Positions 1 through 64,000 of a stretch of 64,000 nucleotides of DNA are shown piece after piece. Each line of letters begins with the position of its first letter. Position 1 is the first letter of the stretch. The notes beneath the pieces are model-generated. The model was not told the origin of the DNA, searched no databases, and saw only the letters and a list, made by a program, of their open reading frames with translations. Both the position numbers and the translations under genes were made by a program. This DNA comes from an uncultured Holophagae bacterium. GTDB lineage: Bacteria > Acidobacteriota > Thermoanaerobaculia > Thermoanaerobaculales > Sulfomarinibacteraceae. The DNA is taken from positions 27,245 to 91,244 of the forward strand of contig CAVWIJ010000006.1 in NCBI GenBank assembly GCA_963754985.1, given 5' to 3'.

Positions 1-2
1 CG

Positions 3-764
3 CTGTCGCTCGCCGGTGGCCCGGCGCGGGTCACGGTGGAGCTTGCGGCCGGCCACGCCCGCTGCCGGATCGAGGCGAAGCGTACGCTCGCCGCCGACGA
101 GCGGGCCGCCGCACACGCGGCGGTCGTCCGTTGGCTGGCGCTCGACGGCGACGCCGGGCCGAGCCGGGAGGCGGCCCGGCGCGAGGATTGGCGGCGGCTG
201 CTCGCGCGCCGGCCCGGGCTGCGCGTCCCGCGCACGCCCTCGGTCTTCGAGGGCCTGGCCTGGGCGATCCTCGGCCAGCAGGTCAATCTCGCTTTCGCCT
301 ACCGGCTGCGCAGCCGGGTCATCGAGCTCGCGGGCGAGCGCCTCGATCCCTGGCTCGTCTGCCACCCGACGCCGGCGCGGCTCGCCGCCGTCGATCCCGC
401 CGACCTCGCCCGCCGCCAGCTCTCCCGCCGCAAGACGGAGTACCTGCTCGAGGCGGCGAAGGCCGTCGCCGGCGGGCTCGACCTCGAGGCGCTGCCAGCC
501 GGGTCCGCCACCCGCGCCGCCCAGCGCCTGTCCTCCCTGCGCGGCGTCGGCCCGTGGACCGTGCAGTACGTCCTGATGCGCGGCTGCGGCTTCGGCGACT
601 GCGTGCCGGCGTCCGACGTCGCCCTCGCGCGGGCCGCCCAGTCGTTCTTTGCCCTCGACCACCGTCCCGACGCCAGCGAGGTCGAGCGGCTGCTCGCTTC
701 GTTCGCTCCCCTGCGGAGCCTCGCCACCTTCCACCTCTGGAGCCTCACTGGAGATCCGTCATGA
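3..764 (+). CDS. alkA: DNA-3-methyladenine glycosylase II (AlkA family), 5'-partial, possibly C-terminal part of an Ada-AlkA fusion
   Basis: FEGLAWAILGQQV, HhH motif LRGVGPWTVQY, 'PASDVAL', 'RSLATFHLW'; frame open from window start; TGA overlaps ogt ATG (ATGA at 761-764). Confidence 0.9.
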   Translation: MSLAGGPARVTVELAAGHARCRIEAKRTLAADERAAAHAAVVRWLALDGDAGPSREAARREDWRRLLARRPGLRVPRTPSVFEGLAWAILGQQVNLAFAYRLRSRVIELAGERLDPWLVCHPTPARLAAVDPADLARRQLSRRKTEYLLEAAKAVAGGLDLEALPAGSATRAAQRLSSLRGVGPWTVQYVLMRGCGFGDCVPASDVALARAAQSFFALDHRPDASEVERLLASFAPLRSLATFHLWSLTGDPS

Positions 765-1270
765 CCCGCAGGGCACACGCATTCGACACCCCGCTCGACC
801 GCATGGTCACCGTCGTCGACGAGGACGGTGCGGTCCTCCTGCTCGAGTTCCTCAACGGCCAGTCGCCGCAGGCGATGGTTGCTCCGCTCGGTCCCGACGT
901 GGAGTGGTCCGCTGCCGGCTGCGCACAGGTGGTCGCGGCGGTCACCGCCTGGTTCCACGGCCGCCGTGAGGCGCTGGAGGGGCTCCGCATCCGACCGGCC
1001 GGGAGCCCCTTCCAGCTGCTCGTCTGGTCCGAGGTCCGCAAGGTGCCCTGCGGCACCACCTCGAGCTATGGCGAGATCGCCGCGCGGATCGGACGGCCCG
1101 GGGCGGCGCGCGCCGTCGGACGGGCCAACGCAACCAACCCGATCTGCCTCGTCGTGCCCTGCCACCGGATCGTCGGCGCCGACGGGTCGCTCACCGGCTA
1201 CGGTGGGGGGCTGGCGACGAAGGCGGCGCTGCTCGACCTGGAGGCCGGGCGTCCCTTACGCCGGTTCTGA
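761..1270 (+). CDS. ogt: methylated-DNA--protein-cysteine methyltransferase
   Basis: GSPFQLLVW, SYGEIA, ARAVGRANATNP, active-site PCHR, LTGYGGG. Confidence 0.95.
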   Translation: MTRRAHAFDTPLDRMVTVVDEDGAVLLLEFLNGQSPQAMVAPLGPDVEWSAAGCAQVVAAVTAWFHGRREALEGLRIRPAGSPFQLLVWSEVRKVPCGTTSSYGEIAARIGRPGAARAVGRANATNPICLVVPCHRIVGADGSLTGYGGGLATKAALLDLEAGRPLRRF

Positions 1271-1723
1271 CCGGGGGCAGCTGCGGAGGCCCGCCAGAGC
1301 ACCGTCTGCCGGCGTCCATTCCCGGGCTGCGGACCCCGGAGTGATTGTGGTCACTGTGAGTGTTTTGCGAATTCGTATCAATCCGCCTAGATTGGATGCG
1401 TGGCCGGCCCGCCATCGCCTTCGAGCTCGCTCCATCCGCCACGGATCGCTCGACCCGGGTTGCACTCTTTGACGGCGAGGCGTCGCTCGATCGCGTGCTG
1501 GGCAGGAGCATCGAGCCCGGTGCTCGCTGCTGGAGGTTTCCGCGTGTCACTTAGCCCGCATATCTCACCGGGTTTCGTCGCGAGGGCGGCGAGGCGCCGT
1601 GCGCAGTGGGGATTTCGACCCGAGGGGCGCGGAGGCGTACTCGCCAGTACGTCGAGCACCCCGAGGCGAGAAAGCACCGCTGAGTGCGGTGCATCGTTGG
1701 CCGCAGCAGAAAGTTGGTGAGAT

Positions 1724-2797
1724 ATGCGGGCTAGGGCCCAGTTGGCCGACGCCGTCGGGTTGGCCGAAGCCACCCCCGACGACGACGTCGCCATCCTGGG
1801 CTCGAGCCCCGCGATCCAGGAGGTGATGGCGAAGGTCGAGCTTGCCGCGCCAACCGACGTGAGTGTTCTGCTGCTGGGTGAGACGGGGACCGGCAAGGAG
1901 CTGGTGGCGCGTGAGATCCACCACAGGAGTGCTCGCCGCACGCGGTCCCTGGTCGCGGTCAACTGCGCCTCGGTCACCCGAGAGCTCTTCGAGAGCGAGT
2001 TCTTCGGCCACGTCAGGGGTGCCTTCACCGGAGCGATTCGCGATCGCGTCGGGCGCTTCCGCCTGGCCGACGGCGGCACCCTGTTTCTGGACGAGGTCAG
2101 CGAGATTCCCACCGACATGCAGGCCAAGCTGCTGCGGGTGCTCCAGGAGCAGCGCTTCGAACGGGTCGGCGACGAGTCTCCCCAGACCGTCGACGTCCGG
2201 ATGGTGGCTGCCACCAATCGCAACCTCGAGCTCGAGGTCGCGGAAGGGCGCTTCCGCTCCGACCTCTACTTTCGACTCAACGTCTTCCCGATCGCCATCC
2301 CTCCGCTGCGCGAGCGGCCCGAGGACATCGGCACTTTGGCCGCGCACTTCCTCGAGCGCGCGGCACGACAGCTCGATAGCCCCTGCCCTTCGCTCGGTGA
2401 GGAGGAGCTCCGCTCACTGCGCTCCTACAGCTGGCCGGGAAACGTCCGCGAGCTCCGCAACGTGATGGAGCGAGCGGCGATCACCGCGCTCGGCGGGAGG
2501 CTGGCCATCGAGCTCCAGATCCCAGGCGCCTCGCCGATGGTGCCCGCGCCCTCCTTCGCAGAGGGCGGAGTCGGCGGGCCGGCGCGAGTCCTCACCGAGG
2601 CCGAGATGCGCCGCTTCGAGCGCGAGAACCTGTGTACCGCCCTGCGCGCCTGTGACGGGAAGATCTACGGAACCGGCGGCGCCGCGGAGCTGCTCGAGAT
2701 GCCCCCCACGACTCTCGTCTACCGTCTGCGCAAGCTCGGGATCAAGCCCGCGAAGGGGCGGCGGAGAGCCCCCACCGGCGACGACCAGCTTTCGTGA
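1724..2797 (+). CDS. sigma54-dependent enhancer-binding protein (FhlA/NtrC-type AAA+ with C-terminal HTH), no sensory domain
   Basis: Walker A GETGTGKE, GAFTGA loop, Walker B LFLDEV, FRSDLYFRLNVFP, WPGNVREL, C-terminal GAAELL..PTTL..RLRKLGI. Confidence 0.93.
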   Translation: MRARAQLADAVGLAEATPDDDVAILGSSPAIQEVMAKVELAAPTDVSVLLLGETGTGKELVAREIHHRSARRTRSLVAVNCASVTRELFESEFFGHVRGAFTGAIRDRVGRFRLADGGTLFLDEVSEIPTDMQAKLLRVLQEQRFERVGDESPQTVDVRMVAATNRNLELEVAEGRFRSDLYFRLNVFPIAIPPLRERPEDIGTLAAHFLERAARQLDSPCPSLGEEELRSLRSYSWPGNVRELRNVMERAAITALGGRLAIELQIPGASPMVPAPSFAEGGVGGPARVLTEAEMRRFERENLCTALRACDGKIYGTGGAAELLEMPPTTLVYRLRKLGIKPAKGRRRAPTGDDQLS

Positions 2798-2820
2798 TCA
2801 CCACCACCAGGTCTGGTGGT
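2780..2820. promoter_or_regulatory. candidate upstream activator sequences (UAS) for the bEBP
   Basis: Perfect inverted repeat ACCACCAG-GT-CTGGTGGT (2803-2820) plus a related imperfect site ACGACCAGCTTTCGT just before it, about 90-125 bp upstream of the -24 element. Confidence 0.5.
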
Positions 2821-2904
2821 TTCTCCGCCCGGCTCGAGGGCTGAACGGCGCGTTTCCCCGCGCAACTGTCCGCCCCCCAGTCTTTTCTGAGATTTCGGCT
2901 CAAG

Positions 2905-2921
2905 TTGGCATCAAGCTTGCT
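2905..2921 (+). promoter_or_regulatory. sigma54 (-24/-12) promoter
   Basis: TTGGCATCAAGCTTGCT: GG(2907-08)-N10-GC(2919-20), near consensus TGGCAC-N5-TTGC; lies directly downstream of a bEBP gene. Confidence 0.8.
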
Positions 2922-3057
2922 CCTTCCCGTTGTCGATGCCGCTTCGCACTCGGGCCGCGGGTGCAGGCCACGGGGTGGCAGGTGGTATCGGGACCGTCGG
3001 TGGACTCAGAAACCGCCCGACAGGGCACAACCGCAGAAAAGAAAAGAGAGGAACGAC

Positions 3058-4350
3058 ATGAGCACGACACACAGTGTCACGCAGCAGTCAGCTCAGGCAC
3101 GTCGCCTGGCCGGTGCATTCGTGGCGGCGGCACTCGTCGCCGCGGCACCGCTCTGGTCGGCCGCGCCTGCACAATCCGGGTACCAATCCCAGGTGGAGGA
3201 CGAGCTCAAGGCGCCCCAAGCAGTCGGCGCCGTCTACACGATGACAAACACGTCGAGGGGCAACGAGATCATCGTCTACTCCCGCTTCGCCGACGGGAAG
3301 CTCGAGGAATCGACCCGGGTCGCCACCGGCGGGTCCGGCAGCGACAGGGCACTCACCAGTCTCGGCTCCGTGCAGCTCGTTGGCGAGCGCTTCCTGCTGG
3401 CCGTGAACCCGGGCGACTCGACGATCTCGGTGTTCCGACTGCGCTCCAGCACCGACGATACGAGGCTGCCCACCCTGATCGGAAAATGGCCATCAGGAGG
3501 CATGTATCCGGTCTCGATCGCCACGCGGGATGGCCTGGTCTATGTCCTCAACGCGGGACCCCTCCGGTCCTCGGCCACCGACCCTTCTCGCCCCTCGAAC
3601 ATCGCCCCCGTCGAGGGCTCGATCGCGGGCTTCGAGCTGTCCGAGAGGGGCCGGCTGATTCCCATCCCCGGCTCCATCCAGCCGCTTCCGAGCTCTCGGT
3701 CCGCGGCGGTCCAGATCGTGTTTTCGCCGGCGGGCGACGCGCTCCTGGTCTCCGACAGCGTGTCTGACTCCATCGCGGTCTACGGCGTCGATGAGGCAAC
3801 CGGCGTGGCCCGGCTCGCCGACGTCCACGGCAGCCACGGCGGAGCGGGCTCCTCGCACATGGCGACACCGTGGGGCCTCGCCTTCGACGCGAGGGGGTTC
3901 GTCTACTCCTCCGAGGCGGCCGACGCGATGCCGGATGCCAGCAGCGTCGGCGTGCACGCGGTGACGGAGGAAGACGACCGGATCTCGATCCGTTCGGCAG
4001 CCTCGTCACTGTCCATCGGGCAGACGTGGGCCGCCGGCGTCGCGGTCACCAGGAACGGCAGATGGGTCTTCACGTCCAATATGGGTTCGGACACCATCAC
4101 GGCGATCAGCGCGAGGGCGAGCGGCGGTCAGGTCCAGCTCAGCCTCGCCACGCCGAATGGGGTGTCGGCGATCACCGGCCGTAGTCCCGTCGCCCTCGCG
4201 TTGAGCCGCAACGACCGCTACCTGTACTCCCTCAACAGCGGCGACGGCAGCATCAGCGGGTTCCGACTCGACCGGCGGAACGGTATGCTCTCCGAGCTGC
4301 AGCAGCTGTTCGGCCTGCCTGCCAGTGCCAGCGGGCTGGCCGCCGAGTAG
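3058..4350 (+). CDS. secreted lactonase-family 7-bladed beta-propeller protein
   Basis: SD GAGAGGA before ATG; signal peptide; 'GAVYTMTN..GNEIIVY.R..DG.L', 'LLAVNPGDSTISVF', 'SGGMYPVSIA', 'LALSRNDRYLYSLN.GDGSISGF'. Confidence 0.8.
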   Translation: MSTTHSVTQQSAQARRLAGAFVAAALVAAAPLWSAAPAQSGYQSQVEDELKAPQAVGAVYTMTNTSRGNEIIVYSRFADGKLEESTRVATGGSGSDRALTSLGSVQLVGERFLLAVNPGDSTISVFRLRSSTDDTRLPTLIGKWPSGGMYPVSIATRDGLVYVLNAGPLRSSATDPSRPSNIAPVEGSIAGFELSERGRLIPIPGSIQPLPSSRSAAVQIVFSPAGDALLVSDSVSDSIAVYGVDEATGVARLADVHGSHGGAGSSHMATPWGLAFDARGFVYSSEAADAMPDASSVGVHAVTEEDDRISIRSAASSLSIGQTWAAGVAVTRNGRWVFTSNMGSDTITAISARASGGQVQLSLATPNGVSAITGRSPVALALSRNDRYLYSLNSGDGSISGFRLDRRNGMLSELQQLFGLPASASGLAAE

Positions 4351-4392
4351 CCGACACGCTGCTCGGACACCACCGCCGGCGCGGTACGCATC

Positions 4393-4426
4393 CAGGGGGT
4401 CGCCTCGTTTCGTGAGGCGGCCCCTG
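4393..4426 (+). terminator. GC-rich hairpin after the propeller gene (possible terminator)
   Basis: AGGGGGTCGCCTCG-TTTCG-TGAGGCGGCCCCT imperfect stem-loop; weak T tract. Confidence 0.4.
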
Positions 4427-4437
4427 CTTCGCCCCGT

Positions 4438-4541
4438 CGTCACGATGCGCGCAGCGCATCAAGCTTGGAGCGTGTTGGGCGGAGGCCAATCGCACGTATA
4501 CCTTCACGAGCACGCGCCGTGTCCCATGCCCGACACGCTCC
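4438..4541. mobile_element. miniature inverted-repeat element, copy 1
   Basis: TIRs GGAGCGTGTTGGGC (4467-4480) and GCCCGACACGCTCC (4528-4541), 13/14 match; preceded by hairpin GATGCGCGCAGCGCATC identical to 8971-8987. Confidence 0.65.
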
Positions 4542-4573
4542 GAGTGCAGCAGCAGCATCGGCAGGGTGGGCCC

Positions 4574-7500
4574 TCACGGCCGGCCACCGCCCGTGGTCGA
4601 GCCGGGTCCTCTCACGGGCGCCGAAAGCTCCTCGACCTCCCTCGCGACAAAGCGGATGAGGAACTCGGTGCCGGGCCCGGCCCCGGTCTCGATCGAACCC
4701 TCGAGCTGCCGCGCCAGCATCTGCACCAGTCGCAGCCCCAGCGAGCGGGCGCGCCGCCAGTCGAGATCGGCCGGCATCCCCACGCCGTTGTCGGCCACCC
4801 GCAGGCGGAGTCGCCCGGTGGCGGGCTCACGCGTCAGACCCACCGTCACCGCACCGCCATCGGATGGGAAGGCGTGCTTGAGCGCGTTGCTGACCAGCTC
4901 GTTCAGGATCAACCCGCACGGAACGGCGGTCGCGACCGACACCGCCACCGGCTCGACCTCGAGATGCAGCTTCACCCGCGCCCCCACCACACCGTGGGCG
5001 CTCCAGATCGACTGCATCAGGCTGGCGATGTAGTCGGCGAAGTTCAGCTTGGCCAGCCCGCCCGACTCGTAGAGCTTCTCGTGGATCAGGGCCATTGACC
5101 GGACCCGGTCCCGCAACTCTCCGAACACCTCGCGAAGGGCAGGGTCCGCGAGTGCGTCAGACTGCAGGCTGACCAGGCTGGAGACGACCTGGAGGTTGTT
5201 CTTCACCCGATGATGGATCTCGCGCAGCAGGAGCTCCTTCTCGGCCAGAGACTCGCGCAGCTGCTGCTCGATCCGCTTGCGCTCGGTGATGTCCTGGGTG
5301 ATGCCGAAGCCGCCGAGCAAGGCACCCTGCGGGTCGAACTCCAGGTACGCCTTCTCCCGCACCCACTTGATCTGCCCGTCCGCGACGATGCGGTGCTCGA
5401 CGTCGTAGGGTTCCCCGCGCAGGCCCGCGTTCCACCTCTCGTCAACGAAATCGCGGTCGTCGGGATGAATGGTCTCGAGGAAGGTCTGATAGCTCAGCGG
5501 AGTCCCCACGGGCACGCCGAAGATGCGGTGGCTCTCGTCGGACCAGGTCAGGACGTTGCGGCGGATGTCCAGCCGCCACCATCCGATCTGTCCGACCTCT
5601 TGAGCACGGTCCAGGTCTTCCCGGCTCTGGCGCAGGGCCTCCTCGGCGAGCTTGCGCGCCGTGATGTCGGTGAAGGCCGTGGCGAAGCGTCCGGGGGCCG
5701 GGGAGTACGCCAATACCTGGTACCAGCGGTCCAAGGCGGCGATATGCCGCTCGAAGCGCTCGCTCTGCCCGGTCTGGGCGACCCGGCCATAGGTCTCGAT
5801 CCAGGACGGCTCGACCGTGGGGATGACCTCGCGCACCGTGCGCCCGAGGATCGAGCGAACGTCGAGCCCGGTCAACCGTCCGAACGCCGGGTTGACCTCC
5901 AGGAAGCGGTAGTCGCAGGGCCGTCCCTGCTCGTCGTCAATCACCTCGTGCAGGGCGAATCCCTCGGCCATCGACTCGAACAGCGTCCGGTAGCGCTCCT
6001 CGCTCGCCCGCAGCGCTTCCTCCGCCTGTTTGCGGTCGGTAATGTCGATGCAGATCCCAGACATGCGCAGCGGTGCGCCGCTGGGGTCATAGCTTGCCTG
6101 GCCGCGAGCATCGATCCAGCGAAGCTCTCCCGACGGCAGCACGATCCGGTACTCGCTCGGCGAGAGGAGTGTGCTTCGCGATGGCTGCCTCGATGCGACG
6201 CTCAGCCGGCTCCCGATCGTCGGGATGCAGCAAGGTCCTCCACACCTCGAAGCTGGGTTCGTCGGCACCGGGATCCAGTCCGAAGAGGCGGAACAGCTCC
6301 TCGGACCACCCGAGCGTGCCGGTGCCCACGTCCCAGTCCCAGATCCCGGCTCCGGCCGAGACCTGCGCGAGCCTCAGGCGCGCGTCGCTCGCGCGCAGAG
6401 CCTGCTCTGCCTCCTTGTTGGCCGTCGTCTCCCAGGCCGCGATGACCAATCCCGGGCCTTCGTCACCAGGCTGCTGAACCCGCTGCATCGACCAGCTGAA
6501 GTACGCCGGCTCCAGCGGGCCGTCCGGCCGCCGGCTGATCATGTTGAGCTCGTCAACGACCTGATGCGGCTCGCCACTCTCCAGGACTCGGCGGCAGATC
6601 GCCGCGAAGTCCTGCCCGGTCTCCGGCCAGATCTCATCGAGGGTCCTGCCCAGCATCTCCTTGCCGGGAGCAATCATCTGGTAGGCCGGGTTGAACAGCT
6701 GCAAGCGCAGATCGCTCCCACGAATCAGGCAGACGGCGGCCGGCATCTGATTGATCACCGTCTCCAGAAGCTGGCGGTGGACGGTCAGCGCCTGCTCGGC
6801 GAGCTTGCGCTCCGTGGTTTCCTCGACGACGATGCTCACCCGGGTGATCCGCCCCTCGGCGTCCGTGATCGGCAACCACTGCTCGAGCCAGCTGCGCCGG
6901 GCGCCCGGCTGGGCGGGCGTCTCGCTGACGACCTCGAGGTCGAAGCAGGGCTGGCCGGTCTCCAGGACGCGGAGCAGTCCCGGCTCCACGGCGTCGGCCA
7001 GCTCCGGCATCACCTCGCGGACTGTCTTGCCGATGTGCTCCGCCGCCGGGATGCCGTTGATCTCGGCCAGCCTCTGGTTGATGCGGATGAACCGGAGCTC
7101 GCTGTCCAGCACGCACATCCCGACCGGGGCGTTGCTGTAAAGGTCCTCCAGCTCCACGAGCCGCAGCCGCGCCAGCGCCTCGGCCTGCTTGCGCGAGTTG
7201 ATGTCGGTCTCCGCGCCCGCCATCCGGACCACCCGCCCGGCTGCGTCGCGGCGGGCCAACCCCCGGTCCGCGACCCACATCCAGGAGCCGTCCTTGCGGC
7301 GGACCCGATACTCTTCGGCGAAGTACGGCGTCCTCCCGTCGAGATGCGCCTGCACGGCCGCCATCACGCGCGGCGCGTCGTCGGGGTGGATCGCCTCGTT
7401 CCAGTCGTTCGCCTCGTCGCCGAGCTCGTCTCCCGCATAGCCTCGCATTGCCTTCCAACGCGACGAGCGGACGATCGTGTTGCCCACGACGTCCCAGTCC

Positions 7501-7643
7501 CAGACCGCGGCATCTGCACCGGCCAGCACGAGCTCGTAGCGCTCGTTGGCCTCGCGAAGGGACTGCTCGGCTGCACTGCGGCCGTCAAGACGCAGCGATC
7601 TCGAGAGCCATGCCCGGATCCGCGAGACGAGATTGTCGGCCAT
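4574..7643 (-). CDS. soluble multi-PAS/PAC sensor histidine kinase (HisKA_2 type); one frameshift near 6160
   Basis: About six PAS/PAC repeats (WDWD..IHPDD..EYR), H-box EIHHRVKNNLQVVSSL, LILNELVSNALKHAF, DNGVG, SLGLRLV; ORFs 6087-7709 and 4574-6268 join as '...KHTPLA/SEYRIVLPSGELRW'. Confidence 0.88.
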
Positions 7644-7878
7644 GCTCCTGGCGGTCCCCTTGTCTCTCTGTACGTGGCTATTCAGGCCCGGGAGTCCCCT
7701 GGCCGTCAAGGTTAGCCCAACGGGTGGCAGCCCGCAATGCGACTGATCTCACTCGAGTGGTCCTTCCCAACCGGTGACGCGTGCCGACCTGCTGGTCCCG
7801 ATGACCGAGGTGTTCTCGGATACGCCGAAGTCAGACCGCGGCGATGAGCGGGGGAGCATCGCGCCGCCGCGCGGCGGC

Positions 7879-8745
7879 TCAGCCCGGCCCGCTCCTGCGC
7901 AGCTTCCGCTCCGCTTCGCGCCGGCTCCGCCGGCGCTCGCGGCCGGTGGTGCCCGCCGGCGGTGAGCTTGCCACCGGCGGCCACGACGCCGGGTCCTGGT
8001 TGTAGTACCAGGCGAGGACATCGTAGAGCTGCGGGTGGTGGGTCTTGAGGTAGAGGCCGCGCTCGAAGAACGACTCGGTGGCCACGGCGAAGAACTCCGC
8101 CTCGTCCTCGGCGCCGTAGGAGTCGAGCGCCTTGACCCGGCGGCCGGCCTCGACCTCGCTGTCGAAGGCCTCGAAGGCCGCCAGGAAGGTGTCCATCCGG
8201 CGCACCGCCTCCTCGCGCCCTCCCTCGAACGCCGACGGGCTCGCGGTCAGCACGTCGATCAGGTCGATCTGGTGGGCCATCTCGTGGAGCACGAGATTGC
8301 GGCCGGACAGCGCCCGCGCGTCGGCAGCCAGCTCCTGCCACGACAGCACGACGAGGCCGCGCTCCCAGGCCTCGCCCTCGCGCTCGTCGATCTCCTCGGT
8401 GACGACGCCCGCCTCGTCCTCCCAGACATCGGGCGCCCGGTAGCTGGTCGGGTAGACGAGGATCGATCGCACATGGTCGAAGGCATCGACCGAGCGCCCG
8501 AGGGTCAGCACGCAGGCCTGGGCCGCGATCACGGCCCGCTTGGCGTCGTCGAGGCTCATGCCGCCGCAGGGCTCCCAGTCGCGCTCGGCCATGAACAGGC
8601 GCAGGTCGTCGATGAGGCGCGGCTTCGCCGCCTCCGGCACCGCGCGCCACAGCGCGACGTCGAGCTCGAGCCGGACCCGCCACTCGTCGGGGAACGGCGA
8701 CGCGAGGATCCTCGCCCGCCGCCGCCTGCGCCACCAACCCAGCAT
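7879..8745 (-). CDS. MtfA-family (M90) zinc-dependent peptidase
   Basis: IAAQAC, ILVYP, GEAW..G.VVLSW, zinc motif HEMAH, YGA...EFFAVATESFFE; SD GGAGGAG before ATG 8745. Confidence 0.9.
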   Translation of the reverse strand: MLGWWRRRRRARILASPFPDEWRVRLELDVALWRAVPEAAKPRLIDDLRLFMAERDWEPCGGMSLDDAKRAVIAAQACVLTLGRSVDAFDHVRSILVYPTSYRAPDVWEDEAGVVTEEIDEREGEAWERGLVVLSWQELAADARALSGRNLVLHEMAHQIDLIDVLTASPSAFEGGREEAVRRMDTFLAAFEAFDSEVEAGRRVKALDSYGAEDEAEFFAVATESFFERGLYLKTHHPQLYDVLAWYYNQDPASWPPVASSPPAGTTGRERRRSRREAERKLRRSGPG

Positions 8746-8814
8746 CGCTCCTCCGGCCCCCATCGTACGCGAGCCGGGCCGGAGCGCCACTGTGGCACGA
8801 ACTGCTTCTGGAGG

Positions 8815-8964
8815 GCAGCGTCGAGCCTCCTTCGCCTGGCCGAAAGCCGACTCGGCGATGACCTTGCGCCGGGAGTAAACTCGGCGGCCCGACTCGGTGG
8901 TGCGCTTCTCCAGCATGGCACGCCACAGCTTCTCCCCGCGCCGGACGGGCTTGAGCCGCTCCAT
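8815..8964 (-). pseudogene. IS1182-family transposase C-terminal fragment
   Basis: 'AMLEKRTTESGRRVYSRRKVIAESAFGQAKEARR' resembles the IS1182 DDE tail (M..KL.T..GR..Y..RK...E..FG.IK); adjacent to the TIR element. Confidence 0.65.
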
Positions 8965-9067
8965 CGTCAGGATGCGCGCAGCGCATCCCGAGGAGCGTGT
9001 GGGCAGAGGCCAACAACAGGGACCACGTCAGGAACGCGCCCAGGGGCCTATGCCCCACACGCTCCTA
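8965..9067. mobile_element. miniature inverted-repeat element, copy 2
   Basis: TIRs AGGAGCGTGTGGGCA (8991-9005) and TGCCCCACACGCTCCT (9051-9066); same flanking hairpin as copy 1; overlaps the TAG stop of the neighbouring gene. Confidence 0.7.
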
Positions 9068-9718
9068 CTCGACGCTGAGCGACTGCAGCTCGACCGGGAT
9101 CGGCGGGTTGTAGGTCAGGTCGTCGAACACCGCCACCCCGCCGGTGAAGCTCAGCCGGCAGGACGCGATCTGCCCGGCGGCGGTGACCGACAGCGGCTGC
9201 AGCGCCGAGGTGCCGGTGATCGACTGCGAGCCGACCGACGCGGCGCCGGCATCGAAGCACTCCAGCGTGATGGTGCCGGCCGAGTCGCCGCCGCCGTTGA
9301 TCGCCACCGTGTCCACGGCCACGCTGAAGGTCAGCGTCTCCGGGCCGCGCGGGATGCCGCCGTTTGACAGGCTGCTGTTGATGTTGAAGGCGAGGAAGTT
9401 GGGCGCGCTGTAGCCGCTGACTCCGAAGTTCCCGCACTCGTCGAGGATCGCGCCGCCGTCGTTGCCGCCGGGGCCGCTGAACACCACTCCGAGAGCGCTG
9501 TACTCGGTGGTCAGGGCGACGGTGCTCGCGAAGTTGCAGGGCTGGGTTCCGTCGTCGAAGTCGATGTCCCCGGGCACGCTGGCCTCGAAGCCTCCGGCCG
9601 CCGGCACGCCGCTGACGGCGCCGGCCTGCACTCCGTTCTCGACCTGGGCCGCACCCACTCCGAGCCACAGCACCAACACCACTACCGCACCGACAACACT
9701 CAAATACTCACGCCGCAT
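9065..9718 (-). CDS. secreted hypothetical beta-sandwich protein with C-terminal IPVELQSLSVE tag
   Basis: SD AGGAGG, signal peptide MRREYLSVVGAVVVLVLWLGVGAA, 'IDFDD...EYSALGVVFSG...FDDLTY', C-terminal PVELQ motif. Confidence 0.8.
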   Translation of the reverse strand: MRREYLSVVGAVVVLVLWLGVGAAQVENGVQAGAVSGVPAAGGFEASVPGDIDFDDGTQPCNFASTVALTTEYSALGVVFSGPGGNDGGAILDECGNFGVSGYSAPNFLAFNINSSLSNGGIPRGPETLTFSVAVDTVAINGGGDSAGTITLECFDAGAASVGSQSITGTSALQPLSVTAAGQIASCRLSFTGGVAVFDDLTYNPPIPVELQSLSVE

Positions 9719-9905
9719 GGGTTGCCTCCTGGCTCTCGTCGCCGCTGGCTTGATTATCGTGTTCTCTCGTGCCACGAGTATAGCGTGAAGTCTCGGCGGC
9801 GGCGTAGCGCCCTCAACCGAGATGCCTCCCCACCCAGACGTGACCCGGGCGGGCCGCCCGATGAGCGGCGCCTCCCCTCATCGCTTGTGGACGCGGCCCG
9901 ACGCC

Positions 9906-12675
9906 TCAGTCCGCCCGCTGCGGCGGGATGGTGATCGGATCGCCATCCCGGTTCACCCGGAACGCCCTGACGTACAGCGGGCCGCTCGCGCTCACCTCGA
10001 GCCGCTTGTTTCGTCCCCCGTGGTTGGGGTTCACGACTGCGATGATGCTGTTGGTCTGGACCAGCTCGCCGCCCCGCACGGTGAGCGTGGTCTGCCCTTC
10101 GGACGCTCCGGTGGCGCCGTCGTAGAGCTCCACGGTGAGGGTGGCGGTGGCCGACCCCGGGTTGAAGGCGGCGATGTGACTCCGCTCCCGGCCACTCTGG
10201 TCGTTGACCTCGCGCAGGCCGAGCAGGTGGTAGGTCACGCCGGTCTGGATCTGCTCTCCCGGCAGCATGCCCGGGATGTCCTGGCCGGCGGTCCCCACCA
10301 CCTGGCCCTGCTGGTTGCGGTAGATAGCGAACTCGCGTCCGGTGGCGGCGAGCAGGGTGCCGTTCAGCGACGTGAGGCGCAGCGTGCCGACCCCCTGGAG
10401 CCCGAAGAGATCGCCCACGAAGTCCTCGTAGCCCATGGTTCGACCGGCGGGGATGGTGAAGGTCGTGCTCTGGTTCACGCCCGGCGTCCCGCGCGCGAAG
10501 AAGTCGGCGCGGACCGAGGCCTGCCCCTGGCTGAAGTTGGTGACGCTGGCCGAGCCGCTGAACTCGTTGAGCCCCTGGATCGGCCCCAGCTCGAGCAGGG
10601 TCACCGCCGGCGCGCCGCCGGTGACCGGGAGGATCGTGGTCGGGTCGTTGGTCCCGGTGTAAGCGATGTTGCCGTCGAGAATGCTGGCGTAGGCCAGCGC
10701 CTTACCCGAGGTCACCGCCACCGCGATCACGATGTCATCGGTCGGCGGGATGTGGAAGACGTTGAAGATGTTGTTGAGCTGCCGGCTGTCGCCCCGGTCG
10801 AGGGCAAATGTCTGGCCCGCCGCCAGCGGCGTGCCGATCCGCTCCTGCAAGGTCACCGTGACCTGGGTGCCGTCCGCCAGCCCCATCAGCCCGACGTTGA
10901 CCCGGTAGACCTGGGCGTTGACGGTGCTCGCGAGATAGCCCACCTGCCCGGCCGCGAGCGCATCCGCCTCGCGCAGCGCCGGGAAGAACTGGCCGAACTC
11001 GCTGCCGTCGCTGTTGCGCGCGAAGACCACGCTCTGGGCGAGGAGATCGCCGCCGCCGCCCCTGAGCTCGAGCAGCAGGCTGCCCACGGCCGGAGTGCTG
11101 CCGCTGAAGCCGAACCAGGCTGCCAGGGGATCGGTCACGCTGAGCTGGGTGTTGGCCGGCAAGGAAACCACCTCGGTGCGGGGCGTGCCGCCGAGGTCGG
11201 CTCGCGGCGTGTAGGTCACGTCCACCTGGCGGCTCTGACCGCTCGGGTTGAACAGGTCGACGCGGGAGGTGAAGAAGGCCCCGCTTCCCTGCACCCTGGC
11301 CACCGCCGGGATCGCCACCGCCTGGCTGGGCGGAGTGAAGACCTGGTAGAGGCGCCCCTGCACGCTGAAGCCGTTGCCGTCGTTGCCCGGGCTGCCGTTG
11401 CTCTCCCAGACCACGAGCAGCCGGCCGGTCGGAGCGAGCACCACCGCCGGGAACTGCTGGGCATTCGTGGTGTAGCTGTTGGCCTGAACATCCGCCGCGT
11501 CAAGGGCGACACCGTCCGCATCGAAGGCCCGAAACTGGACGCTGTAATCGGAGTTGTCGTTGCCGGCCGAGCCGTAGCTCTGCCAGGCAATGCCGTAGAA
11601 GCCGTTTGAGGCGATGGTCGCCGAGGGATAGCGCTGATCGTCGTTCGTGTAGGTGTTGATCTGGACGTCGTTGTCATCGAGAAACTCGCCGCTGGCATCC
11701 AGGCGCCGTGCCTGCACCGAGAGCCGCGAGGTGTCGCTTCCGAAGGTGCCGCCGAAGCTCTCCCAGGCGACGACGGCCCCCTCGGGACCCATCGCGACCG
11801 ACGGCGAACTCTGGGAGCCGGTCGGGTAGGTGTTGGCCGTCTGCTGGGGCGCGTCGGCGGTGATGCCTGCTGATGCCAGGTTGTCCGCCGTGAAGAAGCG
11901 GATCGCGATGTCGTTGCTCGTGGCGGGCTCCCTCCACGCGACCAGGTAGCGCGAGCCTCCGTCGCTCGCGATGGCCGGCTCATCCTGGTCGCCCGGGGTG
12001 ATGTCATTGACGAGGAACTGGTCGAAGAAGCTCCCGGTGCCCGCCCGGAAGCGGCGGCCCTGGATGCTGATGCCGGGATCGCCGCCGGCGCCACCAGCAC
12101 TTTTCCAGACCACGACGAAGTCGCCGTTGTCCGCCATCGCGACGACCGGTGCGCCCTGGGTGCCGGAGGTGTGACGCGCTGTTGACCAGCAGCTCGGCGC
12201 CCACCTTGGCGCCGGCGGCGTTGTAGCGCTGGGCCATGATGTCGAAGTCGGACGTCCCGTGGTTGCTCTCCCAGACGACGACGAAGGCGCCGCTCGAGCT
12301 CCTCGCCACCGCCGGCGACTTCTGCTCGTTCGCGGTCGAGGTGTTGACCTGGAACTCCGGCCCGACGGCGGCGCCCGCCGCATCGAAGAGCCGAGCCTGG
12401 ATCGAGCGGCTGGAGCTGTCGTTCCCGCCGGAGCTGTAGCTCTCCCAGACGACAACGAAGTTGCCGGCCACGTCGGCCGCCACGGCAGGCAGCTGCTGCG
12501 CGCTGCCGGTCACGGTGTTGACCTGGAACTGCGCGGTGAGGGGACCGCTGGCGAGCGCTGCCTGAGAGAGCAGCAGCGCGGCGGTCGCCACGACGAGCAC
12601 CGCCGCTCGCCGGTCCAGGTCGCGCACGACGGTTGAAGGGGTCCGGTGGAGTGACGTCTGGCGTTGACGAGACAA
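9906..12675 (-). CDS. large secreted protein: N-terminal FQVNT..Q..PAVA..FVVVW repeats plus duplicated C-terminal putative anchor domain; frameshift near 12175
   Basis: SD AGGAGG before TTG 12675; signal-like hydrophobic stretch; about six repeats of '(Q/A)VNTYT..Q..P.VA...G..VV.WES'; C-terminal 'IPAVARVQGSGAFFTSRVDLFNP...GDPITIP'. Confidence 0.8.
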
Positions 12676-12849
12676 TTGCTTCCTCCTGTCACGTTTCTGA
12701 TCAGCGGTTGCTTTCCAGTATGTCGCGGTGGCACACGCTCGGTCGGGCACCGGGAGCCGATGGACCACCGTCGAGGTCGGGGTGAGAACCAGTTGCGGAT
12801 TGTATTGCGAGGAGGTATCAAATGCAATACCGCGCCGTGAAACGCCTCG

Positions 12850-13207
12850 CGATGGCGTCCCCGTGTTGGTCGAGGATCTCGACGCGAGGCTGACGGTCTC
12901 GTCGGTGAGGTTGTGGGTCCACACCTCGGTTGTCCAGTGGGTGCCCTGAGCTCCCGGCGCGGAAGCGGCCGCCGGCAGGTGCAACGTCACCGCAGTCGAG
13001 GCACCTGCGGTCACCACCACATCTCGAACTCGATGATCGCGGGATCGCCCCCACCGGCGCATCGGGCGTGCGAACCAGCAGGTAGAGGCATCCGTCGCCG
13101 TCCAGCCGGTCTCCCGGTGTTGAAGCACCGTTCTGGATCAGATGCCCGGCCTCAACCCCGGGCGCAAGCGCGACGACGGCAGCCGCGAACCACGACCACA
13201 GAGGCAC
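12850..13207 (-). pseudogene. degraded remnant of a secreted protein carrying the start of the same anchor-like domain
   Basis: Signal-peptide-like start (WSWFAAAVVALAPGVEA); in another frame 'DVVVTAGASTAVTLHLPAAASAPGAQGTHWTTEVWTHNL', then similarity breaks off. Confidence 0.5.
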
Positions 13208-13305
13208 GGCCGACCGCCTCTCACGAGCCCTCCCACAATCCTCGCGAAGTCAATCGGGGAACAGCAGCTCGCGGCGGGTGCCGCGGCCGAAGCGACAGGC
13301 GACGG

Positions 13306-16208
13306 TCACGCCGGACCGAGCACGGCCGAGACGACCCGGTTGCGGCCCTCGGCCTTGGCGCGGTACAGGGCCTGGTCCGCGGCGGCGATCAGCTCGTCAA
13401 GAGTGTGGCCCTCACGCGGCACGACCGTCGCAACTCCGACGCTGACCGTCACCTGGTGGCTTCCTTCCGGGCCCGCATCAGGGAGGTGGAGCTCGGCCAC
13501 CGCGACGCGCAGCTTCTCGGCGACGCGGCACGCACCTTCCAGATCGGTACTGCAGAGCAGCACGATGAACTCCTCGCCGCCGTAGCGGGCGGCGATGTCG
13601 CCGGCGCGCTGGATCCGCTCGGTCAGGACCCGGCCCACCGCCTGCAGGCAACGGTCCCCGGCGGGGTGACCGCAGACGTCATTGAAGCGCTTGAAGTGAT
13701 CAAGGTCGAGCAGCGCCGCCGTGAGTGATGATCCGCTTCGCACTGCTCGCCGCCACTCGAGCTCGGCGTGCTCGAAGAGGCGCCGCCGATTGGCGAGGCC
13801 GGTCAGCGGATCCTCGCGCGCCAGTCGCTCGAGCTCGGCGTTCGCCTCTCCGAGCTCCCGGGTGCGCTGCGCCACCAGCCTTTCGAGCTCGAGGCGGCGG
13901 ACCTCGAGCCAGTGCAGTCGTACCCGCACCCCACCCCAGACCAGCGCGCCCACTCCCGCGAGGCCGGCGAGCCGGAACCACCGCGTCTCGAAGAACCTGG
14001 CGGCGACGCTGATCTGGGCCGCGGCCCGGTCGTCGCTCCAGGGGCCGCCGACCTCGCCTGAGGCGACCCAGAAGCGGTAGCGCCCCGGCCGCAGGTTCGT
14101 GTAGTAGGCGGTCCGCCGCTCGCCGACCTCGACCCAGTCGTCGTCGAAGCCTTCGAGGCGAGTGCGGAAGCGGAGGCGGTCGGCGCGGACGAAGGAGGGC
14201 ACCGTGTAGGCGATCTCGAGGCTGCGTCCGCCGGCCGCAACCGAAACCGGCGAGGTCGCCGGCGAGACCGACCGTCCGTCCACCGCCATCCGATCGATGA
14301 GCACCGGCGCCCGCGCGCTCTCGAGCCGGGGATGGTCGGGGTCGACCAGCGCAAGGCCGTCGCTGGTGACGAAGCACAGCCGGCCGTCGGCGAGCCGGCA
14401 GCCGGCCGGCTGCACCGTTCCGAGGCAGCGCCGGGAGGGCAGCCCATCGTGCTCGTCGAGGAGCAGCGGGCTCAGGCTGCGCCGCTTGCCCGCGCGCCAC
14501 CGCGTCGAGATCCTCGCGCTCGAGGCGGTACACCCCGGCGAGGCTCGAGACCCAGAGCGTGCCCCGGCCGTCGCTCAGGACCTGGGCCACGTGGAGGCTG
14601 GGCAGGCCGTCGGCGGCCCGCCAGGTGTCGAGGCGTCCGCCCTCCAGCCGGCTGAGCCCGCCGGTCGTGCCGATCCAGACAGTACCGCCGGGCTCGACCT
14701 CGAGGGTGGTGACGTAGTCGCCGGCGAGGCCGTCACGGGAGCTGAGGGTGGTCAGCTCGCGGCCCGCAATCCTGTTCAATCCTGCCGTTCCTCCGGCCCA
14801 CACGACTCCGTCCGCGCCAACGGCGATGGCGCCGATGTAGCCGTCGCTGAGCCCGTCGGAGGGCAGGAAGGACTGGCGCACCTCCCCCGCCAACAGCTGG
14901 TAGAGACCGCCGCCGCGGGTTCCGACCCACAGCTGTCCTGCCCCGTCCTCGGCGAGTGCGATCACCATCGGCTGTACCCCGACTCCGGGCAGCGGTACGG
15001 CGATCAGCCGCCCGCCGGCGAGCCGCATGAGACCGGCCGCCCCGCCTGCCCACACCGTGCCGCTCCGGTCCTCCACCACGACGGTCATCAGGGGGTCTTC
15101 GCCCGGCGGCGCAAAGCGTTCCACCGACCGTCCGCGCCAGGCGAGCAGACCGTCGGTGGTGGCCACCCACAGCGTCCCGTTGGCGCCCTGGGCCACCCCG
15201 TAGGGCGCGCCGGAGATCCCCTCGCTGGCCGTGATCGGCTCGACCGCGGTGTCGGCGAGCTGCACCAGATCCGCCCCGCCCAGCCACAGCGACCCCTCCC
15301 GGTCCTCGAAGAGGGCCGGGACCGCCAGCGCAGCCATCGGATTGAGGCCCTCCGGCGGGCACACGGCCTGCCCGTTCTCGACCCGGCACAAGCCGCGATC
15401 GGCGCTGCCGAGAAAAACCTGGCCGTGGCGGTCCTCGAGCAGGCTTGCGAGCTCGGGCACCCCGTCCGCGTCGAGCGGCACCACCCGTCCCCCGCGCAGC
15501 TTCAGGGCGCGGCGTCCGCCGAAGAGCCACAGGCCGCCGTCAGGGGCGGGCTGGAGGCCGAGTGGCCCGCGTGCCGCCCCTTCGAGGAGCTCTGCCCCGG
15601 GTGCGAGCCGGCCTTCGACCAACCGATCGAGCCCCGGCCGCTCGCGACCCACAGCCCGCCGTCGTCGTCGACGGCGAGGTCGTGCACCGGCGTGCCGCGC
15701 AGCTCGGCGAGCTCGGGCGCCGCGAGACCCGCGCGTCCACCACCCGGTCGAGCCCACCCTTGGTGCCGACCCAGATCGCACCTTCCCCGTCCTCGGCCAG
15801 CGCCATCACGACGTCGTGGCTCAGCCCGTCGGCCACGGTGAGGAGCTCGAAGCTCCCGCCGGCCCGGCGCAGCAGCCCCCCGACCGTGCCGATCCACAGC
15901 CCGCCGTCACGGTCCTCGAGCAGGGCGGTCACGTAGTCGTTGCGGAACGCCGGCACTGTGGCCGATGAAAAGAGCTCGGTGCCGGCGCCGTCGAGCCGCG
16001 CGAGGCCGGCGATGGTCCCGACCCAGAGGAAGCCGTCGCGCGTCTGGAGCAGGCAGGTCACGGTCGGGTCCGGAAGCTCCTCGGCCCACGACCGCGCGTG
16101 GTACTGGGTCAGCATCCGTGCCGGGTCAAGGGCGGCTGCCGGCTCCGCCACAAGAACCGCCAGCAGCAGCGCACACCAGCCTCGCGGCAGGGGCGGGCGG
16201 GAAACCAC
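13306..16208 (-). CDS. membrane diguanylate cyclase: periplasmic two-component-regulator propeller + Y_Y_Y + TM + GGDEF; frameshifts near 15720, 15660 and 14450
   Basis: 'ALDPARMLTQY..RSW', repeated D..G.LW.GT..GL, 'AYYTNLRPGRYRF', DPLTGLANRR, DLDHFKRFND, I-site RAGD and active site ARYGGEEF, AADQALYRAK..GRN. Confidence 0.88.
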
Positions 16209-16512
16209 GCCTCGATGGTAGCAGCCGTGGATCGCACAGACGTCAGCGAACCCGCCGACGCCGACAGGGGACCGGCTCGGGAATGAGGGCTCGAGCCTTG
16301 CGATGCGGCGCCTCAGCCGCCAGTCACCTGGGCGCGAGGGATGCGAGCCGCGAGCTTTTTCTGCCTCGACTCCAGCGGTTCCTTGGCGGTCAGGCAATCA
16401 CTCCCGTCCGACCGGTCAGACGGCTGGCGCCCTGAAGCGGCCGGAGCCTGCGGTGAAGGCTCGCGCCCGACGAGTGAGGTCCCGCGCCGCTTCGCTAGAC
16501 TGCATGCGGGAC

Positions 16513-19083
16513 ATGGCACAGGACACCTCCGCGAGGGGTTGGCTGCACCGGCTGGCGCCGGTCGTCGGAGTTGTCCTGTTCGGAGTCGCGCTCTACGTCC
16601 TCCATCGCGAGCTCGAGCTGATCCGGCTGCATGAGGTGATCGACCAATTCCGGAGGATTCCAACGAGAACCCTCCTGGCAGCGATTGCGGCCACAGCGTT
16701 CAGCTATCTGGTGCTGACCCAATACGACGCCGTCGCGCTGCGCTATGTCGGAGCACAGGTTGGGCTCAAGCGTTCGTCCCTCGCCGCCTACCTCGGTTTC
16801 GCGTTCGCCCAGAACGTCGGGTTCACCCTCTTCAGCGGCGCGCCAGTTCGCTTCCGCTTCTACTCGGTTTGGGGTCTGTCGGCGGTCGAGATCGCGACCG
16901 TCCTCGCCTTCAACAGCATTACCTTCTGGCTTGGTCTGATCGCCTGCGCGGGCGTGACCTTCATCCTCGCTGGTGGGGTCGTCCCTACCGGCCTCCACCT
17001 CCCGGTCACTGCACTGCGGCCACTGGGCGCGATCTTGCTGCTCATTGCCGGCACCTACCTCGTGGCCTGTGCAGCGCGCCGCGCACCCTTCAGGTTCGGC
17101 CGCTGGCAGCTCGCACTGCCCTCGCTCCGCCAGGCCCTGGCCCAAGTCGGGCTGGCCGGTCTTGACTGGATCTCGGCCACCCTGGTCCTCTATGTGCTCC
17201 TGCCCCGAGAGGCCGCGGGCCACTTCGCCCATTTCATGGCCGTCTTCCTTCTCGCCCAGCTTGCCGGCCTCGTCAGTCAGGTCCCGGGCGGGCTCGGCGT
17301 CTTCGAAACGGTCATGGTGATCCTCCTGCCCCCATCGGTGCCGCAGAGCGTCGCCCTCGGTTCCTTGCTCGCATTCCGGCTCATCTACTACCTCCTGCCG
17401 TTGGCCGTGGCAGTGCTGCTCCTGCTCGCCTTCGAGCTGCACCAGCGGCGGGAAGACCTGGGCAAGGCGGTCAAGATCGTCGGCAGCTGGCTGCCGGCGT
17501 TGGAGCCGCACCTCCTCGCAGTCCTGACCTTCCTCGGCGGCGCGGCGATGCTCGTGTTCGGCTCCATACCGGCCGCGCCGGCCCGCCTGCACTGGCTGGC
17601 GGACTTCGTTCCCCTCGCCATCCTCGAGCTGTCCCACTTCCTCGGCAGCCTGGTTGGCATCGGCTTGATCGTCCTCGCCTGGGGACTGCGCCGACGGCTC
17701 GAAATCGCCTACTACCTGGCCAGTGGGTTGCTGGCCCTGAGCGTCGTCTTGTCCCTGCTTCGCGGTCTCCACGTCGAGGCGGCCATCTTCTTGGCGTTGA
17801 TGCTGGCGGCACTGCTCCCTGCCAGGCGGGCCTTCTACCGTCGCACGGCCCTGCTCAGCGAGCCGTTCTCTGGTGCCTGGCTCGCTGCCCTCGCCATGGT
17901 CGTGATCGGCGCGGTGTGGATCGGTCTCTTCGCCTACCGCCATGTCGACTACTCAAGTGAGCTGTGGTGGCAGTTCGAGCTCCACGGCAACGCCTCTCGT
18001 TTCCTGCGCTCCGCGCTTGCCGTCGCGATCGGTCTGGTGTCGCTCGGCATCGTGCGGCTGCTCGGCCCGTCAGTGCCGCGGGAGGCGGCCGCAAGCGAAG
18101 AGACACGGGCGCTGGTCCGCGCGGTGGTGGCGAGCTCGCCGGCAGCCTCGGGCCACTTGGCATTGCTTGGCGACAAGCGCTTCCTGATCGCTGGCTCCAA
18201 GACGGCCTTCGTCATGTACGCGGTCCAGCAGCGGAGCTGGGTGGCCATGGGAGACCCGGTGGGCCCTAGCGAAGAGCACGCGGAGCTGATCTGGCACTTC
18301 CACACGCTTGCCGATCGCCACGGCGGCTGGACCGTCTTCTATGAGGTCGGCGAGGAGAACCTGCCGATCTACCTCGACCTCGGCCTGACTGTGCTCAAGA
18401 TCGGCGAAGAGGCACGCGTCGACCTCGCACGTTTCTCCCTCGACGGTGGGGAGCACAAAGGGCTGCGTCACAGCCTGAACAAGCTCGAGCGCGAGGGGTG
18501 TTCCTTCGCGATCATGCCGCCAGAGGCGGTCCCTGCACTCCTTCCGGAGCTGCGCGCGGTGTCGGACGCCTGGCTGGCCTCAAAGAGCACGCGAGAGAAG
18601 CGTTTTTCGCTCGGTCGCTTCGACGAGGCGTACCTGCGTCAGCAGCCGGTCGCGGTCGTGCGCAGGGAGAATCGCGTGGTGGCCTTCGCCAACCTCTGGC
18701 AGGGCGCAACGGGCGGTGAGCTGTCCATCGACCTCATGCGTTTCCAGAGCGACGCCCCGGCCGGGGTCATGGACTACCTGTTCATCAACCTCATGTTGTG
18801 GGGTAAGGAGCACCGTTTCTCCGCGTTCGGCCTGGGCATGGCGCCGTTCGCCGGCCTGCGCAGCGGACCGTTTGCGCCGCTGTGGAACCGGCTTGCTGTT
18901 CTCCTCTACCGCTACGGTGAGCACTTCTACAATTTCAAGGGGCTGCGCCAGTACAAGGACAAGTTCGACCCACAGTGGCGGCCGCGCTACCTGGCCTGCC
19001 CTGGCGGGTCGGCGGTGCCGGGCGTGCTCACCGACCTCGCGGCCCTGGTCTCCGGCGGCCTGGTCGGGGCACTGCGGCGCTGA
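16513..19083 (+). CDS. mprF: bifunctional aminoacyl-phosphatidylglycerol flippase/synthetase
   Basis: Multi-TM N-terminal half with VPGGLGVFE, FRLIYYLLP, ELSHFLGS; C-terminal GDKRF, MGDPVG, KIGEEA, EKRFSLG, SIDLMR, FYNFKGLRQYKDKFDPQW.PRYL. Confidence 0.96.
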   Translation: MAQDTSARGWLHRLAPVVGVVLFGVALYVLHRELELIRLHEVIDQFRRIPTRTLLAAIAATAFSYLVLTQYDAVALRYVGAQVGLKRSSLAAYLGFAFAQNVGFTLFSGAPVRFRFYSVWGLSAVEIATVLAFNSITFWLGLIACAGVTFILAGGVVPTGLHLPVTALRPLGAILLLIAGTYLVACAARRAPFRFGRWQLALPSLRQALAQVGLAGLDWISATLVLYVLLPREAAGHFAHFMAVFLLAQLAGLVSQVPGGLGVFETVMVILLPPSVPQSVALGSLLAFRLIYYLLPLAVAVLLLLAFELHQRREDLGKAVKIVGSWLPALEPHLLAVLTFLGGAAMLVFGSIPAAPARLHWLADFVPLAILELSHFLGSLVGIGLIVLAWGLRRRLEIAYYLASGLLALSVVLSLLRGLHVEAAIFLALMLAALLPARRAFYRRTALLSEPFSGAWLAALAMVVIGAVWIGLFAYRHVDYSSELWWQFELHGNASRFLRSALAVAIGLVSLGIVRLLGPSVPREAAASEETRALVRAVVASSPAASGHLALLGDKRFLIAGSKTAFVMYAVQQRSWVAMGDPVGPSEEHAELIWHFHTLADRHGGWTVFYEVGEENLPIYLDLGLTVLKIGEEARVDLARFSLDGGEHKGLRHSLNKLEREGCSFAIMPPEAVPALLPELRAVSDAWLASKSTREKRFSLGRFDEAYLRQQPVAVVRRENRVVAFANLWQGATGGELSIDLMRFQSDAPAGVMDYLFINLMLWGKEHRFSAFGLGMAPFAGLRSGPFAPLWNRLAVLLYRYGEHFYNFKGLRQYKDKFDPQWRPRYLACPGGSAVPGVLTDLAALVSGGLVGALRR

Positions 19084-19092
19084 TCGGTCCCT

Positions 19093-19123
19093 ATAAACAA
19101 CGCCCCTCGCTGTCGAGGGGCGT
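19093..19123 (-). terminator. intrinsic terminator between convergent mprF and RRM gene
   Basis: ACGCCCCTCG-CTGT-CGAGGGGCGT stem (19100-19123); TGTTTAT follows on the minus strand. Confidence 0.65.
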
Positions 19124-19168
19124 CGTCGTCTTCATTGAAAGCAGGGCAGCAGCCCTGCTGTCACCTGT

Positions 19169-19438
19169 TTAGCGACCGCGATCGGCGTCCGCACGAGGCC
19201 GCGCGACGCTGACGATGATCGTGCTCCCGTCGAGCTCGGAGCTGTTCTTGGCGCTGATCGCCTTCTCCCCGGACTCGGTGCTCGTGTAGGTGACAAAGGC
19301 GAATCCCCGGGAGGCGCCGGAATCCCGGTCCATGATGACCTTCGCCTCGGTGATCTCACCGTACTCGGAGAAAACCTCGCGCAGTCTGGCGTCGTTGGTG
19401 GCGGCGTTGAGGCCCCCCACATACAGCTTCTGGGTCAT
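19169..19438 (-). CDS. RRM-domain RNA-binding protein (paralog 1)
   Basis: RNP2 KLYVGGL, RNP1 SRGFAFVTY, 'ELDGSTIIVSVARPR'. Confidence 0.93.
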   Translation of the reverse strand: MTQKLYVGGLNAATNDARLREVFSEYGEITEAKVIMDRDSGASRGFAFVTYTSTESGEKAISAKNSSELDGSTIIVSVARPRADADRGR

Positions 19439-19666
19439 GATCGTGTCCTCTTCTTTTCGCGGAAGGCGCCACCGCTGCATGGTGCGCTCCGAGTCGTAAC
19501 GTGACGCGGTGGTTCCATCCGCTCGTATGGGGGTCGGCCACAGCGGCCGGACCAGGGTCGAGTGCCGAGGACAGCGCCTCGGCATCGACCATCACATTCA
19601 CTCACAAGGCTGGGAGCGTGCTCGGACTCCCTCCACGAGGGAGGAAGCTCGGGCTCGCGGCCGGTG

Positions 19667-19984
19667 CTACCAGCGGCTGCCGCCGCCGCCGCCGCCCTGT
19701 CGTCCGTAGCCACCGCGGTCGCGGTCGCGGTCGCGGTCCTTGTCCTGGGCGACGTCCACTCTGATGGTGCGCCCATCGAGCTCGGTCTGGTTGAGGGCCG
19801 CGGCGGCCTTCTCGGCGGCCTGGCCGTCGGCGAAGGTCACGAACCCGAAACCGCGGGAACGACCCGAGTCGCGGTCTGTGATCACGATGGCTTCGGTGAT
19901 CTCGCCGTGCGGCGAAAACGCTGCACGCAGGCTGCGGTCATCGGTGTTCCAGCTCAGACTTCCAACAAACAACTTCTTCGACAT
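19667..19984 (-). CDS. RRM-domain RNA-binding protein with DR/Gly-rich tail (paralog 2)
   Basis: RNP2 KLFVGSL, RNP1 SRGFGFVTF, ELDGRTIRVD, tail DRDRDRDRGGYGRQGGGGGGSRW. Confidence 0.95.
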   Translation of the reverse strand: MSKKLFVGSLSWNTDDRSLRAAFSPHGEITEAIVITDRDSGRSRGFGFVTFADGQAAEKAAAALNQTELDGRTIRVDVAQDKDRDRDRDRGGYGRQGGGGGGSRW

Positions 19985-20326
19985 CTCTTCTTCCTTCTCT
20001 TTCCTTGGAGGCGCTGACTCCCGCCAGCGTCCTCCCTTCGTTCCATCATGGCGGGCCCGCTGCCCGCCGAATCGCTGGCCAGCCACGGTGGCCGGCCTGA
20101 GAGTCCAGAGTGAGGACTCGTTATCCTCTGCAGGCGCACGACAGGATCTCGCAGGTGCGCTGCGCTTCGTTTCCGGCTGATTTATGAACGGGAGAACTGC
20201 CGGGGGACTGCCGTACGGGTCATCTGGCGACCCTGTAAAGTCCGCGCCTGCCACCACCCTGACGTCGGGTGGCGCGACGCGAACGATGCATACTCTCACA
20301 TTACCAGGCGAATTGCAAGCTACTCC

Positions 20327-22459
20327 TCAGGAAGGCGCCAGGGGCGGTGGGTCGCGGCGGGGCGGCAACAGGAAGTCGCGCGGCGCGGTGACGAAGCGGC
20401 GGTAGAGGCTGCCGATCAGCGACCTGATTCCGGCGCCCGGCAGCTCGTAGGCGCGCGCGGCGGTCACCAGGGCGAGCAGGAAGCTCACCGACAGGTTGAG
20501 CACGAACATCACCGCGACGCCGGCGAGGCCGCGCAGGAACATCCCCTCGTCGAACCACCCCCGGCCGAGCGAGGAGGTCGCCAGCGACAGCACGCCGCTG
20601 TTGAGCGTGACGTGGCGGACGTCGAGCGGCGCACCGAGGAAGTGGCCGATCGCCGGCGTCATGCCGAGCATGAAGCCGAGCGAGACGTTGGTCGCCCAGC
20701 CGGCCCCATTGCGGGCCAGCGCCTCGCCCCAGCGCGCCATCCGCTCGCGGCCGAGACGCTCGCCTGCCGGGTGCTGCGCGATCGCCAGCGGCAGCCGGTG
20801 GTAGGCGCAGAAGTTGTCGAACCAGCCGCCGACCACGCTCGCGAGCCACAGGATCACCCCGGTAAGGGCGGCGTAGAACACGGTCAGGGAGTTGACCGGG
20901 CTCAAGGCCTTGTAGACCTTCACCGCTTCCGCTTGGCCGAGGAACGGACGCCCGAGGAGCGCGCTCCACAGGAGGACGAAGGCGACCGACCCGGCGCTGA
21001 CCGCGATCAGGTTGGCGGTCACGGCGGCGAGCTGCGAGCGGGAGATCCTCGCCGCGTACTCGGTGATCTCGTGCGCCCGGTCGTCGCCGCGGCGCTCACG
21101 CACGATGGCGGCCAGGGCGGCGCCGGTCATGGCCGGCTGCTTGGTGGCAAGGACGAGCCCGAAGCGCTGCATGAGGAGGAAGCTCACGGCGTAGTTGAGG
21201 CCGTAGACGAGGCCGTGCACGAAGTCCGGCGCGGGCCAGCCCGAGATCGCGGTCTTGATCGCCGCGGTGCCGACGGTGAGCAGGCCGCCCCCGGCGGCGG
21301 CCAGCCAGATGTGACGGTACTCGCTGCGGGTGTTTGCGATGTAGTGCTCGCCGGTGCGCCCCGAGCGCTCGACAATGCGGCGCTGCAGCAGGTGGGTGGT
21401 CCACCAGGTCAGATGGCGCACGCTGCGATCGTCATTGACCGAGCTCGCGAGACGGGCGAACAGGCGGTGCAGCGCCACCGCGGCCTCGCGCTCGCTCGGC
21501 GCAGCCATGATGTCGAGCATCATGGCCATGCGCGTCAGGCTGCGCTCGATCAGCTCCAGACCGTAGACCACGTGGGTGCTGACGCCCTCGCGCTCGATCC
21601 GGCGGTGGATCTCGGCCATCTCCTCCCGGCAACGCTCGCTCTCTCGCCGCCACGCTTCGGCCTCCTCCGCGAGCGGCTGGCCGGCGAGCCAGCGCTCGAC
21701 GACGACCTCGCTGAGCTGGGCGATGCGGTGGAAGGGCGACGCCGTCACCTCGCAGGGCCGGCTGCGCTTGCGCAGCTTGGGCGACAGCCCCTGCGACTTG
21801 GTCCAGGTGGCGAGCAGGCGGAAACCGTCGGCGAACGAGCGGCGGAGGCCCGCCCAAACCTCCGGATGATCGGCAACCGAGTGGAGGCGGACGAATCGCT
21901 CGAACAGCGCCTCGGGCATCTCGTCGAAGCGCTCGACGTCAGCTGCGGATCGGAACAGCCGGCGCAGCAGCGTGGCCAGATCGCGGTCATTGCGCGGCCG
22001 CGGCAGCAGCCGGTCCATGATCCTCTCGCCGAGCTCGGCAAGGAACCCACGCTCGCTCGGGATGCCGGCGTGCCCGAAGACGTTGGTGGCGTCGCTCTCC
22101 TCGAGCACCGAGCGGATGGCGTCCTGGTAGCGGCGGCGCAGCCCTTGGTCGGACTCGAGCAGCGCGAGCGCCGCGTCGAGCCGGCCGCCCCGACGCCGCG
22201 ACCAGAAGTGGCGTCCGGGTGAGCTCTCCGGGTCGTCCCATCCCTCGCGAGCCCAGCGCACCAGCGCCACGACCGCGTCCATGCGCTCGGGCAGCGTGGC
22301 AGCCTCCAGAATGGGCTCGAGGTGCTGGCGCGCGTCGGCGGCGAGCGAGTCGCCCGCCGCACGGTGCGGCAGCGGCGTTTCGCCTCCCGCCTCGGCCGGC
22401 CCGACCCCCGCAACGTCCTGCTGTCCCGGATGACGAACTTCTGGCTTCACGACTCGCAT
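20327..22459 (-). CDS. Gcr/'SpecificRecomb'-family integral membrane protein
   Basis: Family motifs GF..EL..R...LLP, TGEHYIA, AAGGGLLT, LATKQPAMT, SQLAAV.AN, AALTGVILW..S..GGW.DN, LDVRHVTL; start codon uncertain. Confidence 0.8.
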   Translation of the reverse strand: MRVVKPEVRHPGQQDVAGVGPAEAGGETPLPHRAAGDSLAADARQHLEPILEAATLPERMDAVVALVRWAREGWDDPESSPGRHFWSRRRGGRLDAALALLESDQGLRRRYQDAIRSVLEESDATNVFGHAGIPSERGFLAELGERIMDRLLPRPRNDRDLATLLRRLFRSAADVERFDEMPEALFERFVRLHSVADHPEVWAGLRRSFADGFRLLATWTKSQGLSPKLRKRSRPCEVTASPFHRIAQLSEVVVERWLAGQPLAEEAEAWRRESERCREEMAEIHRRIEREGVSTHVVYGLELIERSLTRMAMMLDIMAAPSEREAAVALHRLFARLASSVNDDRSVRHLTWWTTHLLQRRIVERSGRTGEHYIANTRSEYRHIWLAAAGGGLLTVGTAAIKTAISGWPAPDFVHGLVYGLNYAVSFLLMQRFGLVLATKQPAMTGAALAAIVRERRGDDRAHEITEYAARISRSQLAAVTANLIAVSAGSVAFVLLWSALLGRPFLGQAEAVKVYKALSPVNSLTVFYAALTGVILWLASVVGGWFDNFCAYHRLPLAIAQHPAGERLGRERMARWGEALARNGAGWATNVSLGFMLGMTPAIGHFLGAPLDVRHVTLNSGVLSLATSSLGRGWFDEGMFLRGLAGVAVMFVLNLSVSFLLALVTAARAYELPGAGIRSLIGSLYRRFVTAPRDFLLPPRRDPPPLAPS

Positions 22460-22587
22460 CTCCCGGCGGATCGAGCTGCCTCAGGGTAGCAGGCGCACAC
22501 TGGCCGCTGGGTGGCCGGGAGGGTTGGGCATCGGTGCGCTGGATCTGGAGGTTCCCTCGCCTGCGCGGTGTCGAGTACAGTCGCTCC

Positions 22588-23334
22588 ATGCTCCCTGATC
22601 TCTCCATGCGTGCGGACAACCTCCATGAGTCGATGAACGATCCAAACTGCGCCCGTGAGAAGCTGTTCAGAACCTACCGCCAATTCGCGCTGACCAATCG
22701 CTTTCTTGCCGGTTGGCGTCGTTGCTATGTGAGCCTGATCAGGCCGCATCTGCGCGCCGGTGAGGAATCCACCTTGCTTGACATTGGGTTTGGCGGCGGC
22801 GACATCCCGCGCACACTGTCGGCATGGGTGCGGCGCGACGGCTTTCGACTCGAGATCACCGGAATCGAGCAGGACGCGCGGGCGCTGGAGTACGTCTCGA
22901 CGCTGCCAAAGCGAGGTGGCGTCACCTTTCGCGAGGCCTCACTGGATGACTTGCTGTGCGAGAGACGGATGTTTGATTTTGTGATCTCAAACCACGTACT
23001 GCATGAGCTGACCAATCGCGAGGTCGGCCTTTTCCGCGATCAGGTGGAAGCGCTGACGCGACGTTGCTCAATCATGAACGATATCGCGAGAAGTTCTCCG
23101 GGCTATCTGCTCTTCGCAAGCACAGTGCCGCTGTTCATGCGCAGCTCATTCACCGTGCCGGACGGGCTGATTTCGATCCGGCGCAGCTTTACGCGCGATG
23201 AACTGCAGTCGGCGCTTGGGCCGCGATGGCGAGTGTCGAACGCGGCGTGGTTTCGTCTCATTGCAACATTCACTGGAAGCTCCTCAGGCGCCAGGCCCAG
23301 CCCCAACCATGTTGACGACACCGACTCAGGCTGA
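22588..23334 (+). CDS. class I SAM-dependent methyltransferase
   Basis: 'ESMNDPNC..EKL.RTY.QF..TNR.LAGW', SAM motif LLDIGFGGGD, FDFVISNHVLH, DGLISIRRSFT. Confidence 0.88.
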   Translation: MLPDLSMRADNLHESMNDPNCAREKLFRTYRQFALTNRFLAGWRRCYVSLIRPHLRAGEESTLLDIGFGGGDIPRTLSAWVRRDGFRLEITGIEQDARALEYVSTLPKRGGVTFREASLDDLLCERRMFDFVISNHVLHELTNREVGLFRDQVEALTRRCSIMNDIARSSPGYLLFASTVPLFMRSSFTVPDGLISIRRSFTRDELQSALGPRWRVSNAAWFRLIATFTGSSSGARPSPNHVDDTDSG

Positions 23335-23600
23335 GTGACGAAGAGAGCGCGTGGTGCGGTACCGGCCGAAGATCGTCGTCAGGGGTGCCACCTACCGCGC
23401 CCATAGAGATGCCATGGAGTTGCCCGACACCTGAAAGCACGAGGGATCTGGAAATACACCGAAGCGCGGTACCGTTTGCCGCAATGGCGTCTCGATCCTC
23501 CGGCCAACGACACTGTAGCTGCGAGGTCGATCGACAGCCTCCGACCGGATCAATGGAGCAGAACAGAATGGTCAACGACCGCGCGCGCGTTGTCGCCGAC

Positions 23601-25782
23601 ATGACAAAACCACGGGTCTGTGAGTTTGGCGCTGCGCGCCGTGTGGCGAGCGCCCTCGTCCTCGCCGTGCTCTCGACCGGCGTGTGCGCCGCCCAGATTC
23701 CGGGATCGACCTGGCGCTACTACCGGCCCGGCAACACCGGGATCCAGGGCGACTACAACCAGGCGATCTACATCGGGCCGGACGACGACCCGTGGATCGG
23801 CGGCTACGACCCCGGCTTCGAGGAAGGCGGCGTCGCCAAGCTCGCTGCAGGCCGAGAACCGCTGGATCAACGTCTCGAACATCGACTACCCGGTGATCGG
23901 GCATCCTGACGTCACCGGCACCACGCGCGTCAGCGACATCGTGGCCGACGCCAACGGCGATCTCTGGATGGCCACGTGGCGGAGCGCGCTCACGATGGAC
24001 CCGGAGGTCGGCGGCCCGTCCCTGGTCAACTTCGCCTCGGCGAGCCCGGCGCTGGCCAACGGCGGCGCCCGCGACCTCGACATCGCGCCGGACGGCACGA
24101 TCTGGTTCGCCCTGATCGGCTACGGCGGATACCAGGGCGGCGTCGTCCGGCACACTCCCGGCACCTCCGACTGGCACTACTGGACCGGCGGCTCGGTGCC
24201 CCAGGGGGGCAACGGCTGGCCGCAGCTGGTGTGGAACGTGGCGCACGTGTCGATCCAGCCCAAGCCGGGCGGCGGCTACATCGTGTGGGCCGACAGCGAC
24301 AACAGCTCCGCGATCGTGTCCTTCGACAGCAACTCCCAGCTCTGGACCTTCCACGAGTTCAGCTACACGCCCGGATCGCTGCTCGAGCTGCCGGGCAAGG
24401 ACTGCGTCGACGACTCCGGGAACCTGTGGGCGAGGCGCTTCTCGCACTTCTCGGGCAGCGACCCGGTCTTCTCGCTCGACTATCGCACGCCGTCCGGCAC
24501 CTGGATCGTGCCGCCGCAGCCCAGCCTGCCGGCGGTCAACCCGCCGATCTGGGCCTTCACCGCCCACGGCGACGGCGGAGCCCTGCTCGCTGACGGCACC
24601 AGCCGGATCTGGAGCTTCAACGGCGCCGGCTGGGACGACCTCGGCATCTGGGGCGACTTCACCTCCACCTACAGCCTCGCCGTCGACAGCCTCGGCAACG
24701 TCTGGGCGAGCGGCGTCGGCGGCGCCGGCGAAGCGCGACGTCGCGACCGGCCTCTGGCAGCGCCACCGGGTCAGCAACAGCAGCCAGTACGACACCTTCA
24801 ACGCCGACCTGCACATCGATCCGGCGACGGGTCGCGTGGCGGCGTGCGCCAACGCCGGTTCCGGCGTCGGCGGCATGACGATCTTCGACGGCGTGCGCTG
24901 GACCGGCTTCAACAACGACCAGTACGGGCTCGGCGAGCCCTGGCCGTTCCCGTCCGACAACTGCCAGGAGGTCGCCTTCCGGCCCTCGACCGCAGGCGTG
25001 GTCGCGAACCCCACCTACGCCGGCCTGCACGAGTGGGACGGTGCGACCTGGACGGATCTCGGCGGCCGAGCGAGAGCCGCGGGCTCGTCGAGGACTCGCT
25101 GGGCCGCCTGTGGTCGCTCGGCCTCTACTACGACCTGCGCTACTTTGACGGGACGAACTGGTTCCTGGTGCCGAACAACGGCGCCGGGGGCGTCAACCTC
25201 CAGCGCGACCCCACCCGTCCGGGGACGATCTGGGCGAGCACCGACGCCGAGGTGATCCGCACCGACGGGAACTACCGGTACTCTCGCGACTACACCCAGT
25301 TCCCGCAGCTCAACCCGCAGAGCGACCTCTTCAGCACGGTCGCCGCGGCGCGGGACGGCATCGCCTGGCTCGGGTCCACCCAGGGCATCTTCCGCCTCGA
25401 CGCCGAGGCCGGGACCTACGACTACTTCACCTCGCTCGGCGGCATCTCGGCGATGAACGCCAGCCCGCTCGCCGTCACCCCCGATGGCCTGCTCTGGTAC
25501 AACGTCTTCGACCCCTTCGGGACAGGACCGCACGGACTGGTCTGGTTCGACGGCACGAACGCTGGGATCTACCCTGCCCCGCGCGGTGGAGAGCCGCAGT
25601 GGGGCGGACTGCCGCACGCGCAGATCGCCTCACTCGAGGTCCGCATCGTGCCGGGCGGCTACGAGCTGTGGATGAGCTGCCTGTCGCGCGGCATCGCGGT
25701 GCTGTTCGTGCCCGCGGGCTCGGTCTTTACGGACGGCTTCGAGTCCGGCGACACCGCGGCCTGGTCGGCGACCGTGCCGTAA
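23601..25782 (+). CDS. secreted beta-propeller protein with C-terminal VFTDGFESGDTAAWSATVP tag; frameshifts near 23845, 24730 and 25065
   Basis: Signal peptide; 'WRYYRPGNTGI.GD', repeated D..G.(L/I)W blades; the fragments join into one protein. Confidence 0.8.
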
Positions 25783-25835
25783 GGCCGCGCCGGCAGCCGC
25801 CGCGGTCCAAATAGCTCGACCGCTGATCTGCCGGC

Positions 25836-27218
25836 TCAGCCCACCGGCACGCGGAGCTTGGTCGCGAGGTTGTCGCCGATCCACTTCGCGTCGAGCCATT
25901 CGAGCGGGTCCACCGACTGGCCGTGCACGAAGATCTCGAGGTGGAGGTGGTCGCCGCCGGCGAGGCCGGTCGCGCCGCTCGAGCCGATGATGTCGCCCTT
26001 GGCGACGCGGTCGCCGGCCGCCGCGCTGACCGCCGACAGGTGGCCGCACAGCGAGAGCACACCGTAGCCGTGGTCGATCACCACGGCGTTGCCGTAGAGG
26101 CTCATCCAGCCAGCGTAGACGACCTTGCCCGAGTTGGGCGCCGGCACCGGCGCCCTTGCGGTCGACGCGAGGTCGAGCCCGAGGTGGGTCTGGCGGTCGA
26201 CCTGGCGGCCGTTGTAGACATAGCTGCGGGTCTGCGCGAAGTTGGCCTCGAGCGCCGTGTTGGGCATCTGCAGGAAGGGCCCGGACCACAGGAAGGCGGG
26301 CTCGCTCGCGCCGGCGAGCGCTGCAACCTCGGCCAGCTCGGCGCGCCGCAGCTCGCCGTTGATCCGCAGGTACTGGTCGAGCAGGGATCCGGAGGCGTCA
26401 AAACCCGGCGTCTGGCTGGCGATGGCGGGCACCACCCGCTCGAGGAAGGCGTCGCTCACGTCAATGGTGTCGGTGCGCGGCGGCATCGGCTTGAAGAGGT
26501 CGAGGAAGGGCTGCTCGGCACGGTTGCCGGCGTCGTCCTCGGCGAACAGGCGGATCTGCGACGAGTCGGCGACGTTCCAGGGCAGGGCGTAGAGCACGAA
26601 GCGGTCGCCACCTGAGCCGCCGGGGAGAGGGGAGCCGACGGAGACGACGTCGCCGGCGCGAACGCCGGAGCGCGCCGCCGTCTCGCCGACCCGGTAGACC
26701 ACCGCGCCGCTGCCGCCCTGGCGGGCGTAGTGCTGGGACGACAGGAGCTCGAGCCGCGGCGGCCGCCGCCGCACCGCAAGCGTTTGCTCGACCACGACCG
26801 GCTCGGGCGTCCGTAGGGCGCCGGCCGCCCGCTCGGCGACCGCCCGCAGCGTCAGCTCGCCCTCCTGCAGCCAAGGGAAGGCCTCGGTGCCGAGCGTTGC
26901 CTCGAGCGCCGCGTCGGTGGTGCCGCCCCCGAGGAACGGCAGGCCGAGCCCGCGTTCGAAGCGCTGCTCGGCGACGACCTCAGTGCGGCCGCCCTGGGTG
27001 AGCTCCACGCGGATCGCGCCGAGCCCGCGCCCGGGCTCGCTGAAACGCGCGGTCACCAGGTTCGACCTGCCCACCGCCGGCCACTCGGTCTCCAGGGTGA
27101 TGGCCGGCGCCGGGCCGACCCGCAGCGCGAGCCACAGGCCGATGACGGCGATCACCGCCGCCACCACCAGCAGGAGAGCGATCGGGGCTCTGCGAGACTT
27201 CTTCGAGCTGACGAACAT
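25836..27218 (-). CDS. M23 family metallopeptidase, N-terminally membrane-anchored
   Basis: HLGLDLAS (HxxxD), YGNAVVIDHG, GHLS, TGLAGGDHLH, VDPLEW. Confidence 0.93.
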   Translation of the reverse strand: MFVSSKKSRRAPIALLLVVAAVIAVIGLWLALRVGPAPAITLETEWPAVGRSNLVTARFSEPGRGLGAIRVELTQGGRTEVVAEQRFERGLGLPFLGGGTTDAALEATLGTEAFPWLQEGELTLRAVAERAAGALRTPEPVVVEQTLAVRRRPPRLELLSSQHYARQGGSGAVVYRVGETAARSGVRAGDVVSVGSPLPGGSGGDRFVLYALPWNVADSSQIRLFAEDDAGNRAEQPFLDLFKPMPPRTDTIDVSDAFLERVVPAIASQTPGFDASGSLLDQYLRINGELRRAELAEVAALAGASEPAFLWSGPFLQMPNTALEANFAQTRSYVYNGRQVDRQTHLGLDLASTARAPVPAPNSGKVVYAGWMSLYGNAVVIDHGYGVLSLCGHLSAVSAAAGDRVAKGDIIGSSGATGLAGGDHLHLEIFVHGQSVDPLEWLDAKWIGDNLATKLRVPVG

Positions 27219-27398
27219 GCGCTTGCCTCCCGCGCCGAGGCGCGTCGGGGCGAGAGGATAGCGTATCCCGAGGAGGTTGCGAGCGCCATCCGGCTCGGGA
27301 CGCTGCTCACCATGGCTGCGGTGCCCCTGGTCCTCACCGCGCTGGTGTGATCCGGAGCGCCCGTCGATCGGCGTGGCCGGAGCTCCTGCCCTCGGGGC

Positions 27399-28124
27399 TC
27401 AGCCGAAGGGGATCTCCTCTCGCTTCCCCTGCACCATGGAGTAGCAGGTGCCGGGCCAGAACCAGGGCTCGTTGCCGGGGCCGTGGACCTGGATGCCGGC
27501 GAGCACCGCCCAGTCGTCCTCGATCGCATCGAGGGTCTGCCCGATCAGCGTCTCGAGGTCCTCGACGATGGCCCGGTAGGCCGCGCCCGTGAGGTCGACC
27601 AGGCTCGGCAGCCGTCCGAACGGCAGCTCGCGCAGCAGCCGCTGCTTGAGCAGGCTGTGCTCGATGTCGCCGGGGTCGGTGCCCAGCGCCACGCGGCCGC
27701 TCTCGAGCTCGCCGAGGAAGGCGCGGAGCGCGCCGCAGGCGTGCGAGGTCCCCGGCCGGCCGATGCGGCTGCAGACGCCGAGCTCGCCGCCGGCGCCGAT
27801 GCCGATGTGGGGGGCGACGAAGAACACGTAGCGCTCGCGGTCGTCCTCGATCGGGGCGTGGCGGCGGGCGGCGGCGAAGCCGGTGCGGCCGACGAGCAGC
27901 AGCCCGGACAGCGCCGAAAAGCCGAAGGGCCACCCCCACAGCGCGTGCACGGCATAGGTCAGGGTGTGGCAGATCTCGTCCCGGCAGACGCCCACGCAGG
28001 CCAGCGTGTTGTCCGGCGAGAAGCCCCGCTCCTGGGTCAGCAGCCGGGAGCTCTCGTCGACGAAGTCCTCCTCGCGCAGCGCTCCCGGGAAGTGCTCCTC
28101 CCTGACCGACTCGAACGACGCCAT
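27399..28124 (-). CDS. LCIB/LCIC-like (theta-type) carbonic anhydrase domain protein
   Basis: FPGAL, 'NTLACVGVCRDE', 'GRTGFAAARRHAP', 'ERYVFFVAPHIGI...GELG...R.G....ACGAL', 'GIQVHGP'; Cys-His-Cys zinc ligand set. Confidence 0.82.
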   Translation of the reverse strand: MASFESVREEHFPGALREEDFVDESSRLLTQERGFSPDNTLACVGVCRDEICHTLTYAVHALWGWPFGFSALSGLLLVGRTGFAAARRHAPIEDDRERYVFFVAPHIGIGAGGELGVCSRIGRPGTSHACGALRAFLGELESGRVALGTDPGDIEHSLLKQRLLRELPFGRLPSLVDLTGAAYRAIVEDLETLIGQTLDAIEDDWAVLAGIQVHGPGNEPWFWPGTCYSMVQGKREEIPFG

Positions 28125-28334
28125 CCATCACCCCCTGCTGCCGCGCGTGAGAGGCCCGTCTGGTGCCCGCAGTGTAGCGTGGCGCGCCCTCCAGACCGGC
28201 ATGAGCGGCGAGGCGCCGGGGCCGCTGAGCCGGCCGCGCGTCGAGAACCGGTGCCCCCCGGACCGCGTATCGTTGGGGTGAGAAGCGGCGGGCGCCGCGC
28301 TGCCGCGGCGCCGCACCGCCGGGAGGGACCGACG

Positions 28335-29270
28335 ATGACCGAGCAGGAGACGAGGGCGATCCTCACGATCTGCCTGATGGCGGCGTTCGCCGACGGTGCC
28401 AAGGACGAGCGCGAGCGGGAGCAGGTGCGGCGGGTCGCCGCCACGCTGACGGGCGACGGCGCGACCGACCTCACAGGGGCCACTCACGACGTGCTGCTGA
28501 AGGGGACCGCGGTCGAGGAGGCGGCAGCTGTCCTCGGCTCTCCCGAGCTGCGGCAGCTCGCCTACGAGATGGCAGTCGGCGTGTGCGATGCCGACGAGGC
28601 ACGCAGCGCTGCCGAGATCCAGTTCCTCGACCGCCTGCGGGGCGCCCTCAGGCTCGAGCCGAGCGCCATCGAGCCCTTCCAGGCGCAGGCCGACGCGCTC
28701 GCCGCCGAACCGGTCGTGGTCAGCGCTGCAACGTCTGCACCGGGGGCCACCGGCAGCGCCGAGCTCGACCGCATGATCCTCAACACCTCGATCCTCAACG
28801 GCGCGCTCGAGCTGCTGCCGCAGACGCTCGCCACGATGGCGATCATCCCGCTGCAGATGAAGATGGTCTACCGGATCGGCACGGCGCACGGCTTCGAGCT
28901 CGACCGCGGCCACATCAAGGACTTCCTGGCCACGGTCGGCGTCGGCCTGAGCTCGCAAGCCATCGAGCGCGTCGGCCGCCGGCTGGTCGGCGGCGTGCTC
29001 GGCAGGCTGGGCGGCGGCCTCGCCCGCCGGCTCGGCTCCGCCGCCACCGGATCGGCCTTCTCCTTCGCCACCACCTACGCGCTCGGGCACGTCGCGAAGA
29101 GCTACTACGCCGGCGGCCGCACCCTGGATGCGCAGCGGCTCAAGGAGTCGTTCGCGTCGCTGCTCGGCGAGGCGAAGACACTCGAGGAGCGCTACCTGCC
29201 CGACATTCGAGAACGGGCCCGCACCATCAACCCGGGCGCCCTGCTCGACCTGGTGCGCCGGCCGGTGTAG
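28335..29270 (+). CDS. TerB-like domain + DUF697/YcjF-like membrane-associated protein
   Basis: 'AILTICLMAAFADG.KDERER', 'LAYEMAVGVCDAD..S.AE..FL..L', 'ELLPQTLATMAIIPLQMKMVYRIG..HG', 'FATTYALG.VA..YY'. Confidence 0.8.
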   Translation: MTEQETRAILTICLMAAFADGAKDEREREQVRRVAATLTGDGATDLTGATHDVLLKGTAVEEAAAVLGSPELRQLAYEMAVGVCDADEARSAAEIQFLDRLRGALRLEPSAIEPFQAQADALAAEPVVVSAATSAPGATGSAELDRMILNTSILNGALELLPQTLATMAIIPLQMKMVYRIGTAHGFELDRGHIKDFLATVGVGLSSQAIERVGRRLVGGVLGRLGGGLARRLGSAATGSAFSFATTYALGHVAKSYYAGGRTLDAQRLKESFASLLGEAKTLEERYLPDIRERARTINPGALLDLVRRPV

Positions 29271-29310
29271 GGCGGGGCACTTCAGCCCCCACCAAGCGCT
29301 GCTGTCCGGG

Positions 29311-29468
29311 TCGTTCCCGTTCCCGATCCCGTTCCCGATCCCGTGCCCGTTCCCGAGACGACGGCAGGCGCTCAGTCAACCGTCGGTGCCGGCGCTCACG
29401 AAGAACGGCGCTCCCCTGTCCCGTCGCATCCCATCCGGGTACGGGAACGGGAAGGGGAACGGGAACGG
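29311..29468. repeat. inverted hexamer-array element (CCCGTT/CCCGAT)7 ... (ACGGGA)~5
   Basis: Seven CCCGWK units at 29316-29357 and complementary ACGGGA units at 29436-29468, between convergent genes. Confidence 0.85.
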
Positions 29469-29493
29469 ATCGCAGCAGCCTCGCGAGCTTGGG

Positions 29494-30504
29494 TCAACCC
29501 ACCTTGAGCAGCTGCTTGCCCCGGTTGGCGCCGGTGAACAGCCGGCGCAGCGTGCGGGGCGCGTTCTCCAGACCTTCCTGGATGTCGACCTCGACGCGGA
29601 TCTCCCCGGCCTCCACCCAGCGTCCAAGCTCGGCGACCGCTTCGCCGGTGCGGTGGAGGTAGTCGAGGATGATGAAGCCCTCCATGCGGCCGCGCTGCAG
29701 GAGCAGGTTGAGGTAGTGGCGCGGCCCCGGTCCGAGCTCGCTGCGGTTGTAGTCCGCGATCGCGCCGCACAGCACGACCCGTCCCTTGAAGGCGAGCCGC
29801 GCCAGCGCGGCGTCGAGGATCTCGCCGCCGACGTTGTCGAAGTAGATGTCGATGCCGCCGGGGCAGAGAGCGGCCAGGCGCGCCGCGACGTCCTCGCTGC
29901 GGTAGTCGATGGCGGCGTCGAAGCGGGCCTCGTCGACCAGCCAGCGGCACTTGTCCTGGCCGCCGGCGATTCCGACCACCCGGCAACCCTTGAGGCGGGC
30001 GATCTGACCGACCACCGAGCCGGTGGCGCCAGCGGCGCCCGACACGACAACCGTCTCCCCCGCCTCCGGCCGGCCGATCTCGAGCAGCCCGAAGTAGGCG
30101 GTCAGACCGGTGACGCCGAGGGCGCTCATCGCGATCGGGATCGGGACGCTCTCGGGGACCACGTTGAGCCTGGCCGAGCTGCCGTCCAGCAGGGCGTAGT
30201 CCTGCCAGCCGAGGAGGCCCTGGACCAGCTGGCCCTCCTGATAGCCCGGGTGCCGTGACTCGACGACCCGGCCGACCCCGAACGAGCGCATCACCTCGCC
30301 GATCGCCACCGCCGGCAGGTAGGTGTCGCGGGCCATCCAGCCTCGTTGGGTCGGATCACATGACAGGTAGAGGGTGCGGACGAGCAGCTGCCCGTCCGAC
30401 GTCAATCCGGGGGCCGGCTCCTCGACCCAGCGGAAGTGCTCGTCACCCACCATGCCCTCGGGCCGCGCCGCCAGGCGCCACTGCCGGTTGGTTCTCGACT
30501 CCAT
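29494..30504 (-). CDS. NADP-dependent oxidoreductase (MDR; CurA/YncB/prostaglandin reductase-like)
   Basis: NRQWRLAARPEG, YLSCDP..RGWM, LGVTGLTAYFGL, VSGAAGATGS, YFDNVGG, LCGAIADY, G.NRGK. Confidence 0.93.
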   Translation of the reverse strand: MESRTNRQWRLAARPEGMVGDEHFRWVEEPAPGLTSDGQLLVRTLYLSCDPTQRGWMARDTYLPAVAIGEVMRSFGVGRVVESRHPGYQEGQLVQGLLGWQDYALLDGSSARLNVVPESVPIPIAMSALGVTGLTAYFGLLEIGRPEAGETVVVSGAAGATGSVVGQIARLKGCRVVGIAGGQDKCRWLVDEARFDAAIDYRSEDVAARLAALCPGGIDIYFDNVGGEILDAALARLAFKGRVVLCGAIADYNRSELGPGPRHYLNLLLQRGRMEGFIILDYLHRTGEAVAELGRWVEAGEIRVEVDIQEGLENAPRTLRRLFTGANRGKQLLKVG

Positions 30505-30918
30505 GCCATCCTCCGTCGATCTCTGGTCCGTTCACTCGGCCGCCGGCTGTCCGCCGTCCCGGCGGGACGCGCAGGCACCAAGGGAAGCGTCGCCGGCCTG
30601 AACGGCATTCCGAGTTAGAATCCACGGCAGAGAGCCCAGAGGGTCCAAAGCTCCATGCCGTCGCCGAGGGCGACCGCCGCCGTCATCGTGCTCCTTGCCG
30701 TGATGGCTGGAGCCACGCCAGCCGCGGCGCAGCACGCGACCACCGGATCGCTGGCCGGGTCCGTGGCCGGAACGGGCGGCGATCCGCGCCGCATGGCCGA
30801 CGCGCGCGGGCTGTGACGCTCAGGGCCGGACAGCCTCCACGCCCGGGGACTGGGAGAGTGGGGAAACCCGGGCGGCGCGCCCCCCGAGAGGGACGCGCCG
30901 CCCGCATCGGACTTCGGA

Positions 30919-32374
30919 TCAGGGTGCTGTGTTCATCGCGTAGGACAGAACGGCGTAGGCGATCGCGTCGGCGTTGAGGTCGAGCACCTCGAGACTGACG
31001 TTGTCGAAGGTGTCGCACGCTTGGTGGTAGCACGGGTCGTACTGGAGTCCCGCGGTGCCGCCGTAGATCGCGGCCTGCTCGGCGGTCTTGATGCCGGTCG
31101 AACCCGCAAACACGCCACCTACCGGGATCCCCGCGGCGGCGAAGGGCGTGTAATCGGAAACGGCGCCGATCGCCTCCGGCTCGTAAGCGAGGCCGCGGTC
31201 GGCGTGGAAACCCTCGAACAGCGCCTCGATGGCGTCGGAGCCGGGGGGTCCGGGCACTCCTGATGCCGAGCCGTCGCCGTCGTAGACGAAGCGCACGAAG
31301 TTCGGCGAGCCGATGGCGTCGAAGTCCAGGTACAGGGCGATGTCCTCGAGCTCGCTCGGGGTGAGGTTGCTCAGGTAGTAGGTCGAGCCGAGCAGCCCCG
31401 CTTCCTTGCCGCCCCACCACGCGAAGCGGACCAGATTGTGCGGCTTCACCTTGGCCATCTGCAGGGCGACCTCCAGGATGGCCGAGCTGCCCGAACCGTT
31501 GTCGTTGATGCCGGGTCCGGCATCGACCGAGTCGAGATGGGCCCCGACCATGACCACGTTCTGCGGGTCTCCTGTCGTCGACTCCGCCAGCACGTTGTAG
31601 TCGGTGGCGAGGCCGCGGAAGGCGTCGGCAACCATGTGGATGACGAGGCCGGGCGTCCCTGCCCACTCCGCGCCGCGGTCGTAGCTCGCGGACATCACCG
31701 GAATGCCGCCGGCGTAGCCCGCGCTCAAGCGTGCCGACGAACAGCCCCGTGCGGTCCGGGGTGTTGCCCTGGTTGAAGATGATGACGCCGACCGCCCCGG
31801 CCGAAGCGGCGTTTTCGGCCTTCATCTGGAAGCTGCAGGTGCCGCGCTGGAGGAGCGCGATGTTGCCGGGCGGGAAGCCGGCGAAGTCGGCCACCTCGCA
31901 GCCGCTGGTCGACGTGTTGCCCAGCCCGAGTTGGAGATCGATGGCGATCACCGCGGCCGTGACATCGCCGGATTCGGTGTGGGCCAAGAGGGCGTAGTCG
32001 TCCCCTTCCACGTAGACGGTCGGCGACGGGGCGATCTGCTCGAGGGTCGAGGGACCGGCCTGGAAGTAGGTCAGGTACTCGAAGGGCTGGATGGTCACGT
32101 TGTAGCCGGCCGCGGCCATCGCGGCGGCGACGTAGTCGACCGACTCGTCGTAGCCGGCCGAGCCGGACACGCGCGTGCCACCGTTGGCATCGGCGATCGC
32201 CTGCAGGGCCGCCTGGTGGGCGCGGACCCCGTCGACGGTCACGCACTCCAGCAGCTTCTTGGGGGTGTTATTCGTTCGGTTGTCACATGCCTCTGGCCCG
32301 GCGAGCACCGAGACCGCAGCGGGTGGGGCAAGCAGGCAGAGAGCGACCAGGATCAGACGGCGGAACAGGTACAT
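30919..32374 (-). CDS. PA-domain M28 aminopeptidase (aminopeptidase Y-like), secreted; frameshift near 31730
   Basis: Signal peptide; IADANGGTR.SG..GY; PA domain IALLQRGTCSF..KA.NA..AGA; GAHLDSV..GPGINDNGSG; DPCYHQACDT. Confidence 0.9.
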
Positions 32375-32527
32375 GATGAGGACCTCCCTTTTGTCTTGGC
32401 GGCGGTTTGCCAGTCGTTTCATTGACATCAGTCCACTTCCGGCCCCGGCGGCCAGCGCGCCGGAAGTGGCCAGCGGTGCGCGACATCACCACCGGGGCGC
32501 GATTCGTCGGAATGTAAAGACTAGTTG

Positions 32528-32555
32528 ACGATAAGGTCCGGAGTCGATCTGTCAA
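32528..32555 (-). promoter_or_regulatory. sigma70-type promoter for the aminopeptidase gene
   Basis: Minus strand TTGACA-N16-TATCGT in an AT-richer intergenic patch. Confidence 0.5.
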
Positions 32556-32685
32556 GAGACCATGTCTCACAATCTATGCTCGAGCACCCGCCCTCCGCAG
32601 ATCGCCAATGGACGGCCAGGGACACGAGATGACGACCGACCTGGACCTCAGGAGCACCGCGCGCGCGAGCTGATCGCGGCTGAAC

Positions 32686-33600
32686 TCAACGCACGGGGAG
32701 GCCGGTGGCGAGCGCGGCAAGCAGGCGCCGCTGGGTATCGGAGGGGAGGTCCGGGGCATCGCAGTGCACGCCGGCGACGAAGCGCTCGGTCGCCACCGCG
32801 GTGCCTGAGCCGAGCTCGCCGGCCGAGTAGCGGAAGCCGCCTCGGCCGGGCGATGGCAGATCGTCGACCGGCGTCCGCCGCGCCCACTCGTCGCGCAGCC
32901 TGGCCAGCGCCTGCGCCGCCGTCTCCTCGCTTCCGAGCTCCGAGTAGTAGAGCCGCGCTTCGCGGCCATCGATCCGGTAGCTCGCCGTCACGCCCCCCGG
33001 CAGGAAGGCGTGGCCGAGCAGGTCGGCCGCGAACCAGCGCTCGCTCTGTGGCACCAGCCCTTCCGCCGGCAGCGGCTCGAGGAAGGCCGGCAGCGCATCC
33101 ACGCCCGGCGCCCGGTCGCAGACCTGCTCCATGAATTTCCCCAGCGCGGCGGTGAGCTCGGCTCGATCGTCGTCGGCCTCGCCGTGAACGTAGAGGCCCC
33201 CCGCCATGCAGCGGCCACGGTCCCGGAGCTGTAGCCCTCGGTGCACCACGGCGCGCGGCGCGGCGTCGGGAGGCAGGGCGCTGCGGAAGATGCCGAAGGC
33301 CCCCGCCGGGCCGCCCATGTCGTAGAGGTCGAGGGTGACGCAGGCGAGCGGGTCCTCTCCGAGCTGGTATCGCAGGTGGACGAGCTCTCGAAAGCCGTAG
33401 CCGACGTAGCGCTCGGCGCCGCCGTCGAGGTACTCGAAGAGGCGGTCGGGACCGTGGCGGGTCGGCCCCTCGACCACCTTCCAGCCGGGGAGGCGCGCCG
33501 CGTCCGGGAGCAGCGTCTCGAGCTCTCCCGCCGGCGGCGACCCGCAGGCGAGGCCGACGACGAGCGCGGCCGCGGCACCGAGCCGCGCGAGCCCGCTCAT
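32686..33600 (-). CDS. DUF6599-like lipoprotein
   Basis: Lipobox GLAC; 'LFEYLDGGAERY..YGF', 'LDLYDMG...AFGIF', 'LLGHAFLPGG..A.Y'; ATGA-coupled to upstream reductase. Confidence 0.72.
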   Translation of the reverse strand: MSGLARLGAAAALVVGLACGSPPAGELETLLPDAARLPGWKVVEGPTRHGPDRLFEYLDGGAERYVGYGFRELVHLRYQLGEDPLACVTLDLYDMGGPAGAFGIFRSALPPDAAPRAVVHRGLQLRDRGRCMAGGLYVHGEADDDRAELTAALGKFMEQVCDRAPGVDALPAFLEPLPAEGLVPQSERWFAADLLGHAFLPGGVTASYRIDGREARLYYSELGSEETAAQALARLRDEWARRTPVDDLPSPGRGGFRYSAGELGSGTAVATERFVAGVHCDAPDLPSDTQRRLLAALATGLPVR

Positions 33601-34787
33601 GCCGTTGCCACACCGAGCCGCCGGTGCGCCTCGACCAGCTCGGCCCGAACCGGCCGGGAAAACGGGCACGCGGCCTCACACGGCGCCACGCAGCCCGCGC
33701 AGGCCGCCGCTGCGCGCGGCGGCGCCAGCGCGGCATAGCGCCGCCGGGCCTCGTCGTGGCGGTCGTAGTAGGCGAAGTACATGAAGAAGCGATTCACGTC
33801 GGCGATCGCCACACCGTGCGGGCAGCTCGCTTCGCAGGCGGCGCAGAAGCGGCAGTAACGGTGGCGCACCTCGTCGGCGTAGCGGCCGAGCATCGCGGCC
33901 TCGGCCAGGCTCAGGCGAGATCCCACCGCGGCGGTCATCTCCCGGATCTGCTCGAAGCTCCCGAAGGTGACGGCCACGCTCGCCACGGCCGGGTTGGTGA
34001 GGGCCCACTTGACGGCCGCATCGCGGAACGACAGGCCGCCCGCCTCGAGCTCCTTGATTTCGCGCTGGCGCTTGCCAGCGTTGGTCTTGAAGGCGATGGT
34101 GCCGATGCCCCGCGCCGCCGCACGCTCGAGGATTTCGTCGAGATCCGGGTAGGACACGAAGTCGTACTTGATGAAGAAGACCTCGAAGCGGCCGTCCTCC
34201 ATGGCGGCGTTCAGCACCCCCTGCATCCCGCCCGAGTGACCCGACAGCCCGAGGTGTCGCACCTTGCCCGCCTGCTTCGCCGCCGCGATGGCCTCGTGGA
34301 AGGCCTCGACGTGCAGCTCGGCCGGCGCGCGGACATCGGCCGCGTAGTAGACGTCGATGTGATCGCTGCCGAGGCGGCGCAGGCTCGCGTCGATGTCCGC
34401 GAGGACGTTGCCCGCACTCTGATGGGCGTCGACCGGGTTGCCGGTGACCACGACCAGACGGTCGCGTTCGGCGGCGACGTCGCGCAGCGCGCGCCCCAGC
34501 GCCTCCTCCTCGCGGCCGTCGAGGTACTGGCCGGAGGTCGCGAAGGTGTTGATCCCGGCCTCGACCGCGGCCGCCATCAGCGGCGGGTTGTCGACCCCGT
34601 GGGCGCCGAAGGCAAGCTCCGACACCTCGAGGCCGGTGCGGCCGAACGGACGGGAGCCCATCCGGCCGGGAGCGGCTGGCGCCTCGGGCTCGGGACCCTC
34701 AGCGCCGCAGCCGATCGCGAGACCCGAGGCAGCGGCACCCAGCTTGAGGAAATCTCGGCGGTTGACACCCTTCGGCGCGTCGACCAT
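33597..34787 (-). CDS. Tat-exported aldo/keto reductase with C-terminal 4Fe-4S dicluster
   Basis: Tat motif NRRDFLK; RPFGRTGLEVS.L.FG, SLRRLGSDHIDVY, GKVRHLGLSGH; YCRFCAACEASCP ... ACAGCVAPCEAACP. Confidence 0.9.
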   Translation of the reverse strand: MVDAPKGVNRRDFLKLGAAASGLAIGCGAEGPEPEAPAAPGRMGSRPFGRTGLEVSELAFGAHGVDNPPLMAAAVEAGINTFATSGQYLDGREEEALGRALRDVAAERDRLVVVTGNPVDAHQSAGNVLADIDASLRRLGSDHIDVYYAADVRAPAELHVEAFHEAIAAAKQAGKVRHLGLSGHSGGMQGVLNAAMEDGRFEVFFIKYDFVSYPDLDEILERAAARGIGTIAFKTNAGKRQREIKELEAGGLSFRDAAVKWALTNPAVASVAVTFGSFEQIREMTAAVGSRLSLAEAAMLGRYADEVRHRYCRFCAACEASCPHGVAIADVNRFFMYFAYYDRHDEARRRYAALAPPRAAAACAGCVAPCEAACPFSRPVRAELVEAHRRLGVATA

Positions 34788-35053
34788 GGGGACCTCCCGC
34801 GCGCGGCCTCGCGATGGATCGGACACTGACCCGCATTCTGTTGCCCGCGGGGCGCTGTCGTTGGTTGTGCCTCCCTTCAGTATAGGGCTCTCCGGCGATC
34901 GCCGGGCGCTGCCCGCCGGCCGCCTGCTCTTGACTTTCCCGGCGTTCGGCTCAATCGTGGAAGCGAGGAGATTCCGAGAACAGCACGACAGCAGGCCCCT
35001 CCGCAGCGACATCGAGCGGTCGCGGCCCGTCCCAACTAAAGGAGGATGGAGAG

Positions 35054-36172
35054 ATGATCCGAAGTTCGGTTCGGCTCGCAGTGATCGTGATGGTGATGAC
35101 CGCCGCGGCCGTTGTGGCGCAGGCCGGCGACGACCAGGAGTGGGGCGGCACGTGGCAGAACGGTCCCCCGACCACCTTCCCGCAGGCCTTCTCGCGCTTC
35201 GACGGCGCCTATGACCCCGGCACCGGCCTGGTCTACTTCCTGGGTGGCCGCCTCGCCGACGCCAACACCGACGGCAGTATCTGGACCTTCAACCCCTCGA
35301 CCGGCATCTACGCCGACACCGGTCTCGACATGCCGGTCCCGATCTCGAACTACACCATCAACGTGCTCAACGACGCCACCGGCGAGGGCTACTACGTCTT
35401 CTGCGGACGGCCGTCGGCTGGCGGCGTGGTGACATCCGTCCAGGTCTACTACCCCGCCACCAACACGGTGATCCAACTGCCGCCCGCCGACGACTTCCCC
35501 GGCGACGCCACCCACTCGTGCAGCTCGGCTCTCAACGCGGTGGTCAACAACAAGGTCTACATGGCCGGCGGCTTCAACGCGACGGCGATGAGCGAGCAGA
35601 CGTGGGTCTTCGATCCGATGGCGCCATCGGGGAGCAGGTGGACCCGGATCGCATCGGCCGACCTCGCCGTGGCCAGGGCTTACATCATGGGCGCGGTGGT
35701 CGACGGCAAGATCTACGCCGTCGGTGGCGCGTCGTGGGACGGTGCTGCGCTCATCAACCTGGACACGGTGCAGATGCTCGACCCGGCCGCCCCGACCCCG
35801 ACCTGGACACCCTTGGCATCCCTGCCCGAGGCGTGCTCGAGCTCGCGCGCCTGGGGCTTCGACACCGGCAGCCTCTACATCGATCCCAGCGATATGACCC
35901 CGCTTTCCGGCAAGATCATCAGCGGCTGCGGCTTCTGGTCGACGGCCATCCAGGCCGTCTACGCCTACACCGTGGCCACCAACAGCTGGGAGGCCTTCCC
36001 GCCGTTCCTCACCGCCCGTCGTGACATGGCGGGCGAGCTCATTCCCATCGCCGGTGAGGAGGCACTGTGGGTCTGGGGCGGTTACGACGGCACCAGCGCC
36101 AACACCACGACCGCCGAGTACTACACTCTCGGCTTGATTCCGGTGGAGCTGCAGACATTCACCATCGAGTAG
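35054..36172 (+). CDS. secreted Kelch-repeat beta-propeller with C-terminal IPVELQTFTIE tag
   Basis: SD AAGGAGG; signal peptide; Kelch blades VYFLGG, KVYMAGG, KIYAVGG, LWVWGG; PVELQ tail. Confidence 0.88.
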   Translation: MIRSSVRLAVIVMVMTAAAVVAQAGDDQEWGGTWQNGPPTTFPQAFSRFDGAYDPGTGLVYFLGGRLADANTDGSIWTFNPSTGIYADTGLDMPVPISNYTINVLNDATGEGYYVFCGRPSAGGVVTSVQVYYPATNTVIQLPPADDFPGDATHSCSSALNAVVNNKVYMAGGFNATAMSEQTWVFDPMAPSGSRWTRIASADLAVARAYIMGAVVDGKIYAVGGASWDGAALINLDTVQMLDPAAPTPTWTPLASLPEACSSSRAWGFDTGSLYIDPSDMTPLSGKIISGCGFWSTAIQAVYAYTVATNSWEAFPPFLTARRDMAGELIPIAGEEALWVWGGYDGTSANTTTAEYYTLGLIPVELQTFTIE

Positions 36173-36196
36173 CCGATCACGCAGCAACGTCAACCC

Positions 36197-36227
36197 GCGC
36201 CCCGGCTCCGGCCGGGGCGCTGTGTTT
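36197..36227 (+). terminator. intrinsic terminator after the Kelch gene
   Basis: GCGCCCCGGC-TCCG-GCCGGGGCGC followed by TGTGTTT. Confidence 0.55.
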
Positions 36228-36344
36228 CCCGACTCACTGCGTCTCCTGATCCGGGCTAGTCCGACCGCGCGGGTCGCCGCCACCGCGGTCCACGCGGACC
36301 GGTTGGTACAATCACCGTTCTGAAGCAAGGCCGGGCGTCATGCG

Positions 36345-37653
36345 ATGAGTCCTTCATCCCGTGCCACGACACGAGTCCGCCGGACGGCGGGCCAGCTTCT
36401 CCGTTGCGCGCTGGTCGTGGCTGCGGCGACGTCGCAGGCAGCGTGCGGCCGCGACCGCCCAGCCCAGCCGCCACCCCAGGGGCCGGCGTTGCTTCTCGCC
36501 CAGGCCCAGTTCGAGCAGACGCCGGCTGCGACAGGCAAGGTCGAGACCACCCCTGGCGCGGCACGGCTCACCATCGCTCGCTACGGCGCGGGCAGGTGGA
36601 CCGCCGAAGTGCTCGAGGACCCCGAGAGCAACGTCTTTCACAAGGCGATGCCCTTCCTGGTGCCGGGCGAGCCGCCCGGGATTCTCACGATCGGCGCCAA
36701 CTTCGCGCCGATCCCGGCGCGGATGAAGCTCTGGCGGCGGACGCCCGATGGCTGGCAGGGCACCACCATCGCCAGCGCGGACTTCGGGAGCCGCTTCAAC
36801 CGCTTCCGCGACGTCGAGGTCGGAGACGTGACCGGCGACGGGGAGCCCGAGATCGTGGTCGCCACCCACGATCAAGGTGTCGTTTCCGTGTTCCGGAAGG
36901 GGCATGCCCATCAGTGGACCGCGACGACGATCGATCACGCGGCGAACACCTTCGTCCACGAGGTCGAGATCGCCGACGTGACCGGCGACGGGGTGGCCGA
37001 GATCTTCGCCACGCCGACAGCCCCAAACCGGGTCGAACGGCGCGTGCAGCCCGGCAGGATCATGATGTACACCTTCGACGGGGCCGGATGGGTGCCGTCG
37101 CCGGTGGCGGAGTTCGCAGACCGCCACGCCAAGGAGATCTTGGCGACGGATCTGGAGGGAGCCGGGCAGGTCGACCTGTTCGCCGCCATCGAGCCACCGC
37201 CACCCGGCGCCGAAACCCCGGGTTCGAGAGGACCGGGAGTGACGCATCAACCGCTACCGGTGGGACCGGGGGACGTGGCTGACAGCGGAGGTGGCGACCA
37301 TCGCGGCCGAGTCCTGTCGGTTCCTGCGCGCCGGCGACGTCGACGGTGACCATCGGCGCGAGCTCGTCGCCTCGTGTGGCAGGACCGGCCTCTGGCTGCT
37401 TCGACCGGGCGCGGAGAGGTGGCCGACCGAGAGGATCGACGGCGCATCAACGGCCGTCGAGCTCGCGACCGCCCTCGCGGACCTCGACCGCGACGGGGTC
37501 GCCGAAATCTACGTGGCCGCCGAGGATCAAGGGCAGCTGCGCGCCTACGTCTGGGAACCCGACGGGTTCCACAGGTACGAGCTGATGGAGATACCGCGAG
37601 ACGTCATGAACTTCGGCCTCGAGGTGGTGGTCGACCCGGAGTGCTTGCGCTAG
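36345..37653 (+). CDS. FG-GAP/VCBS repeat lipoprotein; frameshift near 37245
   Basis: Lipobox-like QAACG; Ca-binding repeats GDVTGDGEPEIVV, ADVTGDGVAEIF, GDVDGDHRREL, ADLDRDGVAEIYV. Confidence 0.78.
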
Positions 37654-37682
37654 GTGCGTGTGGGGCATAGGCCCCTCGGCGC
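37651..37682. mobile_element. single end of the miniature element, copy 3
   Basis: TAGGTGCGTGTGGGGCATAGGCCCCT is the reverse complement of 9042-9067 with one mismatch; begins at the TAG stop codon. Confidence 0.65.
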
Positions 37683-37797
37683 ACGCGGGTCGCAGGCCTC
37701 TGGGTGAGTGTGACGCGTCGCGGTCGCAGGCTGGCCTGCGACCCGCGTGCGCCGAGCGGGATGCGCGCGCTCCGGCGGCGTCGGCTACCATGGGGGC

Positions 37798-39315
37798 GTG
37801 AGCGCGCCGCTGCGCATCGTGGTGACCGGCGCCTCCGGCTTCGTGGGCCGGCTGCTCGTGACGCTGCTCCGGCGCCACCACCACGTCGTCGCCGTCGACC
37901 GGCGCGCGCTCGGCGCGTCGGAGATGGCCGACCACCCGAACGTCGAGTGGTACCAGGTCGACCTCTGCGACCGCGAGGCGGTCGAGGGCACGATGGCCTG
38001 CATCGCGGCCGGCGGCGGCGCGCAGGTGCTGCTCCACCTGGCGGCCTACTACGATTACTCCGGCGAGGAGCACCCGGAGTACCAGCGCACCAACGTCGAC
38101 GCCCTGCGGATCCTGCTCGACGCCGCGCGCCGCCTCTCGCTCGAGCACTTCGTGTTCGTGAGCTCGGTGGCGGCCTGCCCGTTCTCGCGGCCCGGCCACC
38201 CGATCACCGAGGCCACACCGCCGGACGGCGGTCACATCTACGCCCGCACCAAGGCGGCCGGCGAACGCATGCTCGCCGAGCACACCGGGAGCTTCACCCC
38301 GCTCATCGTCCGCCCCGCCGCGCTGTTCTCGGACTGGTGCGAGTACCCGCCGCTGCAGGTGCTGCTCGACACCTGGCTGTCGGGACGATGGGACGCCCGC
38401 ATCCTCGCGGGCCGCGGCGCGTCCGCCATCCCCTACCTGCACGTCCGCGACGCCGCCTTCTTCATGATGCGGCTGCTCGAGCGCCGCCATCAGCTCGCGC
38501 CGCTCGAGGTGCTGATCGCCGGCGAGGACGGGGCGATCTCCCACCTCGATCTCTACCGCGCCGCCACCGCCTACGCCGAGGGCCGTGCCCGCTCGGCAAT
38601 CCACATTCCGCGGCCGCTGTGCAAGCCGGGCATCTGGCTGCGCAACCTGGCCGGCCGCGCCCTCGGCTCGCGGCCCTTCGAGCGGGCATGGATGGCCGAC
38701 TACGTCGACCGGAGGATGGAGATCGACGCGAGCCGGACGAGGCAGCGCCTCGGCTGGTCGCCGAACGAGCGCCTCGGGCTGCTGACCCGGCTGCCGTTCC
38801 TGATCGAGCGCCGGCGCGACAACCCGATGGAGTGGTACCGCCGCAACCGCGAGGCGCTGGAGCACCTGGAGCTCACCCCGAACTTCCGGATCTACCGGCT
38901 GATGAGGCGCTACGAGGAGCAGATCGAGCAGGAGCTCGGCGACGCGCTCCGGCGCCGGCCCCGAACCGCTCCGGCAGGCCCGGCCCTGACGCCCGAGCAG
39001 CGGCTCCGGGATCACCGGGTGACGATCCGCAACCTGCTGGCGTCGGTCCGCACCGGCGACAACGAGCTCTTCGTGAGCTGGTGCGGAGACCTCGCCGAGC
39101 GCAGCGTCGCAAGGGGCCTCGATGAGGACGAGGTCGTCTTCGCGTTGGGCTCGCTCGACTCGATCACGGTCGACACGCTGCGCGCCGACCCGGAGGGGGC
39201 GCCACTCGCGCGATCGCTGCGCGAGCTCGTGAGCACGAGGATCGCCTTCGGCATCGACCGGGTGCTCGAGGTGTACGAGGACGCCAGGGCCTTCGGCGTC
39301 GACCAGGGCCGATGA
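37798..39315 (+). CDS. NAD-dependent epimerase/dehydratase (extended SDR) fused to a C-terminal helical domain
   Basis: VTGASGFVG, HLAAYY, FVSS, catalytic YARTK; extra C-terminal domain of about 150 aa. Confidence 0.88.
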   Translation: MSAPLRIVVTGASGFVGRLLVTLLRRHHHVVAVDRRALGASEMADHPNVEWYQVDLCDREAVEGTMACIAAGGGAQVLLHLAAYYDYSGEEHPEYQRTNVDALRILLDAARRLSLEHFVFVSSVAACPFSRPGHPITEATPPDGGHIYARTKAAGERMLAEHTGSFTPLIVRPAALFSDWCEYPPLQVLLDTWLSGRWDARILAGRGASAIPYLHVRDAAFFMMRLLERRHQLAPLEVLIAGEDGAISHLDLYRAATAYAEGRARSAIHIPRPLCKPGIWLRNLAGRALGSRPFERAWMADYVDRRMEIDASRTRQRLGWSPNERLGLLTRLPFLIERRRDNPMEWYRRNREALEHLELTPNFRIYRLMRRYEEQIEQELGDALRRRPRTAPAGPALTPEQRLRDHRVTIRNLLASVRTGDNELFVSWCGDLAERSVARGLDEDEVVFALGSLDSITVDTLRADPEGAPLARSLRELVSTRIAFGIDRVLEVYEDARAFGVDQGR

Positions 39316-39370
39316 ACAGATCGGAGCCGCTCGGGAAGACAGGCCGGCGCTCCATGGGTTGGAGGATGTG

Positions 39371-40174
39371 ATGTCCTCGACAGCACGCGGTCGCCGGGAG
39401 CGCGCCCTCGCCCTGATCGGCGCCCTGCTCTCCACCACGGCTCTGATCAGCTACTTCACGCTGTCGGTGAGGATCCCGAGCCTGCGCGACAGCGCCTGGC
39501 TCAACCTGCTCGCGGTGGTCGTCGGCCTCGGCCTGTCGATCGCGGCCGTCGCGCGGCGAAGGTCGGTCGTCTCCTCCGCGGGCCTCGCGCTGTCCATCCT
39601 GTGGACGGCGGCGCTGTTCGGCTTCGTTTTCCTGCTCTCCGAGCAGCTCCCGTCGCCGGCGGCAGCCGTCGGGGTCGGCGAGACCGCACCGGCATTCGAG
39701 CTCCCCGACCAAAGCGGGAAGCCGGTCGCCCTGTCGGACTTTGCCGGATCCAAGGTCGTGCTGGTCTTCTACCGCGGGTTCTGGTGACCCTTCTGCCGGT
39801 CGGAGCTGCAGGTCCTGCAGTCGCGCATCACGGATATCAGGGCGGCGGGCGCGGAGCTCGTCGCCATCTCGGCGGACTCGGTGGACGACAATCGGCGGCT
39901 GGTCGAGGGTCTTGGCCTTGGCTTCCCGGTGCTGTCGGACAGCTCGCGCGCGACGATCGCCGCCTACGGGCTGGTCCATCGCGGTGCCGGGCCCGGGGGA
40001 GCCGACATCGCGCGACCCGCTACCCTGCTCGTCGGCCGCGACGGGACCGTGCAGTGGCGCCACCTGACCGAGAACTGGCGGGTCCGCGTCAGTCCGGACG
40101 CCATCGTCGCCGCGGTCTCGGAGGCGGCACACGAGCCGCAGCCCGGCCCGAGCGTCACGCCCGATCAGGACTGA
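39371..40174 (+). CDS. membrane-anchored peroxiredoxin-like (AhpC/TSA) selenoprotein with UxxC motif; in-frame TGA at 39785-39787
   Basis: Three TM helices, VGETAPAFELPDQSG.PV.LSDF.G..VVLVFYRGFW-TGA-PFCRSEL; same frame continues to ELVAISAD, FPVLSD, ARPATLLV..DG.V.W and stops at 40174. Confidence 0.88.
39788..39825 (+). promoter_or_regulatory. bacterial SECIS element
   Basis: Hairpin GCTGCAG-GTC-CTGCAGT (39805-39821) begins 17 nt after the TGA; resembles the E. coli fdhF SECIS apical stem-loop UGCAGGUCUGCA. Confidence 0.75.
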
Positions 40175-40309
40175 GGCGAGCGCTCCGCCCCGCGGAGTGC
40201 CTCGCACGCGTCGCCGAGCCCGGCCTTCGCGTGAGGCTCCTCGTGGAGCGACAGCGACACGCCAGCGGCGATCGGCACGGGCCGCTGGTCACAGCGCGGC
40301 CTGGTGGGC

Positions 40310-42080
40310 TCACGGCCGAGAGGATCCGATCCAGCGAGCCCCAATGGTCGCGTTGATCGTGGTCCCGCGAGCGTGCCAGGGCTCCAGGACGAAGGGGGCC
40401 GCCGGCTGCAGCCGACCCGCCACCCGCCGAGTCAGCGTCAGCACCGGCAGCTCGAGCCGCGACGGGTGGTCGGGCCCGAACCGCAGCACCGGATGCGCGA
40501 CCACCGGCGAGGTCGGGATGTTGAGGTCGCCGCCGTCGTTCGGGTTGACCTCGAAGCGCGGCCAGTTGCTGCCGGACACCGCGATGCGGATGCGGTGGCC
40601 GGCGTTGAACACGATCGCGGTCGACCACAGCTCGACCGTCACCTCGACCGGGACCCCGGGCGTCAGCAGGCACTCGCGGTCGTCGCCGCAGCGCATCCGC
40701 GCCCGCTGCAGGCCGTCGAGCACCAGCATCGAGCGTCCGTCCGGGTAGACGTCGGTCAGCCGGACCGCGAGGTCGAGGTCGGCCGTGTCGGGCACCAACC
40801 ACAGCACGCAGCGCACCGGACCGACCACGGGCAGCGGCTCGCTCAGCGGCTCGGTCGTGAACACCGCGACGTCGTCGCGCGCCTCGATCGGCCGCTGGTC
40901 CTGCGGGCCGTCGCCCATCGGCCGGCCATCCACGATGAGGTCCGGGGACAGGTTCGCGCCGCCGAGCGTGTACACCGGATGGTCGGGATCCGACACCAGC
41001 TCGAGCTCGCCCTCGCCCGGCGCGGTGGATTCGAGCTCACCGTCCGCGGTCAGGAAGAGCTCGCGCGTCGCCGCCCGGGGCGGCCAGCGGTCGAGACCGA
41101 CCCACACGTTGCCGGGCGCGCCCGGCTCGCCCACCGCGCCCATCACGTACGCCCGCACCACCGGCCAGTCCTCGATCGCCGACGGCTCGTCGCGGAGCGT
41201 CGCCTCGTACCACGGCAGCAGGAGATCGATCGGGTCGAGCGCCGCGTTGGCGGGGTACGTGAGGGCCCCAGCCTGGCGCGAGAACAGGTCGTTGTGGGTC
41301 CACGGCCCCATCACCAGGAACTGCCGCCCGGTCGCCCCCGAGCCGCCCCGCTCCTGGAAGGCGGAGAACCCGTCGAGCGTGCCCTGGCCGAAGATGTCGT
41401 ACCAGCCGCCGACGTGGACGCCGGCGGCGTGGACCGAGCCCGCACTGGCGAGCACCTCCACTGGGTCCCACCACGCGTCCTTGAGCCGATGCTGACGAAT
41501 CTCGTCGTAGAAGGCGCTGGCGCCCTGGCTCTCCAGCCAGTTGACGGTCAGCTCCTCACGAATCGCGCCGCCCTGGAGGAACGCGTGGTGGTAGAGATCG
41601 GGGGTCGCCACCACCGGGGCGATCGAGCGCAGCGCGGGATCGGCGCCGGGCGCCAGCAGGTACTGGGGAATGGCGAACGCCGAGCCGCCGAACATGCCGA
41701 TGTGGCCATCGCACCAGGGCTGGTCCGCCACCCACTCGACGGTGACGCGTCCGTCCTCCGCGTCGTCCCGGAACACCGTGTCCTCGCCCCCGGAGTCGAA
41801 GCGGCCGCGCGTGTCCTGGGCGACGCAGGTGTACTGCAGCAGGGTGAGGCCCAGGCACACCTGCCCGCATGCCGTCCTTGTCGTACGGCGTCCGGATCAA
41901 GACCGTCGGCCACGGCCCGCCGCCGAACGGCAGGTAGACGTCGGTGGCGAGCAGCGTCCCGTCCGCGGCCGGGATCGAGATCTCGAAGCTCTGCGCCGGC
42001 ACCGGCGTTGCCGATGCCAGCATCACGGCCATCCCGATGACCGCCGCCGCGGCCCTCAAGCGTGCTTCTGGAGTGCCCAC
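40310..42080 (-). CDS. CocE/NonD family hydrolase, secreted; frameshift near 41865
   Basis: DGTLLATDVYLP..GPWPTVLIRTPY, QDTRGRFDSGG, QPWCDGHIGMFGGS, GGWYDIF, MGPWTH, LTDVYPDGRS, GHRIRIAVSGSNWPRF. Confidence 0.92.
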
Positions 42081-42141
42081 CGCGTTGATTGTACCCGCCG
42101 CCGGCCTTCCGAAACCGACGGTACGAAGATGGCCTGGATGG

Positions 42142-42168
42142 AAAACGCCCCCGCCGGAGCGGGGGCGT
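42142..42168 (-). terminator. intrinsic terminator
   Basis: ACGCCCCCGC-TCCG-GCGGGGGCG-TTTT on the minus strand after the 42195 stop. Confidence 0.75.
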
Positions 42169-42194
42169 GCGAGGTCATGGTCTGATTCGACCGG

Positions 42195-43960
42195 CTACGG
42201 CACCGTGACGCTCCAGCGCGAGGTGTCGCCCGAGTCGAAGCCGTCGACGAAGAGCTCGTCCACGCCAAGCCAGTCGAGCGCCGCTCCCAGCAGCGCGGCC
42301 CGGTCCTGCGGGTTGTCGACCGCCTCGTAGCCGAAGCCCAGGTAGACGATCCTGGCGCCGGACGTGGAGTCGGTGGCGCGGATCGCTCCCTGTAGCTGCT
42401 GCTCCGGTAGCTGAGGATCGCCGTCGCGTCGCTGTCGTAGGGTGCGATCGCGTCCGGGTACTCCTGGTTGTTGGCGCCGTCGCCGCCCTGGATGTGGAGG
42501 ATCGAGGCCATCGGTGATCGGGTCGCCGGCGACCCCGTCGAGATAGTAGATGTTGGTGTCGTCCGTGACGTAGCTCGCGTGCAGGTAGTCGTGGTACCAG
42601 ACCGGATCAACACTGCTGCTGGGATCGGCGAGCTCCCAGCCGATGTCCTGGCCGGTCAGGAACAGCTTGCCGCCGTGGTCGAGGTGCTGGCTGAGGAAGT
42701 CGCGGTCCTCGGCGTCGAGGGTGGGGTAGGCCAGGCCCACCTGCCAGATCAGCAGGCTGTAGGCCTGGAGCACCTCGTCGTTCAGCTTGCCGGCGGCGAG
42801 GTCCCAGACCCCATACGTCAGACCGAGGCTGTCGAGGGCCGCCGTGTAGTAGTTCTCGTAGGTCGTCGGAGCCATCGTCGTCGACGATCAGCACGTCGGC
42901 GTCGTCGGTGAGGTAGCTGAAGGGGATGACCAGCGGCGTCGTCAGGTTGGGCGAGCTGACCTCGAAGTGGAGCTTGATGTACCCCGGCGAGGTCGGCACG
43001 ACGTCGAGCGAGTAGTCGATCGACTCCTCGACGCCGAGGTCGAAGCTCCAGGGGCCGGTGTGGTGGCCGCCCTGGTCGTCCCAGTAGCTCGCGGTCCAGC
43101 CGGCCGGCGCCTGGTCGACGACCAGCTCGATGGTGAAGGTGTCGGCGAACCCGACGTTCATGATGGTGAAGGGCGGGCTCGGCGGGCCGGGCGCCGACGG
43201 CCCGACCTTGACCCGGTCGAAGGGCACCATCGCCCGCACGCTGTAGTCGGGCTCGGGGAAGGTCGACACCGCCTGCAGCACCTCCTTGTCGGCGGCGCGC
43301 TGCACGAAGACCACGGCGTGGAGATTGGCCTGGTTCCAGCTCGGGTCGACGTCGAAGCTCTTGGTGAAGACCGCGGTGTTGCCGGCGCCGGAGAGCGTGA
43401 TGGTGTCGTTGATGATGTCGCGGGTCACGTACGTGTACGTCTCACTCCCGTAGACGACGTCCTGCTCGAGCAGCAGGAAGCGGATGTGGTCACCGGCGAG
43501 GATGTCGGTCTCGGAGTACATCGTGACCGTGGCCTGGATGTCGCCGCTCGCCGGGTCGAGGGAGTTGATCTCGATCCGGACCGGCGCCGGCTGGAAGTAG
43601 GCGCCCCCGACGATCGAGAGGTATCGGACCACCGGTGGCGATCCCGGCGCCGCCGCCAACGACCTTGGTCAGGCCGTTGAAGACCACGGTCGGGAAGGCG
43701 TTGATGCCGTAGTAGGCGAGCGCGGCGTCGGTCTCCGGCGTGCCGAGGCCGCCGCTCGTCGCGTAGTAGCGCGCGCTGAGGAACTCGCCGTAGTTGTAAT
43801 GGGAGTGGACAACGTCCAGCCCCGCGTAGGCGTCGGGGCAGTAGCCGCACCAGGTCGCGGTCGCGTCCTCGGCCAGGGTCGTCTTGGGATAGGCATCGAG
43901 CGCGGCCAGCGGAGCGGCCGCCCCGAGCATCACGCACAGGAGCACAACGGCACGTCGCAT
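42195..43960 (-). CDS. secreted thioredoxin-fold/Omp28-related protein with C-terminal LFVDGFDSGDTSRWSVTVP tag; about 4 frameshifts
   Basis: Signal peptide; LAEDATATWCGYCP; YYGINAFPTVVFNG; 'VDPSWNQANLHAVVFVQ...KEVLQA'; 'ADVLIVDDDG..YY..AL..LG..Y.VWD'; 'GGKLFLTGQDIGW'. Confidence 0.78.
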
Positions 43961-44144
43961 TCCCCACCTCCATCGATTGACGGTCGGTCTGAAGCCACGG
44001 CCGACACGGTAACGCCTTCGAGTTCTCTGGTCAATTGGTTATATCTGAGATGCTATCGCAGTCTCTCGAGCCCAGCCGAGACGAGGGCGAACTCGCTCGG
44101 TGGTGAGGTCGGTCACCGGCGCGCCCCGGCCCTGGCAGACGATC

Positions 44145-45806
44145 ATGGATGTGATGTTCCGACGCTTCGCACCCCACCTGCGTCCCACCCTCCGCTCCGC
44201 CCGCTCCGTCGCCGCGCGACGGGTGATTGTGGTGGTGGTCGCGCTTGGCGGCCTGCTCGTTGCCGCCGCCGCCGCCCGCGACCTGATCGTGTTCGACGAC
44301 TTCGAGACCGGCGACGCGCGCTTCTGGTCGAGCTCGGTCCCGGTGCTCCCGGACACCGTCTGCGTCCCGGCGGCCGAGGTCGTCGAGCCGGCGAGCCCGA
44401 CGGTCCTCGGCGACGGCACGCCCGGCAGCGTGACCCGAGCCGAGATCCAGTCCGCCCTCGACGGCGGCGGCCACGTCAGCTTTGACCTCGGTCCGCTGCC
44501 GCAAACGATCGTCCTCGATGCCGAGCTCGTGATCACCCGCGAGGTCGTGCTCGACGGCGGCGGCCTGGTGACGCTGAGCGGCCAGGACAGCACCCGGGTC
44601 CTCAGGGTGACCCCGGCGTGGAGCCCGGTGGACGCCTACACCGCGACCTTGCAGCGGCTGCGGATCGAGCACGGGCGGGCGGCGGCCGCGCCACCCTTCG
44701 AAGACAGCGGAGGCGCGATCCTCGCGCCCGGTGGCGGCGCCTGGCAGGCCACGTCGCTGGTCGTCGTGGGATGCAGCTTCGTCGACAACCACGCCGTCGA
44801 CTCGGCCCAGGACAGCGGCGGCGGTGCGATCTACGCGATCGGTCTCGAGCGGCTCGCGATCGCCGGCTGCAGCTTCGAGGGCAACAGCGGCTCGAATGGG
44901 GGCGCGGTCTACTCGCTCGGCAGCCGCGAGGTCCACATCACCGGATCCACCTTCCGCGGCAACGCCGCCACCGGCGACGGCGGCAACCCGGGAGACGGCG
45001 GCAACGGCGGCGCGCTCGGCGTCGACGGCGCTGCGCGCCAGGTCCGGATCTGCGGCAGCCGCTTCCTCGAGAACACCGCCAACGCCTACGGCGCCGGGTT
45101 CTTCTCGGTGATGTACGACGACTCGAGCCTCACCGAGTTCATCGCCACCACCTTCGAGGCCAACCGCAACCCGGGCCCGGACCAGTTCGCGGGCGGAGCC
45201 TACGTGCAGGGCGGGCCGTTCGAGATCCGCGACACGACGTTCAGGGCCAACGAGGCGAACGGCGTCGGCGGCCTCTTCCTGGGGCCTCAGGCGACCGGCG
45301 AGCTCAGCAACTGCACCTTTTCAGGAAACGTGGCTCGCACCAGCCTCGGCGGGGCGATCACCGTCAACACCAGCCGTCCGGTGCTGCTGGTCAACTGCAC
45401 CATCGTCGACAACCACGCTCCCGGTGAGGTCGCATTCGCCGCCGGCATCAACGTCGACGCCGACCACGCCCTCACTTTGCGCAACACCATCCTCGCCGGC
45501 AACACCGCCGGCAACCTCTGGAACCCCTGGAACATCCGCCGCACGGTGCTTGACGGCGGCGGCAACCTGCAGTGGCCGCCGACCCGGCCCAACGGCCAGC
45601 CGGAGCCGCCCGCTACCGCGACCGTCGTCTGGGCCGAGCCGATGCTGCTGCCGTGCGCCGACAACGGCGGGCTGACCCAGACCATGGCTCCCGACGACGG
45701 CAGCCCGGCGATCGGCGGTGGAGTCTCCGGCGGTGCGCCGATGACCGACCAGCGCGGTCGATTGCGCACGCCGGCGCTCGACGTCGGCGCCTACGAGACG
45801 CCCTAG
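44145..45806 (+). CDS. secreted right-handed parallel beta-helix protein (GGAI/FxxN repeats, choice-of-anchor Q-like end)
   Basis: Repeats GGAI(Y), CSF..N, TF..N; C-terminal 'ADNGGLTQTMA...GSPAIG.G.....TDQRG..R....DVGAYE'. Confidence 0.85.
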   Translation: MDVMFRRFAPHLRPTLRSARSVAARRVIVVVVALGGLLVAAAAARDLIVFDDFETGDARFWSSSVPVLPDTVCVPAAEVVEPASPTVLGDGTPGSVTRAEIQSALDGGGHVSFDLGPLPQTIVLDAELVITREVVLDGGGLVTLSGQDSTRVLRVTPAWSPVDAYTATLQRLRIEHGRAAAAPPFEDSGGAILAPGGGAWQATSLVVVGCSFVDNHAVDSAQDSGGGAIYAIGLERLAIAGCSFEGNSGSNGGAVYSLGSREVHITGSTFRGNAATGDGGNPGDGGNGGALGVDGAARQVRICGSRFLENTANAYGAGFFSVMYDDSSLTEFIATTFEANRNPGPDQFAGGAYVQGGPFEIRDTTFRANEANGVGGLFLGPQATGELSNCTFSGNVARTSLGGAITVNTSRPVLLVNCTIVDNHAPGEVAFAAGINVDADHALTLRNTILAGNTAGNLWNPWNIRRTVLDGGGNLQWPPTRPNGQPEPPATATVVWAEPMLLPCADNGGLTQTMAPDDGSPAIGGGVSGGAPMTDQRGRLRTPALDVGAYETP

Positions 45807-45819
45807 GAGCCCGCAGTTC

Positions 45820-47050
45820 TCACCGCCCTCTGAATCGAGGTGAAGGTGACTGGTAGGCGGTGCCACAGGAGGTCGATGCGAAATGCGGACGTGTGAAGAG
45901 ACATCTCATGGTTATGGTGAGCTTCTTGACGGTCGGGAGTCGGCTGGAGGAGTCGGTCAGCCGGGCACACCGATGGAACCGGCAAGGAGGAGGGGCTGCG
46001 CAGCATCGTCCAGAAGGTCGTTCGTGCCGCAGTGGCCGTCCGACAACAACTCGGTCAACCACGTCCGGCGAAGAAGGCCATGCGGTGCGAACTCCGAGCG
46101 CCTCGACCACGGCCTCGAGCTCGTCCGCCACCTCGTCGACCGCGCGGTAGCGCGGGCAGTCGCCGATGGCGAAGCGCCGCAGGATCGCGGTGAAGGGCGC
46201 GGGCAGCCACGGGAAGAGCGCGCCGAGGTTCATCAGCCGGTAGGGGAAGAACATCGACGCGTCGGCGGAGCCGACCTTGCCGGCGAGATCGGGCCGCGTC
46301 TCGAGCACGTCGCGGATCCGGACGACCCGGCGCGCCGCGACGACGTGGAGCACGTTGCCGACGCTCCACAGGTCGAAGTCGGGCGAGCCGGGATCGAGGT
46401 CAAAGTCGATCCAGCGCAGGCGGCCGCTGCCGGCGTCGACGAACAGATGGTCGTTGCGGATGTCACCGTGGCAGAGACCGGCCGCGTGCAGCGGGCGATT
46501 GCGCGCAGCGCGTCAACGACCCTCGCAGCACGCCGGGCAAGGTCAAGCGCACGTAGTCCTCGTGGGTCCCCTCGAGGGTGCCGAGGTGGGTCAGCAGATC
46601 CTGCCCGCGGATGACGTCGAGCACCCGCACGAGGTTGCCGCGCGCGTCCCGCGCCGCCCTCCCCTGCATGAAGGCGAGGTCGCCGCGGGTCCGCTCGAGC
46701 ACCCGCGCCTCCTTCTCCGCGCTGCGCCGGCACAGGAACTCGACGTCCCCGACCCGGGCCCGGAACACCTCGGCGAAGACCAGCTTGACGATCTGCGGCC
46801 GGCCGCTGGTCAGCGAGATCGCGCGCTTGACCCAGTACTTCGGCTCGCCGGTCAGCCCGAAGCGCTTCTCGAGCTCGACGCCGCGCACCAGCAGCAGCTC
46901 GCCGCCGAGCCGGATCACGTCGCCGCGGTCGATGCCCATGAACTCGGTCGTGTCGTCGACGATTCGCGGCGGTCGGCTGATCTCCTGCCCGGTCAGCTCG
47001 CCGATCCGCCTCCTGATCCACTCCGCGTCGGGAGCGCCCGCCTCGCCCAC
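45820..47050 (-). CDS. protein-kinase-like protein; frameshift near 46510; 3' end uncertain
   Basis: 'EKRFGL..EPKYWVKRA', IVKLVF, KEARVL, catalytic-loop-like CHGDIRNDH, WIDFD, FDLWSVGNVL. Confidence 0.7.
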
Positions 47051-47186
47051 GCCTCCAGCATGCCACGGCGGCGCCCGTCCGCAAGCGCCGGCAGGGAGGC
47101 CGGCGCCGGGCGGCTCCGGGCGGAGAGCCATTGACGAGCCTGCCACCGCGCGCCCAGACTAGCGGACGCGTGGCAGGGAGGCCGGA

Positions 47187-48644
47187 ATGATCGTGCGTTG
47201 CGCCGTCGTCCTTTGCATGGCCGCGGCCGCCGCCGGCTGCTCGAGCCTCGGGCCGCGCGGCCTGACCGCCGCGTCGCCGGTGCCCGAGGCGCCCGAGCGC
47301 CCGTCGCAGCTCAGCCCGCCGGCCCCTCCCGAGATGCCGAGCCCGGTGATCCCCGAGCACCTGCTCGAGGAGGGCGCCACCTTCACCCTCGCCGACGTGG
47401 TCGACATCGCGCTGCGCAACAACCCGGTGACCAGGACCGCCTGGCTGGAGGCGCTCTCCGCAGCGGCCGAGCTCGGCAGCACGCGCTCGGCCTACTACCC
47501 GCGCCTCGACCTGACGATCGACGCCACGCGCACCCAGCAGAGCGCCCTGGGTGGACAGTTCGATTTTCTCCAGACCAGCTACGGACCGACCGTCGACCTG
47601 AGCTGGCTGGTGCTCGACCTCGGCGGGCGCGCCGCCGACGCCGAGGACGCGCGGCTCGGCCTGCTGGCCGCCGACTGGACGCACAACGCCGTGGTCCAGA
47701 ACGTGATCCTCGCCGTGCAGCAGACCTTCGTCGCCGTACCTCAACGCCAAGGCCCAGCTCGAGGCCGCCCGGACCAACGTGGCTCAGGCCCAGACCGCCC
47801 TCGACGCCGCCGAGGCGCGGCACGACGCCGGGCTCGCGACCATCGCCGAGGTGCTCCAGGCGAAGACGGCGCTGTCCCAGGAGCAGCTCGCGGTCGACCG
47901 GCTGTCGGGGTCAGGTGCTGGCTCTGCGCGGCGCCCTGGCCACCGCGATGGGCCTGCCCGCCTCCACGCCGTACGACGTCGGCAATCTCCCCGCCGACCT
48001 GCCGCTCGCAGCTCGCCACCGCGACGGTCGAGGAGCTCATCGAGGAGGCTCGAGCCGCCAGGCCCGACCTCGCGGCGGCCCGGCTCGAGGCCGAGCAGGC
48101 GGCCGCCCGCATCCGCTCGGCCCGGGCGCAGGGCCTGCCGATGCTGTCGCTGGGGGCGAGCGCGAGCCGGATCTACTACGACCCTGCGACCTACGCCGAC
48201 TACGGCGACAGCTGGTCGGCGCGCCTGATGCTCGGCGTGCCGCTGTTCACCGGGTTCGAGACCAAGTACAACACCGAGAAGGCGAAGCAGGACGCCGCCG
48301 CGTCGGCCTCCCGCGCCGACACCCTCGAGCAGCAGGTGATCCTCGAGGTGTGGACCAGCTACTACGGCCTCAAGACCGCGACCCAGCTCGTGAGCACGAC
48401 CCGCGACCTGCTCGCCAGCGCGGAGCAGTCGGAGCGGGTGGCGATGGGGCGCTACCGGGAGGGGGTCGGCACCATCCTCGACCTGCTCGCGGCGCAGTCG
48501 GCGCTCGCCGACGCGCGCGCCGAGGAGATCCTCGCCAGGTCCTCGTGGTTCTACGCGCTGGCGCAGCTCGCTCACGACACCGGCGTCGCCTCGCCGACTC
48601 TCCAGGCCACGGTGGCCGTCATCGAAGAGAAGGAAAGCCCATGA
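47187..48644 (+). CDS. TolC-family outer-membrane efflux lipoprotein; frameshifted
   Basis: Lipobox AAGC; TLADVVDIALRNNP; RPDLAAAR; VPLFTG; RYREGVGTILDLLAAQ. Confidence 0.9.
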   Translation: MIVRCAVVLCMAAAAAGCSSLGPRGLTAASPVPEAPERPSQLSPPAPPEMPSPVIPEHLLEEGATFTLADVVDIALRNNPVTRTAWLEALSAAAELGSTRSAYYPRLDLTIDATRTQQSALGGQFDFLQTSYGPTVDLSWLVLDLGGRAADAEDARLGLLAADWTHNAVVQNVILAVQQTFVAVPQRQGPARGRPDQRGSGPDRPRRRRGAARRRARDHRRGAPGEDGAVPGAARGRPAVGVRCWLCAAPWPPRWACPPPRRTTSAISPPTCRSQLATATVEELIEEARAARPDLAAARLEAEQAAARIRSARAQGLPMLSLGASASRIYYDPATYADYGDSWSARLMLGVPLFTGFETKYNTEKAKQDAAASASRADTLEQQVILEVWTSYYGLKTATQLVSTTRDLLASAEQSERVAMGRYREGVGTILDLLAAQSALADARAEEILARSSWFYALAQLAHDTGVASPTLQATVAVIEEKESP

Positions 48645-49856
48645 CACAGCGATCGATCGGTGCGCTCGTTCCGGCCGCCGGATCCCGCTCCCGGCACCCC
48701 GCGCGGCAGGCCGCGTCGCGGCTCGCCGCGGCCGTCGCGGCGGGCTCGTCCTGGCGCTCGCGGCCGGCGGCTGCGGCCGCTCCGGCACGGACGCAGCAGG
48801 GCAGGCCGGCCGCCGGTCCCGGTGACCGTGGGCACGGTCGAGCAGAAGACCGTGCCGGTCAGCTTCCGCGCCATCGGCAACGTCGAGCCGATCGAGACGG
48901 TCGCGGTGAGGGCCCGCATCGGCGGCGAGCTGCAGCGGGTCTGCTTCGACGGAGGGCCAGACCGTCCGCGCCGGGCAGACCGCTGTTCGCGATCGACCCC
49001 CGCCCCTACCGCGCGGCGCTCGCCCAGGCCGAGGCGCAGCTCGCCCGAGACCAGGCGCTGCTCGCCAAGGCCGAGGCCGACATCGCGCGCTACGCCGACC
49101 TCGTCAAGCAGGACTACGTCACCAAGGAGCAGTACGACCAGATCACGCGCCAACGCCGCGGCGCTGCGGGCCGCGGTCGCGGCCGACCAGGCCACCGTCG
49201 AGACCGCCCGGCTCAACCTCGACTACTGCACGATCCGCTCGCCGGTCGCCGGGCGCACCGGCAACGCTCATCGTCAAGGTCGGCAACCTGGTCAAGGCGA
49301 ACGACGACCAGCCGCTGGTCACCATCAACCAGATCCGCCCGATCTACGTCGCCTTCTCGGTGCCGGCGCAGCTGCTGCCCGCGGTGATCGCGCGCGCCGC
49401 GCCGGGATCGATCCAGGTCGTGGCGTCGCGTGCCCGGCGAGCCGACGCCGGCGGCCGAGGGACGCTTGACGCTTCGTCGACAACGCCGTCGACGCCGCGA
49501 CCGGCACGATCCTGCTCAAGGCCACCTTCGCCAACGAGGACGAGCGCGCTCTGGCCGGGCGCAGTTCGTCGACGTGACGGTCATCGCTGGGCGAGGAGCC
49601 GGACCGCGTCGTCGTGCCCGGCGGCGGCCGTCCAGACCGGCCAGCAGGGCCAGTACGTCTTCGTCGTCAAGCGCCGACCGGACGGTCGAGCTGCGGCCGG
49701 TGCAGGTCGCCCGGCATGGACGAGCGACGAGGCGGTCATCGCCGAGGGCCTCGCGGCCGGCGAGACGGTCGTCACCGACGGCCAGCTCCGGCTGGTGCCG
49801 GGGGCCGCGATCGAGGTCAAGGAGCCGGCGAGGCCGCGCGGGGACGCGAGCCATGA
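48641..49856 (+). CDS. RND efflux periplasmic adaptor (MdtA-like); many frameshifts
   Basis: AIGNVEPIETVAVRARIGGEL, LFAIDPRPY, LNLDYCTIRSPVAGRTG, DNAVDAATGTILLKATF.N, GLAAGETVVTDGQ; ATGA overlaps at both ends. Confidence 0.85.
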
Positions 49857-52800
49857 ACATCTCCGAGCTCTTCATCCGCCGGCCGGTCATGACCACGCTC
49901 GTCATGGCCGGGCATCCTGCTCTTCGGCATCATGGCCTACCGGCTGCTGCCGGTCAGCGACCTGCCGAACGTGGACTTCCCGACCATCTCGGTCGTCGGC
50001 CGTCGCTGCCCGGGCGCCAGCCCGGAGACGATGGCCTCGTCGGTGGCGACGCCGCTCGAGAAGGCAGTTCTCGACCATCGCCGGCATCGACTCGATGACC
50101 TCGTCGAGCTCGCTCGGGCACGCACCCAGATCACGCTCCAGTTCGCCCTCGACCGCGACATCGACGCCGCCGCCCAGGACGTGCAGGCGGCCATCGCCCG
50201 CGCCAGCCGGCAGCTGCCGCCGGACATGCCGTACCCCGCCCTCCTACCAGAAGGTCAACCCGGCCGACCAGCCGATCCTCTTCCTCGCCCTGACCTCGCC
50301 GACGCTGCCGCTGTCCGCGCTCGACGAGTACGGCCGAGACCATGATCGCCCAGCGCATCTCGACGGTCAGCGGGCGTGGCCCAGGTGCAGGTCTACGGCT
50401 CGCAGAAGTACGCCGTGCGCATCCAGCTCGACCCGCGCGCGCTGGCCACGCCGCGGCATCGGCATCGACGAGGTCGTCGCGCGCCGTCCAGGCCGGCCAA
50501 CGTCAACCTGCCGACCGGCATCCTGTACGGCCCGGACAAGGCCTTCACCGATCCAGGCCGACCGGCCAGCTCACCGACGCCGCGGCCTACCGGCCGCTCG
50601 ATCGTCGCCTACCGCAACGGCCCGCCGGTCCGCCTCGAGCGAGCTCGGCACGCGTCGTCGACAGCGTCGAGAACGACAAGACCGCCGCCTGGTTCATCGA
50701 CCAGCGCGGCGATCGTCCTGGCGGTCCAGCGCCAGCCCGGCACCAACACCGTCGCGGTCGCGCGACGCGGTCAAGGCGCTGCTGCCGACCTTCCGCGCGC
50801 AGCTGCCGGCCTCGCGTGTCGACTGCACGTCCTGTTCGACCGCTCGCGAGTCGATCCACGAGTCGGTCAACGACGTCAAGTTCACCCTGCTGCCTCACCC
50901 TGGTCCTGGTCGTGCTGGTGATCTTCCTCTTCCTGCGCAACCTCTCGGCCACCGTCATCCCGCGCCTGGCGCTGCCGATGTCGATCGTCGGCACCTTCGC
51001 CGTCATGTACCTGCTCGGCTACAGCCTCGACAACCTGTCGCTGATGGCGCTGACGCTGTCGGTCGGCTTCGTCGTCGACGACGCCATCGTCATGCTCGAG
51101 AACATCGTCCGCCACATGGAGATGGGCAAGACGCCGCTCGCAGGCGGCGCTCGACGGCTCGCGCGAGATCGGCTTCACCATCGTCTCGATGACGCTGTCG
51201 CTGGCCGCGGTCTTCATCCCGGTCCTGTTCATGGGCGGCATCGTCGGCCGGCTGTTCCGCGAGTTCGCGGTCACCATCGGCGTCGCGGTCCTGATCTCGG
51301 GCTTCGTCTCGCTGACGCTGACGCCGATGCTCGTCGCAGCCGCTTCCTGCGGCCGCCGCGCGAGGTCCAGCACCACGGCGGCTCTACAACGCCTTCGAGC
51401 GCGTCTTCGCCGGCGATGCTGCGGCGTCTACGAGCGCGGGCCTGCGGCTGGTCGCTCGCGCCACCGGCGCGACCATGGTGCTGCTCACGCTCGGCGATCA
51501 CTGGCCGCCACCGTCGTGCTGTTCGTGATCGATCCCCAAGGGCTTCCTCCCCAGCGAGGACATCGGCCAGCATCTTCGGCCAGACCGAGGCGGCCGAGGG
51601 CATCTCCTTCGACGCCATGGTGCGAGCACCAGCAGGCGGTCGCCGCGGTCGCTCGCGCAGCCGACCCGAACGTCGAGGCGTTCATGTCCATCGGCCGGCG
51701 GCCGCGGCGGCATGGGCGGCGGCAACACCGGGCATCTTCTTCATCCGCCTCAAGCCGCGCGCCGAGCGCGAGCTCACCGCCGACGAGGTCGTCGAGCGAG
51801 CTGCGGCCGAAGCTCGCCGCAGGTGCCCGGGCATCCGCGTCTTCCTCCAGAACCCGCCGCCGATCCAGCATCGGCGGCCGCATGACCCGGAGCCAGTACC
51901 AGTTCACCCTGCAGGGCCCGGACACCGACGAGCTCTACCGCGTACGCGCCCGCTGCTCGAGGCACGAGCTGCGCGCCCTGCCCGGCTGTCAGGACGTCAC
52001 CACGCGACCTGCAGCTCAAGAACCCGCAGGTCAACGTCGAGATCGACCGCGACCAGGCCGCCGGCGCTCGGCGTCACCGCCGCAGCAGATCGAGGAGGCG
52101 CTGTACACCGCCTACGGCTCGCGCCAGATCTCGACCATCTACGCGCCCAACAACCAGTACCGGGTGATCCTGGAGCTGCTGCCCGAGTACCAGACGCGAC
52201 CCCGCCGCCCTGTCGCTGCTCTACGTCCGCTCGCTCGAGCGGCGAGCTGGTGCCGCTCGACGCGCTGGTCGACGCTCGACGCCGGGCGTCGGCCCGCTGA
52301 CGGTCAACCACTCGGGCCAGCTGCCCGTCGGTGACGCTCTCGTTCAACCTCGCGCCCGGGCGTCTCGCTCGGCGAGGCCGTCGCCGCGGTCGAGCAGCTG
52401 GCGCGCGAGACGCTGCCCGCCACCGATCAGCGACCAGCTTCCAGGGCACGGCGCAGGCGTTCCAGTCGTCGCTGCAGGGGCTCGGGCTGCTGCTGGTGCT
52501 GGCGATCCTGGTCATCTACATGGTGCTCGGCATCCTCTACGAGAGCTTCATCCACCCGCTCACGATCCTGTCGGCGCTGCCGTTCGCCGGCTTCGGCGCG
52601 CTGCTGACGCTGCTGCTCTTCGGCGTCGAGCTCACCATCTACGCCTTCGTCGGCATCATCATGCTGGTCGGCCTGGTGAAGAAGAACGGCATCATGATGA
52701 TCGACTTCGCGCTCGAGGCGCAGCGCAACGGAGGGCAAGACGCCCGCGCGACGCGATCTACGAGGCCTGCCTGATCCGCTTCCGGCCGATCATGATGACC

Positions 52801-53029
52801 ACGATGGCGGCGCTGATCGGCACGCTGCCGATCGCGCTCGGCTTCGGCGCCGGCGCCGAGGCGCGCCGCCCGCTCGGCCTGGCGGTGGTCGGCGGCCTGC
52901 TCTTCTCGCAGTCGCTGACGCTCTTCGTGACGCCGGTGTTCTACATCTACATGGAGTCGCTGCAGGCGCAAGCTCGGCCGCTGGCTGTGGTTCCTCGGCG
53001 GCCGGACGCACGAGACGCCGGCGGCCTGA
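49853..53029 (+). CDS. RND efflux permease (MdtB/C-like); heavily frameshifted
   Basis: [105 protein letters not shown]. Confidence 0.92.
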
Positions 53030-53038
53030 GGATGCGAA

Positions 53039-53067
53039 GGCGGCCCGGGCAGCGAGCCCGGGCCGCC
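53039..53067. terminator. hairpin between convergent RND and cytochrome genes
   Basis: GGCGGCCCGGGC-AGCGA-GCCCGGGCCGCC 12-bp stem. Confidence 0.6.
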
Positions 53068-53072
53068 CGACT

Positions 53073-55998
53073 TCACTGGGACACGATCGCCACCGGCACC
53101 GTGATCGGGTCGCCGGTGGCGCGGCTGACCACCGAGGCGTAGGCCCACACCCGGGCGCCACCCGTCATCACTTCGACCGTCGCCCACGCCACCGGCACGT
53201 CGCCCGGAGCGATCATCGAGAGGATGTCGTTGATCTGGCGCCACTGGCCGGCCGGCACCACACTCCCTCGCACGCCCGAGCAGGCCACCGTCGGACCCGT
53301 ACACGAGACGCGCACCGTCGCCTCGATCTCCGACGAGTTGAGGAAGCCGACGTTGGTCCGGTAGTCGGCGTCGCGGGCAATCCCCGCCAGCACGCCGAGC
53401 TGGCCCTGCTCGAGGCACTGCCCCTGCTGGACGGCCGGGAAGTACTGGCCGTAGCTGCCGAGCGGGGACAGGTTGTAGGTGCGCGAGACCACTACCAGCT
53501 CGCCGGTGGCCTCGATGTGCAGGGCACCGGTCGAGCTGCGGCTGAGCCCGAGCAGAGACACCATCACGTCGTCGTAGCGCACGGTCTCGCCGGGGGCGAG
53601 GGACACCGGCGCGGTGGTCGACTGCGACCCGTCGAGATAGGTCAGGGTCACATCGACGCCCGCAGCGTGCGGGTTGAGGAGCACGAGGTCGGTGCGCCAC
53701 ACCGAGCCCTCGGCGCCGGGGGCGTGCGAGGCGACCAGGACCGCGCTCCAGGCCGCTCCGCCGGCCGGCCCGATCGAGATCGTCCCGGTCGAGCTGCAGC
53801 TCGCGCCGTCGGCGGTCGCGGTGAGGGTCCAGTCGTAGCTTCCCGGCGTGCCGTAGGCGTGGCTGACCTGCGCGCCGTGGCCGGTCTCGCCGTCGCCGAA
53901 GTCCCAGGTCAGCGCCGGCGTCTCGGTGCAGCCACTCGGCGTGACGGTGCCGACGAAGCTCACCAGCGCGCCCGCCGGCGCGCTCGCCGGGGCCGACGCC
54001 GAACACTCGAGGGTGCAGGCCGAGCCGGCGACGGTCAGGGTGACGTGGCCGAGGTTGGAGTCGGCCATGCCGTCCCAGGCGGCGAAGGTGAAGCTGTCAG
54101 CTCCGTTGAAGCCGGGGAACGCGCGATACCAGGCGGTCCGGCCGACCATCCACGCGACGCCCGCCGCCGGCTGCGACACCACGCGCAGGGTGAGGGTGTC
54201 ATTGTCGGCGTCGGTCGCCGTCAGCGGAATGGAGACCGCCACGTTCGCCGTCGCGGAAGCCGCGGCATCGACCACCACCGGCGCGTGGTTCGGGCTCGGC
54301 GACTCGCTCGCCGGGCCCGTTGTGGCAGGTGTAGCAGCCGATCTGGAAGCCGCGCCAGAAGTGCTTGGTGCCGAACGTCGGTCGTGAGGGTGCGGTCGCC
54401 CTGGGATCGCGACAGCACGGTGCCGCGGTAGTCGGTGCCGTGGCAGGCGCGGCAGGACTCCTGGGTCACCTTGGCCGCCGTCTTCGTGGTCGTCGACCCA
54501 GCCCTGGCCGACCGGGTGCATGCCGTGCGGGCCGCCGCTGGTCGTGCTCGGCGTCGTGCCGTGGCAGGCGGCGCACTCGGCGAGCAGCCCGGCGTGCCCC
54601 TGGACGTGCTGCGCTCTGGACGTTGTCGTTGACGTGCGACGACGGGGAACTCGGCGTGCGTCGAGCCGTGGCAGGCCTCGCACTGCAGGCCGCCGTGGCC
54701 GATCGAGAAGCGGTAGAGCGAGAAGCCCGCCGCCGGCGTGTCGGGGTTGGTGGCGAAGGTGTCGTCGGCCGGCTGCCGCGCACGCTCCGCGGTCGTCGAA
54801 CGCCGAGGTGTAGCGGATCTGGCCGCTGTTGCGGATCGCGGTGCCGGTGTGGCAGTTCTGGCAGGTCGGCTCGCTCGAGCCAGCCGGTGCGGCCGGCGGC
54901 GCCGACCGTCGCTCATGTCGCCGTGGCAGCTCTGGCACTGCATCGCCAGTCGTCGCCGTCGGCGGCCACCGCGCTGCCCATCGCGCCGCGCAGGCAGCGG
55001 GTCGCGGAGCCGGGGTGGCAGCGGTAGCAGGCGGAGCGGTTGTCGGAGTCGCCGAGGGTGCAGCGCCGGTCGTCGGGTCGATGACGCGCGGCGTGGCAGG
55101 CGTGGACCGACCGCGGTCAGCGGCGGGACGCCCGGCGACGCCGGTGCCCGGGAGCGCGTCGGAGGCGTGGCAGCGCGGCGCAGAGGATCGGCGTGCCGCC
55201 GCGTCGACCGTCGGCGTAGAGCCCGCTGCGGGTCGTAGCCGACGCCGCGAGCGCGGCCGCCTGGAACGCGGGCTGGCGGCCGCGGCTGCTCGTCGTGCAG
55301 GCGGAGGATGTTCAGCCGGTAGTCGCGCTCCGGGTCGGGGTCGTTGACCCAGCCGGCGGCGGGCTGGGCCGCCGGGCGAGCTGCCCGAGGCGTGGCAGGC
55401 GCGGCAGTCCATCTCGTCGGAGACCGGCAGCACGATGTCGGTGGTCGCGAGCATCGCGCCCGCGCCGTCGCGCGCCGACCAGGCGCATCATCGGGTAGGG
55501 GTTCTTGCGCTGCCGGCATCGTCGTAGGGCGTGATCGGGATGCCCTCGGCGCTGAACCAGCTGCTGGTCGCGCGTCGCAAGGTCATCGCCTGCGGCGTGT
55601 TGGCGGCGCCCGGCATGGCGCAGCCGGCGAGCCCCTCGTCGGCCGGCGAGCGACGACGCCGAAGAGCGCTCGCGACGTGGTCCCAGAAGTTGGTCTTGCC
55701 CGACCGACGTCGTGTTGATCGAGCCGGCGGGATCGGCGCACCGCCTCGTAGGTGACGCGTGATCCCGGCCGGGTTGGTCACGAGCTGCCCGTCGGCGTCG
55801 ATCGAGCTGGGCGTGGATGGTGTTGTAGGGCGGCAGGATGGCGAACACCGAGAAGTCCGCGTCCATGCAGTGCATGCCGAGGTTGTTCCAGCCGATCAGG
55901 GTATAGCCGACAGGCGCGGCTCCAGCAGCCCCTCCGCTCAACATCCAGGCGAGAAGCGTCGATCCAAGAGCGATTGCAGTTGTCGTGCGCCGATGCAT
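53073..55998 (-). CDS. secreted nine-heme c-type cytochrome with Ig-like, PKD and C-terminal anchor-like domains; heavily frameshifted
   Basis: Signal peptide; [23 protein letters not shown]; CxxCH at about 55400, 55175 (1-nt insertion), 55020, 54930, 54855, 54675, 54567, 54447, 54329; NHAPV..L.ATDADND.L; WDFGDG..SHAY..PG.Y. Confidence 0.85.
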
Positions 55999-56562
55999 GG
56001 TGGCCTCCCCCGCTGCGTTGTGTCCGTGTGCCGCGGCCGCGCCTGTCGCGAACGTCTGCAGCCGCAAGCGTTATCTGAGAAAACCAGGCCCTAGCATACG
56101 CCCACTTGCGATCGCGGAGGTCGCCATCGGAGCTCTCGTCACCCGAGACGAGGCGGCGCGTTGTCGCCGTGATCAACGCCGCGGGCAGCGATGGCGGAGC
56201 GGAAGTCCGTCCGGTTGATCGGCGTTGGCGAGGCACGCGACCTCGGCGAGGCGTGCTCAATCGACCGCCACAGGGTCAGGGTCGCCCGGGTCATTCTGTG
56301 ACCCTGGTCCTAGCCGCAAACGAGATCACGTATCAAATTCTTCACTGCCCGGCCCGGGTGGACCGCCAGGTCCGCGGCCCGCCCGCCAATGCCAGGGGAA
56401 GCGGAGGATGCGATGGTCCGCAGCGTCGCACAAGCCAGCGACCAACGCAGATCCGGCGGGATGGCAGGCCCGGGCAGCGCGCGCTCCCCGCCGCGCCACA
56501 CACGACCGGCGAAACGCCCGATCACCTCAATACAGATCCCATCAGCCCGGGAGGAACCGTCA

Positions 56563-56955
56563 ATGGAACATCGACGACATCTCGCTTCGTTCAGGCTGCC
56601 CGCCGTCGCCCTCGTCGCCGCGGCCGCCCTGATGTTCACGGCACCCGCGGGCGCCGACCGGAGCTCGTCGGCGAGCAGCTCCGGCAGCATGCGCTACTTG
56701 ATCATCACCAGCCACACGCCGGAGAAGTGCCTCGCCGACCTCGACGCGGTGCTGGCGAGCAAGCCCGACATGCTGGACCGCATCGAGTGGGGCTGCAAAA
56801 GCGGCGACCACACCGGCTATCTCATCGTCGACGCGCCGACCGAGCAGGCGGCGCGGCAGATGCTGCCGGCCCCGATGCAGGCGGGCGCCCGGGTGGTCAC
56901 GCTCAGCCGCTTCAGCGCGGACGACATCCGGTCGTTCCACCAGATGAAGAAGTGA
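56563..56955 (+). CDS. small secreted hypothetical protein with His/Cys motif
   Basis: SD GGAGGA; signal peptide; 'RYLIITSHTPEKC...WGCKSGDHTGYLIVDA'. Confidence 0.75.
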   Translation: MEHRRHLASFRLPAVALVAAAALMFTAPAGADRSSSASSSGSMRYLIITSHTPEKCLADLDAVLASKPDMLDRIEWGCKSGDHTGYLIVDAPTEQAARQMLPAPMQAGARVVTLSRFSADDIRSFHQMKK

Positions 56956-57178
56956 CGCAACGCCAGGTCGGCACGAGGCCGGGGGCCGAGCCTCCGGTGA
57001 CCATCCCGAGATCGCGCTGGACCTCGGCCTCGTGGCCGGCATCCTGAACACGCGGCTCTCCGCCGCTGCGGGCCAGGCCTTCCGGGGCGGGCGCTCGGGC
57101 GGCGAGCCCCCGCCCCACTCCATCATCAACGCGGCGCCGCTGACCGGGATGCGTCGTTAGCCCGACTCTGGCGATGTG

Positions 57179-57730
57179 TCACGCCGACTTCGCAAGCGGT
57201 CGAGGGGAGGGCGGCTCGGCCTTCCAGCCGCCGAGGGTCTGGGCCGGGGGCGGCACCCGCTGGGGCTGCACCGCCGATCCGGCGCCAACCCGAACCGCGA
57301 CCACGGTCGCTTCGGCGCAGATCGTGCCCTCCGAGCTCAGCGTGCACTCGAGCACGGTCCTTCGCTCGGCCACGCCGACAATCCTCGCCCGCACCTCCAC
57401 CGGTCGATCGATCGGGGTCGGACGCCGGTAGCGGATGTTCAGCGATGCGGTGACGAACATGGTGTCCTGCCCTGCGGCCCCGCCTGCGAGCCTGGTCGCG
57501 TACGAGATCGCGGTGCACACGGCATGGCAGTCGACCAGGGTGGCGATGATCCCGCCGTTGAGGATCGACTCGGGACCGGCCGCCATGTGGGGCTGCGGCT
57601 GATAGCTGCACGTGGTCTCGAGATCACCGGCCCAGTAGCTCTTGATCCGCAGGCCGCGCGGGTTGTCTGGGCTGCAGCCCACGCAGTGGTTGTTGCTGAT
57701 GGTGTCCTGAATTGCAGTCATCGGCATCAT
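57179..57730 (-). CDS. PaaI-family hotdog thioesterase
   Basis: CVGCSPDNPRGL, LNGGIIATLVDCH, VTASLNIRYRRPTP. Confidence 0.88.
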   Translation of the reverse strand: MMPMTAIQDTISNNHCVGCSPDNPRGLRIKSYWAGDLETTCSYQPQPHMAAGPESILNGGIIATLVDCHAVCTAISYATRLAGGAAGQDTMFVTASLNIRYRRPTPIDRPVEVRARIVGVAERRTVLECTLSSEGTICAEATVVAVRVGAGSAVQPQRVPPPAQTLGGWKAEPPSPRPLAKSA

Positions 57731-57903
57731 GCTCGCCTCCTGTGGTCGAGGCCTGGACCGCAGATGGCTGCCCGCCTCGACCTCCACAAATCCTCTACGC
57801 AGGGCGCGGACGAAACCCGCCACGCCCGGCGACGTCCACAACCTGGAATCTGCGGCCGATTCTCTTTGTCATACCAGCTGAGCCTCGACTTCAGGAGGGC
57901 GGG

Positions 57904-58482
57904 ATGAACCGCGGCGGAAACGTCACCGAGCTGCTGCTGGCCTTCAGGGACGGCGACCGGGCCGCCTTCGACCAGCTGGTGCCGATGCTGTACGACGACC
58001 TGCGCAAGGTCGCCCGGGCTCAGCTGCGGCGCGGCCGCCCGGGCGCCACGCTCGACACCACGGTGCTGGTCCATGAGCTCTACCTCAAGATGGCGGACCA
58101 GCAGCGTCTCGACGCTCGCGACCGCGGCCACTTTCTGGCGATCTCGGCCCACGCCATGCGCCAGGTGATCGCCGACTACGCCCGCCGCCGGACCGCCGCC
58201 AAGCGCGGTGGCGACTCCGATCCGGTGCCGCTCGACGAGGCTCCCGAGATCGCCGACCGCGAGGCGCGCTGGCTGCTCGACGTGGATCAGGCACTCGAGC
58301 GGCTGGCGGGACGCGACGAGCGCATGGCGAAAGTCGTCGAGTGCCGCTTCTTCGCCGGCTTCAACGAGGAGGAGACGGCGGCGGCGCTCGACACCTCCGT
58401 GCGGACCGTGCAGCGCGACTGGATGCGGGCCCGGGCCTGGCTCAAAGAGGAGCTCGGCGGCGGTGGCGAGCAGCCCGTCTGA
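57904..58482 (+). CDS. ECF sigma factor, kinase-associated (TIGR02999-like) type
   Basis: VTELL...GDRAAFDQL.P.LY.DLR..A, TLDTTVLVHELYL, HFLA.SA.AMRQV..DYAR...AAKRGG, VVECRFFAG..EETA, RTVQRDW..ARAWL. Confidence 0.92.
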   Translation: MNRGGNVTELLLAFRDGDRAAFDQLVPMLYDDLRKVARAQLRRGRPGATLDTTVLVHELYLKMADQQRLDARDRGHFLAISAHAMRQVIADYARRRTAAKRGGDSDPVPLDEAPEIADREARWLLDVDQALERLAGRDERMAKVVECRFFAGFNEEETAAALDTSVRTVQRDWMRARAWLKEELGGGGEQPV

Positions 58483-58610
58483 GTCGCGCTTTCGGCGCGC
58501 GGGCGCGTTCCTGGCAGCGGCCCTGGAGCTGCTCGCCGACGGCGAGCGCGGCGACGACACCTCGCGGGCGATGGACGACGCGGCCCTCGCCGAGATCGCC
58601 CGCCGGTGGC
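58463..58610 (+). pseudogene. possible N-terminal remnant of the ECF-associated Ser/Thr kinase
   Basis: 'SESRFRRAGAFLAAALELLADGERGDDTSRAMDDAALAEIARR' resembles typical kinase N-termini (RW.R...LF..ALEL...ER...L.....DD..L..EV); overlaps the ECF stop; no kinase domain follows. Confidence 0.45.
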
Positions 58611-58745
58611 CGGATCGCCGTCGATGGACGCCCCGCCCTGGGCGCCCGTCCGGCCCGCGCCACCACCTGACACACTTCACCGGCCAGGACGCTCCGCTGA
58701 GTGTCGCACGGTCAGTCTGCTGTTCCCCGATGGAGGCCGATCGCG

Positions 58746-59117
58746 ATGATCAGGAAGAGCTTCGAGTTCTCGAGCGAGACCCCGGTCGGCGCCGCCGGCG
58801 GGCTGGTCGTGTTCACGCTGGCCGGTCCCCTGAACGGGCTCGAGGCAGCCTACGACTTCCAGGATGAGGTCCGGCGGAAGATCGCCGGCGGCTGCCGGAA
58901 GATCGTCCTCGACCTCGCGGAGGTGGGGAGGGTCGACAGCTGCGGGATCGGCATTCTGGCGTCCCTGATGTGGTCGGCCTCACAGGCCGGGTCCCGGATG
59001 GTCCTCGCGGCGATCCCGAGTCACGTCGAGAAGTTGCTCCAGATCGTGACCCTGCTCGACCACGTCGACCACGCGGCCTCGCGCGAGGCCGCGATGGCGC
59101 TGCTGCAGCGCCGCTGA
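58746..59117 (+). CDS. STAS-domain anti-sigma-factor antagonist
   Basis: KIVLDLAEVGRVDSCGIGIL with phosphoacceptor Ser; 'VEKLLQIVTL'. Confidence 0.88.
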   Translation: MIRKSFEFSSETPVGAAGGLVVFTLAGPLNGLEAAYDFQDEVRRKIAGGCRKIVLDLAEVGRVDSCGIGILASLMWSASQAGSRMVLAAIPSHVEKLLQIVTLLDHVDHAASREAAMALLQRR

Positions 59118-59158
59118 GCTCGGCCGGCCATCGTCGCCGCTCGGAGTAGAATCCGCGC

Positions 59159-60088
59159 ATGATCACCGTCGAACGCGTGCGCAGGAGCTTCGGCGACCTG
59201 GTCGCCGTCGATGACGTCTCGTTCGAGGTCCGCGACGGCGAGATCCTCGGCCTGCTCGGCCCCAACGGCGCCGGCAAGACGACGACGCTGTCCATGATCT
59301 CGGGGGTTCTCAAGCCCGACAGCGGCCGGGTGCTGGTCGACGGCCGCGACATCTGGCTCGAACCGACCGAGGTCAAGCGCCGTCTCGGCGTGGTGCCGCA
59401 GGAGGTCGCCGTCTACGAGGACCTGACCGCCCGCGACAACCTCTCCTTCTGGGGCTCGCTCTACGGGCTGTCCGGCAGCGAGCTCAAGCAGCGGGTCGAC
59501 GAGGGCCTCACCCGGGTCGGCCTCGCCGAGCGCGCCGGCGACCGGGTCAAGGGCTTCTCCGGCGGCATGAAGCGACGGCTCAACCTGTGCATGGGCCTGC
59601 TCCACCGCCCCCGTTTCCTCCTCCTCGACGAGCCGACCGTCGGCATCGACCCGCAGGCGCGGCTCAACATCCTCGAGGTGATCCGGGGCGTCGCCGCGAG
59701 CGGCACCACGGTGCTCTACACGACGCACTACATGGAGGAGGCGCAGGAGCTGTGCGACCGGATCGCCATCATCGACCACGGCAGGATCCTCACCATCGGC
59801 ACCCTTGACGAGCTGACCCGGCTCGCCGGCGAGGCCGAGGTGCTGCGGCTGGCCGGCTCCTTCTCAGGCAGCGAGGCGCGCGAACGCTTGCAGGCGATCT
59901 CCGGCGTGCGCGTGCTGCAGGCCGGCGACGGCAGCGCGATGCTGTCGGTCGCGACCGGCGGACCGGGCCTGCTCGCGGTGCTGCCCGCGGTGCTGGCGAG
60001 CGGCCTCGCGCTCGACGACGTGTCGATCCAGCGGCCCAACCTGCAGAGCGTGTTCATCAGCCTCACCGGCCGCGAGCTGCGCGACTGA
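59159..60088 (+). CDS. ABC exporter ATP-binding protein (DrrA/LnrL-like)
   Basis: GPNGAGKT, FSGGMKRRLN, LLLDEPTVGIDPQ, YTTHYMEEA. Confidence 0.95.
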   Translation: MITVERVRRSFGDLVAVDDVSFEVRDGEILGLLGPNGAGKTTTLSMISGVLKPDSGRVLVDGRDIWLEPTEVKRRLGVVPQEVAVYEDLTARDNLSFWGSLYGLSGSELKQRVDEGLTRVGLAERAGDRVKGFSGGMKRRLNLCMGLLHRPRFLLLDEPTVGIDPQARLNILEVIRGVAASGTTVLYTTHYMEEAQELCDRIAIIDHGRILTIGTLDELTRLAGEAEVLRLAGSFSGSEARERLQAISGVRVLQAGDGSAMLSVATGGPGLLAVLPAVLASGLALDDVSIQRPNLQSVFISLTGRELRD

Positions 60089-61356
60089 TGCGACTGACGA
60101 CCGCGCTCCGCATCCTGCGCCGCGACCTCGTGCGCTACCTCCGCAATCCGGGTCGCACCGCGCTCCTGTTCGCGATCCCGCTCATGATGGCCGCGATCTT
60201 CGCGCTGGTCTTCGGCGGCGGCTCCGACGACGGCGGCATCACGATCCGAGTGCTCCTGTGGGACGAGGACGACAGCCTGCTCGGCCGGCTGCTGCAGGGG
60301 GCTGAGGACCGACCCGAGTCCGAGGGCCGCCTCGATGTGGTGCCGGTTGGGCCGGAAGGCCTCGAGATGATGGACCACGGCGACGCCTCGGCGCTGGTCC
60401 ATCTGCCGAAGGGCTTCACGCGCGCCGTCATCGACGGCCGCCCGACCGCGATCGAGGTGGTCAAGAACCCAGCGCAGCGCTTCCTGCCGCTCGTCGTCGA
60501 GGAAGGCGTGATGCTCGGCGCCACCGTGCTCTCCGCCGCCTCGCGCGCGCTGCGGCCGGAGCTTGACGCGATCTCGTCCTTCCTCGACGCCGATGCCGCG
60601 CCCGAGGACGCCGCCGTCGGAGCGCTCAGTCAGTCCTTCAACCGGCGGGCCAAGCAGTTCGACCGCTATGTCTTCCCGCCCGTGGTGAAGCTCGAGGCGG
60701 TCGACCTCGGTGCGGACGAGGACGACGATGCGAAAGAGACCTCACAGGGCGTGGCCGCCGTGCTCAGCGTGTTCCTGCCCGGCTTCGCCGTCCTGGGCGT
60801 GCTCTTCCTCGCCCAGTCGGCCACCCGGGACATGCTCCATGACCGCGAGACCGGGCTCGTGCGCCAGCTCCTGACCGCGCCCGTGTCGCCCGCCTCCTAC
60901 CTCCTCGGCAAGTGCCTGTCGGTGCTCGTGGTGAGCGCCACGGGCCTGGCGCTGCTGGTCGCGGCGGGGGTGGCCGCCGGCGTCTCGTGGGGGTCCCCGC
61001 TGGCAGTCGCCGCCGTGGTCGTCGCCGCCGCCGTCGCCGCGAGCGGCACCCTGCTGCTGGTGATGAGCGTGGTCGGCAGCGAGCGCCAGGGGGATGCGCT
61101 GTCGACCATTGTCATCATGAGCTGGTGCCTGCTCGGCGGCGCCTTCGTGCCGCTGTCCCAGATGCCACCCTTTCTCCTCCCGATCGCCAAGACCACCCTC
61201 GTCTACTGGGCGACGTCCGCCTTCTCGAGCCTGATCGCAGGTGGCGGCATCGCCGACATCCTGCCCAACCTGGCGGTGCTGGCGGGCGCCGGCGCACTCG
61301 GGATCGCAATCGGCGCCGCCGTCATGGGGCGGCGGCTCGCGAGGGGGGCGCTGTGA
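60088..61356 (+). CDS. ABC-2 type permease
   Basis: N-terminal TM, large extracytoplasmic loop, five C-terminal TMs, LLGGAFVPL..MP; TGATG coupling. Confidence 0.9.
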   Translation: MRLTTALRILRRDLVRYLRNPGRTALLFAIPLMMAAIFALVFGGGSDDGGITIRVLLWDEDDSLLGRLLQGAEDRPESEGRLDVVPVGPEGLEMMDHGDASALVHLPKGFTRAVIDGRPTAIEVVKNPAQRFLPLVVEEGVMLGATVLSAASRALRPELDAISSFLDADAAPEDAAVGALSQSFNRRAKQFDRYVFPPVVKLEAVDLGADEDDDAKETSQGVAAVLSVFLPGFAVLGVLFLAQSATRDMLHDRETGLVRQLLTAPVSPASYLLGKCLSVLVVSATGLALLVAAGVAAGVSWGSPLAVAAVVVAAAVAASGTLLLVMSVVGSERQGDALSTIVIMSWCLLGGAFVPLSQMPPFLLPIAKTTLVYWATSAFSSLIAGGGIADILPNLAVLAGAGALGIAIGAAVMGRRLARGAL

Positions 61357-62522
61357 TGAGCCGCGCCGCGCTCACCCTCGCCCGGCACGACCTCCGCCTG
61401 ACCCTCGCCGACCGCAGCGCGGCGCTGTGGATGTTCATCATGCCGGTCGTCTTCGCCATCTTCTTCGGGATGGTGATGGGCGGCGGCCAGGACCCGACCA
61501 CGGCGCAGGTGAAGCTGACGGTGGTCGACGAGGACGGCGGCGAGCTCGCGCGCATGCTCGTCTCCGACCTCGCGGGCGCGCGCCTGGCGATCAACGAGAT
61601 CCCTGCCGAGTCGAAGGACGTGACCCCCGACAAGGCCCGGACGCTCGTCATCCCGAAGGGCTTCACCGACCGGGTGCTGGCCGGCGAGCAGGTGACCCTG
61701 CGCCTGGAGCGCGAGCCCGACAGCAACGCCGAGGCGGCGCTGGCCGCCCAGGCCCGCATCGCGGGCGCGGTGGCCCGCCTGATCGGCCGGCTGGTCGAGG
61801 CGCAGGCCGCGGCCGGCTCAGAGGGCCCGGCGGCGCTCGACGCCGTCCGGGCCACGGCCGGCGCCGTCGATCTGGTGACGGTGGAGTCGCGGTATGCCGG
61901 CAAGGCCCGGGTCGCCCCGGGCGGCTTCGCCCACTCGGTCCCGGGCAACACCGTGATGTTCGTGATGCTGGTCGCGCTGACCTACGGCGCGGGCAGCGTC
62001 AGCGCCGAGCGCGGCAGCGGCATGCTGCGCCGGATCGCGAGCTGCCCGGTGTCGCGGGCCGACGTCGTCCTCGGCAAGATCCTCGGCCGCGTCGCGGTGG
62101 CCTCGGTCCAGGTCACGGTACTGGTGGCGATCTGCCTGATCGGCTCGCGCTTCTTCGGCGAGGGGCTCGGCGGCCGCCCCATCGAGGTGTGGGCGATCCT
62201 GATCCTGTTCGGGGCCGCGGTGGCGCCGCTCGGCGTGGCGGTCGGCGGCTTCATCCGCGACCCCGACCGCGCCGCCAGCCTGGGCGTCATGGCGACGATG
62301 GCGATGGCGGCCCTCGGCGGCTGCTGGTGGCCGATCGAGGTGGTGTCGCCGGTCCTGCAGAAGGCCTCACTGCTCTTCCCGACCGGCTGGGCGATGCGCG
62401 CCCTGCACGGGGTGATCTCGTTCGGCGAGGGCTTGTCGGGCGTGGCGCTGCCGCTCGTCGTGCTGGCGCTGTTCGGCCTCGCCTGCACCGCCCTCGCCGC
62501 CCGCGTCCTGCGCGCGGTCTGA
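61356..62522 (+). CDS. ABC-2 type permease
   Basis: HSVPGNTVMF, ERGSGMLRR, ALGGCWWP.E, PTGWAM; TGATG coupling. Confidence 0.9.
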   Translation: MSRAALTLARHDLRLTLADRSAALWMFIMPVVFAIFFGMVMGGGQDPTTAQVKLTVVDEDGGELARMLVSDLAGARLAINEIPAESKDVTPDKARTLVIPKGFTDRVLAGEQVTLRLEREPDSNAEAALAAQARIAGAVARLIGRLVEAQAAAGSEGPAALDAVRATAGAVDLVTVESRYAGKARVAPGGFAHSVPGNTVMFVMLVALTYGAGSVSAERGSGMLRRIASCPVSRADVVLGKILGRVAVASVQVTVLVAICLIGSRFFGEGLGGRPIEVWAILILFGAAVAPLGVAVGGFIRDPDRAASLGVMATMAMAALGGCWWPIEVVSPVLQKASLLFPTGWAMRALHGVISFGEGLSGVALPLVVLALFGLACTALAARVLRAV

Positions 62523-62543
62523 CCGGGCCGCGGCCGCCGCCGG

Positions 62544-63149
62544 TCAGTCGCGGCGGTGCCGCTCGTAGTAGCGCCGCGCCTTGGCGCGGTTGCCGCAGCT
62601 CGCCATGTCGCACCACCGCCGGCGACGGTTACGGCTGTCATCGAGGAACAGCCACGTGCAGGTCTCGGATGCGCACTCACGGACCCGGTCCACGCTCTCC
62701 GAGCTCAGCAGCTCGGCGGCCGCGCGCGCCACCGGCCACAGCATCCGGTCGAGGGCGCCGTCCGGCGCCGACCACTCGAGGCGGCAGCGCGGCCCGTCCG
62801 CGCGCAAGCACAGGTGCGGCAACGCACCGGCGAGCTCCCGGTTGACCACCTCGAGCTCGGCGGCCCGCGGCGGCCGGCCCGCGGCCACCCGCGAGAAGCT
62901 CCCGTAGATGGCCTCGCGGAGCTGCCGCGCCCGCTCCACGACCTCGCGCGACCGCGCCCGCTGCCGAACCGCCCGGGCGAGGAGTCGGCGTCCCTCGGCC
63001 GCACTGACGATGCCGCCCTGAACCCCCCACGCGACAAGCGCCGGGTAGGAATGGAGGCGATCCGTCGAGGGGTCGCTCCGGCTCCCCCAGGTGTTGGCGA
63101 AGTCCAGGCACCGATTGCGGGAATCGAACGCGAAGGGTGGGCCGTCCAT
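62544..63149 (-). CDS. ABATE/CGNR zinc-finger protein
   Basis: CLDFANT; RVREC..ETC.WLFLD.SRN.RRRWC.M.SCGNRAK.RR. Confidence 0.93.
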   Translation of the reverse strand: MDGPPFAFDSRNRCLDFANTWGSRSDPSTDRLHSYPALVAWGVQGGIVSAAEGRRLLARAVRQRARSREVVERARQLREAIYGSFSRVAAGRPPRAAELEVVNRELAGALPHLCLRADGPRCRLEWSAPDGALDRMLWPVARAAAELLSSESVDRVRECASETCTWLFLDDSRNRRRRWCDMASCGNRAKARRYYERHRRD

Positions 63150-63154
63150 GGCTC

Positions 63155-63204
63155 ATTATAACCGTCATTCTGCACTTGACAAGTTAGGCAACTCGATATA
63201 CTCT
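63155..63204. promoter_or_regulatory. overlapping divergent sigma70 promoters
   Basis: Plus strand: TTGACA (63176-81)-N17-TACTCT. Minus strand: TTGTCA-N16-TATAAT (63160-55), 5 nt before the CGNR ATG. Confidence 0.7.
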
Positions 63205-63241
63205 AACTGGTGAACTACGCTTTGCTGGTGAGGAGCTCCCG

Positions 63242-64000
63242 ATGACCGACGCCCTCATACCGCAGCCGGGCTTCAGCGACCTCGAGCGGCGCGGCCTGCG
63301 CAGCTCGCTCATCAACCGCCGCGACCGGCTGGCGGCGCTGCCGGCCGCGGCCGTCGGGCCCCGCGTCGCCGGCCTCTTGGCCGAGGTCGACGCGGCTCTC
63401 GATCGGCTCGAGGGGCCGGACTTCGGGGCCTGCGCGCGCTGCGACGGCCACGTCGAGCCGGACCGGCTCCGCGCCAACCCGCTGACCACGGTGTGCCTCG
63501 ACTGCCTGAGCGAGGAGGAGCGGCGCGCGCTGGAGCGCGACCTCGAGCTGGCCTCGCAGGTCCAGGCCTCCCTGCTGCCGCCGCTGGACTTCGCGGCAGG
63601 GGACTGGAGCGGGCACTTCCTCTACCAACCACACGGCGTGGTCAGCGGCGACTACGTCGACGTGCTGGCGCCTGGCGGCCCGCGCGACGAGCTGCTGGTG
63701 ATGGTCGGCGACGTCTCTGGCAAGGGCGTCGCCGCCGCGCTGCTGATGTCCCAGCTCCACGCGGTGGTCCGGGCCACGGCCGGGTCCGGTCTGGTGGAGA
63801 TGGTGGAGCGCGCCAACCGACTGCTCTGCGCCGCCTCGCCCGCCAACGCCTTCGCCACCCTGGTCGCCGCGCGGCTGCAGCCGGACGGTGAGGTCGAGCT
63901 GTGCACCGCCGGCCACACGCCGCCGCTGGTCGTCAACGCGTTCGGGGTCGATGAGCTGCCAACCGACTGCATGCCGCTCGGCCTGTTCTGCGACGCACCC
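63242..64000 (+). CDS. DksA/TraR C4 zinc finger fused to SpoIIE/RsbU-type PP2C phosphatase, 3'-partial (absent from the ORF track)
   Basis: SD GAGGAG; 'LLAEVDAALDRLE..DFGACARC...VE.DRL.ANP....CLDC', 'LELASQVQASLLP', VSGDYVD, VGDVSGKGVAAALLM, CTAGHTPPL. Confidence 0.9.
   Translation, partial: MTDALIPQPGFSDLERRGLRSSLINRRDRLAALPAAAVGPRVAGLLAEVDAALDRLEGPDFGACARCDGHVEPDRLRANPLTTVCLDCLSEEERRALERDLELASQVQASLLPPLDFAAGDWSGHFLYQPHGVVSGDYVDVLAPGGPRDELLVMVGDVSGKGVAAALLMSQLHAVVRATAGSGLVEMVERANRLLCAASPANAFATLVAARLQPDGEVELCTAGHTPPLVVNAFGVDELPTDCMPLGLFCDAP

Follow-up and report, generated by a model that had tools for sequence, protein, structure and literature searches.

The window, that is, the whole stretch of 64,000 nucleotides that was analyzed, includes two genes coding for secreted proteins that, as read from the open reading frames, terminate in the sequence IPVELQ(S/T)(L/F)(S/T)(V/I)E followed immediately by the stop codon. 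One of them (9065..9718, minus strand) codes for a 217-amino acid protein composed of a signal peptide, a CBM/MAM-like jelly-roll domain and the C-terminal tag; its frame occupies positions 9065-9775 and the ATG at 9718 is the likely start. The protein ends in TYNPPIPVELQSLSVE before a TAG codon, with the tag IPVELQSLSVE and the stop located at 9065..9100 (minus strand). The other gene (35054..36172, plus strand) codes for a 372-amino acid protein with a signal-peptide-like N-terminus, Kelch repeats (beta-propeller) and the C-terminal tag. In a family search it matched Kelch_1 (E 5.5e-17) as well as other Kelch families, and it ends in TLGLIPVELQTFTIE followed by TAG, with the tag IPVELQTFTIE and the stop codon at 36137..36172 (plus strand). 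A GC-rich hairpin followed by a T-rich run, identified by eye at 36197..36227 (plus strand), resembles an intrinsic terminator, and because of its presence the stop of the Kelch gene is considered the true gene end. Downstream of the stop codon of the 217-amino acid protein there is no domain-like continuation in frame, and the frame enters the next gene, which codes for an M90 peptidase. The two proteins share no similarity, as each one matched only itself when the tagged proteins were compared by BLASTP to the set of open reading frames (E 1e-6).

The earlier note on this DNA had pointed out the common ending of these two proteins, and a search of the 4.73-Mb genome in six frames (68,325 stop-to-stop segments) confirmed and extended the observation to a total of 16 tagged ends. 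With the strict form of the motif, PVEL[QLVM]x[FILM]x[AVI]x, there were 16 matches, 15 of them exactly at a stop codon. A relaxed motif abutted the stop (distance 0) in 16 cases, had no more than 5 occurrences at each of the distances from 1 to 29, and was found 371 times at 30 or more. A DNA pattern for the tag had 13 matches in the genome and its reversed control had none. A further copy of the tag reads PVTLQSFDIE, and TAG, TAA and TGA are all used as stops after the tags. The genome is 71.7% complete, and six of the 16 tagged open reading frames are short stop-to-stop pieces with their upstream parts in other frames, i.e., assembly frame breaks. A chance origin of the tag is excluded. The two outcomes that the earlier note had considered fatal to its proposal, a tag confined to two proteins or stops that artificially truncate longer Ig domains, were not what the genome showed.

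A tag match was present in 40 of the 301 genomes of the class, against three control matches in total. Its distribution is all-or-none by genus (4/4, 7/7 and 4/4 genomes in g1, g9 and g12 versus 1/15 in g7), it is absent from entire families (0/26 in f2, 0/72 in f4 and 0/43 in f6), and the number of tagged ends per genome is 6-18 in some genera and none in others. Outside the Acidobacteriota the tag is found in low copy number, with one in each of three Dokdonella genomes, four in a Xanthomonadaceae MAG and six in a Deltaproteobacteria MAG. Among the tag matches listed, synonymous sites vary and the peptide is kept, which indicates that the tag is under purifying selection. The same ends recur at 79 of 80 independent public loci, the final Glu always abuts the stop codon, and the same eleven residues end unrelated folds in many genera. 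These results indicated a real tag that is strictly confined to the terminus, has been conserved despite synonymous codon changes and is shared by unrelated folds. When tails and partners were compared to Pfam and NCBIfam, no family was found for the tag or for the partner described below, and a word-indexed search for the tail region in longer proteins yielded six candidates, none of which scored. In the literature searched no paper contained the motif in any relevant sense, the titles listed all concerning hepatitis B or SARS-CoV-2, and nothing was found that links the Thermoanaerobaculia to C-terminal sorting.

The position of the tag within the proteins was analyzed by structure prediction. 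The AlphaFold2 (AF2) model of the 217-amino acid protein, built with five homologues (mean pLDDT 75), is a beta-sandwich in which the last strand comprises residues 195-204. Residues 207-217 have no secondary structure and the last seven have a mean pLDDT of 50, in agreement with the proposal in the earlier note that the tag is a free terminal strand. Foldseek matched this model to carbohydrate-binding modules, gingipain adhesin domains and MAM (best E 1.9e-5), and the protein belongs to no Pfam or NCBIfam family. In the ESM Atlas its best match (0.89) was to unnamed clusters, and the nearest named cluster, PEP-CTERM (0.81), is a lead only. Homologues of the protein in a tag-free sister genus (g11) have, at the position of the tag, PIPAESP or PIPAQTS, a hydrophobic helix and a basic end; the homologue of this type in G134 has a sub-threshold match to IPTL-CTERM (13.4 bits; cut-off, 20.5), and that in G150 matched no family. 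Another tagged protein, L004:5567-6271(-), includes the choice-of-anchor J domain NF038128 (E 3.3e-32, 111.9 bits; cut-off, 30) at residues 25-218 of 234, with the tag directly after it. The meaning of the choice-of-anchor name is taken from a passage that describes choice-of-anchor A (bioRxiv 10.1101/2023.03.06.531300). The tag replaces other anchors in homologues. Eleven tagged proteins were scanned against Pfam, and no family covered their tails.

Four tagged genes adjoin, directly downstream, a gene (G000:C4:191256-191915) that codes for a candidate partner. This protein starts with a signal peptide and continues with an Fn3-like domain (about 85 amino acids), a disordered linker (about 40-60 amino acids) and a conserved C-terminal PEPxVPPPR sequence; no membrane helix follows the signal peptide, and a known anchor is lacking as well. 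In partner-based searches 24 partner genes were recovered, and each of them is immediately followed on the same strand by a tagged gene, with cargo from different families. The adjacent pair was found across four families (f1, f9, f15 and f20). Fifteen of the 17 partner-positive genomes among the 301 are tag-positive, and a partner-positive genome with no pattern match (G044) carries a variant ending in FSAE that the pattern excludes. At E≤1e-3, 431 cluster representatives matched the partner, most of them 140-250 amino acids long and with the same architecture. No partner was recovered at E<0.01 in the Dokdonella, Xanthomonadaceae and Deltaproteobacteria genomes mentioned above, and in a sample of the phylum the partner was found in only two of 401 genomes, both of genus g1 (nine candidates per genome scored). 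Within the genome no second partner-like domain was found (next-best phmmer E 0.12; profile E 0.51), and when PEPxVPPPR was considered as a possible shared C-terminal tag, only the partner had the motif in a credible frame. In two RNA libraries, X1 and X3, contigs at least 95% alike cover parts of the partner gene; X1 also covers part of the first cargo gene, and its record 5 spans the 3′-end of the partner gene and the spacer. Such contigs are not proof of transcription, as DNA carry-over is possible, and were not counted as evidence.

Although Pfam fn3 itself does not match the partner, the partner profile matched Fn3 repeats in the proteins P0059, where Pfam fn3 was also found (E 3.8e-25), and P0001, and a Foldseek search with the partner domain recovered Fn3 and other Ig-like sandwiches among the matches. 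By fold and profile relation, the domain belongs with the fibronectin type III superfamily. A close parallel to the proposed arrangement is the pectinesterase P0145, in which the segment LPLDLLSFEA is followed by a domain (residues 1282-1366) and then by Por_Secre_tail. The partner profile matched that domain with 35.4 bits (conditional E 1.1e-12 in a two-sequence search; whole-library E 1.1e-10), and the strand shares the pattern P-h-[ED]-L-x-S-F-x-[AV] with the tag. In P0145 strand and domain are part of one polypeptide that continues in a 75-amino acid sorting tail, whereas in the present system the cargo terminates with the strand and a separate small protein supplies the domain. As the earlier note had stated for FCB-group proteins, a tag-like strand commonly starts the Ig-like domain that precedes a T9SS C-terminal domain; P0145 is the one example recovered in the analysis. 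The same note had proposed a separately encoded acceptor that lacks its first strand. An acceptor candidate does exist next to the tagged genes, but most partners, including that of this genome, have an A-like stretch of their own, which AF2 modeled as a strand at residues 7-14 (pLDDT 55-59), so the domain is not obviously incomplete. The partner of G286 and a few others have almost no A-like stretch.

Binding of the tag to the partner was modeled in one prediction job with our own shallow alignments (12 and 5 rows). The complex obtained a score of 0.71, and the best of three controls obtained 0.01; for reference, the score mark is attained in 116 of 157 solved complexes and in 2 of 215 mismatched pairs, counts that are only rough here because our own alignments were used. 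The runs agreed in at least 41% of the contacts, and the pLDDT of the partner chain was at least 85. Residues 197-208 of the cargo, which include the tag, are placed antiparallel to residues 19-29 of the acceptor (strand B) and in contact with strands F and G, i.e., the place of strand A, with F205 touching the invariant L76 and residues 88-89. The model also has the conserved PEPxVPPPR end in contact with the body of the cargo, a prediction that is hard to reconcile with the variable folds of the cargo proteins. This single job suggests physical binding; the model supports the interaction and does not show it, and we know of no complex of a like kind.

We propose that selection maintains [VI]-P-V-E-L-[QM]-x-[FIL]-x-[VI]-E-COOH as a portable tag for docking, equivalent to strand A of an Fn3-like domain, an explanation to which we give about an even chance. 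The tag would remain unpacked on its own protein after Sec export and would then enter the partner's domain through beta-strand complementation, lying next to strand B and across the F/G face, where it would displace the partner's own weak N-terminal A-like stretch. One partner gene and one tagged gene would constitute the conserved cassette, the dispersed tagged proteins would share the same partner as an adaptor, and the proline-rich end of the partner would link the complex to a further component. The strand displacement, the function of the partner as an adaptor and that of its PEPxVPPPR end are inferred only. Docking alone leaves the localization of the proteins unexplained because the partner has neither a membrane helix nor a known anchor.

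The co-occurrence of partner and tag has gaps that count against the docking proposal, and these bear on a different explanation, in which the tag is recognized by some other machine for sorting, secretion or processing and the Fn3-like neighbor is an accessory, a special client or a regulator. We consider this explanation rather unlikely. It agrees with the existence of tag-rich genomes in which the partner is not detectable: in two genomes of the same genus, G202 (13 tags, 94% complete) and G266 (18 tags, 87% complete), no partner was found at E≤10 with all candidates scored, and none was found within about 4.5-7 kb upstream of 21 of their tagged ends (20 loci). No partner was found in G270 and G282 either, and G005 (8 tags) had only a match at 0.23. 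Tagged genes also far outnumber partner genes (6-18 versus 1-3 per genome). Of the 80 tag-selected loci obtained with a DNA pattern scan, only 10 (nine distinct places) have a partner within 2 kb. Other points in favor are the location of the tag, at the position of tripartite anchors and after a choice-of-anchor domain, and a marginal exosortase-family match in the genome (25.9 bits, cut-off 25.7, in a 193-amino acid frame). However, a hydrophobic helix and a basic end are both missing from the tag, and besides the partner the only recurring neighbors in the 2-kb flanks were a membrane protein (five loci) and a kinase-like protein (four loci). A check for the T9SS in the 72%-complete genome found no match to PF18962 and no candidate for PF14349 (SprA), although these negative results are weak because neither family was recovered in any control genome. 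The 24/24 adjacency and the strand-A placement in the model point instead to direct contact.

The tag could also join tagged proteins to one another or build a fiber by strand swapping or donor-strand exchange, with the Fn3-like protein polymerizing and the tagged proteins acting as caps, an explanation that we regard as quite improbable. The partners of genus g1 carry the tag-like sequence PVGLQSTP directly after the domain, modeled by AF2 as a strand at residues 97-101, and the cargo proteins are small binding-type modules. Variable payloads on an invariant complementation module have a precedent in the WxL/Elr pilus of Enterococcus (bioRxiv 10.64898/2026.10.17.759780). Nevertheless, the partners of other genera lack the tag-like segment after the domain, and neither recurring neighbor at the 80 tag-selected loci (2-kb flanks) looks, from the start of its sequence, like a chaperone or an usher.

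A functionless remnant strand, left after deletion of C-terminal Fn3-like and sorting domains, is very improbable. The tag does match strand A of the domain that precedes the sorting tail in Bacteroidota-type proteins. The genome has no real case of the full tag-plus-domain arrangement, as this explanation would have it. Against it stand the identity of the eleven residues on unrelated folds in many genera with the stop right after the final Glu, the purifying selection revealed by synonymous variation, and the obligate neighbor gene, which argues for a function. An assembly or gene-calling artefact, be it truncated genes or a stop that hides a longer Ig-like domain, retains practically no probability and is already refuted for the ends themselves: frame breaks do occur in this assembly, but the tags precede each of the three stop codons, the Kelch gene has a terminator-like hairpin behind it, no domain-like frame continues after the stops, and the ends recur at 79 of the 80 public loci.

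The docking tag that we favor was compared to known systems. A T9SS C-terminal domain is a folded beta-sandwich of about 70-100 amino acids and the tag has 11 residues. The tripartite signals (PEP-CTERM/exosortase, IPTL-CTERM and LPXTG/sortase) occupy the same place, after the last folded domain, on many unrelated Sec-exported families, but the tag has neither a transmembrane helix nor a basic cluster and ends seven residues after PVEL. PF07589 had no matches in the genome, and an LPXTG-like motif with helix and basic tail is absent from all 16 tails, which end as in PVELQSFSVE with no helix or Arg cluster. As in donor-strand complementation in chaperone-usher pili and in the WxL/Elr pilus (preprint cited above), a strand from another chain would complete an Ig-like fold, here in the model only. 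The differences are that the Fn3-like acceptor mostly has its own A-like strand and that the donor strand is located at the C-terminus of enzymes or lectin-like modules rather than of pilins; no chaperone or usher was found in the 2-kb flanks and no polymer is shown.

Dockerin is a calcium-binding module of about 70 amino acids. Cohesin-dockerin resembles the proposed system in that a single small docking element, carried by many different secreted modules, fits a separately encoded receptor, but here the element would be an 11-residue strand and the receptor a single domain with no known anchor. The duplicated calcium-binding module of Dockerin (PF00404) was not found, since the tails of the 11 proteins scanned have no Pfam match and 11 residues are too short for it. 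The genome has another membrane-anchor-free, strictly C-terminal tag, FxDGFESGDxxxWSxxxP, present in 47 called proteins, and the two differ in sequence and protein families. Paralogy of the two sets of tagged proteins was rejected, as there was no BLASTP match between the 16 PVEL-tagged and 63 FxDGFE segments. The PVEL tag is patchy within the class and, unlike the FxDGFE tag, has a known conserved neighbor. The earlier note had considered the PVEL tag a second sorting route; the distinctness of the families stands, and sorting itself is unproven because the acceptor has no recognizable membrane or wall anchor. Literature searches found no work that combines donor strand complementation with fibronectin type III and secreted proteins, or donor strands with Acidobacteriota.

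To our knowledge, practically nothing has been established about the way in which Acidobacteriota position the very large number of proteins that they secrete. The analysis turns an orphan tag into a testable two-component system consisting of an 11-residue peptide, a partner of about 150 amino acids, an interface predicted at the level of residue pairs and a conserved gene pair. If the binding is real, donor-strand-type complementation would reach beyond pilus assembly and include the docking of enzymes and lectin-like modules in general, choice-of-anchor domains found here with no known anchor would be explained, a similar partner may exist for the far commoner FxDGFE tag, and engineering would gain a small natural peptide/domain pair. 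If it is not, the 24/24 adjacency still marks an undescribed functional module. More tentatively, and with somewhat less than an even chance, we suggest that Thermoanaerobaculia-type Acidobacteriota possess a natural split-Fn3 tag-and-catcher in which the C-terminal strand of many lectin-like and enzymatic exoproteins is captured non-covalently by the adaptor and PEPxVPPPR fixes the complex to a component of the envelope or matrix; under the same reading, the adaptor of genus g1 may chain into fibers capped by tagged proteins. Such a system would represent a novel class of protein docking or surface display, and the tag and its partner may constitute a previously undescribed docking mode for the secreted proteins of a soil or sediment bacterium.

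Two proteins encoded in the window, a 217-amino acid protein (ORF at 9065-9775 of the (-) strand, with the ATG of 9718 as its likely start) and a Kelch-repeat protein (ORF at 35054-36172 of the (+) strand), end in ...TYNPPIPVELQSLSVE and ...TLGLIPVELQTFTIE, respectively, each followed by TAG. The shared end IPVELQ(S/T)(L/F)(S/T)(V/I)E-stop (the PVEL tag), which the earlier note had described on these proteins, was thus confirmed. A GC-rich hairpin and then a T-rich run (36197-36227) lie 3′ of the Kelch stop, and an M90 peptidase gene is the next gene behind the stop of the 217-amino acid protein. Neither stop hides a longer domain, and the concern that both might truncate Ig-like domains can be set aside. 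An 849-amino acid ORF (9906-12455, (-) strand) without a Pfam family at E 1e-5 adjoins this tagged gene, and a site-specific recombinase gene (PF10136, E 2e-175; 20327-22459, (-) strand) is located between the two tagged genes.

The tag is not confined to these two proteins, as the earlier note had feared it might be. The window spans G000:C6:27245-91244 of the source assembly (4.73 Mb, 70% G+C, 32 contigs, 71.7% complete). In the six-frame translation of this assembly (68,325 segments), PVEL[QLVM]x[FILM]x[AVI]x, used as the strict motif, was found 15 times exactly at a stop and once elsewhere, and one additional copy reads PVTLQSFDIE. A relaxed motif gave 16 occurrences at distance 0 from the stop, no more than five for any single distance of 1 to 29, and 371 at 30 or more. 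TAG, TAA and TGA are all found after the tags. Plain Sec signal peptides were present on 9 of the 15 strict-motif ORFs; 6 of the 16 tagged ORFs are short stop-to-stop pieces with their upstream parts in other frames. All loci together yielded 171 unique tails, with the consensus [VI]-P-V-E-L-Q-[ST..]-F-[STD]-[IV]-E after a Gly/Thr/Asp-rich turn, in which the positions fixed by the search pattern are biased.

Across the class, a DNA pattern for the tag matched in 40 of the 301 sampled genomes (three matches in total for the reversed control). Among the matches listed, synonymous sites vary and the peptide is kept. The tag was detected in all sampled genomes of genera g1 (4/4, 13-18 copies), g9 (7/7) and g12 (4/4), as well as in g13, g16, g17 and g18; with the same pattern it was absent or nearly so in genus g7 (1/15) and families f2 (0/26), f4 (0/72), f6 (0/43) and f9 (0/27). 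When one genome per species was scanned, at least 123 stretches matched, and a tagged ORF was present in 79 of the 80 loci fetched, whose record titles mostly name Acidobacteriota MAGs under the labels Thermoanaerobaculia, Holophagae or Vicinamibacteria.

The cargo consists of unrelated proteins, mostly small binding-type modules. Family searches identified the Kelch propeller, a choice-of-anchor J domain (E 3.3e-32) and a weak choice-of-anchor R match, and the remaining cargo scanned had no family match. The 217-amino acid protein is modelled as a jelly-roll like those of carbohydrate-binding modules, gingipain adhesin domains and MAM (AF2 pLDDT 75; best Foldseek E 1.9e-5). The tag begins 3-4 residues beyond the final strand of the domain, which spans residues 195-204 in the monomer model of this protein; residues 207-217 are strand-free there, with a mean pLDDT of 50 over the last seven. 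In the public locus L106, a long Pro/Thr/Ser/Phe repeat linker runs directly into LVPVELQSFKIE, so the tag can stand away from any folded domain. Homologues of the 217-amino acid protein in the tag-free genus g11 (L194:1441-2112, (+) strand; L195:1420-2154, (-) strand) carry instead a PIPAESP or PIPAQTS motif, then a hydrophobic helix and a basic C-terminus, the former locus with a sub-threshold IPTL-CTERM match (13.4 bits); a g17 homologue ends in VVPVELSRFTVE. According to a preprint, 'choice-of-anchor' names domains found with different surface anchors (bioRxiv 10.1101/2023.03.06.531300). This meaning, together with the g11 tails, indicates that the tag occupies the place of sorting or anchoring signals. 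The only credible motif-helix-basic tail in the ORF set of the source genome, ...LPIPAARPWATGLLIVLIAAAALALLRGGRW (G000:C18:399483-400019, (+) strand), resembles the g11 tails, and PF07589 had no match in this genome. As a separate observation, IPTL and IPVEL look alike in sequence, and the tag might derive from a signal of the IPTL type. A different C-terminal tag, FxDGFESGDxxxWSxxxP (the FxDGFE tag), is found on 47 called proteins (63 stop-to-stop segments) of the source genome, including a 720-amino acid protein of the window (23620-25782, (+) strand) whose end is ...FTDGFESGDTAAWSATVP and which gave a weak match to a Reg_prop repeat. BLASTP between the PVEL-tagged and FxDGFE-tagged sets returned no shared match.

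A candidate partner of the tag is encoded at G000:C4:191256-191915 of the source genome, directly upstream of four consecutive tagged genes (G000:C4:192047-194909). Within this locus (G000:C4:191256-194909; L002:5257-8910), the second tagged gene ends in PVTLQSFDIE, and frame shifts interrupt the third and the fourth. The signal peptide of the partner has an AxA site and is followed by a domain of about 85 amino acids (V.ISWQ ... RLY.G ... Y.Y.D ... YYQLRY...G.E), a variable linker and a conserved RPEP(E/D)VPPPR end. This proline-rich end is its most conserved part and may bind a further component. No membrane helix follows the signal peptide, and no lipobox was seen in the few signal peptides inspected by eye. 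Neither Pfam nor NCBIfam has a family for the partner; its AF2 model is a sandwich of seven to eight strands (core pLDDT 78-91, residues 1-20 at 55-59, 102-141 disordered), and Foldseek retrieved generic Ig/Fn3-like sandwiches. A profile of 12 members matched 431 cluster representatives at E ≤ 1e-3, mostly proteins of 140-250 amino acids with the partner architecture, the others being large proteins with Fn3 repeats. In one match, the pectinesterase P0145, residues 1282-1366 fit the profile, preceded by ...VLPLDLLSFEAKK... and followed by a Por_Secre_tail. This context argues that the partner domain is of a kind whose first strand resembles the tag; in P0145, strand and domain are fused.

In all 24 partner genes fetched through partner-based searches, a tagged gene lies directly downstream on the same strand, with cargo of different families and with the tag variants PVEL[QMI]..., PVTL..., PVEIQ... 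and ...FSAE. This adjacency occurs in families f1, f9, f15 and f20. Among 77 genomes of f1, 23 yielded the partner (g1 5/7, g12 6/7, g9 6/12, also g13 and g18); g7 had 1/25, a weak match with stops, and none was found in g2, g3, g4, g5, g8, g10, g11, g14 or g15. With 12 candidates scored per genome, the sample of the whole class (301 genomes) had 17 partner-positive members, and 15 of these 17 were tag-positive. Since all these genomes are kin, such counts overstate independence, and more weight falls on the adjacency, which spans four families.

The mature partner and its neighbour cargo were folded together, from alignments of 12 and 5 sequences, respectively. The complex scored 0.71, the best of three controls 0.01. 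Of 157 solved complexes, 116 reach the score mark, as do 2 of 215 mismatched pairs, counts that are only roughly valid here because own alignments were used. The runs share at least 41% of contacts, the pLDDT of the partner chain is at least 85, and binding of partner and cargo is supported by this model. Cargo residues 197-208 (LVPVELQSFDVE) run antiparallel to partner residues 19-29, which form strand B (partner:cargo pairs 24:203, 23:205, 22:206, 21:207 and 26:201), and cargo F205 and L202 contact the invariant L76 of strand F and residues 88-89 of strand G. As modelled, the tag takes the strand A/A′ position of the Fn3 fold. The PDVPPPR end of the partner (residues 147-155) likewise appears in the list of confident contacts, from which we infer that this end touches the cargo body. 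The reading with the best support takes the tag as a portable strand A that would dock tagged exoproteins onto a small Fn3-like partner. The g1 partners carry the tag-like segment PVGLQSTPASI directly after the Fn3-like domain (L011:1687-2160, (+) strand, mature residues 95-105, with an AF2 strand at 97-101; also L012 and L013). Partners of other genera have no such segment, and self-complementation or chaining through it is possible in g1.

When tested on the tag, the defining features of T9SS C-terminal domains, PEP-/IPTL-CTERM, LPXTG and dockerins were not found. Donor-strand systems, to which chaperone-usher pili belong, are closest in mechanism; fold, polarity and accessory genes set them apart. 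Another preprint describes the WxL/Elr pilus as an invariant attachment module with a variable payload (bioRxiv 10.64898/2026.10.17.759780). The PVEL tag can be placed beside known kinds of element, namely strand complementation and C-terminal tags for docking or sorting. The full-text literature searched contains no description of the PVEL motif, nor of such a system in Acidobacteriota.

Several findings stand against docking on this partner. The Ig-like protein lacking its first strand that the earlier note had called for was not found, and most candidate acceptors keep their own A-like stretch before strand B (e.g., ..PVTILSSSNQATVSW; in the source-genome partner ELRRVVSA, an AF2 strand at low confidence), so that displacement of the partner's own strand must be assumed; the partner of G286 is one that has hardly any A strand of its own. 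Even when every candidate was scored, two tag-rich genomes of the same genus, G202 (13 tags) and G266 (18 tags), gave no partner at E ≤ 10, nor was one present in the approximately 4.5-7 kb upstream fetched at 21 of their tagged ends (20 loci). Genomes G270 and G282 had none, and G005 only a 0.23 match. In G266, an array orthologous to the cargo array (L043; G266:C1:1374900-1380000) is without a partner; its first gene is N-terminally truncated with the degenerate tag end ...LVLVELQSTTSSDKRRKT, and the genes upstream are different and unrelated. Of 80 loci selected by the tag, only 10, at 9 distinct places, have a partner within 2 kb, and the binding evidence is a single prediction. For these reasons, the alternative that some other machine reads the tag is kept alive beside the docking of a portable strand A, which the modelled complex and the 24 gene pairs favor.

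Outside the phylum the tag occurs at low copy, once in each of three Dokdonella genomes (L075, L123 and L074), four times in a Xanthomonadaceae MAG and six times in a Deltaproteobacteria MAG; loci L131 and L127 also belong to this set of carriers. None of these Dokdonella, Xanthomonadaceae and Deltaproteobacteria carriers has a partner at E < 0.01, and such lone tagged genes could be the result of transfer of single genes. The Dokdonella carriers, two cultured strains among them, provide a cultivable host for testing the tag.

Follow-up and report, generated by a model that had tools for sequence, protein, structure and literature searches.

A terminal hairpin peptide on secreted proteins of Acidobacteriota and a candidate jelly-roll acceptor that lacks this hairpin

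Proteins of otherwise unrelated architecture carry the same short peptide at one end, and our analysis suggests that this tag, together with a jelly-roll protein lacking the corresponding hairpin, represents an undescribed system in which many proteins dock onto a single partner by completing its fold. We call the candidate partner HLJR, for 'hairpin-less jelly roll', a name coined here. In our judgment the odds are slightly better than even (about 0.55) that exoproteins of diverse kinds dock by supplying their terminal hairpin in trans to complete the HLJR fold. In the proposed mechanism, each tagged protein would be exported (about 90 Sec-exported proteins per genome), and its terminal hairpin would then insert beside the first and last HLJR strands, completing the sheet. 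Such donor-hairpin complementation would couple many different cargoes to one acceptor, usually encoded by a single gene per genome. If this is true, about 2% of genes in these Acidobacteriota (class Thermoanaerobaculia and neighbours), mostly genes for peptidases and adhesin-like proteins, would share a handling step that is not covered by any database model.

A recurring peptide at protein termini

The window, meaning the whole stretch of 64,000 nucleotides that was analysed, contains three copies of the peptide. An initial annotation had described it as recurring on three proteins, and we find all three copies in place, the second of them on the minus strand.

23620..25782, plus strand: carrier gene 1 (P0003), encoding a Reg_prop-type propeller protein (PF07494 Reg_prop, E 4e-07)
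25723..25779, plus strand: C-terminal tag VFTDGFESGDTAAWSATVP of the propeller protein (profile 41.4 bits; ORF C6|+|50849|53023)
42195..43668, minus strand: carrier gene 2, in two overlapping ORFs (42195-42887 and 42607-43668)
42198..42254, minus strand: C-terminal tag LFVDGFDSGDTSRWSVTVP of carrier gene 2 (profile 41.4 bits; ORF C6|-|69442|70131)
44145..45806, plus strand: carrier gene 3 (P0004), encoding a signal peptide, an N-terminal tag, a right-handed beta-helix (PF13229) and a choice-of-anchor Q domain
44286..44342, plus strand: N-terminal tag copy IVFDDFETGDARFWSSSVP of the beta-helix protein (profile 14.8 bits)

Plus-strand positions 25723-25782 read as VFTDGFESGDTAAWSATVP followed directly by a stop codon (25780-25782). 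The stop codon after LFVDGFDSGDTSRWSVTVP lies at 42195-42197 on the minus strand, and the plus strand gives a different reading there. The third copy, IVFDDFETGDARFWSSSVP, begins three residues past the predicted signal-peptide cut between AAAA and RDL. All three carriers had been credited with signal peptides, which is clear in the beta-helix protein alone, since the reading frames of the other two genes look shifted in this assembly. Carrier gene 1 includes Arg-rich out-of-frame stretches, giving the appearance of a disturbed frame, and its start and signal peptide are uncertain. Carrier gene 2 looks split in the manner expected after a frameshift in the assembly. Its description as Omp28-like proved weak, in that the N-terminal piece matches PF11551 (Omp28) at 22.9 bits, below the cut-off of 34.9. 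In carrier gene 3, the choice-of-anchor Q domain occupies the extreme C-terminus of the protein, which ends in DVGAYETP. Residues 514-567 match NF041518 (choice-of-anchor Q) at 60.6 bits against a cut-off of 25, making the protein a member of this family, and the same model is matched by the homologues P0085, P0054, P0071, P0025, P0075 and P0069.

We built a profile from 67 strict copies of the tag and ran it on six-frame ORFs of the 4.7-Mb genome, where 97 ORFs match with at least 14 bits. The tag, 19 residues in length with the consensus F-x-D-G-F-E-S-G-D-x-S-x-W-S-x-x-V-P, lies no more than one residue from the stop in 87 of the 97, which bears out the expectation that it is restricted to protein ends. 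Among copies in the canonical register, the last residue is Pro in 79/79, and Trp at -6, Phe at -14 and Gly at -11 are likewise each found in 79/79. The motif occurs far beyond chance: a backwards DNA pattern, used as a control, has no match in any of 41 relatives or in any of 201 genomes of the class. A crude heuristic for signal peptides gives a signal-like start in 32 of the 87 ORFs, of which many are truncated by frame breaks.

The tag is also widespread, since a library of 1.84 billion proteins contains it in at least 8347 protein clusters at E<=0.001. The best 150 of these 8347 comprise 80 clusters with a single C-terminal copy, 13 with several copies of which the last is C-terminal, 50 with several copies of which the last is not, four with an N-terminal copy, two with an internal copy and one without the motif. 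As had been claimed from the window alone, the carriers are unrelated: the 40 longest include, by their Pfam matches, peptidases and proteins with adhesin-like repeats, with propellers or with lectin-like domains. The tag peptides themselves have no matching family in Pfam or NCBIfam even at E<=10, and a literature search found no paper on the tag.

The proposal that the peptide works at either terminus can be evaluated within the beta-helix family. The copy in the beta-helix protein is the sole N-terminal one in its genome and is kept in the orthologues P0005-P0021, P0042, P0049 and P0050. The closest orthologues (52-91% identity) retain the tag at the mature N-terminus, whereas the next homologues (about 56-63%) are devoid of it there and instead bear a C-terminal tag directly after the choice-of-anchor Q domain. 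Comparison of these sequences demonstrates that the tag is portable between the N- and C-terminus within one orthologous family. P0197 provides a second N-terminal case.

Could the tag instead be a sorting or secretion signal for a machine such as an outer-membrane translocon or a processing peptidase, with HLJR being unrelated or accessory, for example as a periplasmic escort that passes cargo on to this machine? It would then have the role that PEP-CTERM, GlyGly-CTERM, MYXO-CTERM or the T9SS C-terminal domain has elsewhere. Sorting signals are typically confined to a protein end, and the tag is found in this position on dozens of exported proteins, both paralogous and unrelated, with an all-or-none distribution among lineages. 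Behind the choice-of-anchor Q domain it also takes exactly the place that an anchor would have in other members of the family, and its invariant last residue fits the recognition of a free end. Moreover, some carriers partly resemble rhombosortase-, myxosortase- and T9SS-dependent M36 peptidases and choice_anch_B, all below curated cut-offs, and in this way share regions with families of three other sorting systems. However, the free end is not a fixed part of the signal, because outside the genus the number of residues after the tag Trp varies from 0 to about 7. As the initial annotation had noted, the tag includes no transmembrane helix, and we find neither a hydrophobic stretch nor a basic tail before the stop. 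It occurs at a mature N-terminus too, where to our knowledge no sortase-type signal works. No candidate machine was found for this reading, and it leaves as coincidence the architectural fit of HLJR, the adjoining tag-bearing gene and the complex prediction described below. For these reasons we consider it unlikely.

The tag as part of a jelly-roll domain and the protein that lacks it

In proteins with several copies, the motif repeats every 190-290 residues. In P0137, the motif is at residue 192 and a match to PF14099 (Polysacc_lyase) starts at 196 (51.2 bits, cut-off 29.9), and in P0154 the corresponding positions are 232 and 236 (31.9 bits), such that in both proteins the motif is placed a few residues ahead of position 1 of the PF14099 profile. 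When applied to other full domains, this model scores P0149 above the cut-off (36.5 bits) and P0125, P0127, P0159 and P0201 below it; P0085, P0054 and HLJR have no PF14099 match. An AlphaFold2 model of the full single-domain protein P0312, computed with 50 sequences, has a mean pLDDT of 90.7, with the hairpin at 90-94 and its strands at residues 30-32 and 44-46, whereas with a shallow alignment the native hairpin is left unplaced (pLDDT <50). Residues 27-234 of the P0312 model align on positions 1-228 of the glucuronan lyase chain 2zzj (Z 20.7, rmsd 2.5 A, 198 residues, identity 12%), beginning at the hairpin, which identifies the fold as a jelly roll. Judged by profile placement and modeling, the tag corresponds to strands one and two of a ConA-like jelly-roll domain that is related to PL20/PF14099 and that other proteins contain in complete form. 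We infer the strand pairing in the full domain from complex contacts and fold alignments.

An alternative view is that the tag acts alone or is a remnant with no partner, whether as a carboxypeptidase cap, a calcium or glycan binder, or a truncated jelly-roll leftover. Truncation is a plausible origin for the tag because carriers of the same families are often followed by the whole domain: in the beta-helix homologues P0054, P0057, P0071 and P0085 it stands where others bear the tag alone. Asp/Glu and Gly are abundant in the motif, which has Pro at its end, as might suit a lone cap or binder. Yet a remnant would not keep its residues nearly invariant in the roughly 80 copies of a genome or across the many protein clusters found, nor would it move to the N-terminus, stay conserved down to 52% identity there, or duplicate in tandem. 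In addition, a 19-residue hairpin with three exposed aromatics is unlikely to be stable by itself. We therefore regard a partnerless tag as quite improbable.

A tblastn search of the genome with the full domain gives one match to the domain body, and this match is HLJR.

G000:C13:24785-25519, outside the window: HLJR, a 244-aa secreted protein with a signal peptide, encoded by a gene of its own that has a ribosome-binding site

Mature HLJR starts in the loop directly behind the hairpin, at the point where the tag ends. In alignment A3, the 31 hairpin-less HLJR rows (small and SLH-fused) are gapped for 24-25 columns exactly at DPIFSDDFESGNFNAWSAAKTDLG of P0312 and P0308. A signal peptide followed by a hairpin-less body was found at all 24 HLJR loci inspected, namely 10 orthologues in A2 and 14 loci of other families. 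HLJR is highly variable within the genus, with about 30-35% identity between its two types, and no Pfam or NCBIfam model matches HLJR. One HLJR gene is an awkward stoichiometry for about 90 tagged proteins, and each HLJR would be used once if complementation is as stable as in pili.

Several lineages have HLJR fused to SLH repeats (P0311 and P0313), with precomputed SLH annotations on P0311, P0313, P0314 and P0321 and SLH-like repeats recognised by eye on HLJR of G158, G079 and G012. The G017 HLJR bears its own C-terminal tag, and HLJR in the genus studied here has no visible anchor. For the purpose of such coupling we favour tethering of exoproteins to the cell envelope: the HLJR-tag pair would act like cohesin and dockerin, because HLJR is fused to these wall-binding repeats in several lineages. 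An escort or sensing role could also be envisaged, because HLJR shows no anchor in the genus and adjoins genes for an ECF sigma factor (Sigma70_r2/r4), a zf-HC2 anti-sigma factor and a LiaF-like membrane protein.

These three neighbours keep their order across the genus and in G011, and a conserved secreted protein with a tag-variant end is encoded directly upstream of HLJR in five of nine loci. By analogy with DegS, which senses C-terminal peptides of unassembled outer-membrane proteins, HLJR might be an envelope-stress sensor, wherein accumulated free periplasmic tags bind HLJR and the signal passes to the anti-sigma factor and then to the ECF sigma factor, with the main job of the tag lying elsewhere. 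The dedicated small tag-bearing protein between those genes and HLJR would suit this arrangement, and a single HLJR gene per genome is better matched to a sensor than to a stoichiometric scaffold. Nevertheless, the synteny was established for one family of close relatives, and within the genus HLJR flips strand and shifts by several kb. The fusions that join HLJR to SLH repeats or to a tag of its own speak for a structural rather than a signalling function. A dedicated sensor seems to us an improbable account of HLJR.

Co-occurrence and a predicted complex

Our preferred reading, completion of HLJR by the tag in trans, is consistent with the distribution of the two elements. Among 201 genomes of the class, the tag pattern is present in 33 and an HLJR profile match in 31, with both in 27, the tag alone in six, HLJR alone in four and neither in 164. 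Expressed differently, an HLJR-family match accompanies 27 of 33 genomes with the tag pattern versus 4 of 168 without it, in counts from related genomes that are not independent samples. The two occur together in nine families, and in family f13 (29 genomes) G113 and G116 are alone in having either, and each has both. Two apparent exceptions, G021 and G145, have variant tags. No HLJR match was found in six of the 33 tag-pattern genomes (G008, G019, G133, G173, G177 and G185) or in G023, which is among the 41 relatives; a missing match is not proof of absence, because five of these seven assemblies are in 440 to 800 contigs. The HLJR profile also picks up complete domains, hairpin included, as it does in G020; for genomes with tag counts of 1-4, the co-occurrence could therefore be trivial in part.

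Complex prediction had been proposed as a check on docking. We modeled HLJR residues 25-244 with the 30-residue tail of the propeller protein from the window, alongside three controls, and obtained a score of 0.88 versus 0.01 for the best control. The pass mark is reached by 58 of 80 solved complexes and by 2 of 110 mismatched pairs. Agreement between runs is at least 94% of contacts, and the partner pLDDT is at least 75. Tag strand 2 (S26-T28, W25) is predicted to contact HLJR 72-77, and tag strand 1 (T14, D15) the C-terminal HLJR strand at 240-241. With M1 left out, A2 contains 21 columns in which HLJR is invariant, and 12 of them fall in the predicted interface. This result shows that the two chains are compatible, as modeled, with one complete fold, which is distinct from binding in the cell, and it may reflect likeness to solved jelly rolls, because halves of a known fold tend to pass.

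Like donor-strand pairs, HLJR and the tag comprise an acceptor that lacks strands and a separate polypeptide with the missing strand at its terminus. The strand addition to a scaffold that the initial annotation had envisaged thus receives indirect support from three directions: the tag corresponds to a hairpin, HLJR is without that hairpin, and the predicted contacts place one beside the other. From these sequence and model data we infer that the tag and HLJR probably bind in the cell. A more elaborate scheme, which we hold tentatively and at somewhat less than even odds, would have split-fold docking at either end of the cargo, with an acceptor that is anchored to the wall via SLH repeats and polymerises with its own tag, a pool of free tags watched by the ECF sigma/anti-sigma pair, and gammaproteobacterial ..IFxDGFE-COOH tails as a one-strand version of the same device.

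Relation to known docking and sorting systems

If confirmed, docking of this type would be a new principle for bacterial protein sorting and surface display, with enzyme-free coupling of the exoproteome. It recalls lineage-restricted terminal tags that have a single partner gene, as in PEP-CTERM/exosortase, GlyGly-CTERM/rhombosortase, MYXO-CTERM, LPXTG/sortase and the T9SS C-terminal domain with PorU-PorV, and choice-of-anchor families bear a tag here as they do there. In contrast to these signals, our tag has no transmembrane helix or basic tail, is used at the N-terminus as well, and has a candidate partner that is not a peptidase or transpeptidase. A PEP-CTERM signal combines, at the C-terminus, a motif with a hydrophobic transmembrane helix and a basic cluster behind it. 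An identity with this type is ruled out by the ending ..W-S-x-x-V-P at the stop, which has no hydrophobic stretch; TIGR02595 was not found in five genomes, in a search where control genomes were silent too. The T9SS C-terminal domain is a beta-sandwich of about 70-100 residues, and the tag is ruled out as such a domain (TIGR04183 Por_Secre_tail) by its 19 residues and by having no family match at E<=10. A whole-genome search with TIGR04183 found nothing in five genomes, the controls again being silent, and carrier L196 has an internal partial match to it (residues 323-362) that is not at its end.

Cohesin-dockerin systems likewise use a short module on many secreted enzymes to dock them to a scaffold, and the HLJR scaffold would be fixed to the wall by SLH repeats in some lineages. 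A dockerin, about 70 residues long and with a duplicated calcium-binding module, folds on its own and attaches to the outside of an intact cohesin, whereas the 19-residue hairpin would join the acceptor's own sheet. In the listed Pfam matches of the tag peptides, of HLJR and its neighbours and of the 40 carriers, no dockerin or cohesin family appears, and by these matches the pair does not belong to this system. PL20/PF14099 proteins have the same ConA-like jelly roll as the full domain of the tag, and full domains match PF14099 weakly to moderately, but sequence identity is just 12%, and other listed jelly-roll chains share only the general fold with it.

Short strand tags that reassemble with an incomplete beta-domain have been engineered as SpyTag/SpyCatcher and split GFP strand 11. 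The likeness is that a beta-strand tag and an incomplete domain form one fold; SpyTag forms an isopeptide bond, whereas the tag and HLJR give no sign of covalent linkage. If our reading holds, this pair would offer protein engineers a natural and very short peptide tag with its receptor.

Donor-strand systems are also among the closest precedents. Fold completion in trans is established in pilus assembly, and in chaperone-usher pili, type V pili and TasA an incomplete fold is completed by the terminal strand of another polypeptide. For AbpX, one of the archaeal proteins of bundling pili or the biomatrix, a preprint describes how a strand from the N-terminus of one subunit completes the jelly roll of the following one (bioRxiv 10.64898/2026.01.04.697558). 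These systems resemble the tag and HLJR in that an incomplete beta-sandwich or jelly roll is completed by a foreign terminal strand, and the G017 HLJR with its own tag could polymerise or self-complement in the same manner. No chaperone or usher is evident for the tag and HLJR, unlike chaperone-usher pili. Donor and acceptor of a donor-strand system belong to one type of subunit, which assembles into a filament, whereas here about 90 unrelated cargoes would each give a two-strand hairpin to one separate acceptor, and fold completion would serve as a general cargo tag.

Terminal tag copies in the window and across the genome

The initial annotation proposed that three proteins of the window share a short peptide at one of their ends, and translation recovers all three copies of this 19-residue tag. 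The copy in the 'Omp28-like' protein lies on the minus strand, and the plus strand at 42198-42254 gives a different reading, not LFVDGFDSGDTSRWSVTVP.

Tag copies in the window, from translation
25723-25782, plus strand, propeller protein (gene 23620-25782): VFTDGFESGDTAAWSATVP, then stop
42198-42254, minus strand, 'Omp28-like' protein (gene 42195-43668): LFVDGFDSGDTSRWSVTVP, then stop
44286-44342, plus strand, beta-helix protein (gene 44145-45806): IVFDDFETGDARFWSSSVP

Two further details of that description hold in part. A signal peptide, claimed for all three carriers, is clear in the beta-helix protein but not in the other two as they stand in this assembly, and an Omp28 match does exist, but its 22.9 bits fall below the Pfam cut-off of 34.9. 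The window spans C6:27245-91244 of the genome (G000), a draft of 4.73 Mb in 32 contigs with 70% G+C and an estimated completeness of 71.7%, a value lowered by apparent frameshifts. Frame breaks are frequent in it, also among many short tag ORFs genome-wide; the 'Omp28-like' gene consists of two overlapping ORFs, and the propeller gene holds Arg-rich out-of-frame stretches inside its open frame. These breaks look like indel errors or pseudogenes.

A regular expression finds 81 tag copies in the six-frame translation of G000. The genome-wide profile scan that had been suggested also bears out a large family of terminal peptides: a profile made from 67 strict copies matches 97 ORFs with scores of at least 14 bits, and the tag ends no more than one residue from the stop in 87 of them. 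Nine of the remaining ten carry it near the ORF end, 2 to 56 residues short of the stop, including at least one case (C18:401774-403321) in which the tag is split and its remainder lies in another frame. The remaining ORF, with the single N-terminal copy among the 97, encodes the beta-helix protein of the window. Counted over 79 copies in canonical register, with positions numbered from the end, the tag is conserved at -18 (F, 73/79), -16 (D, 78/79), -14 (F, 79/79), -11 (G, 79/79), -6 (W, 79/79) and -1 (P, 79/79), and VP forms its final two residues in 60 copies. The reversed DNA pattern has no match in 41 relatives and 201 genomes of the class, and on this ground we rejected a chance or low-complexity origin. 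Among Pfam (2025) and NCBIfam (2026) models nothing matches the tag even at E<=10.

By a crude rule, 32 of the 87 C-terminal tag ORFs have a signal-like start. The 40 longest carriers, 32 of them with Pfam matches, are diverse extracytoplasmic proteins: peptidases (M14, C25, M43, two M12B and three S8), proteins with cadherin-like, Big_9 or Calx-beta repeats or with PKD, fn3 or MAM-like matches, propellers (FG-GAP, Kelch, LVIVD), and proteins with beta-helix, BNR or lectin-like domains. A second short C-terminal peptide, (V/I)PVELQ(S/T)(F/I/L)x(I/V)E followed by a stop and with no hydrophobic helix, ends 12 ORFs of G000, two in the window and ten elsewhere.

Other window genes, including carriers of the second end-peptide
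9065-9877, minus strand: ORF with the second end-peptide
16222-19083, plus strand: lysyl-phosphatidylglycerol synthase (MprF-like)
20327-22480, minus strand: site-specific recombinase (PF10136, E 2e-175)
34934-36172, plus strand: Kelch-repeat protein with the second end-peptide
47163-48644, plus strand: TolC-like outer-membrane efflux protein

The strict tag pattern occurs in 18 of 24 other genomes of the same family, at 2 to 80 copies each, and in none of 16 genomes of the sister family.

The tag as the first hairpin of a jelly roll

Among the 130 matches listed from public species genomes, the record title is mostly Thermoanaerobaculia, Holophagae or Acidobacteriota. Exactly five residues separate the Trp from the stop in 63 of these 130, and 37 more end within 12 residues. 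The other 30 of those listed, most of them under record titles such as Chloroflexota, Actinomycetota or Armatimonadota, run on past the tag into a larger domain with the continuation ..W(T/S)....G.L.V......G.Y... A tag search of 1.84 billion library representatives gives 8347 proteins at E<=0.001. The best 150 of these comprise 80 with a single C-terminal copy, 63 with multiple copies (the last copy C-terminal in 13 and not terminal in 50), four with an N-terminal and two with an internal copy, and one without a motif by regular expression. Some proteins end in two tandem tags; two motifs 20-24 residues apart lie at or near the C-terminus of the proteins or fragments P0135, P0139, P0140, P0141, P0145, P0151, P0155, P0160, P0163, P0171, P0184 and P0228.

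In multi-copy proteins the motifs are spaced 190-290 residues apart, and the motif precedes position 1 of the PF14099 (Polysacc_lyase) model by a few residues and lies at about position 2-3 of the CBM_4_9 model. Homologues of the window beta-helix protein display several arrangements. The closest orthologues (52-91% identity) have the tag at the mature N-terminus, those at about 56-63% have it C-terminally, directly after a choice-of-anchor Q domain, and in P0054, P0057, P0071 and P0085 a complete domain, about 200 residues long, comes after the motif. Gammaproteobacterial homologues have a short tail, ..IFxDGFE and a stop. This tail or a close variant is typical of the mostly shorter-tailed entries P0052, P0056 and P0062-P0123, choice-of-anchor Q homologues with the source names Marinicella, Wenzhouxiangellaceae and Xanthomonadales, and it corresponds to the first strand of the hairpin only.

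The database protein P0312 and its relatives are single-domain secreted proteins in which the hairpin directly follows the signal peptide. A first AlphaFold2 run of P0312, with the hairpin present in 2 of 34 alignment rows, gave a hairpin pLDDT below 50. A second run with a 50-sequence alignment, 42 rows of which bear the hairpin, gave a mean pLDDT of 90.7 and 90-94 for the hairpin, with strands at 30-32 and 44-46. This model can be superposed on glucuronan lyase 2zzj, starting at chain residue 1, with a Z of 20.7 and an rmsd of 2.5 A over 198 residues, and other ConA-like jelly rolls match it as well. From the recurrence of the motif and its PF14099 register, together with the model and its superposition, the tag is identified as strands one and two of a jelly roll, separated from the remainder of the domain.

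A separately encoded jelly roll without its hairpin

Across the whole of G000 the domain body gives a single tblastn match (C13:24935-25516), and the alignment of the domain query starts at about residue 34, just beyond the hairpin. The match lies in a separate gene outside the window, C13:24785-25519, with a strong ribosome-binding site and a start codon of its own. Its product, which we call the hairpin-less jelly roll (HLJR), carries the signal peptide MTRTMRWTMMVIGVLAIGAVPAFA|ANQ.. and, in its mature form, starts within the loop after the hairpin position. The same architecture is present in 24 of 24 inspected cases, namely ten orthologues and 14 loci from other families of the class, and in most of 51 homologues from a collection of 5.8 billion proteins, the exceptions being P0308 and P0312, with the hairpin, and P0325, with half of it. 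We rejected the notion that HLJR is the broken end of an upstream gene, a full domain split by assembly error, because the gene has initiation and export signals of its own (ribosome-binding site, start codon, signal peptide) and because the hairpin-less form recurs in all 24 loci and most of the 51 homologues.

In an alignment of HLJR homologues (A3), the stretch DPIFSDDFESGNFNAWSAAKTDLG of P0312 and P0308 coincides exactly with a gap of 24-25 columns in the 31 hairpin-less rows. In P0312 numbering the tag ends at about 47 and HLJR starts at about 50, and, as judged from alignment, tag and HLJR together make up one domain minus a few loop residues. HLJR has no match among Pfam (2025) and NCBIfam (2026) models; the hairpin-less homologues in the 5.8-billion-protein collection are all named 'hypothetical' or not at all, and carry no Pfam domain except SLH on four. 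Within one genus, an alignment of orthologues (A2) contains two HLJR types about 30-35% identical (G000, G004 and G007 versus G001, G002, G003 and G006), one of which has a Cys-containing insertion, ..PGSVAQPGVNCSGDGQPGPCG... HLJR genes of relatives are covered, at about 93-96% identity, by contigs of RNA libraries from two studies (X2 and X3; X5) and of one library that is only guessed to be RNA (X1); such contigs cannot rank expression, and DNA may be present.

We modeled a complex of HLJR residues 25-244 and the C-terminal 30 residues of the window propeller protein, each with an alignment. The complex scores 0.88, against 0.01 for the best of three controls. Of solved complexes, 58 of 80 reach the mark of this test, as do 2 of 110 mismatched pairs, and two halves of a known fold may pass it through likeness to solved structures. 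Contact agreement between runs is at least 94% and partner pLDDT at least 75. In the predicted complex, strand 2 and the Trp of the tag contact HLJR 72-77, strand 1 lies beside the C-terminal strand (240-241), and tag Phe17 packs against residues 30 and 56-58; by our own count, 12 of 21 invariant HLJR columns fall within this interface. The prediction shows that tag and HLJR fit one modeled jelly roll, which does not imply that they meet in the cell.

Linkage of tag and HLJR, and comparison with known systems

In 201 genomes of the class, the strict tag pattern and an HLJR profile match at E<=1e-5 occur together in 27, the tag alone in six, HLJR alone in four and neither in 164, counts in which relatives are not independent and full domains yield both signals trivially. 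Because of the latter effect, HLJR loci were inspected individually. Both features are present in nine families, and in family f13 (29 genomes) either one occurs only in G113 and G116, which have both. Two genomes with HLJR alone by the strict pattern contain five variant tags (G145) or one weak tag (G041); in the other two, G200 and G168, the match lies inside large ORFs and there are no tags. G021 has no strict copy, about ten variant C-terminal tags, and HLJR.

Tag-bearing genomes that lack an HLJR match are G008, G019 and G023 among 41 relatives, and G008, G019, G133, G173, G177 and G185 in the class sample; five of the seven assemblies consist of 440-800 contigs. Two other explanations were weighed. 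One is that some other sorting machine reads the tag and HLJR is incidental or accessory, which seems rather unlikely; the other, that the tag is stand-alone or vestigial, we regard as improbable.

In the genus of G000 and in G011, HLJR adjoins genes for an ECF sigma factor, a zf-HC2 anti-sigma factor and a LiaF-like membrane protein. Directly upstream of HLJR in five of nine loci is a conserved secreted protein with a tag-variant end (for example ..NIIFRNGFETGDTSAWP and a stop), and the full set of ECF sigma, zf-HC2 anti-sigma, LiaF-like protein, small secreted tag-variant protein and HLJR lies at G000:C13:22000-25519 (locus L170:5221-8717). This neighbourhood is the setting for a third explanation, a stress-sensing circuit, to which we give little credence. 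HLJRs are fused to SLH repeats in several lineages (confirmed by Pfam on P0311 and P0313), and SLH-like repeats with HLJR are also seen in G158, G079 and G012. Two HLJRs of G017 (L158 and L159, on C652 and C555) have a tag of their own, ..MSFADGFEWGDVSGWGAP.., C-terminal to the jelly-roll body, and could complement themselves or form head-to-tail chains.

Taken together, the best-supported reading is donor-hairpin complementation of HLJR by the tag, to which we assign a probability of roughly 0.55 on sequence and modeling evidence. A terminal hairpin exposed on an exported protein would complete the HLJR sheet. Such completion would account for why the tag must be terminal yet may sit at either end, why it abuts unrelated folded domains without a linker, why it has no membrane anchor, and why tag and HLJR are gained and lost together. 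As to what complementation might serve, the SLH fusions argue for possible tethering to the envelope by analogy with cohesin and dockerin, the self-tagged HLJRs for possible chains, and the sigma/anti-sigma neighbourhood with the single HLJR gene copy for a putative escort or sensor.

Searches of the literature on the tag motif and on sorting in Acidobacteriota and Thermoanaerobaculia returned nothing relevant within the texts in reach, which excluded paywalled articles and supplements, and a prior description is possible. TIGR04183 (T9SS C-terminal domain) and TIGR02595 (PEP-CTERM) have no match in G000, G006, G004, G009 and G011, but the 14 control genomes are equally silent, and the result carries no weight as evidence of absence. 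The tag lacks the defining features of PEP-CTERM-type signals, of the T9SS C-terminal domain and of dockerin. Completion of a fold in trans is known from pili. A preprint describes it for archaeal matrix proteins as well (bioRxiv 10.64898/2026.01.04.697558). If true, the pairing of a general cargo tag and a separate acceptor would be a new use of this known physical principle.

Follow-up and report, generated by a model that had tools for sequence, protein, structure and literature searches.

A gene split at an in-frame UGA probably encodes a membrane-anchored, peroxiredoxin-like UxxC selenoprotein of several bacterial phyla

Positions 39371 to 40174 of the window, as we term the entire 64-kb stretch of DNA that was analyzed, appear to form a single intact gene whose product is a membrane-anchored, peroxiredoxin-like oxidoreductase with selenocysteine; judged from sequence comparison, the probability of this reading is about 0.85. 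Its architecture represents a variant within a known selenoprotein family; this variant occurs widely across several phyla, and its annotation is systematically wrong. The original prediction of a true selenoprotein is thus supported, namely by conservation of the TGA, by coding conservation downstream of it and by a conserved hairpin. The following features were assigned, all on the + strand.

39361..39365, +, Shine-Dalgarno-like GGAGG with a 5-nt spacing to the ATG at 39371
39371..40174, +, putative selenoprotein gene of 267 codons including an internal UGA (Sec139), followed by the terminal TGA (frame translation, Pfam, 80 related loci)
39404..39463, +, predicted membrane helix 1, residues ~12-31, preceded by RGRRER (hydropathy, family conservation)
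39464..39496, +, loop 1, residues 32-42, with a P-x-L/T-R-D-x-x-W-x-N motif, predicted outside (8-sequence alignment, family profile)
39497..39553, +, predicted membrane helix 2, residues ~43-61, followed by RRR (62-64), predicted cytoplasmic (hydropathy, family charges)
39566..39637, +, predicted membrane helix 3, residues ~66-89 (hydropathy)
39674..40057, +, AhpC/TSA (peroxiredoxin-like, thioredoxin-fold) domain, residues 102-229 (Pfam PF00578, E 5e-32)
39785..39787, +, internal UGA, read as selenocysteine U139 (sequence and homologue alignments)
39785..39796, +, redox motif U-P-F-C, U139 to C142 (translation and 92-row alignment)
39805..39821, +, SECIS-type hairpin GCUGCAG-GUC-CUGCAGU, 7 bp, loop GUC (folding, family comparison, fdhF comparison)
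40172..40174, +, true terminator TGA (read-through translation; TGA is the commonest stop among the Pfam-supported ORFs of the window)

In the ORF listing the gene is broken into 39359..39787 and 39881..40174, which share one frame. The codons around the internal stop read TTC TAC CGC GGG TTC TGG TGA CCC TTC TGC, and read-through yields a product of 267 aa with VVLVFYRGFW-U-PFCRSEL at the site and TGA 39785-39787 as the sole internal stop. Both halves therefore lie in one frame, separated by a single TGA at the first Cys position of the redox motif, exactly as had been predicted. A six-frame scan of the window identified this TGA as the only in-frame stop with coding-type codon bias on both flanks, which agrees with the earlier statement that other breaks in the window are indels and not in-frame stops. 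The 128 intact codons 3' of the TGA have a GC3 of 0.89, i.e. like real genes, and the G+C content is ~70% across the whole window. The placement of the internal TGA is far beyond chance. Furthermore, TGA terminates 25 of 31 Pfam-supported ORFs in the window as well as the selenoprotein gene itself, hence the genetic code is not reassigned and a genome-wide reassignment of TGA was rejected. Reading frames elsewhere in the window look broken, probably by indel damage to the assembly; base-level quality is accordingly imperfect.

Species-representative genomes were scanned with the peptide pattern [VLI][LV]VFYRG[FHY]W, which is located 5' of the queried codon. The pattern matched at least 599 stretches, at least 596 of them encoding relatives, and 80 loci were kept for analysis. 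These loci are labelled as Acidobacteriota, Planctomycetota, Verrucomicrobiota, Myxococcota, Methylomirabilota, Pseudomonadota and others. Codon 139 was TGA in 78 of the 80, TGC in two (L033, L067), and TAA or TAG in none; the ratio of 78:2 overstates the Sec share of the family, because the pattern derives from fragments of the Sec type and in Cys forms G[FHY]W is often replaced by G[SA]W. The alternation of Cys and TGA, for which an alignment of homologues had been proposed as a check, is thus found among these loci, and alignments with Cys-type proteins bear out that the TGA stands at the position of a Cys in homologues. The frame remained open for 93-142 codons 3' of the TGA in all related loci. 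Mean identity to the window over 77 loci (L021, L052 and L070 being excluded as frameshifted or incomplete) was 30% for the membrane part, 49% for residues 96-138 and 46% for residues 140-250; the sequence 3' of the TGA is hence under no less constraint than that 5' of it. In L021, the C-terminal half is frameshifted.

The best identity of the window to any genomic locus was 55% among the matches listed, a value so low that the window's own genome must be absent from the scanned genome collection. A quick maximum-likelihood tree was calculated from 92 rows comprising the window, 77 loci and 14 database proteins. The window adjoins loci labelled Thermoanaerobaculia and Sulfomarinibacteraceae (Acidobacteriota), inside no branch with an SH-aLRT of ≥95. 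Both TGC loci are nested in TGA clades (SH-aLRT 99 each) and still possess the hairpin; this looks like recent replacement of Sec by Cys.

Protein databases contain the same gene in pieces. A word-indexed search gave one close match, P0002 (157 aa), which has the same membrane N-terminus and terminates exactly at VFYRGFW. An exhaustive search of 1.84 billion cluster representatives added six more with this end (P0096, P0100, P0143, P0181, P0211, P0221), so that together with P0002 seven proteins, 42-81% identical, terminate exactly at FYRG[FHY]W; the closest of them, P0096, has 138 aa and 81% identity. Seven further database fragments begin directly after the redox motif. A close full-length read-through record was found neither among the best 150 representatives nor among 94 word-indexed matches. 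Of the full-length three-helix forms, 14 were aligned, with Cys in 12 and Ser in two at position 139 according to the protein records, which carry no DNA. Standard gene calling splits the gene into a 'hypothetical' membrane protein of 138-142 aa and a headless redoxin fragment, and the same splitting seems to have occurred in many public genomes. As the protein stays below the cut-off of every NCBIfam model, the selenoprotein would go unrecognised in no fewer than 78 species-level genomes, spread over several phyla, and selenium use in these organisms would be under-counted.

The redoxin domain was examined with family models and solved structures. PF00578 scored 110.9 bits as compared to a cut-off of 26, and the match runs across the TGA. 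In the 92-row alignment, C142 is invariant and position 139 nearly so. The family profile matched the PDB entries of BCP 2cx3 (3.1e-32), peroxiredoxin-like 2ywn (1.1e-29), AhpE 1xvw (7.2e-28) and ResA 3c71 (2.9e-21). C142 aligns with the peroxidatic Cys of peroxiredoxins, U139 with their Thr/Ser and Arg135 with their Pro, so that of the canonical signature P-x3-T/S-x2-Cp only the Cp position is retained. With Sec139 for Thr/Ser and Arg135 for Pro, the site is of the thioredoxin-like UxxC type and not of the peroxiredoxin TxxC type. The Arg of the family's R-P-A segment falls one position before the BCP Arg in the HMMER alignment. NCBIfam yielded 18 matches to the protein, all far under the family cut-offs: ResA was best with 58.7 of 170 bits, and the others include SelL-related redox protein (48.6/120), PrxU (37.3/270), WAxxUGC (35.6/300), TlpA (31.9/230) and DsbE (23.2/123).

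Hydropathy analysis predicts three hydrophobic segments within the first 95 residues, as expected from the three N-terminal transmembrane segments originally proposed. Loop 1 carries the best-conserved motif of the membrane part, with P36, L38, R39, D40, W43 and N45 invariant in an 8-sequence alignment. The N-terminus of the window protein carries 4 K+R, loop 1 carries 2 K+R and 1 D, and the loop preceding helix 3 reads RRRS. Over the 81 family members, the 5-residue loop before helix 3 has on average 3.56 K+R and 0.41 D+E, and loop 1 has 1.53 K+R and 1.0 D+E. By the positive-inside rule, the basic N-terminus and loop 2 would be cytoplasmic, which places loop 1 and the redoxin domain outside. 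Hydropathy and charge therefore point to a cytoplasmic N-terminus and a probably periplasmic redox domain, exposed at the outer face of the inner membrane, in agreement with the suggestion that the redox domain may be extracytoplasmic. A different outcome was obtained for the supposedly unusual nature of the 3-TM N-terminus, which is rather the rule across a large subfamily. Thiol relay through the membrane is known from DsbD and CcdA; the membrane part has no Cys in 56 of 81 family members, hence a transmembrane thiol relay is unlikely here.

It is rather unlikely that the same selenoprotein exposes its redox domain to the cytoplasm, either because helix 1 does not span the membrane or because the N-terminus is outside. 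Such a topology would suit helix 1, the least hydrophobic of the three segments (maximum Kyte-Doolittle mean 1.82), and also the nearest soluble relatives (~220 aa, WCPYC, no membrane segment), which align without an export signal. However, no segment of the family is as basic as the loop before helix 3, and the positive-inside rule directs helix 3 from inside to outside regardless of helix 1.

The hairpin 3' of the UGA was analyzed in the window and in the family. It consists of CTGCAG at 39806-39811, GTC at 39812-39814 and CTGCAG at 39815-39820, and a G-U pair between 39805 and 39821 lengthens the stem to 7 bp. The CTGCAG arm starts 18 nt and the G-U-extended stem 17 nt after the TGA. The window hairpin by itself is statistically ordinary in DNA of 70% G+C. 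Compared with 200 dinucleotide shuffles, its minimum free energy had a z of -0.15 for 71 nt (84 shuffles at least as stable) and of -0.23 for 46 nt (72 shuffles), and a perfect stem of ≥7 bp occurred in 8% of the dinucleotide shuffles of the window stretch. Rfam at gathering score gave no matches in the whole window, neither to a SECIS nor to a tRNA-Sec model, and a permissive Rfam scan of 151 nt returned a single chance match (E 5.4, opposite strand).

Across the family, within nt 9-48 after the UGA, a perfect stem of ≥5 bp was present in all 81 sequences and one of ≥7 bp in 55 of them, as compared to about 8% of shuffles. The stem lies at about +21 to +38 in 37 of the 81, the window included, and 27 of these 37 share the window's register, in which 86% of cells are standard pairs as compared to 5-39% after a shift of the 3' partners by 1-3 columns. 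RNAalifold predicted the window's 7 pairs from these 27 sequences. Covariation was observed at pair 27-31 (GC in 12, AU in 10) and at pair 21-37 (AU in 12, GC in 7, GU in 5). The four central pairs of the seven are invariant in this register and sit in conserved Leu-Gln codons; conservation of the stem is thus partly due to coding. In the other 10 sequences, the same place is taken by perfect inverted repeats of different sequence, such as GCUCCAA/UUGGAGC, GCUCGCCG/UGGCGAGC and GCUCCGA/UCGGAGC, and here the codon choice and even the downstream residues vary along with the stem. The mixed alignment of all 37 sequences showed 72% paired cells, and RNAalifold predicted 0 pairs for it because the stems occupy three registers. 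In the window-type loops, G was first or second in all 37. The remaining 44 of the 81 sequences, mostly from Pyrinomonadaceae, have a different element closer to the UGA. The CTGCAG-GTC-CTGCAG hairpin that had been noticed about 18 nt past the TGA is therefore confirmed in its sequence, and its position is kept in relatives with compensatory changes.

A bacterial SECIS has been described as a hairpin that directly follows the UGA and has G in a small apical loop (PMC1088965, available text). The window has a hairpin of this kind directly downstream, with a 7-bp stem and the loop GUC. The SECIS of E. coli fdhF (NC_000913.3) is likewise a short G+C-rich hairpin just past the UGA with G and U at its apex; it reads GGUUGCAGGUCUGCACC after the UGA, and the 8-nt apical core UGCAGGUC is identical in the window, which makes 'fdhF-like' a fair description. 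The two elements differ in the loop, GUC (3 nt) in the window as compared to GGUC in fdhF, in the bulged U, which is not evident in the window, and in the distance of the loop G from the U of the UGA, which is +28 in the window and +23 in fdhF, i.e. 5 nt farther.

Sec machinery was searched for in the surrounding DNA. Pfam analysis of 39 ORFs and tblastn with E. coli SelA/B/D revealed no SelA, SelB or SelD in the 64-kb window, and Rfam and ARAGORN revealed no tRNA, including tRNA-Sec. ARAGORN applied to the window and the locus flanks (1.19 Mb) found no tRNA-Sec and only 1 tRNA-Ala. The tblastn search gave one weak match to a GTPase domain in L007 (E 3e-4). These results would be in line with a relic in which Sec decoding was lost and translation ends at the TGA, leaving a 138-residue membrane fragment or nothing useful, as would the other window frames that look broken and the C-terminally frameshifted relative L021. 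We consider such a relic improbable, however: the codons after the TGA are intact with a GC3 like that of real genes, their identity to relatives matches that of the upstream part, and the hairpin is intact as well. Additionally, lineages that abandoned Sec at codon 139 carry TGC instead (L033, L067).

A Cys-type gene could have acquired the TGA, which is one base away from TGC and TGT, through faulty sequencing or assembly (the assembly may contain errors) or through a recent nonsense mutation. This origin is highly improbable, as independent genomes share the TGA at this codon (78 of 80) and the 81% identical P0096 stops exactly there too; furthermore, the apparent errors elsewhere in the window are frame shifts and not substitutions. 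Gene finders predict exactly a split into two genes, for a short membrane protein that stops at the TGA and for a C-terminal redoxin fragment initiated on its own at GTG 39881, and both kinds of fragment occur in databases, but this arrangement is hardly credible at all, because it severs the thioredoxin fold through the active site, the Pfam domain spans the junction, full-length Cys forms exist, and the downstream ORF begins 32 codons past the TGA, so that the redox motif is missing from both products.

If the gene is one intact selenoprotein gene, its expression and function may be outlined as follows. By the established bacterial mechanism, the hairpin at 39805-39821 would be bound by SelB-GTP-Sec-tRNA(Sec), and a ribosome arriving at the UGA ~20 nt upstream would insert selenocysteine and not terminate, giving the protein of 267 aa. 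The three N-terminal helices would anchor this protein in the inner membrane with a periplasmic redox domain, as hydropathy and charge suggest. From fold and motif, the U139-x-x-C142 centre is expected to alternate between the selenolate/thiol and the selenenylsulfide form, with U139 probably making the nucleophilic attack, as it is known for UxxC selenoproteins of the thioredoxin-like type. Its substrates at the membrane surface may be oxidised thiols or hydroperoxides, and some partner would then re-reduce the centre.

Prx-like thiol:disulfide oxidoreductase selenoproteins (PF00578, UxxC/UxxU) are 'predicted with high confidence' in the accessible parts of PMC13188914 (Table 1) and PMC9312934, and the text of PMC1088965 describes Prx-like selenoproteins as distant Prx homologues in which a thioredoxin-like UXXC replaces TXXU. 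Table 2 of PMC2398784 contains 225 sequences of 'Prx-like 1'. As stated in the available text of PMC9312934, selenoproteins are assigned to a family by the same domain and the same Sec motif. The window protein shares with the Prx-like UxxC selenoproteins the Pfam domain, the Sec-first UxxC motif and the existence of Cys-containing homologues; by the rule of domain and motif, as worded in that text, the predicted protein falls in this known family. Compared with the accessible published descriptions of the family (reference member WP_010940744.1), it is set apart by an extra conserved N-terminus of 95 residues with three predicted helices and the motif P-x-x-R-D-x-x-W-x-N. The openly readable literature, without supplements, gives no account of a Prx-like selenoprotein with a membrane domain. 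For Acidobacteria, 3 selenoprotein families with 4 proteins are on record in Table 2 of PMC1794560.

Several other redoxins resemble the window protein in part. Proteins of the TlpA/ResA/CcmG (DsbE) type are likewise membrane-tethered redoxins with a thioredoxin fold, a W-C-x-x-C-type motif and an outward orientation, which for the window protein is predicted. ResA and TlpA have a single anchor helix; the window protein differs from ResA/TlpA/DsbE by three helices, by Sec in place of Cys and by its ResA score far under the 170-bit cut-off. The closest solved structures by sequence are the BCP/PrxQ and AhpE peroxiredoxins (2cx3, 2ywn, 1xvw), in which the peroxidatic Cys aligns with C142 and the Pro and Thr/Ser of P-x3-T/S-x2-C are replaced in the window protein by Arg135 and Sec139. 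Soluble Cys-type proteins annotated as 'peroxiredoxin-like family protein' (~204-220 aa, P0003-P0039) show ~40% identity over the redoxin domain and the same FYRGxWCPxC context, with W-C-P-Y-C; unlike the window protein, they have no membrane domain, Cys and not Sec, and an extra insertion after the conserved G-L-V segment. They probably correspond to CDD PRX_like2. An analogy, and no more than that, exists with the eukaryotic iodothyronine deiodinases (PMC11592359), which are membrane-anchored selenoenzymes with a thioredoxin/peroxiredoxin-like catalytic core. They differ in kingdom and substrate, and the NCBIfam model deiodinase_rel (E 0.0082, 15.6 as compared to 250 bits) detects no membership.

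No new principle is involved here, as UGA, SECIS and a UxxC redoxin are textbook elements. Among thiol-type bacterial selenoproteins, it would be uncommon to find the selenol on the outer side of the inner membrane, and the gene can be named as a specific candidate for redox defence of the envelope in Acidobacteriota-like bacteria. As a speculation to which we give low odds, the three-helix module with its outward loop (P-x-x-R-D-x-x-W-x-N) might be more than an anchor and might position the selenol at the outer membrane surface; in that case, the family would represent widespread, uncurated extracytoplasmic membrane selenoenzymes from phyla of soil and sediment (Acidobacteriota, Planctomycetota, Verrucomicrobiota, Myxococcota, Methylomirabilota) which repair oxidised membrane lipids or periplasmic thiols. 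If true, this would make them a bacterial functional counterpart of membrane-associated eukaryotic selenoenzymes.

The Atlas, queried with a natural Cys-form homologue, returned several clusters of 'hypothetical proteins' of 124-183 aa that resemble the membrane part; they belong to Acidobacteriota and Planctomycetota and, with scores of 0.76-0.79, serve as leads only.

The gene content of the window is Gram-negative and Acidobacteriota-like, with a sigma-54 activator, an ECF sigma factor, an outer-membrane efflux protein, Kelch and FG-GAP proteins, and others. Clustering of all ORFs within 7 kb of the gene in the 81 loci revealed no partner gene conserved throughout the family, and neither this clustering nor the Pfam analysis of the window ORFs detected cytochrome-maturation or CcdA/DsbD genes nearby. 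The window's own neighbours, an epimerase upstream and an S15 peptidase downstream, recur in 0 related loci. A relationship of the membrane domain to the DoxX_2 neighbour of some relatives was considered and rejected (hhalign probability 0.4%). Recurring neighbours, each in 9-13 loci only, encode DoxX_2/MauE-like, YCII, glyoxalase and ECF-sigma proteins, and the DoxX_2/MauE-like gene is located just upstream of the selenoprotein gene in 10 loci.

Among the matches listed, with 80 related loci from the genomes of other species kept, the TGA codon of the selenoprotein gene was replaced by TGC only in L033 (position 2696) and L067 (position 4296). The SECIS-type hairpin was still present in both TGC loci (CUGCAG/CUGCAG and GAGCUCCAA/UUGGAGCUU, respectively), and both were placed within TGA clades of the tree. 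Apparently, these two loci represent a recent Sec-to-Cys replacement which left a 'fossil' SECIS.

A second type of element was found at nucleotides +9 to +30 past the UGA, with the sequence CUGCAACUCCGAGUUGCGGAG. It is carried by L016, L022, L023, L025, L027, L028, and 38 further loci, chiefly from Pyrinomonadaceae and other Acidobacteriota. This element can form two mutually exclusive hairpins, each of which is a candidate SECIS:

Hairpin one: stem CUGCAACU/AGUUGCGG, loop CCG
Hairpin two: stem CUCCG/CGGAG, loop AGUUR

Some compensatory changes were observed for hairpin one, namely C-G to U-A in L030 and L040.

Two anomalies were noted among the related loci. L021 (10406-10780) contains the TGA; its C-terminal half is frameshifted, with the conserved DGTISWRSLTENWRVRVRPE falling in a different frame, and the locus is either a pseudogene or affected by an assembly indel. 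L051 and L076 are near-identical copies with branch lengths of 0.026 and 0.069; one contig is titled Nevskia soli (Pseudomonadota), whereas the other derives from a Bryobacteraceae (Acidobacteriota) bin, which suggests a mis-binned contig or a very recent transfer.

Directly upstream of the selenoprotein gene, on the same strand and separated by a gap of 55 nt, the following gene is located:

37747-39315, plus strand: NAD-dependent epimerase/dehydratase-domain gene

The respective domain comprises residues about 35-260 of the product; the roughly 260 residues that extend the C-terminus beyond it match no known family. A gene of this type adjoined the selenoprotein gene in none of the 80 related loci.

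Elsewhere in the window, reading frames look broken at one site and may be broken at a second. An AcrB/RND-type transporter region (48600-56400) was found without a long ORF downstream of

47163-48644: outer-membrane efflux gene

The high-GC3 signal in this region switches frame every few hundred bases, and the PF00873 match is confined to a 157-aa ORF (52301-52774, profile positions 847-952). The region looks like one of multiple frameshifts, i.e., a pseudogene or assembly indel errors. At 4574-7748 (minus strand), two stop-to-stop ORFs overlap in different frames; both encode PAS domains, the downstream one additionally HisKA_2 and HATPase. They represent either a single frameshift-broken sensor kinase or two adjacent genes.

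Further genes of the window include:

19169-19591, minus strand: small RRM-domain RNA-binding protein (PF00076)
20327-22480, minus strand: PF10136 'site-specific recombinase' family protein (2e-175)
27399-28127, minus strand: LCIB/C-type beta-carbonic anhydrase homologue (PF18599, 4e-47)

The LCIB/C-type beta-carbonic anhydrase and RRM families are uncommon among bacteria.

Follow-up and report, generated by a model that had tools for sequence, protein, structure and literature searches.

What does the heavily frame-broken gene on the minus strand of the analysed window (a stretch of 64,000 nucleotides from an uncultured acidobacterium) encode, and where would its product act? The gene spans exactly 53073..55998, with its ATG at 55998 and its stop codon at 53075-53073; all features given below lie on the same minus strand. 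By DNA alignment to the locus of the closest relative (L002:1504-4392, minus strand; 90% DNA identity), the whole gene, when read through, corresponds to that relative's 963-aa ortholog. A preliminary description, made from the sequence alone, had seen here a nine-heme cytochrome joined to Ig-like and PKD domains and a C-terminal domain, and this composition is confirmed by three-frame translation, Pfam searches and the open reading frames (ORFs) of relatives. The recurrence of the same set of elements in single ORFs of all seven relatives, together with nine invariant CxxCH motifs, is far beyond chance. We lean, with modest assurance, towards the reading that the gene is intact and functional in nature, that it encodes a Sec-exported surface cytochrome of about 960 aa involved in electron transfer, and that the breaks in its frame are errors of assembly.

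The state of the frame has to be settled before the product can be discussed. GC3 periodicity indicates about 13 changes of frame between 55950 and 54330, from where a single frame runs to the stop, and GC3 within each fragment is 0.95-1.0. Compared with the closest ortholog, the assembly copy has gained 37 nt in 28 insertions and lost 3 nt in 2 deletions, and about 29 of its indels break the frame. At each of the seven relatives' loci examined there is one uninterrupted ORF with exactly nine CxxCH motifs, and the cytochrome and the PKD/anchor portions belong to one gene rather than to separate ones, the relatives' single ORFs measuring 923-1069 aa, with one shorter at 662 aa. Across the aligned 8.9-kb block at 47111-56008, 135 bases are inserted and 18 deleted. 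The insertions cluster at 48.5-52.7 kb, in the RND pump gene, and at 54.3-56.0 kb (flanks 11/15 and 18/4), forming two sharply bounded patches which span two unrelated loci and are separated by a clean stretch of 1.6 kb.

That the cytochrome gene and the adjoining RND pump gene have really decayed in this strain, through many small insertions, is in our judgement very unlikely. Such decay would take the approximately 29 frame-breaking indels as they stand in the assembly, and the exact strain was present in no sequencing run searched (best word share 0.19); but bacterial pseudogenes are deletion-biased, and an excess of 135 insertions over 18 deletions, confined to bounded patches over two unrelated loci, is unlike gene decay. 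Further, GC3 at codon positions is undiminished, the gene contains no large deletions or insertion elements, and the extra bases are absent from all relatives and from metagenome contigs. In the latter, drawn from four independent runs, bases are omitted at 12 places, equivalent to nine insertion events, and none is put in, among the 12 of 63 differences listed; these contigs derive from relatives and not from this strain (sampled-word share at most 0.19) and are compatible with a true pseudogene here. The completeness of the source genome, at 71.7% as against 87-98% in same-genus genomes of similar size, also fits widespread indel error. Most probably, then, the frame-breaking indels are assembly insertion errors, which is much likelier than a pseudogene, and as such they need no biological explanation. 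The case illustrates that a gene can look heavily frameshifted merely where its assembly contains patches of insertion errors.

With the frame restored, the product opens with a Sec-type signal peptide of 28 residues (55915..55998, by inspection of translations). In all seven orthologs inspected the n-region is basic, the core is hydrophobic and an AxA-like site directly precedes the first strand; a canonical lipobox was found by inspection in none of eight N-termini, where the sites are of AxA type. The following domain (55420..55914), whose coding stretch is interrupted by about 10 insertions in the assembly copy, contains the sequence GWNNLGMHC and has no Pfam or NCBIfam match in the orthologs searched. 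An AlphaFold2 (AF2) model of an ortholog is confident here (pLDDT 94-98 across residues 33-190), and VIA-align places model residues 31-192 with Ig-like domains (Z 6.8 and 6.9), pointing to an Ig-like beta-sandwich. Among 53 family sequences, G41 of the GMHC motif is invariant and M42, H43 and C44 are at least 90% conserved. The pair Cys44/Cys326 is complete in 49 of the 53 and wholly missing from the other four, a co-variation that fits a disulfide by which the N-terminal domain is probably tethered to the heme core.

The core itself occupies 54300..55419. Three-frame translation of the assembly copy recovers eight intact CxxCH motifs and a split one, spread over all three frames: CRACH at 55406; a second motif at 55182-55167, previously read as CAxCH, which is CAA/RCH divided by a 1-nt insertion; CYRCH at 55029; CQSCH at 54937; CQNCH at 54863; CEACH at 54682; CAACH at 54575; CRACH at 54454; and CYTCH at 54336. 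The count of nine hemes is thus borne out, nine motifs being present at the loci of all seven relatives and each being invariant across the 53 sequences. In the same alignment eight further histidines (230, 291, 294, 424, 437, 480, 483 and 493) are invariant or at least 90% conserved, and Met331 is found in 52 of 53 sequences, with histidine in the remaining one. These eight histidines and Met331 are candidates for nine distal ligands, and all nine hemes are probably six-coordinate, to judge from this conservation. In three intact orthologs the core matches, in part, Pfam PF22113 (MtrC/MtrF domain II/IV) at 42.4, 37.9 and 52.0 bits (cut-off 30), and PF14522 also matches intact orthologs; the frame-broken copy in the window scores just 13.9 bits for PF22113. 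Among 20 distant members of the family, 14 exceed the PF22113 gathering score (34-60 bits) and six have no match to it.

Behind the core stands a stalk of a Big_9 bacterial Ig domain (54033..54290; PF17963, E 2.3e-11, 44.9 bits, cut-off 23.6) and a PKD domain (53781..54011; PF18911, PKD_4, E 4e-14, 52.9 bits, cut-off 27), the latter matched a second time by PF00801 (E 5.7e-9); both were detected in the in-frame C-terminal 408 aa of the gene. The protein ends in a module of about 215 aa (53076..53732), within which the DNA alignment to the closest ortholog exposes a compensated frame slip at 53273..53307 (53307 lacks 1 nt, 53273 has 1 nt in excess) that garbles about 11 residues. In an alignment of the module, a 13-residue stretch at this slip deviates from the consensus of the family, to which the closest ortholog conforms. 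The module matches no Pfam family at E<=1 (residues 190-408 of the fragment searched) and no NCBIfam family in the orthologs. Its AF2 model is confident (pLDDT 92.2), and each half superposes on a member of the ASRT/TM1070 (ASRAH) fold: the first on 1nc7_A (VIA-align Z 13.1, rmsd 3.5, 108 of 116 residues aligned; Foldseek of the module against 1nc7 E 2.6e-4, TM 0.75 on the target), the second on 2ii7_A (Z 9.0, rmsd 3.1, 97 of 112 residues; next best Z 7.0). As modelled, the module is a tandem ASRT/TM1070-like beta-sandwich, which differs from the described fold in being a fixed tandem, placed almost always at the extreme C-terminus and lacking a Pfam match.

According to PMC2739507, the ASRT/TM1070 fold is predicted to bind sugars or small molecules, and extracellular versions occur on surface proteins. 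By tblastn, about 55-60 further copies of the last 215 or so residues are encoded in the source genome, where many other secreted proteins share the module. Often itself duplicated, it likewise forms the end of subtilases, beta-lactamase-fold peptidases, M36 peptidases, sortilin/BNR and LRR proteins, lying no more than 15 aa from the C-terminus in 121 of 136 carrier proteins. The earlier suggestion that export may rely on this domain as an anchor system is not supported, as the C-terminal sandwich is no known secretion signal.

Where, then, would such a protein reside? Its signal peptide, the Cys44/Cys326 pair, the PF22113 match, the surface-type fusions seen elsewhere in the family and the occurrence of the C-terminal module on exo-enzymes argue for an extracytoplasmic or surface location. 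The fusion partners, the co-varying cysteines and a genome rich in multiheme cytochromes together lend indirect support to display and electron transfer at the surface. From these domain associations the product is most likely a secreted, surface-retained electron-transfer cytochrome, and the surface display and extracellular electron transfer proposed in the preliminary description are plausible on the same grounds. In such a scheme the protein, which runs from the Ig-like N-terminal domain through a core that binds nine hemes covalently and the Big_9-PKD stalk to the tandem sandwich, would be exported by Sec and receive its hemes in the periplasm from a Ccm system for which genes are present; it would next have to cross the outer membrane. 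The C-terminal module may then bind glycan and so keep the protein on the cell surface or within the matrix, as its fold and domain distribution suggest, and the nine hemes could serve as a wire, in either direction, between the other multiheme cytochromes of the cell and an external acceptor or donor, candidates being a mineral, a humic substance, a shuttle or a partner cell.

In the remainder of the genome, two adjacent Cytochrom_C_asm genes (CcmC/CcmF-like; PF01578, C12:557275-559402, 88.7 and 109.7 bits) answer the suggested search for cytochrome c maturation genes, while ResB (PF05140) has no match in this 71.7%-complete genome. There are 21 clusters of at least four CxxCH motifs, including clusters of 62, 20, 16 and 15. 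To judge from its Omp85 proteins, the organism has a diderm envelope; a classical GspD was not found in the genome, its secretins being one PilQ-like (AMIN-STN) and one TPR-secretin. As to porin-cytochrome conduits, a clear MtrC/OmcA-type decaheme is encoded, and PF11854 (MtrB_PioB) has no match in this genome, from which, at 71.7% completeness, absence from the organism does not follow. A tri-heme segment of our protein (hemes 3-5) aligns with this decaheme at an hhalign probability of 82%, and tblastn with an intact ortholog as query found no paralog of the heme module in the genome at E<=1e-5.

The neighbours of the cytochrome gene encode an RND pump, a small secreted protein, a thioesterase and an ECF sigma factor. 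As had been noted before, neither a porin nor a periplasmic cytochrome is adjacent; flanking genes vary among five further relatives, and in the closest genome the upstream side of the gene is not syntenic. The lack at the locus of a porin, a periplasmic cytochrome or a conserved neighbour to supply electrons counts against a surface wire.

An unlikely alternative is that the protein is Sec-exported and Ccm-matured and then stays in the periplasm, as an electron carrier or redox enzyme there or at the inner leaflet of the outer membrane, its Ig, PKD and sandwich domains binding peptidoglycan, periplasmic glycans or partners. In its favour, neither a porin partner nor a dedicated system for export across the outer membrane was found, and conservation across classes is very high, as is commoner in enzymes or fixed complexes than in proteins of the surface. 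Matches in NCBIfam to octaheme tetrathionate reductase and DmsE families, weak ones (E 1.4e-4 to 3e-6), although far below cut-offs, tend the same way. Against a periplasmic residence, the heme module is fused elsewhere to domains of surface display (SLH, autotransporter repeats, BACON, TIG), the C-terminal module is common to proteases and other exo-enzymes, and the Pfam match is to a domain of outer-membrane cytochromes; all nine hemes moreover seem to possess conserved sixth ligands, which speaks against a catalytic heme with an open site.

Comparison with known surface cytochromes lends definition to the favoured surface reading. In MtrC, OmcA, MtrF and UndA of Shewanella, beta-barrel and pentaheme domains alternate, two of each; these proteins carry 10-11 hemes and bear a lipoprotein signal with its lipobox Cys. 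Like them, the present protein is a c-type cytochrome with multiple hemes in which a beta-sheet domain packs against the heme domain, and it resembles them further in its PF22113 match above the gathering threshold, in hemes that are probably all six-coordinate and in its predicted role at the cell surface. It departs from them in having nine hemes rather than ten or eleven, in a single continuous heme region with one main PF22113 stretch instead of two, in an Ig-like sandwich in place of a split barrel, in the absence of a lipobox (by inspection) and of adjacent mtrA/mtrB-type genes, and in its Big_9-PKD stalk and sandwich tail. Structural searches add little: Foldseek of a 560-aa model against the PDB returned nothing at E<=1e-3, the match to UndA (3ucp) being insignificant (E 1.3e-2, probability 0.20, for a model without hemes), and the wide and second-look VIA-align searches returned only matches of the Ig-like N-terminal domain (Z<=6.9), which filled the lists, such that the heme core was barely probed. 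Sequence (E<=1) and profile (E<=10) searches of the PDB gave PKD matches and local heme-motif matches only.

A second comparison is with surface cytochromes of Gram-positive metal reducers, of which OcwA of Thermincola has nine hemes and OmhA of Carboxydothermus is anchored by SLH domains. The likeness lies in the idea of a terminal cytochrome on the cell surface that a module devoid of hemes anchors to the envelope, in the nine hemes shared with OcwA, and in an SLH domain present in one family member here (P0073). In contrast, our host is diderm, with Omp85 proteins, its anchor module is different, and no sequence or profile match to solved multiheme cytochromes extends beyond local heme motifs; OcwA is absent from the PDB matches (single sequence E<=1, profile E<=10) and from the fold-search lists, the latter dominated by the N-terminal domain. 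Closer in taxonomy, passages of a study of peat Acidobacteriota and Verrucomicrobiota describe porin-cytochrome gene clusters and propose extracellular multiheme cytochromes for extracellular electron transfer (bioRxiv 10.64898/2026.05.27.727921). The phylum Acidobacteriota is shared, but those clusters, as described there, are defined by cytochrome-porin synteny, whereas our gene stands alone; the terms PKD, Ig-like and Thermoanaerobaculia do not occur in that text.

The family of the heme module is large, clustering at 50% leaving 1925 representatives and clustering at 90% over 5000 clusters. It is unnamed and has neither a solved structure nor a curated family covering the whole module, and the literature searched yielded no description of it. 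Fusions of the module in other lineages join it to SLH, autotransporter PATR repeats, BACON, nine TIG domains, Big_7 or Ig_3 repeats, and some members end in a short LFxDGFExGD..W tail. Even between classes of the phylum, module identity is 61-66%, which is unusual for surface cytochromes and might instead reflect a specific role as an enzyme or in union with a partner; in Geobacter, according to PMC12977616, surface cytochromes are fast-evolving.

Less likely still than periplasmic residence is that the protein, while extracellular, is no respiratory terminal at all, acting instead as a redox enzyme on a soluble or polymer-bound substrate targeted by its glycan-binding tail (examples being detoxification and redox reactions of organic matter), or as a sensor-adhesin that signals redox state on contact. 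Its tail, which hydrolases share, has a fold predicted to bind sugars (PMC2739507) and could target substrates in the manner of carbohydrate-binding modules, and conservation is high, including that of the GMHC motif in the N-terminal domain. A homolog also occurs in the hydrogen-oxidising isolate Hydrogenimonas thermophila. This organism is not known to respire metals. Yet no open coordination site can be inferred, and the loss of the Cys pair in four of 53 members, accompanied in three of them by loss of the GMHC histidine, implies that the motif is not universally essential; the very large cytochrome complement of the genome, for its part, fits electron transfer of the respiratory type.

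A more far-reaching extension of the favoured surface reading, which we offer as a tentative and rather doubtful proposition, is that the family constitutes an unrecognised, phylum-crossing class of free-standing surface oxidoreductases, in which a wire of nine hemes, capped by an Ig-like domain that a disulfide clamps in place, operates without a dedicated porin-cytochrome conduit. Interchangeable C-terminal envelope tags, among them the tandem ASRT-like sandwich, the short LFxDGFExGD..W tail, SLH and autotransporter repeats, would hold the protein on envelope glycan or matrix, and the near-constant identity of 61-66% across classes would stem from spread by gene transfer and from a partner or shuttle that is both specific and conserved.

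Soils, sediments and peat harbour Acidobacteriota in abundance. The many multiheme cytochromes of these bacteria have unassigned substrates, as passages of two sources relate (PMC8100337; bioRxiv 10.64898/2026.05.27.727921). If the protein is truly a surface terminal of electron transfer, then cytochrome surveys based on names or on porin synteny overlook the family, which would become a tractable new target for structural work and electrochemistry. The family is large and strongly conserved, yet database names hide the cytochrome: in keeping with the expectation that automatic annotation would miss most hemes, intact relatives are named just 'PKD domain-containing', 'Ig-like domain-containing' or 'hypothetical', and the member fused to PATR repeats bears the source name 'autotransporter-associated beta strand protein'.

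We consider a secreted, surface-retained nine-heme electron-transfer cytochrome to be the most likely, if far from certain, reading of the minus-strand gene that runs from an ATG at 55998 (opening frame: [44 protein letters not shown]) to a stop codon at 53075-53073. The host genome, of which the window represents C6:27245-91244, comprises 4.73 Mb in 32 contigs at ~70% G+C, with an estimated completeness of 71.7%. Three-frame translation bore out the motif list of the preliminary description and its spread over several frames: eight intact CxxCH motifs are distributed over all three minus-strand frames (CRACH at 55406, CYRCH at 55029, CQSCH at 54937, CQNCH at 54863, CEACH at 54682, CAACH at 54575, CRACH at 54454 and CYTCH at 54336), and a ninth, CAA/RCH, is split by one extra base at 55182-55167 (-). 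Third-position G+C is 0.95-1.0 in the true frame, which changes about 13 times between 55950 and 54330 and is single from there to the stop; the last 408 residues contain, in frame, Big_9 (E 2.3e-11) and PKD_4 (E 4e-14) domains, followed by ~215 residues without a Pfam match. The observation was confirmed as a whole; of the accompanying interpretation, the secreted nine-heme electron-transfer reading is favoured, and export by the C-terminal module is not.

Long DNA matches across the heme region were found in 13 of 30 relatives searched, and all seven relatives' loci fetched contain a single uninterrupted ORF with nine CxxCH motifs. The closest ortholog (963 residues, 90% DNA identity), in the congeneric genome G003, has an architecture identical in layout, and its continuous ORF upholds the view that the cytochrome and PKD/C-terminal parts form one gene. 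Relative to this ortholog, the present copy carries 30 internal indels (28 insertions totalling 37 nt, and two deletions totalling 3 nt), 29 of which break the frame; alignment to G003 ruled out homopolymer extensions as their type. The syntenic DNA compared spans 40 kb, and the excess in it is uneven: inserted bases outnumber deleted ones by 135 to 18 in the block 47111-56008, against 11/15 and 18/4 in its flanks, and they cluster at 48.5-52.7 kb, in an unrelated RND efflux pump (10-19 per 500 nt versus the G003 ortholog), and at 54.3-56.0 kb, leaving 53.0-54.3 kb clean. A true pseudogene in this strain is improbable, as the indels are heavily biased toward insertion, lie in sharp-edged patches crossing two unrelated genes, and leave the codon signal undamaged, while low genome completeness likewise points to assembly error, to which we very probably owe the frame breaks. 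A search for public sequencing runs of the source strain found none (best word share 0.19); short-read contigs of relatives, from four runs, lack one or two bases at 12 or more places, matching at least nine of the insertion events. A compensated -1/+1 slip at 53307/53273 (-) garbles about 11 residues of the C-terminal module ([13 protein letters not shown]), where relatives retain the family consensus.

Family, fold and domain searches used the unaltered intact ortholog as query, not this broken copy. In an alignment of 53 heme modules (ortholog numbering), all nine CxxCH motifs are invariant, as are His230, His291, His424, His437 and His483, while His294, His480 and His493 reach at least 90% conservation; residue 331 is Met in 52 of 53 sequences and His in the other. 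These eight His residues and Met331 are candidate distal ligands, and nine such candidates for nine hemes suggest eight His/His hemes and one His/Met heme, without an open catalytic site. Cys44, of a GMHC motif, and Cys326 occur together in 49 of 53 sequences and are jointly missing from the remaining four; the simplest reading is a predicted disulfide that ties the N-domain to the core, in keeping with an oxidising environment outside the cytoplasm. A confident AF2 model of the heme module (pLDDT 88.0, pTM 0.88) predicts an Ig-like sandwich at residues 33-190 (Z 6.8-6.9 to invasin and antibody domains), and beyond it a loop-and-helix pattern typical of heme domains. Intact orthologs match PF22113 (MtrC/MtrF domain II/IV; 38-52 bits, cut-off 30) and PF14522, and hhalign aligned the module with the genome's own MtrC-type decaheme at 82% probability across hemes 3-5. 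NCBIfam yielded sub-threshold matches only, and PDB sequence, profile and Foldseek searches returned no solved structure matching the heme core.

Among 8000 candidates scored, residues 1-555 matched at least 5251 clusters at E<=1e-5. The top matches (62-94% identity) derive from MAGs of Thermoanaerobaculaceae, Thermoanaerobaculia, Acidobacteriota and Sulfomarinibacteraceae, and where named carry no more than the labels 'PKD domain-containing', 'Ig-like domain-containing' or 'hypothetical'; we found no published description of this family in the literature searched. HMMER, run exhaustively against 1.84 billion representatives, returned 1925 matches at E<=1e-3, of which 544 reach E<=1e-30. Members from other classes of the phylum still share 61-66% identity with the query over the heme module, as high as among orthologs within the order (63-68%), yet only 27 of 301 genomes sampled evenly across the phylum carry the module at E<=1e-30, which suggests unusually strong constraint or horizontal transfer. 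Feature-based look-alikes also occur in clusters in which Pseudomonadota, Thermodesulfobacteriota, Campylobacterota or Nitrospirota is the most frequent phylum. One 90% cluster, that of P0153, includes an entry named by UniRef 'Outer membrane cytochrome MtrC/MtrF-like domain-containing protein', and fragments from the cultured isolate Hydrogenimonas thermophila (335-363 residues, plus one of 544 on a 2.3-Mb contig), where the gene may have been wrongly called or may be split.

The C-terminal module, by tblastn, recurs at about 55-60 further places in the genome. A second, divergent copy lies within the window at ~10632-11282 (-), or C6:37876-38526 (25% identity, E 2.4e-8), and a third outside it at C6:158210-158836. 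Longer carriers number 156 proteins at E<=1e-5 and include subtilases, beta-lactamase-fold and M36 peptidases, and sortilin/BNR, LRR, beta-helix and PKD proteins; the module ends within 15 residues of the C-terminus in 121 of 136 fetched carriers, and 88 of the 136 have two copies. Its AF2 model (pLDDT 92.2) contains two sandwiches, of which the first (module residues 4-114) matches TM1070 (1nc7_A; Z 13.1, rmsd 3.5, 108 aligned) and the second (112-218) the Anabaena sensory rhodopsin transducer (2ii7_A; Z 9.0); the next-best fold match has Z 7.0, and Foldseek agrees. For the ASRT/TM1070 superfamily, sugar binding has been predicted, also for members that form part of surface proteins (PMC2739507). 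By analogy with this fold, we read the module as a putative glycan-binding retention module rather than the export "anchor" originally proposed.

Signal peptides are Sec-type and, by inspection, lack a lipobox. The genome encodes CcmC/CcmF-like and Omp85 proteins and two secretins, one PilQ-like and one TPR-secretin; at 71.7% completeness, neither a classical GspD nor a Pfam match to an MtrB_PioB-type porin was identified. Surface location is best supported by the fusion partners that the heme module has among 20 distant members: SLH, PATR repeats (annotated at source as 'autotransporter-associated beta strand protein'), BACON, nine TIG domains, Big_7, and Ig_3/I-set repeats. Among 215 fetched members with at least eight CxxCH motifs, the sandwich module forms the C-terminus in 24, and a short tail, LFxDGFExGD..W(S/N)..P, directly following Big_9, does so in 16; the remaining 175 have other endings. 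In the G017 ortholog this tail replaces the PKD and sandwich ending, and it also terminates the genome's own Pro/Thr-tethered tetraheme cytochromes (C1:147343-149934); the two endings look interchangeable.

Thermoanaerobaculum aquaticum reduces Fe(III) and Mn(IV), and OcwA has nine hemes. The present cytochrome would work like the MtrC/OmcA-type terminal cytochromes, but differs from them in architecture, lipoprotein character and operon context. The genome contains 21 clusters of at least four CxxCH motifs, the largest having 62 in two frames over 4.6 kb (C19:140688-145316, -), with others of 20, 16 and 15 motifs at C18:301351-303251, C4:346429-348067 and C12:713280-714659. It also encodes a clear 680-residue MtrC/OmcA-type decaheme (C12:~713.6-716.2 kb; L034:538-2580:-) with ten CxxCH motifs and two PF22113 domains (109.8 and 76.7 bits). 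As had been noted, no porin or periplasmic partner adjoins the nine-heme gene, which stands alone: on its 5' side are a small secreted protein, a 4HBT thioesterase and an ECF sigma factor, this side is not syntenic in G003, and five other relatives have unrelated neighbours. The small predicted secreted protein (56389-56952, +), a 188-residue ORF whose signal-like segment is internal, matches no Pfam family and shows no synteny with G003. On the 3' side lies a convergent RND efflux operon (outer-membrane factor, membrane-fusion protein and pump; 47187-53142, +), itself split into many frames by the insertion-rich patch at 48.5-52.7 kb; the RND pump of G003 likewise appears divided into several ORFs.
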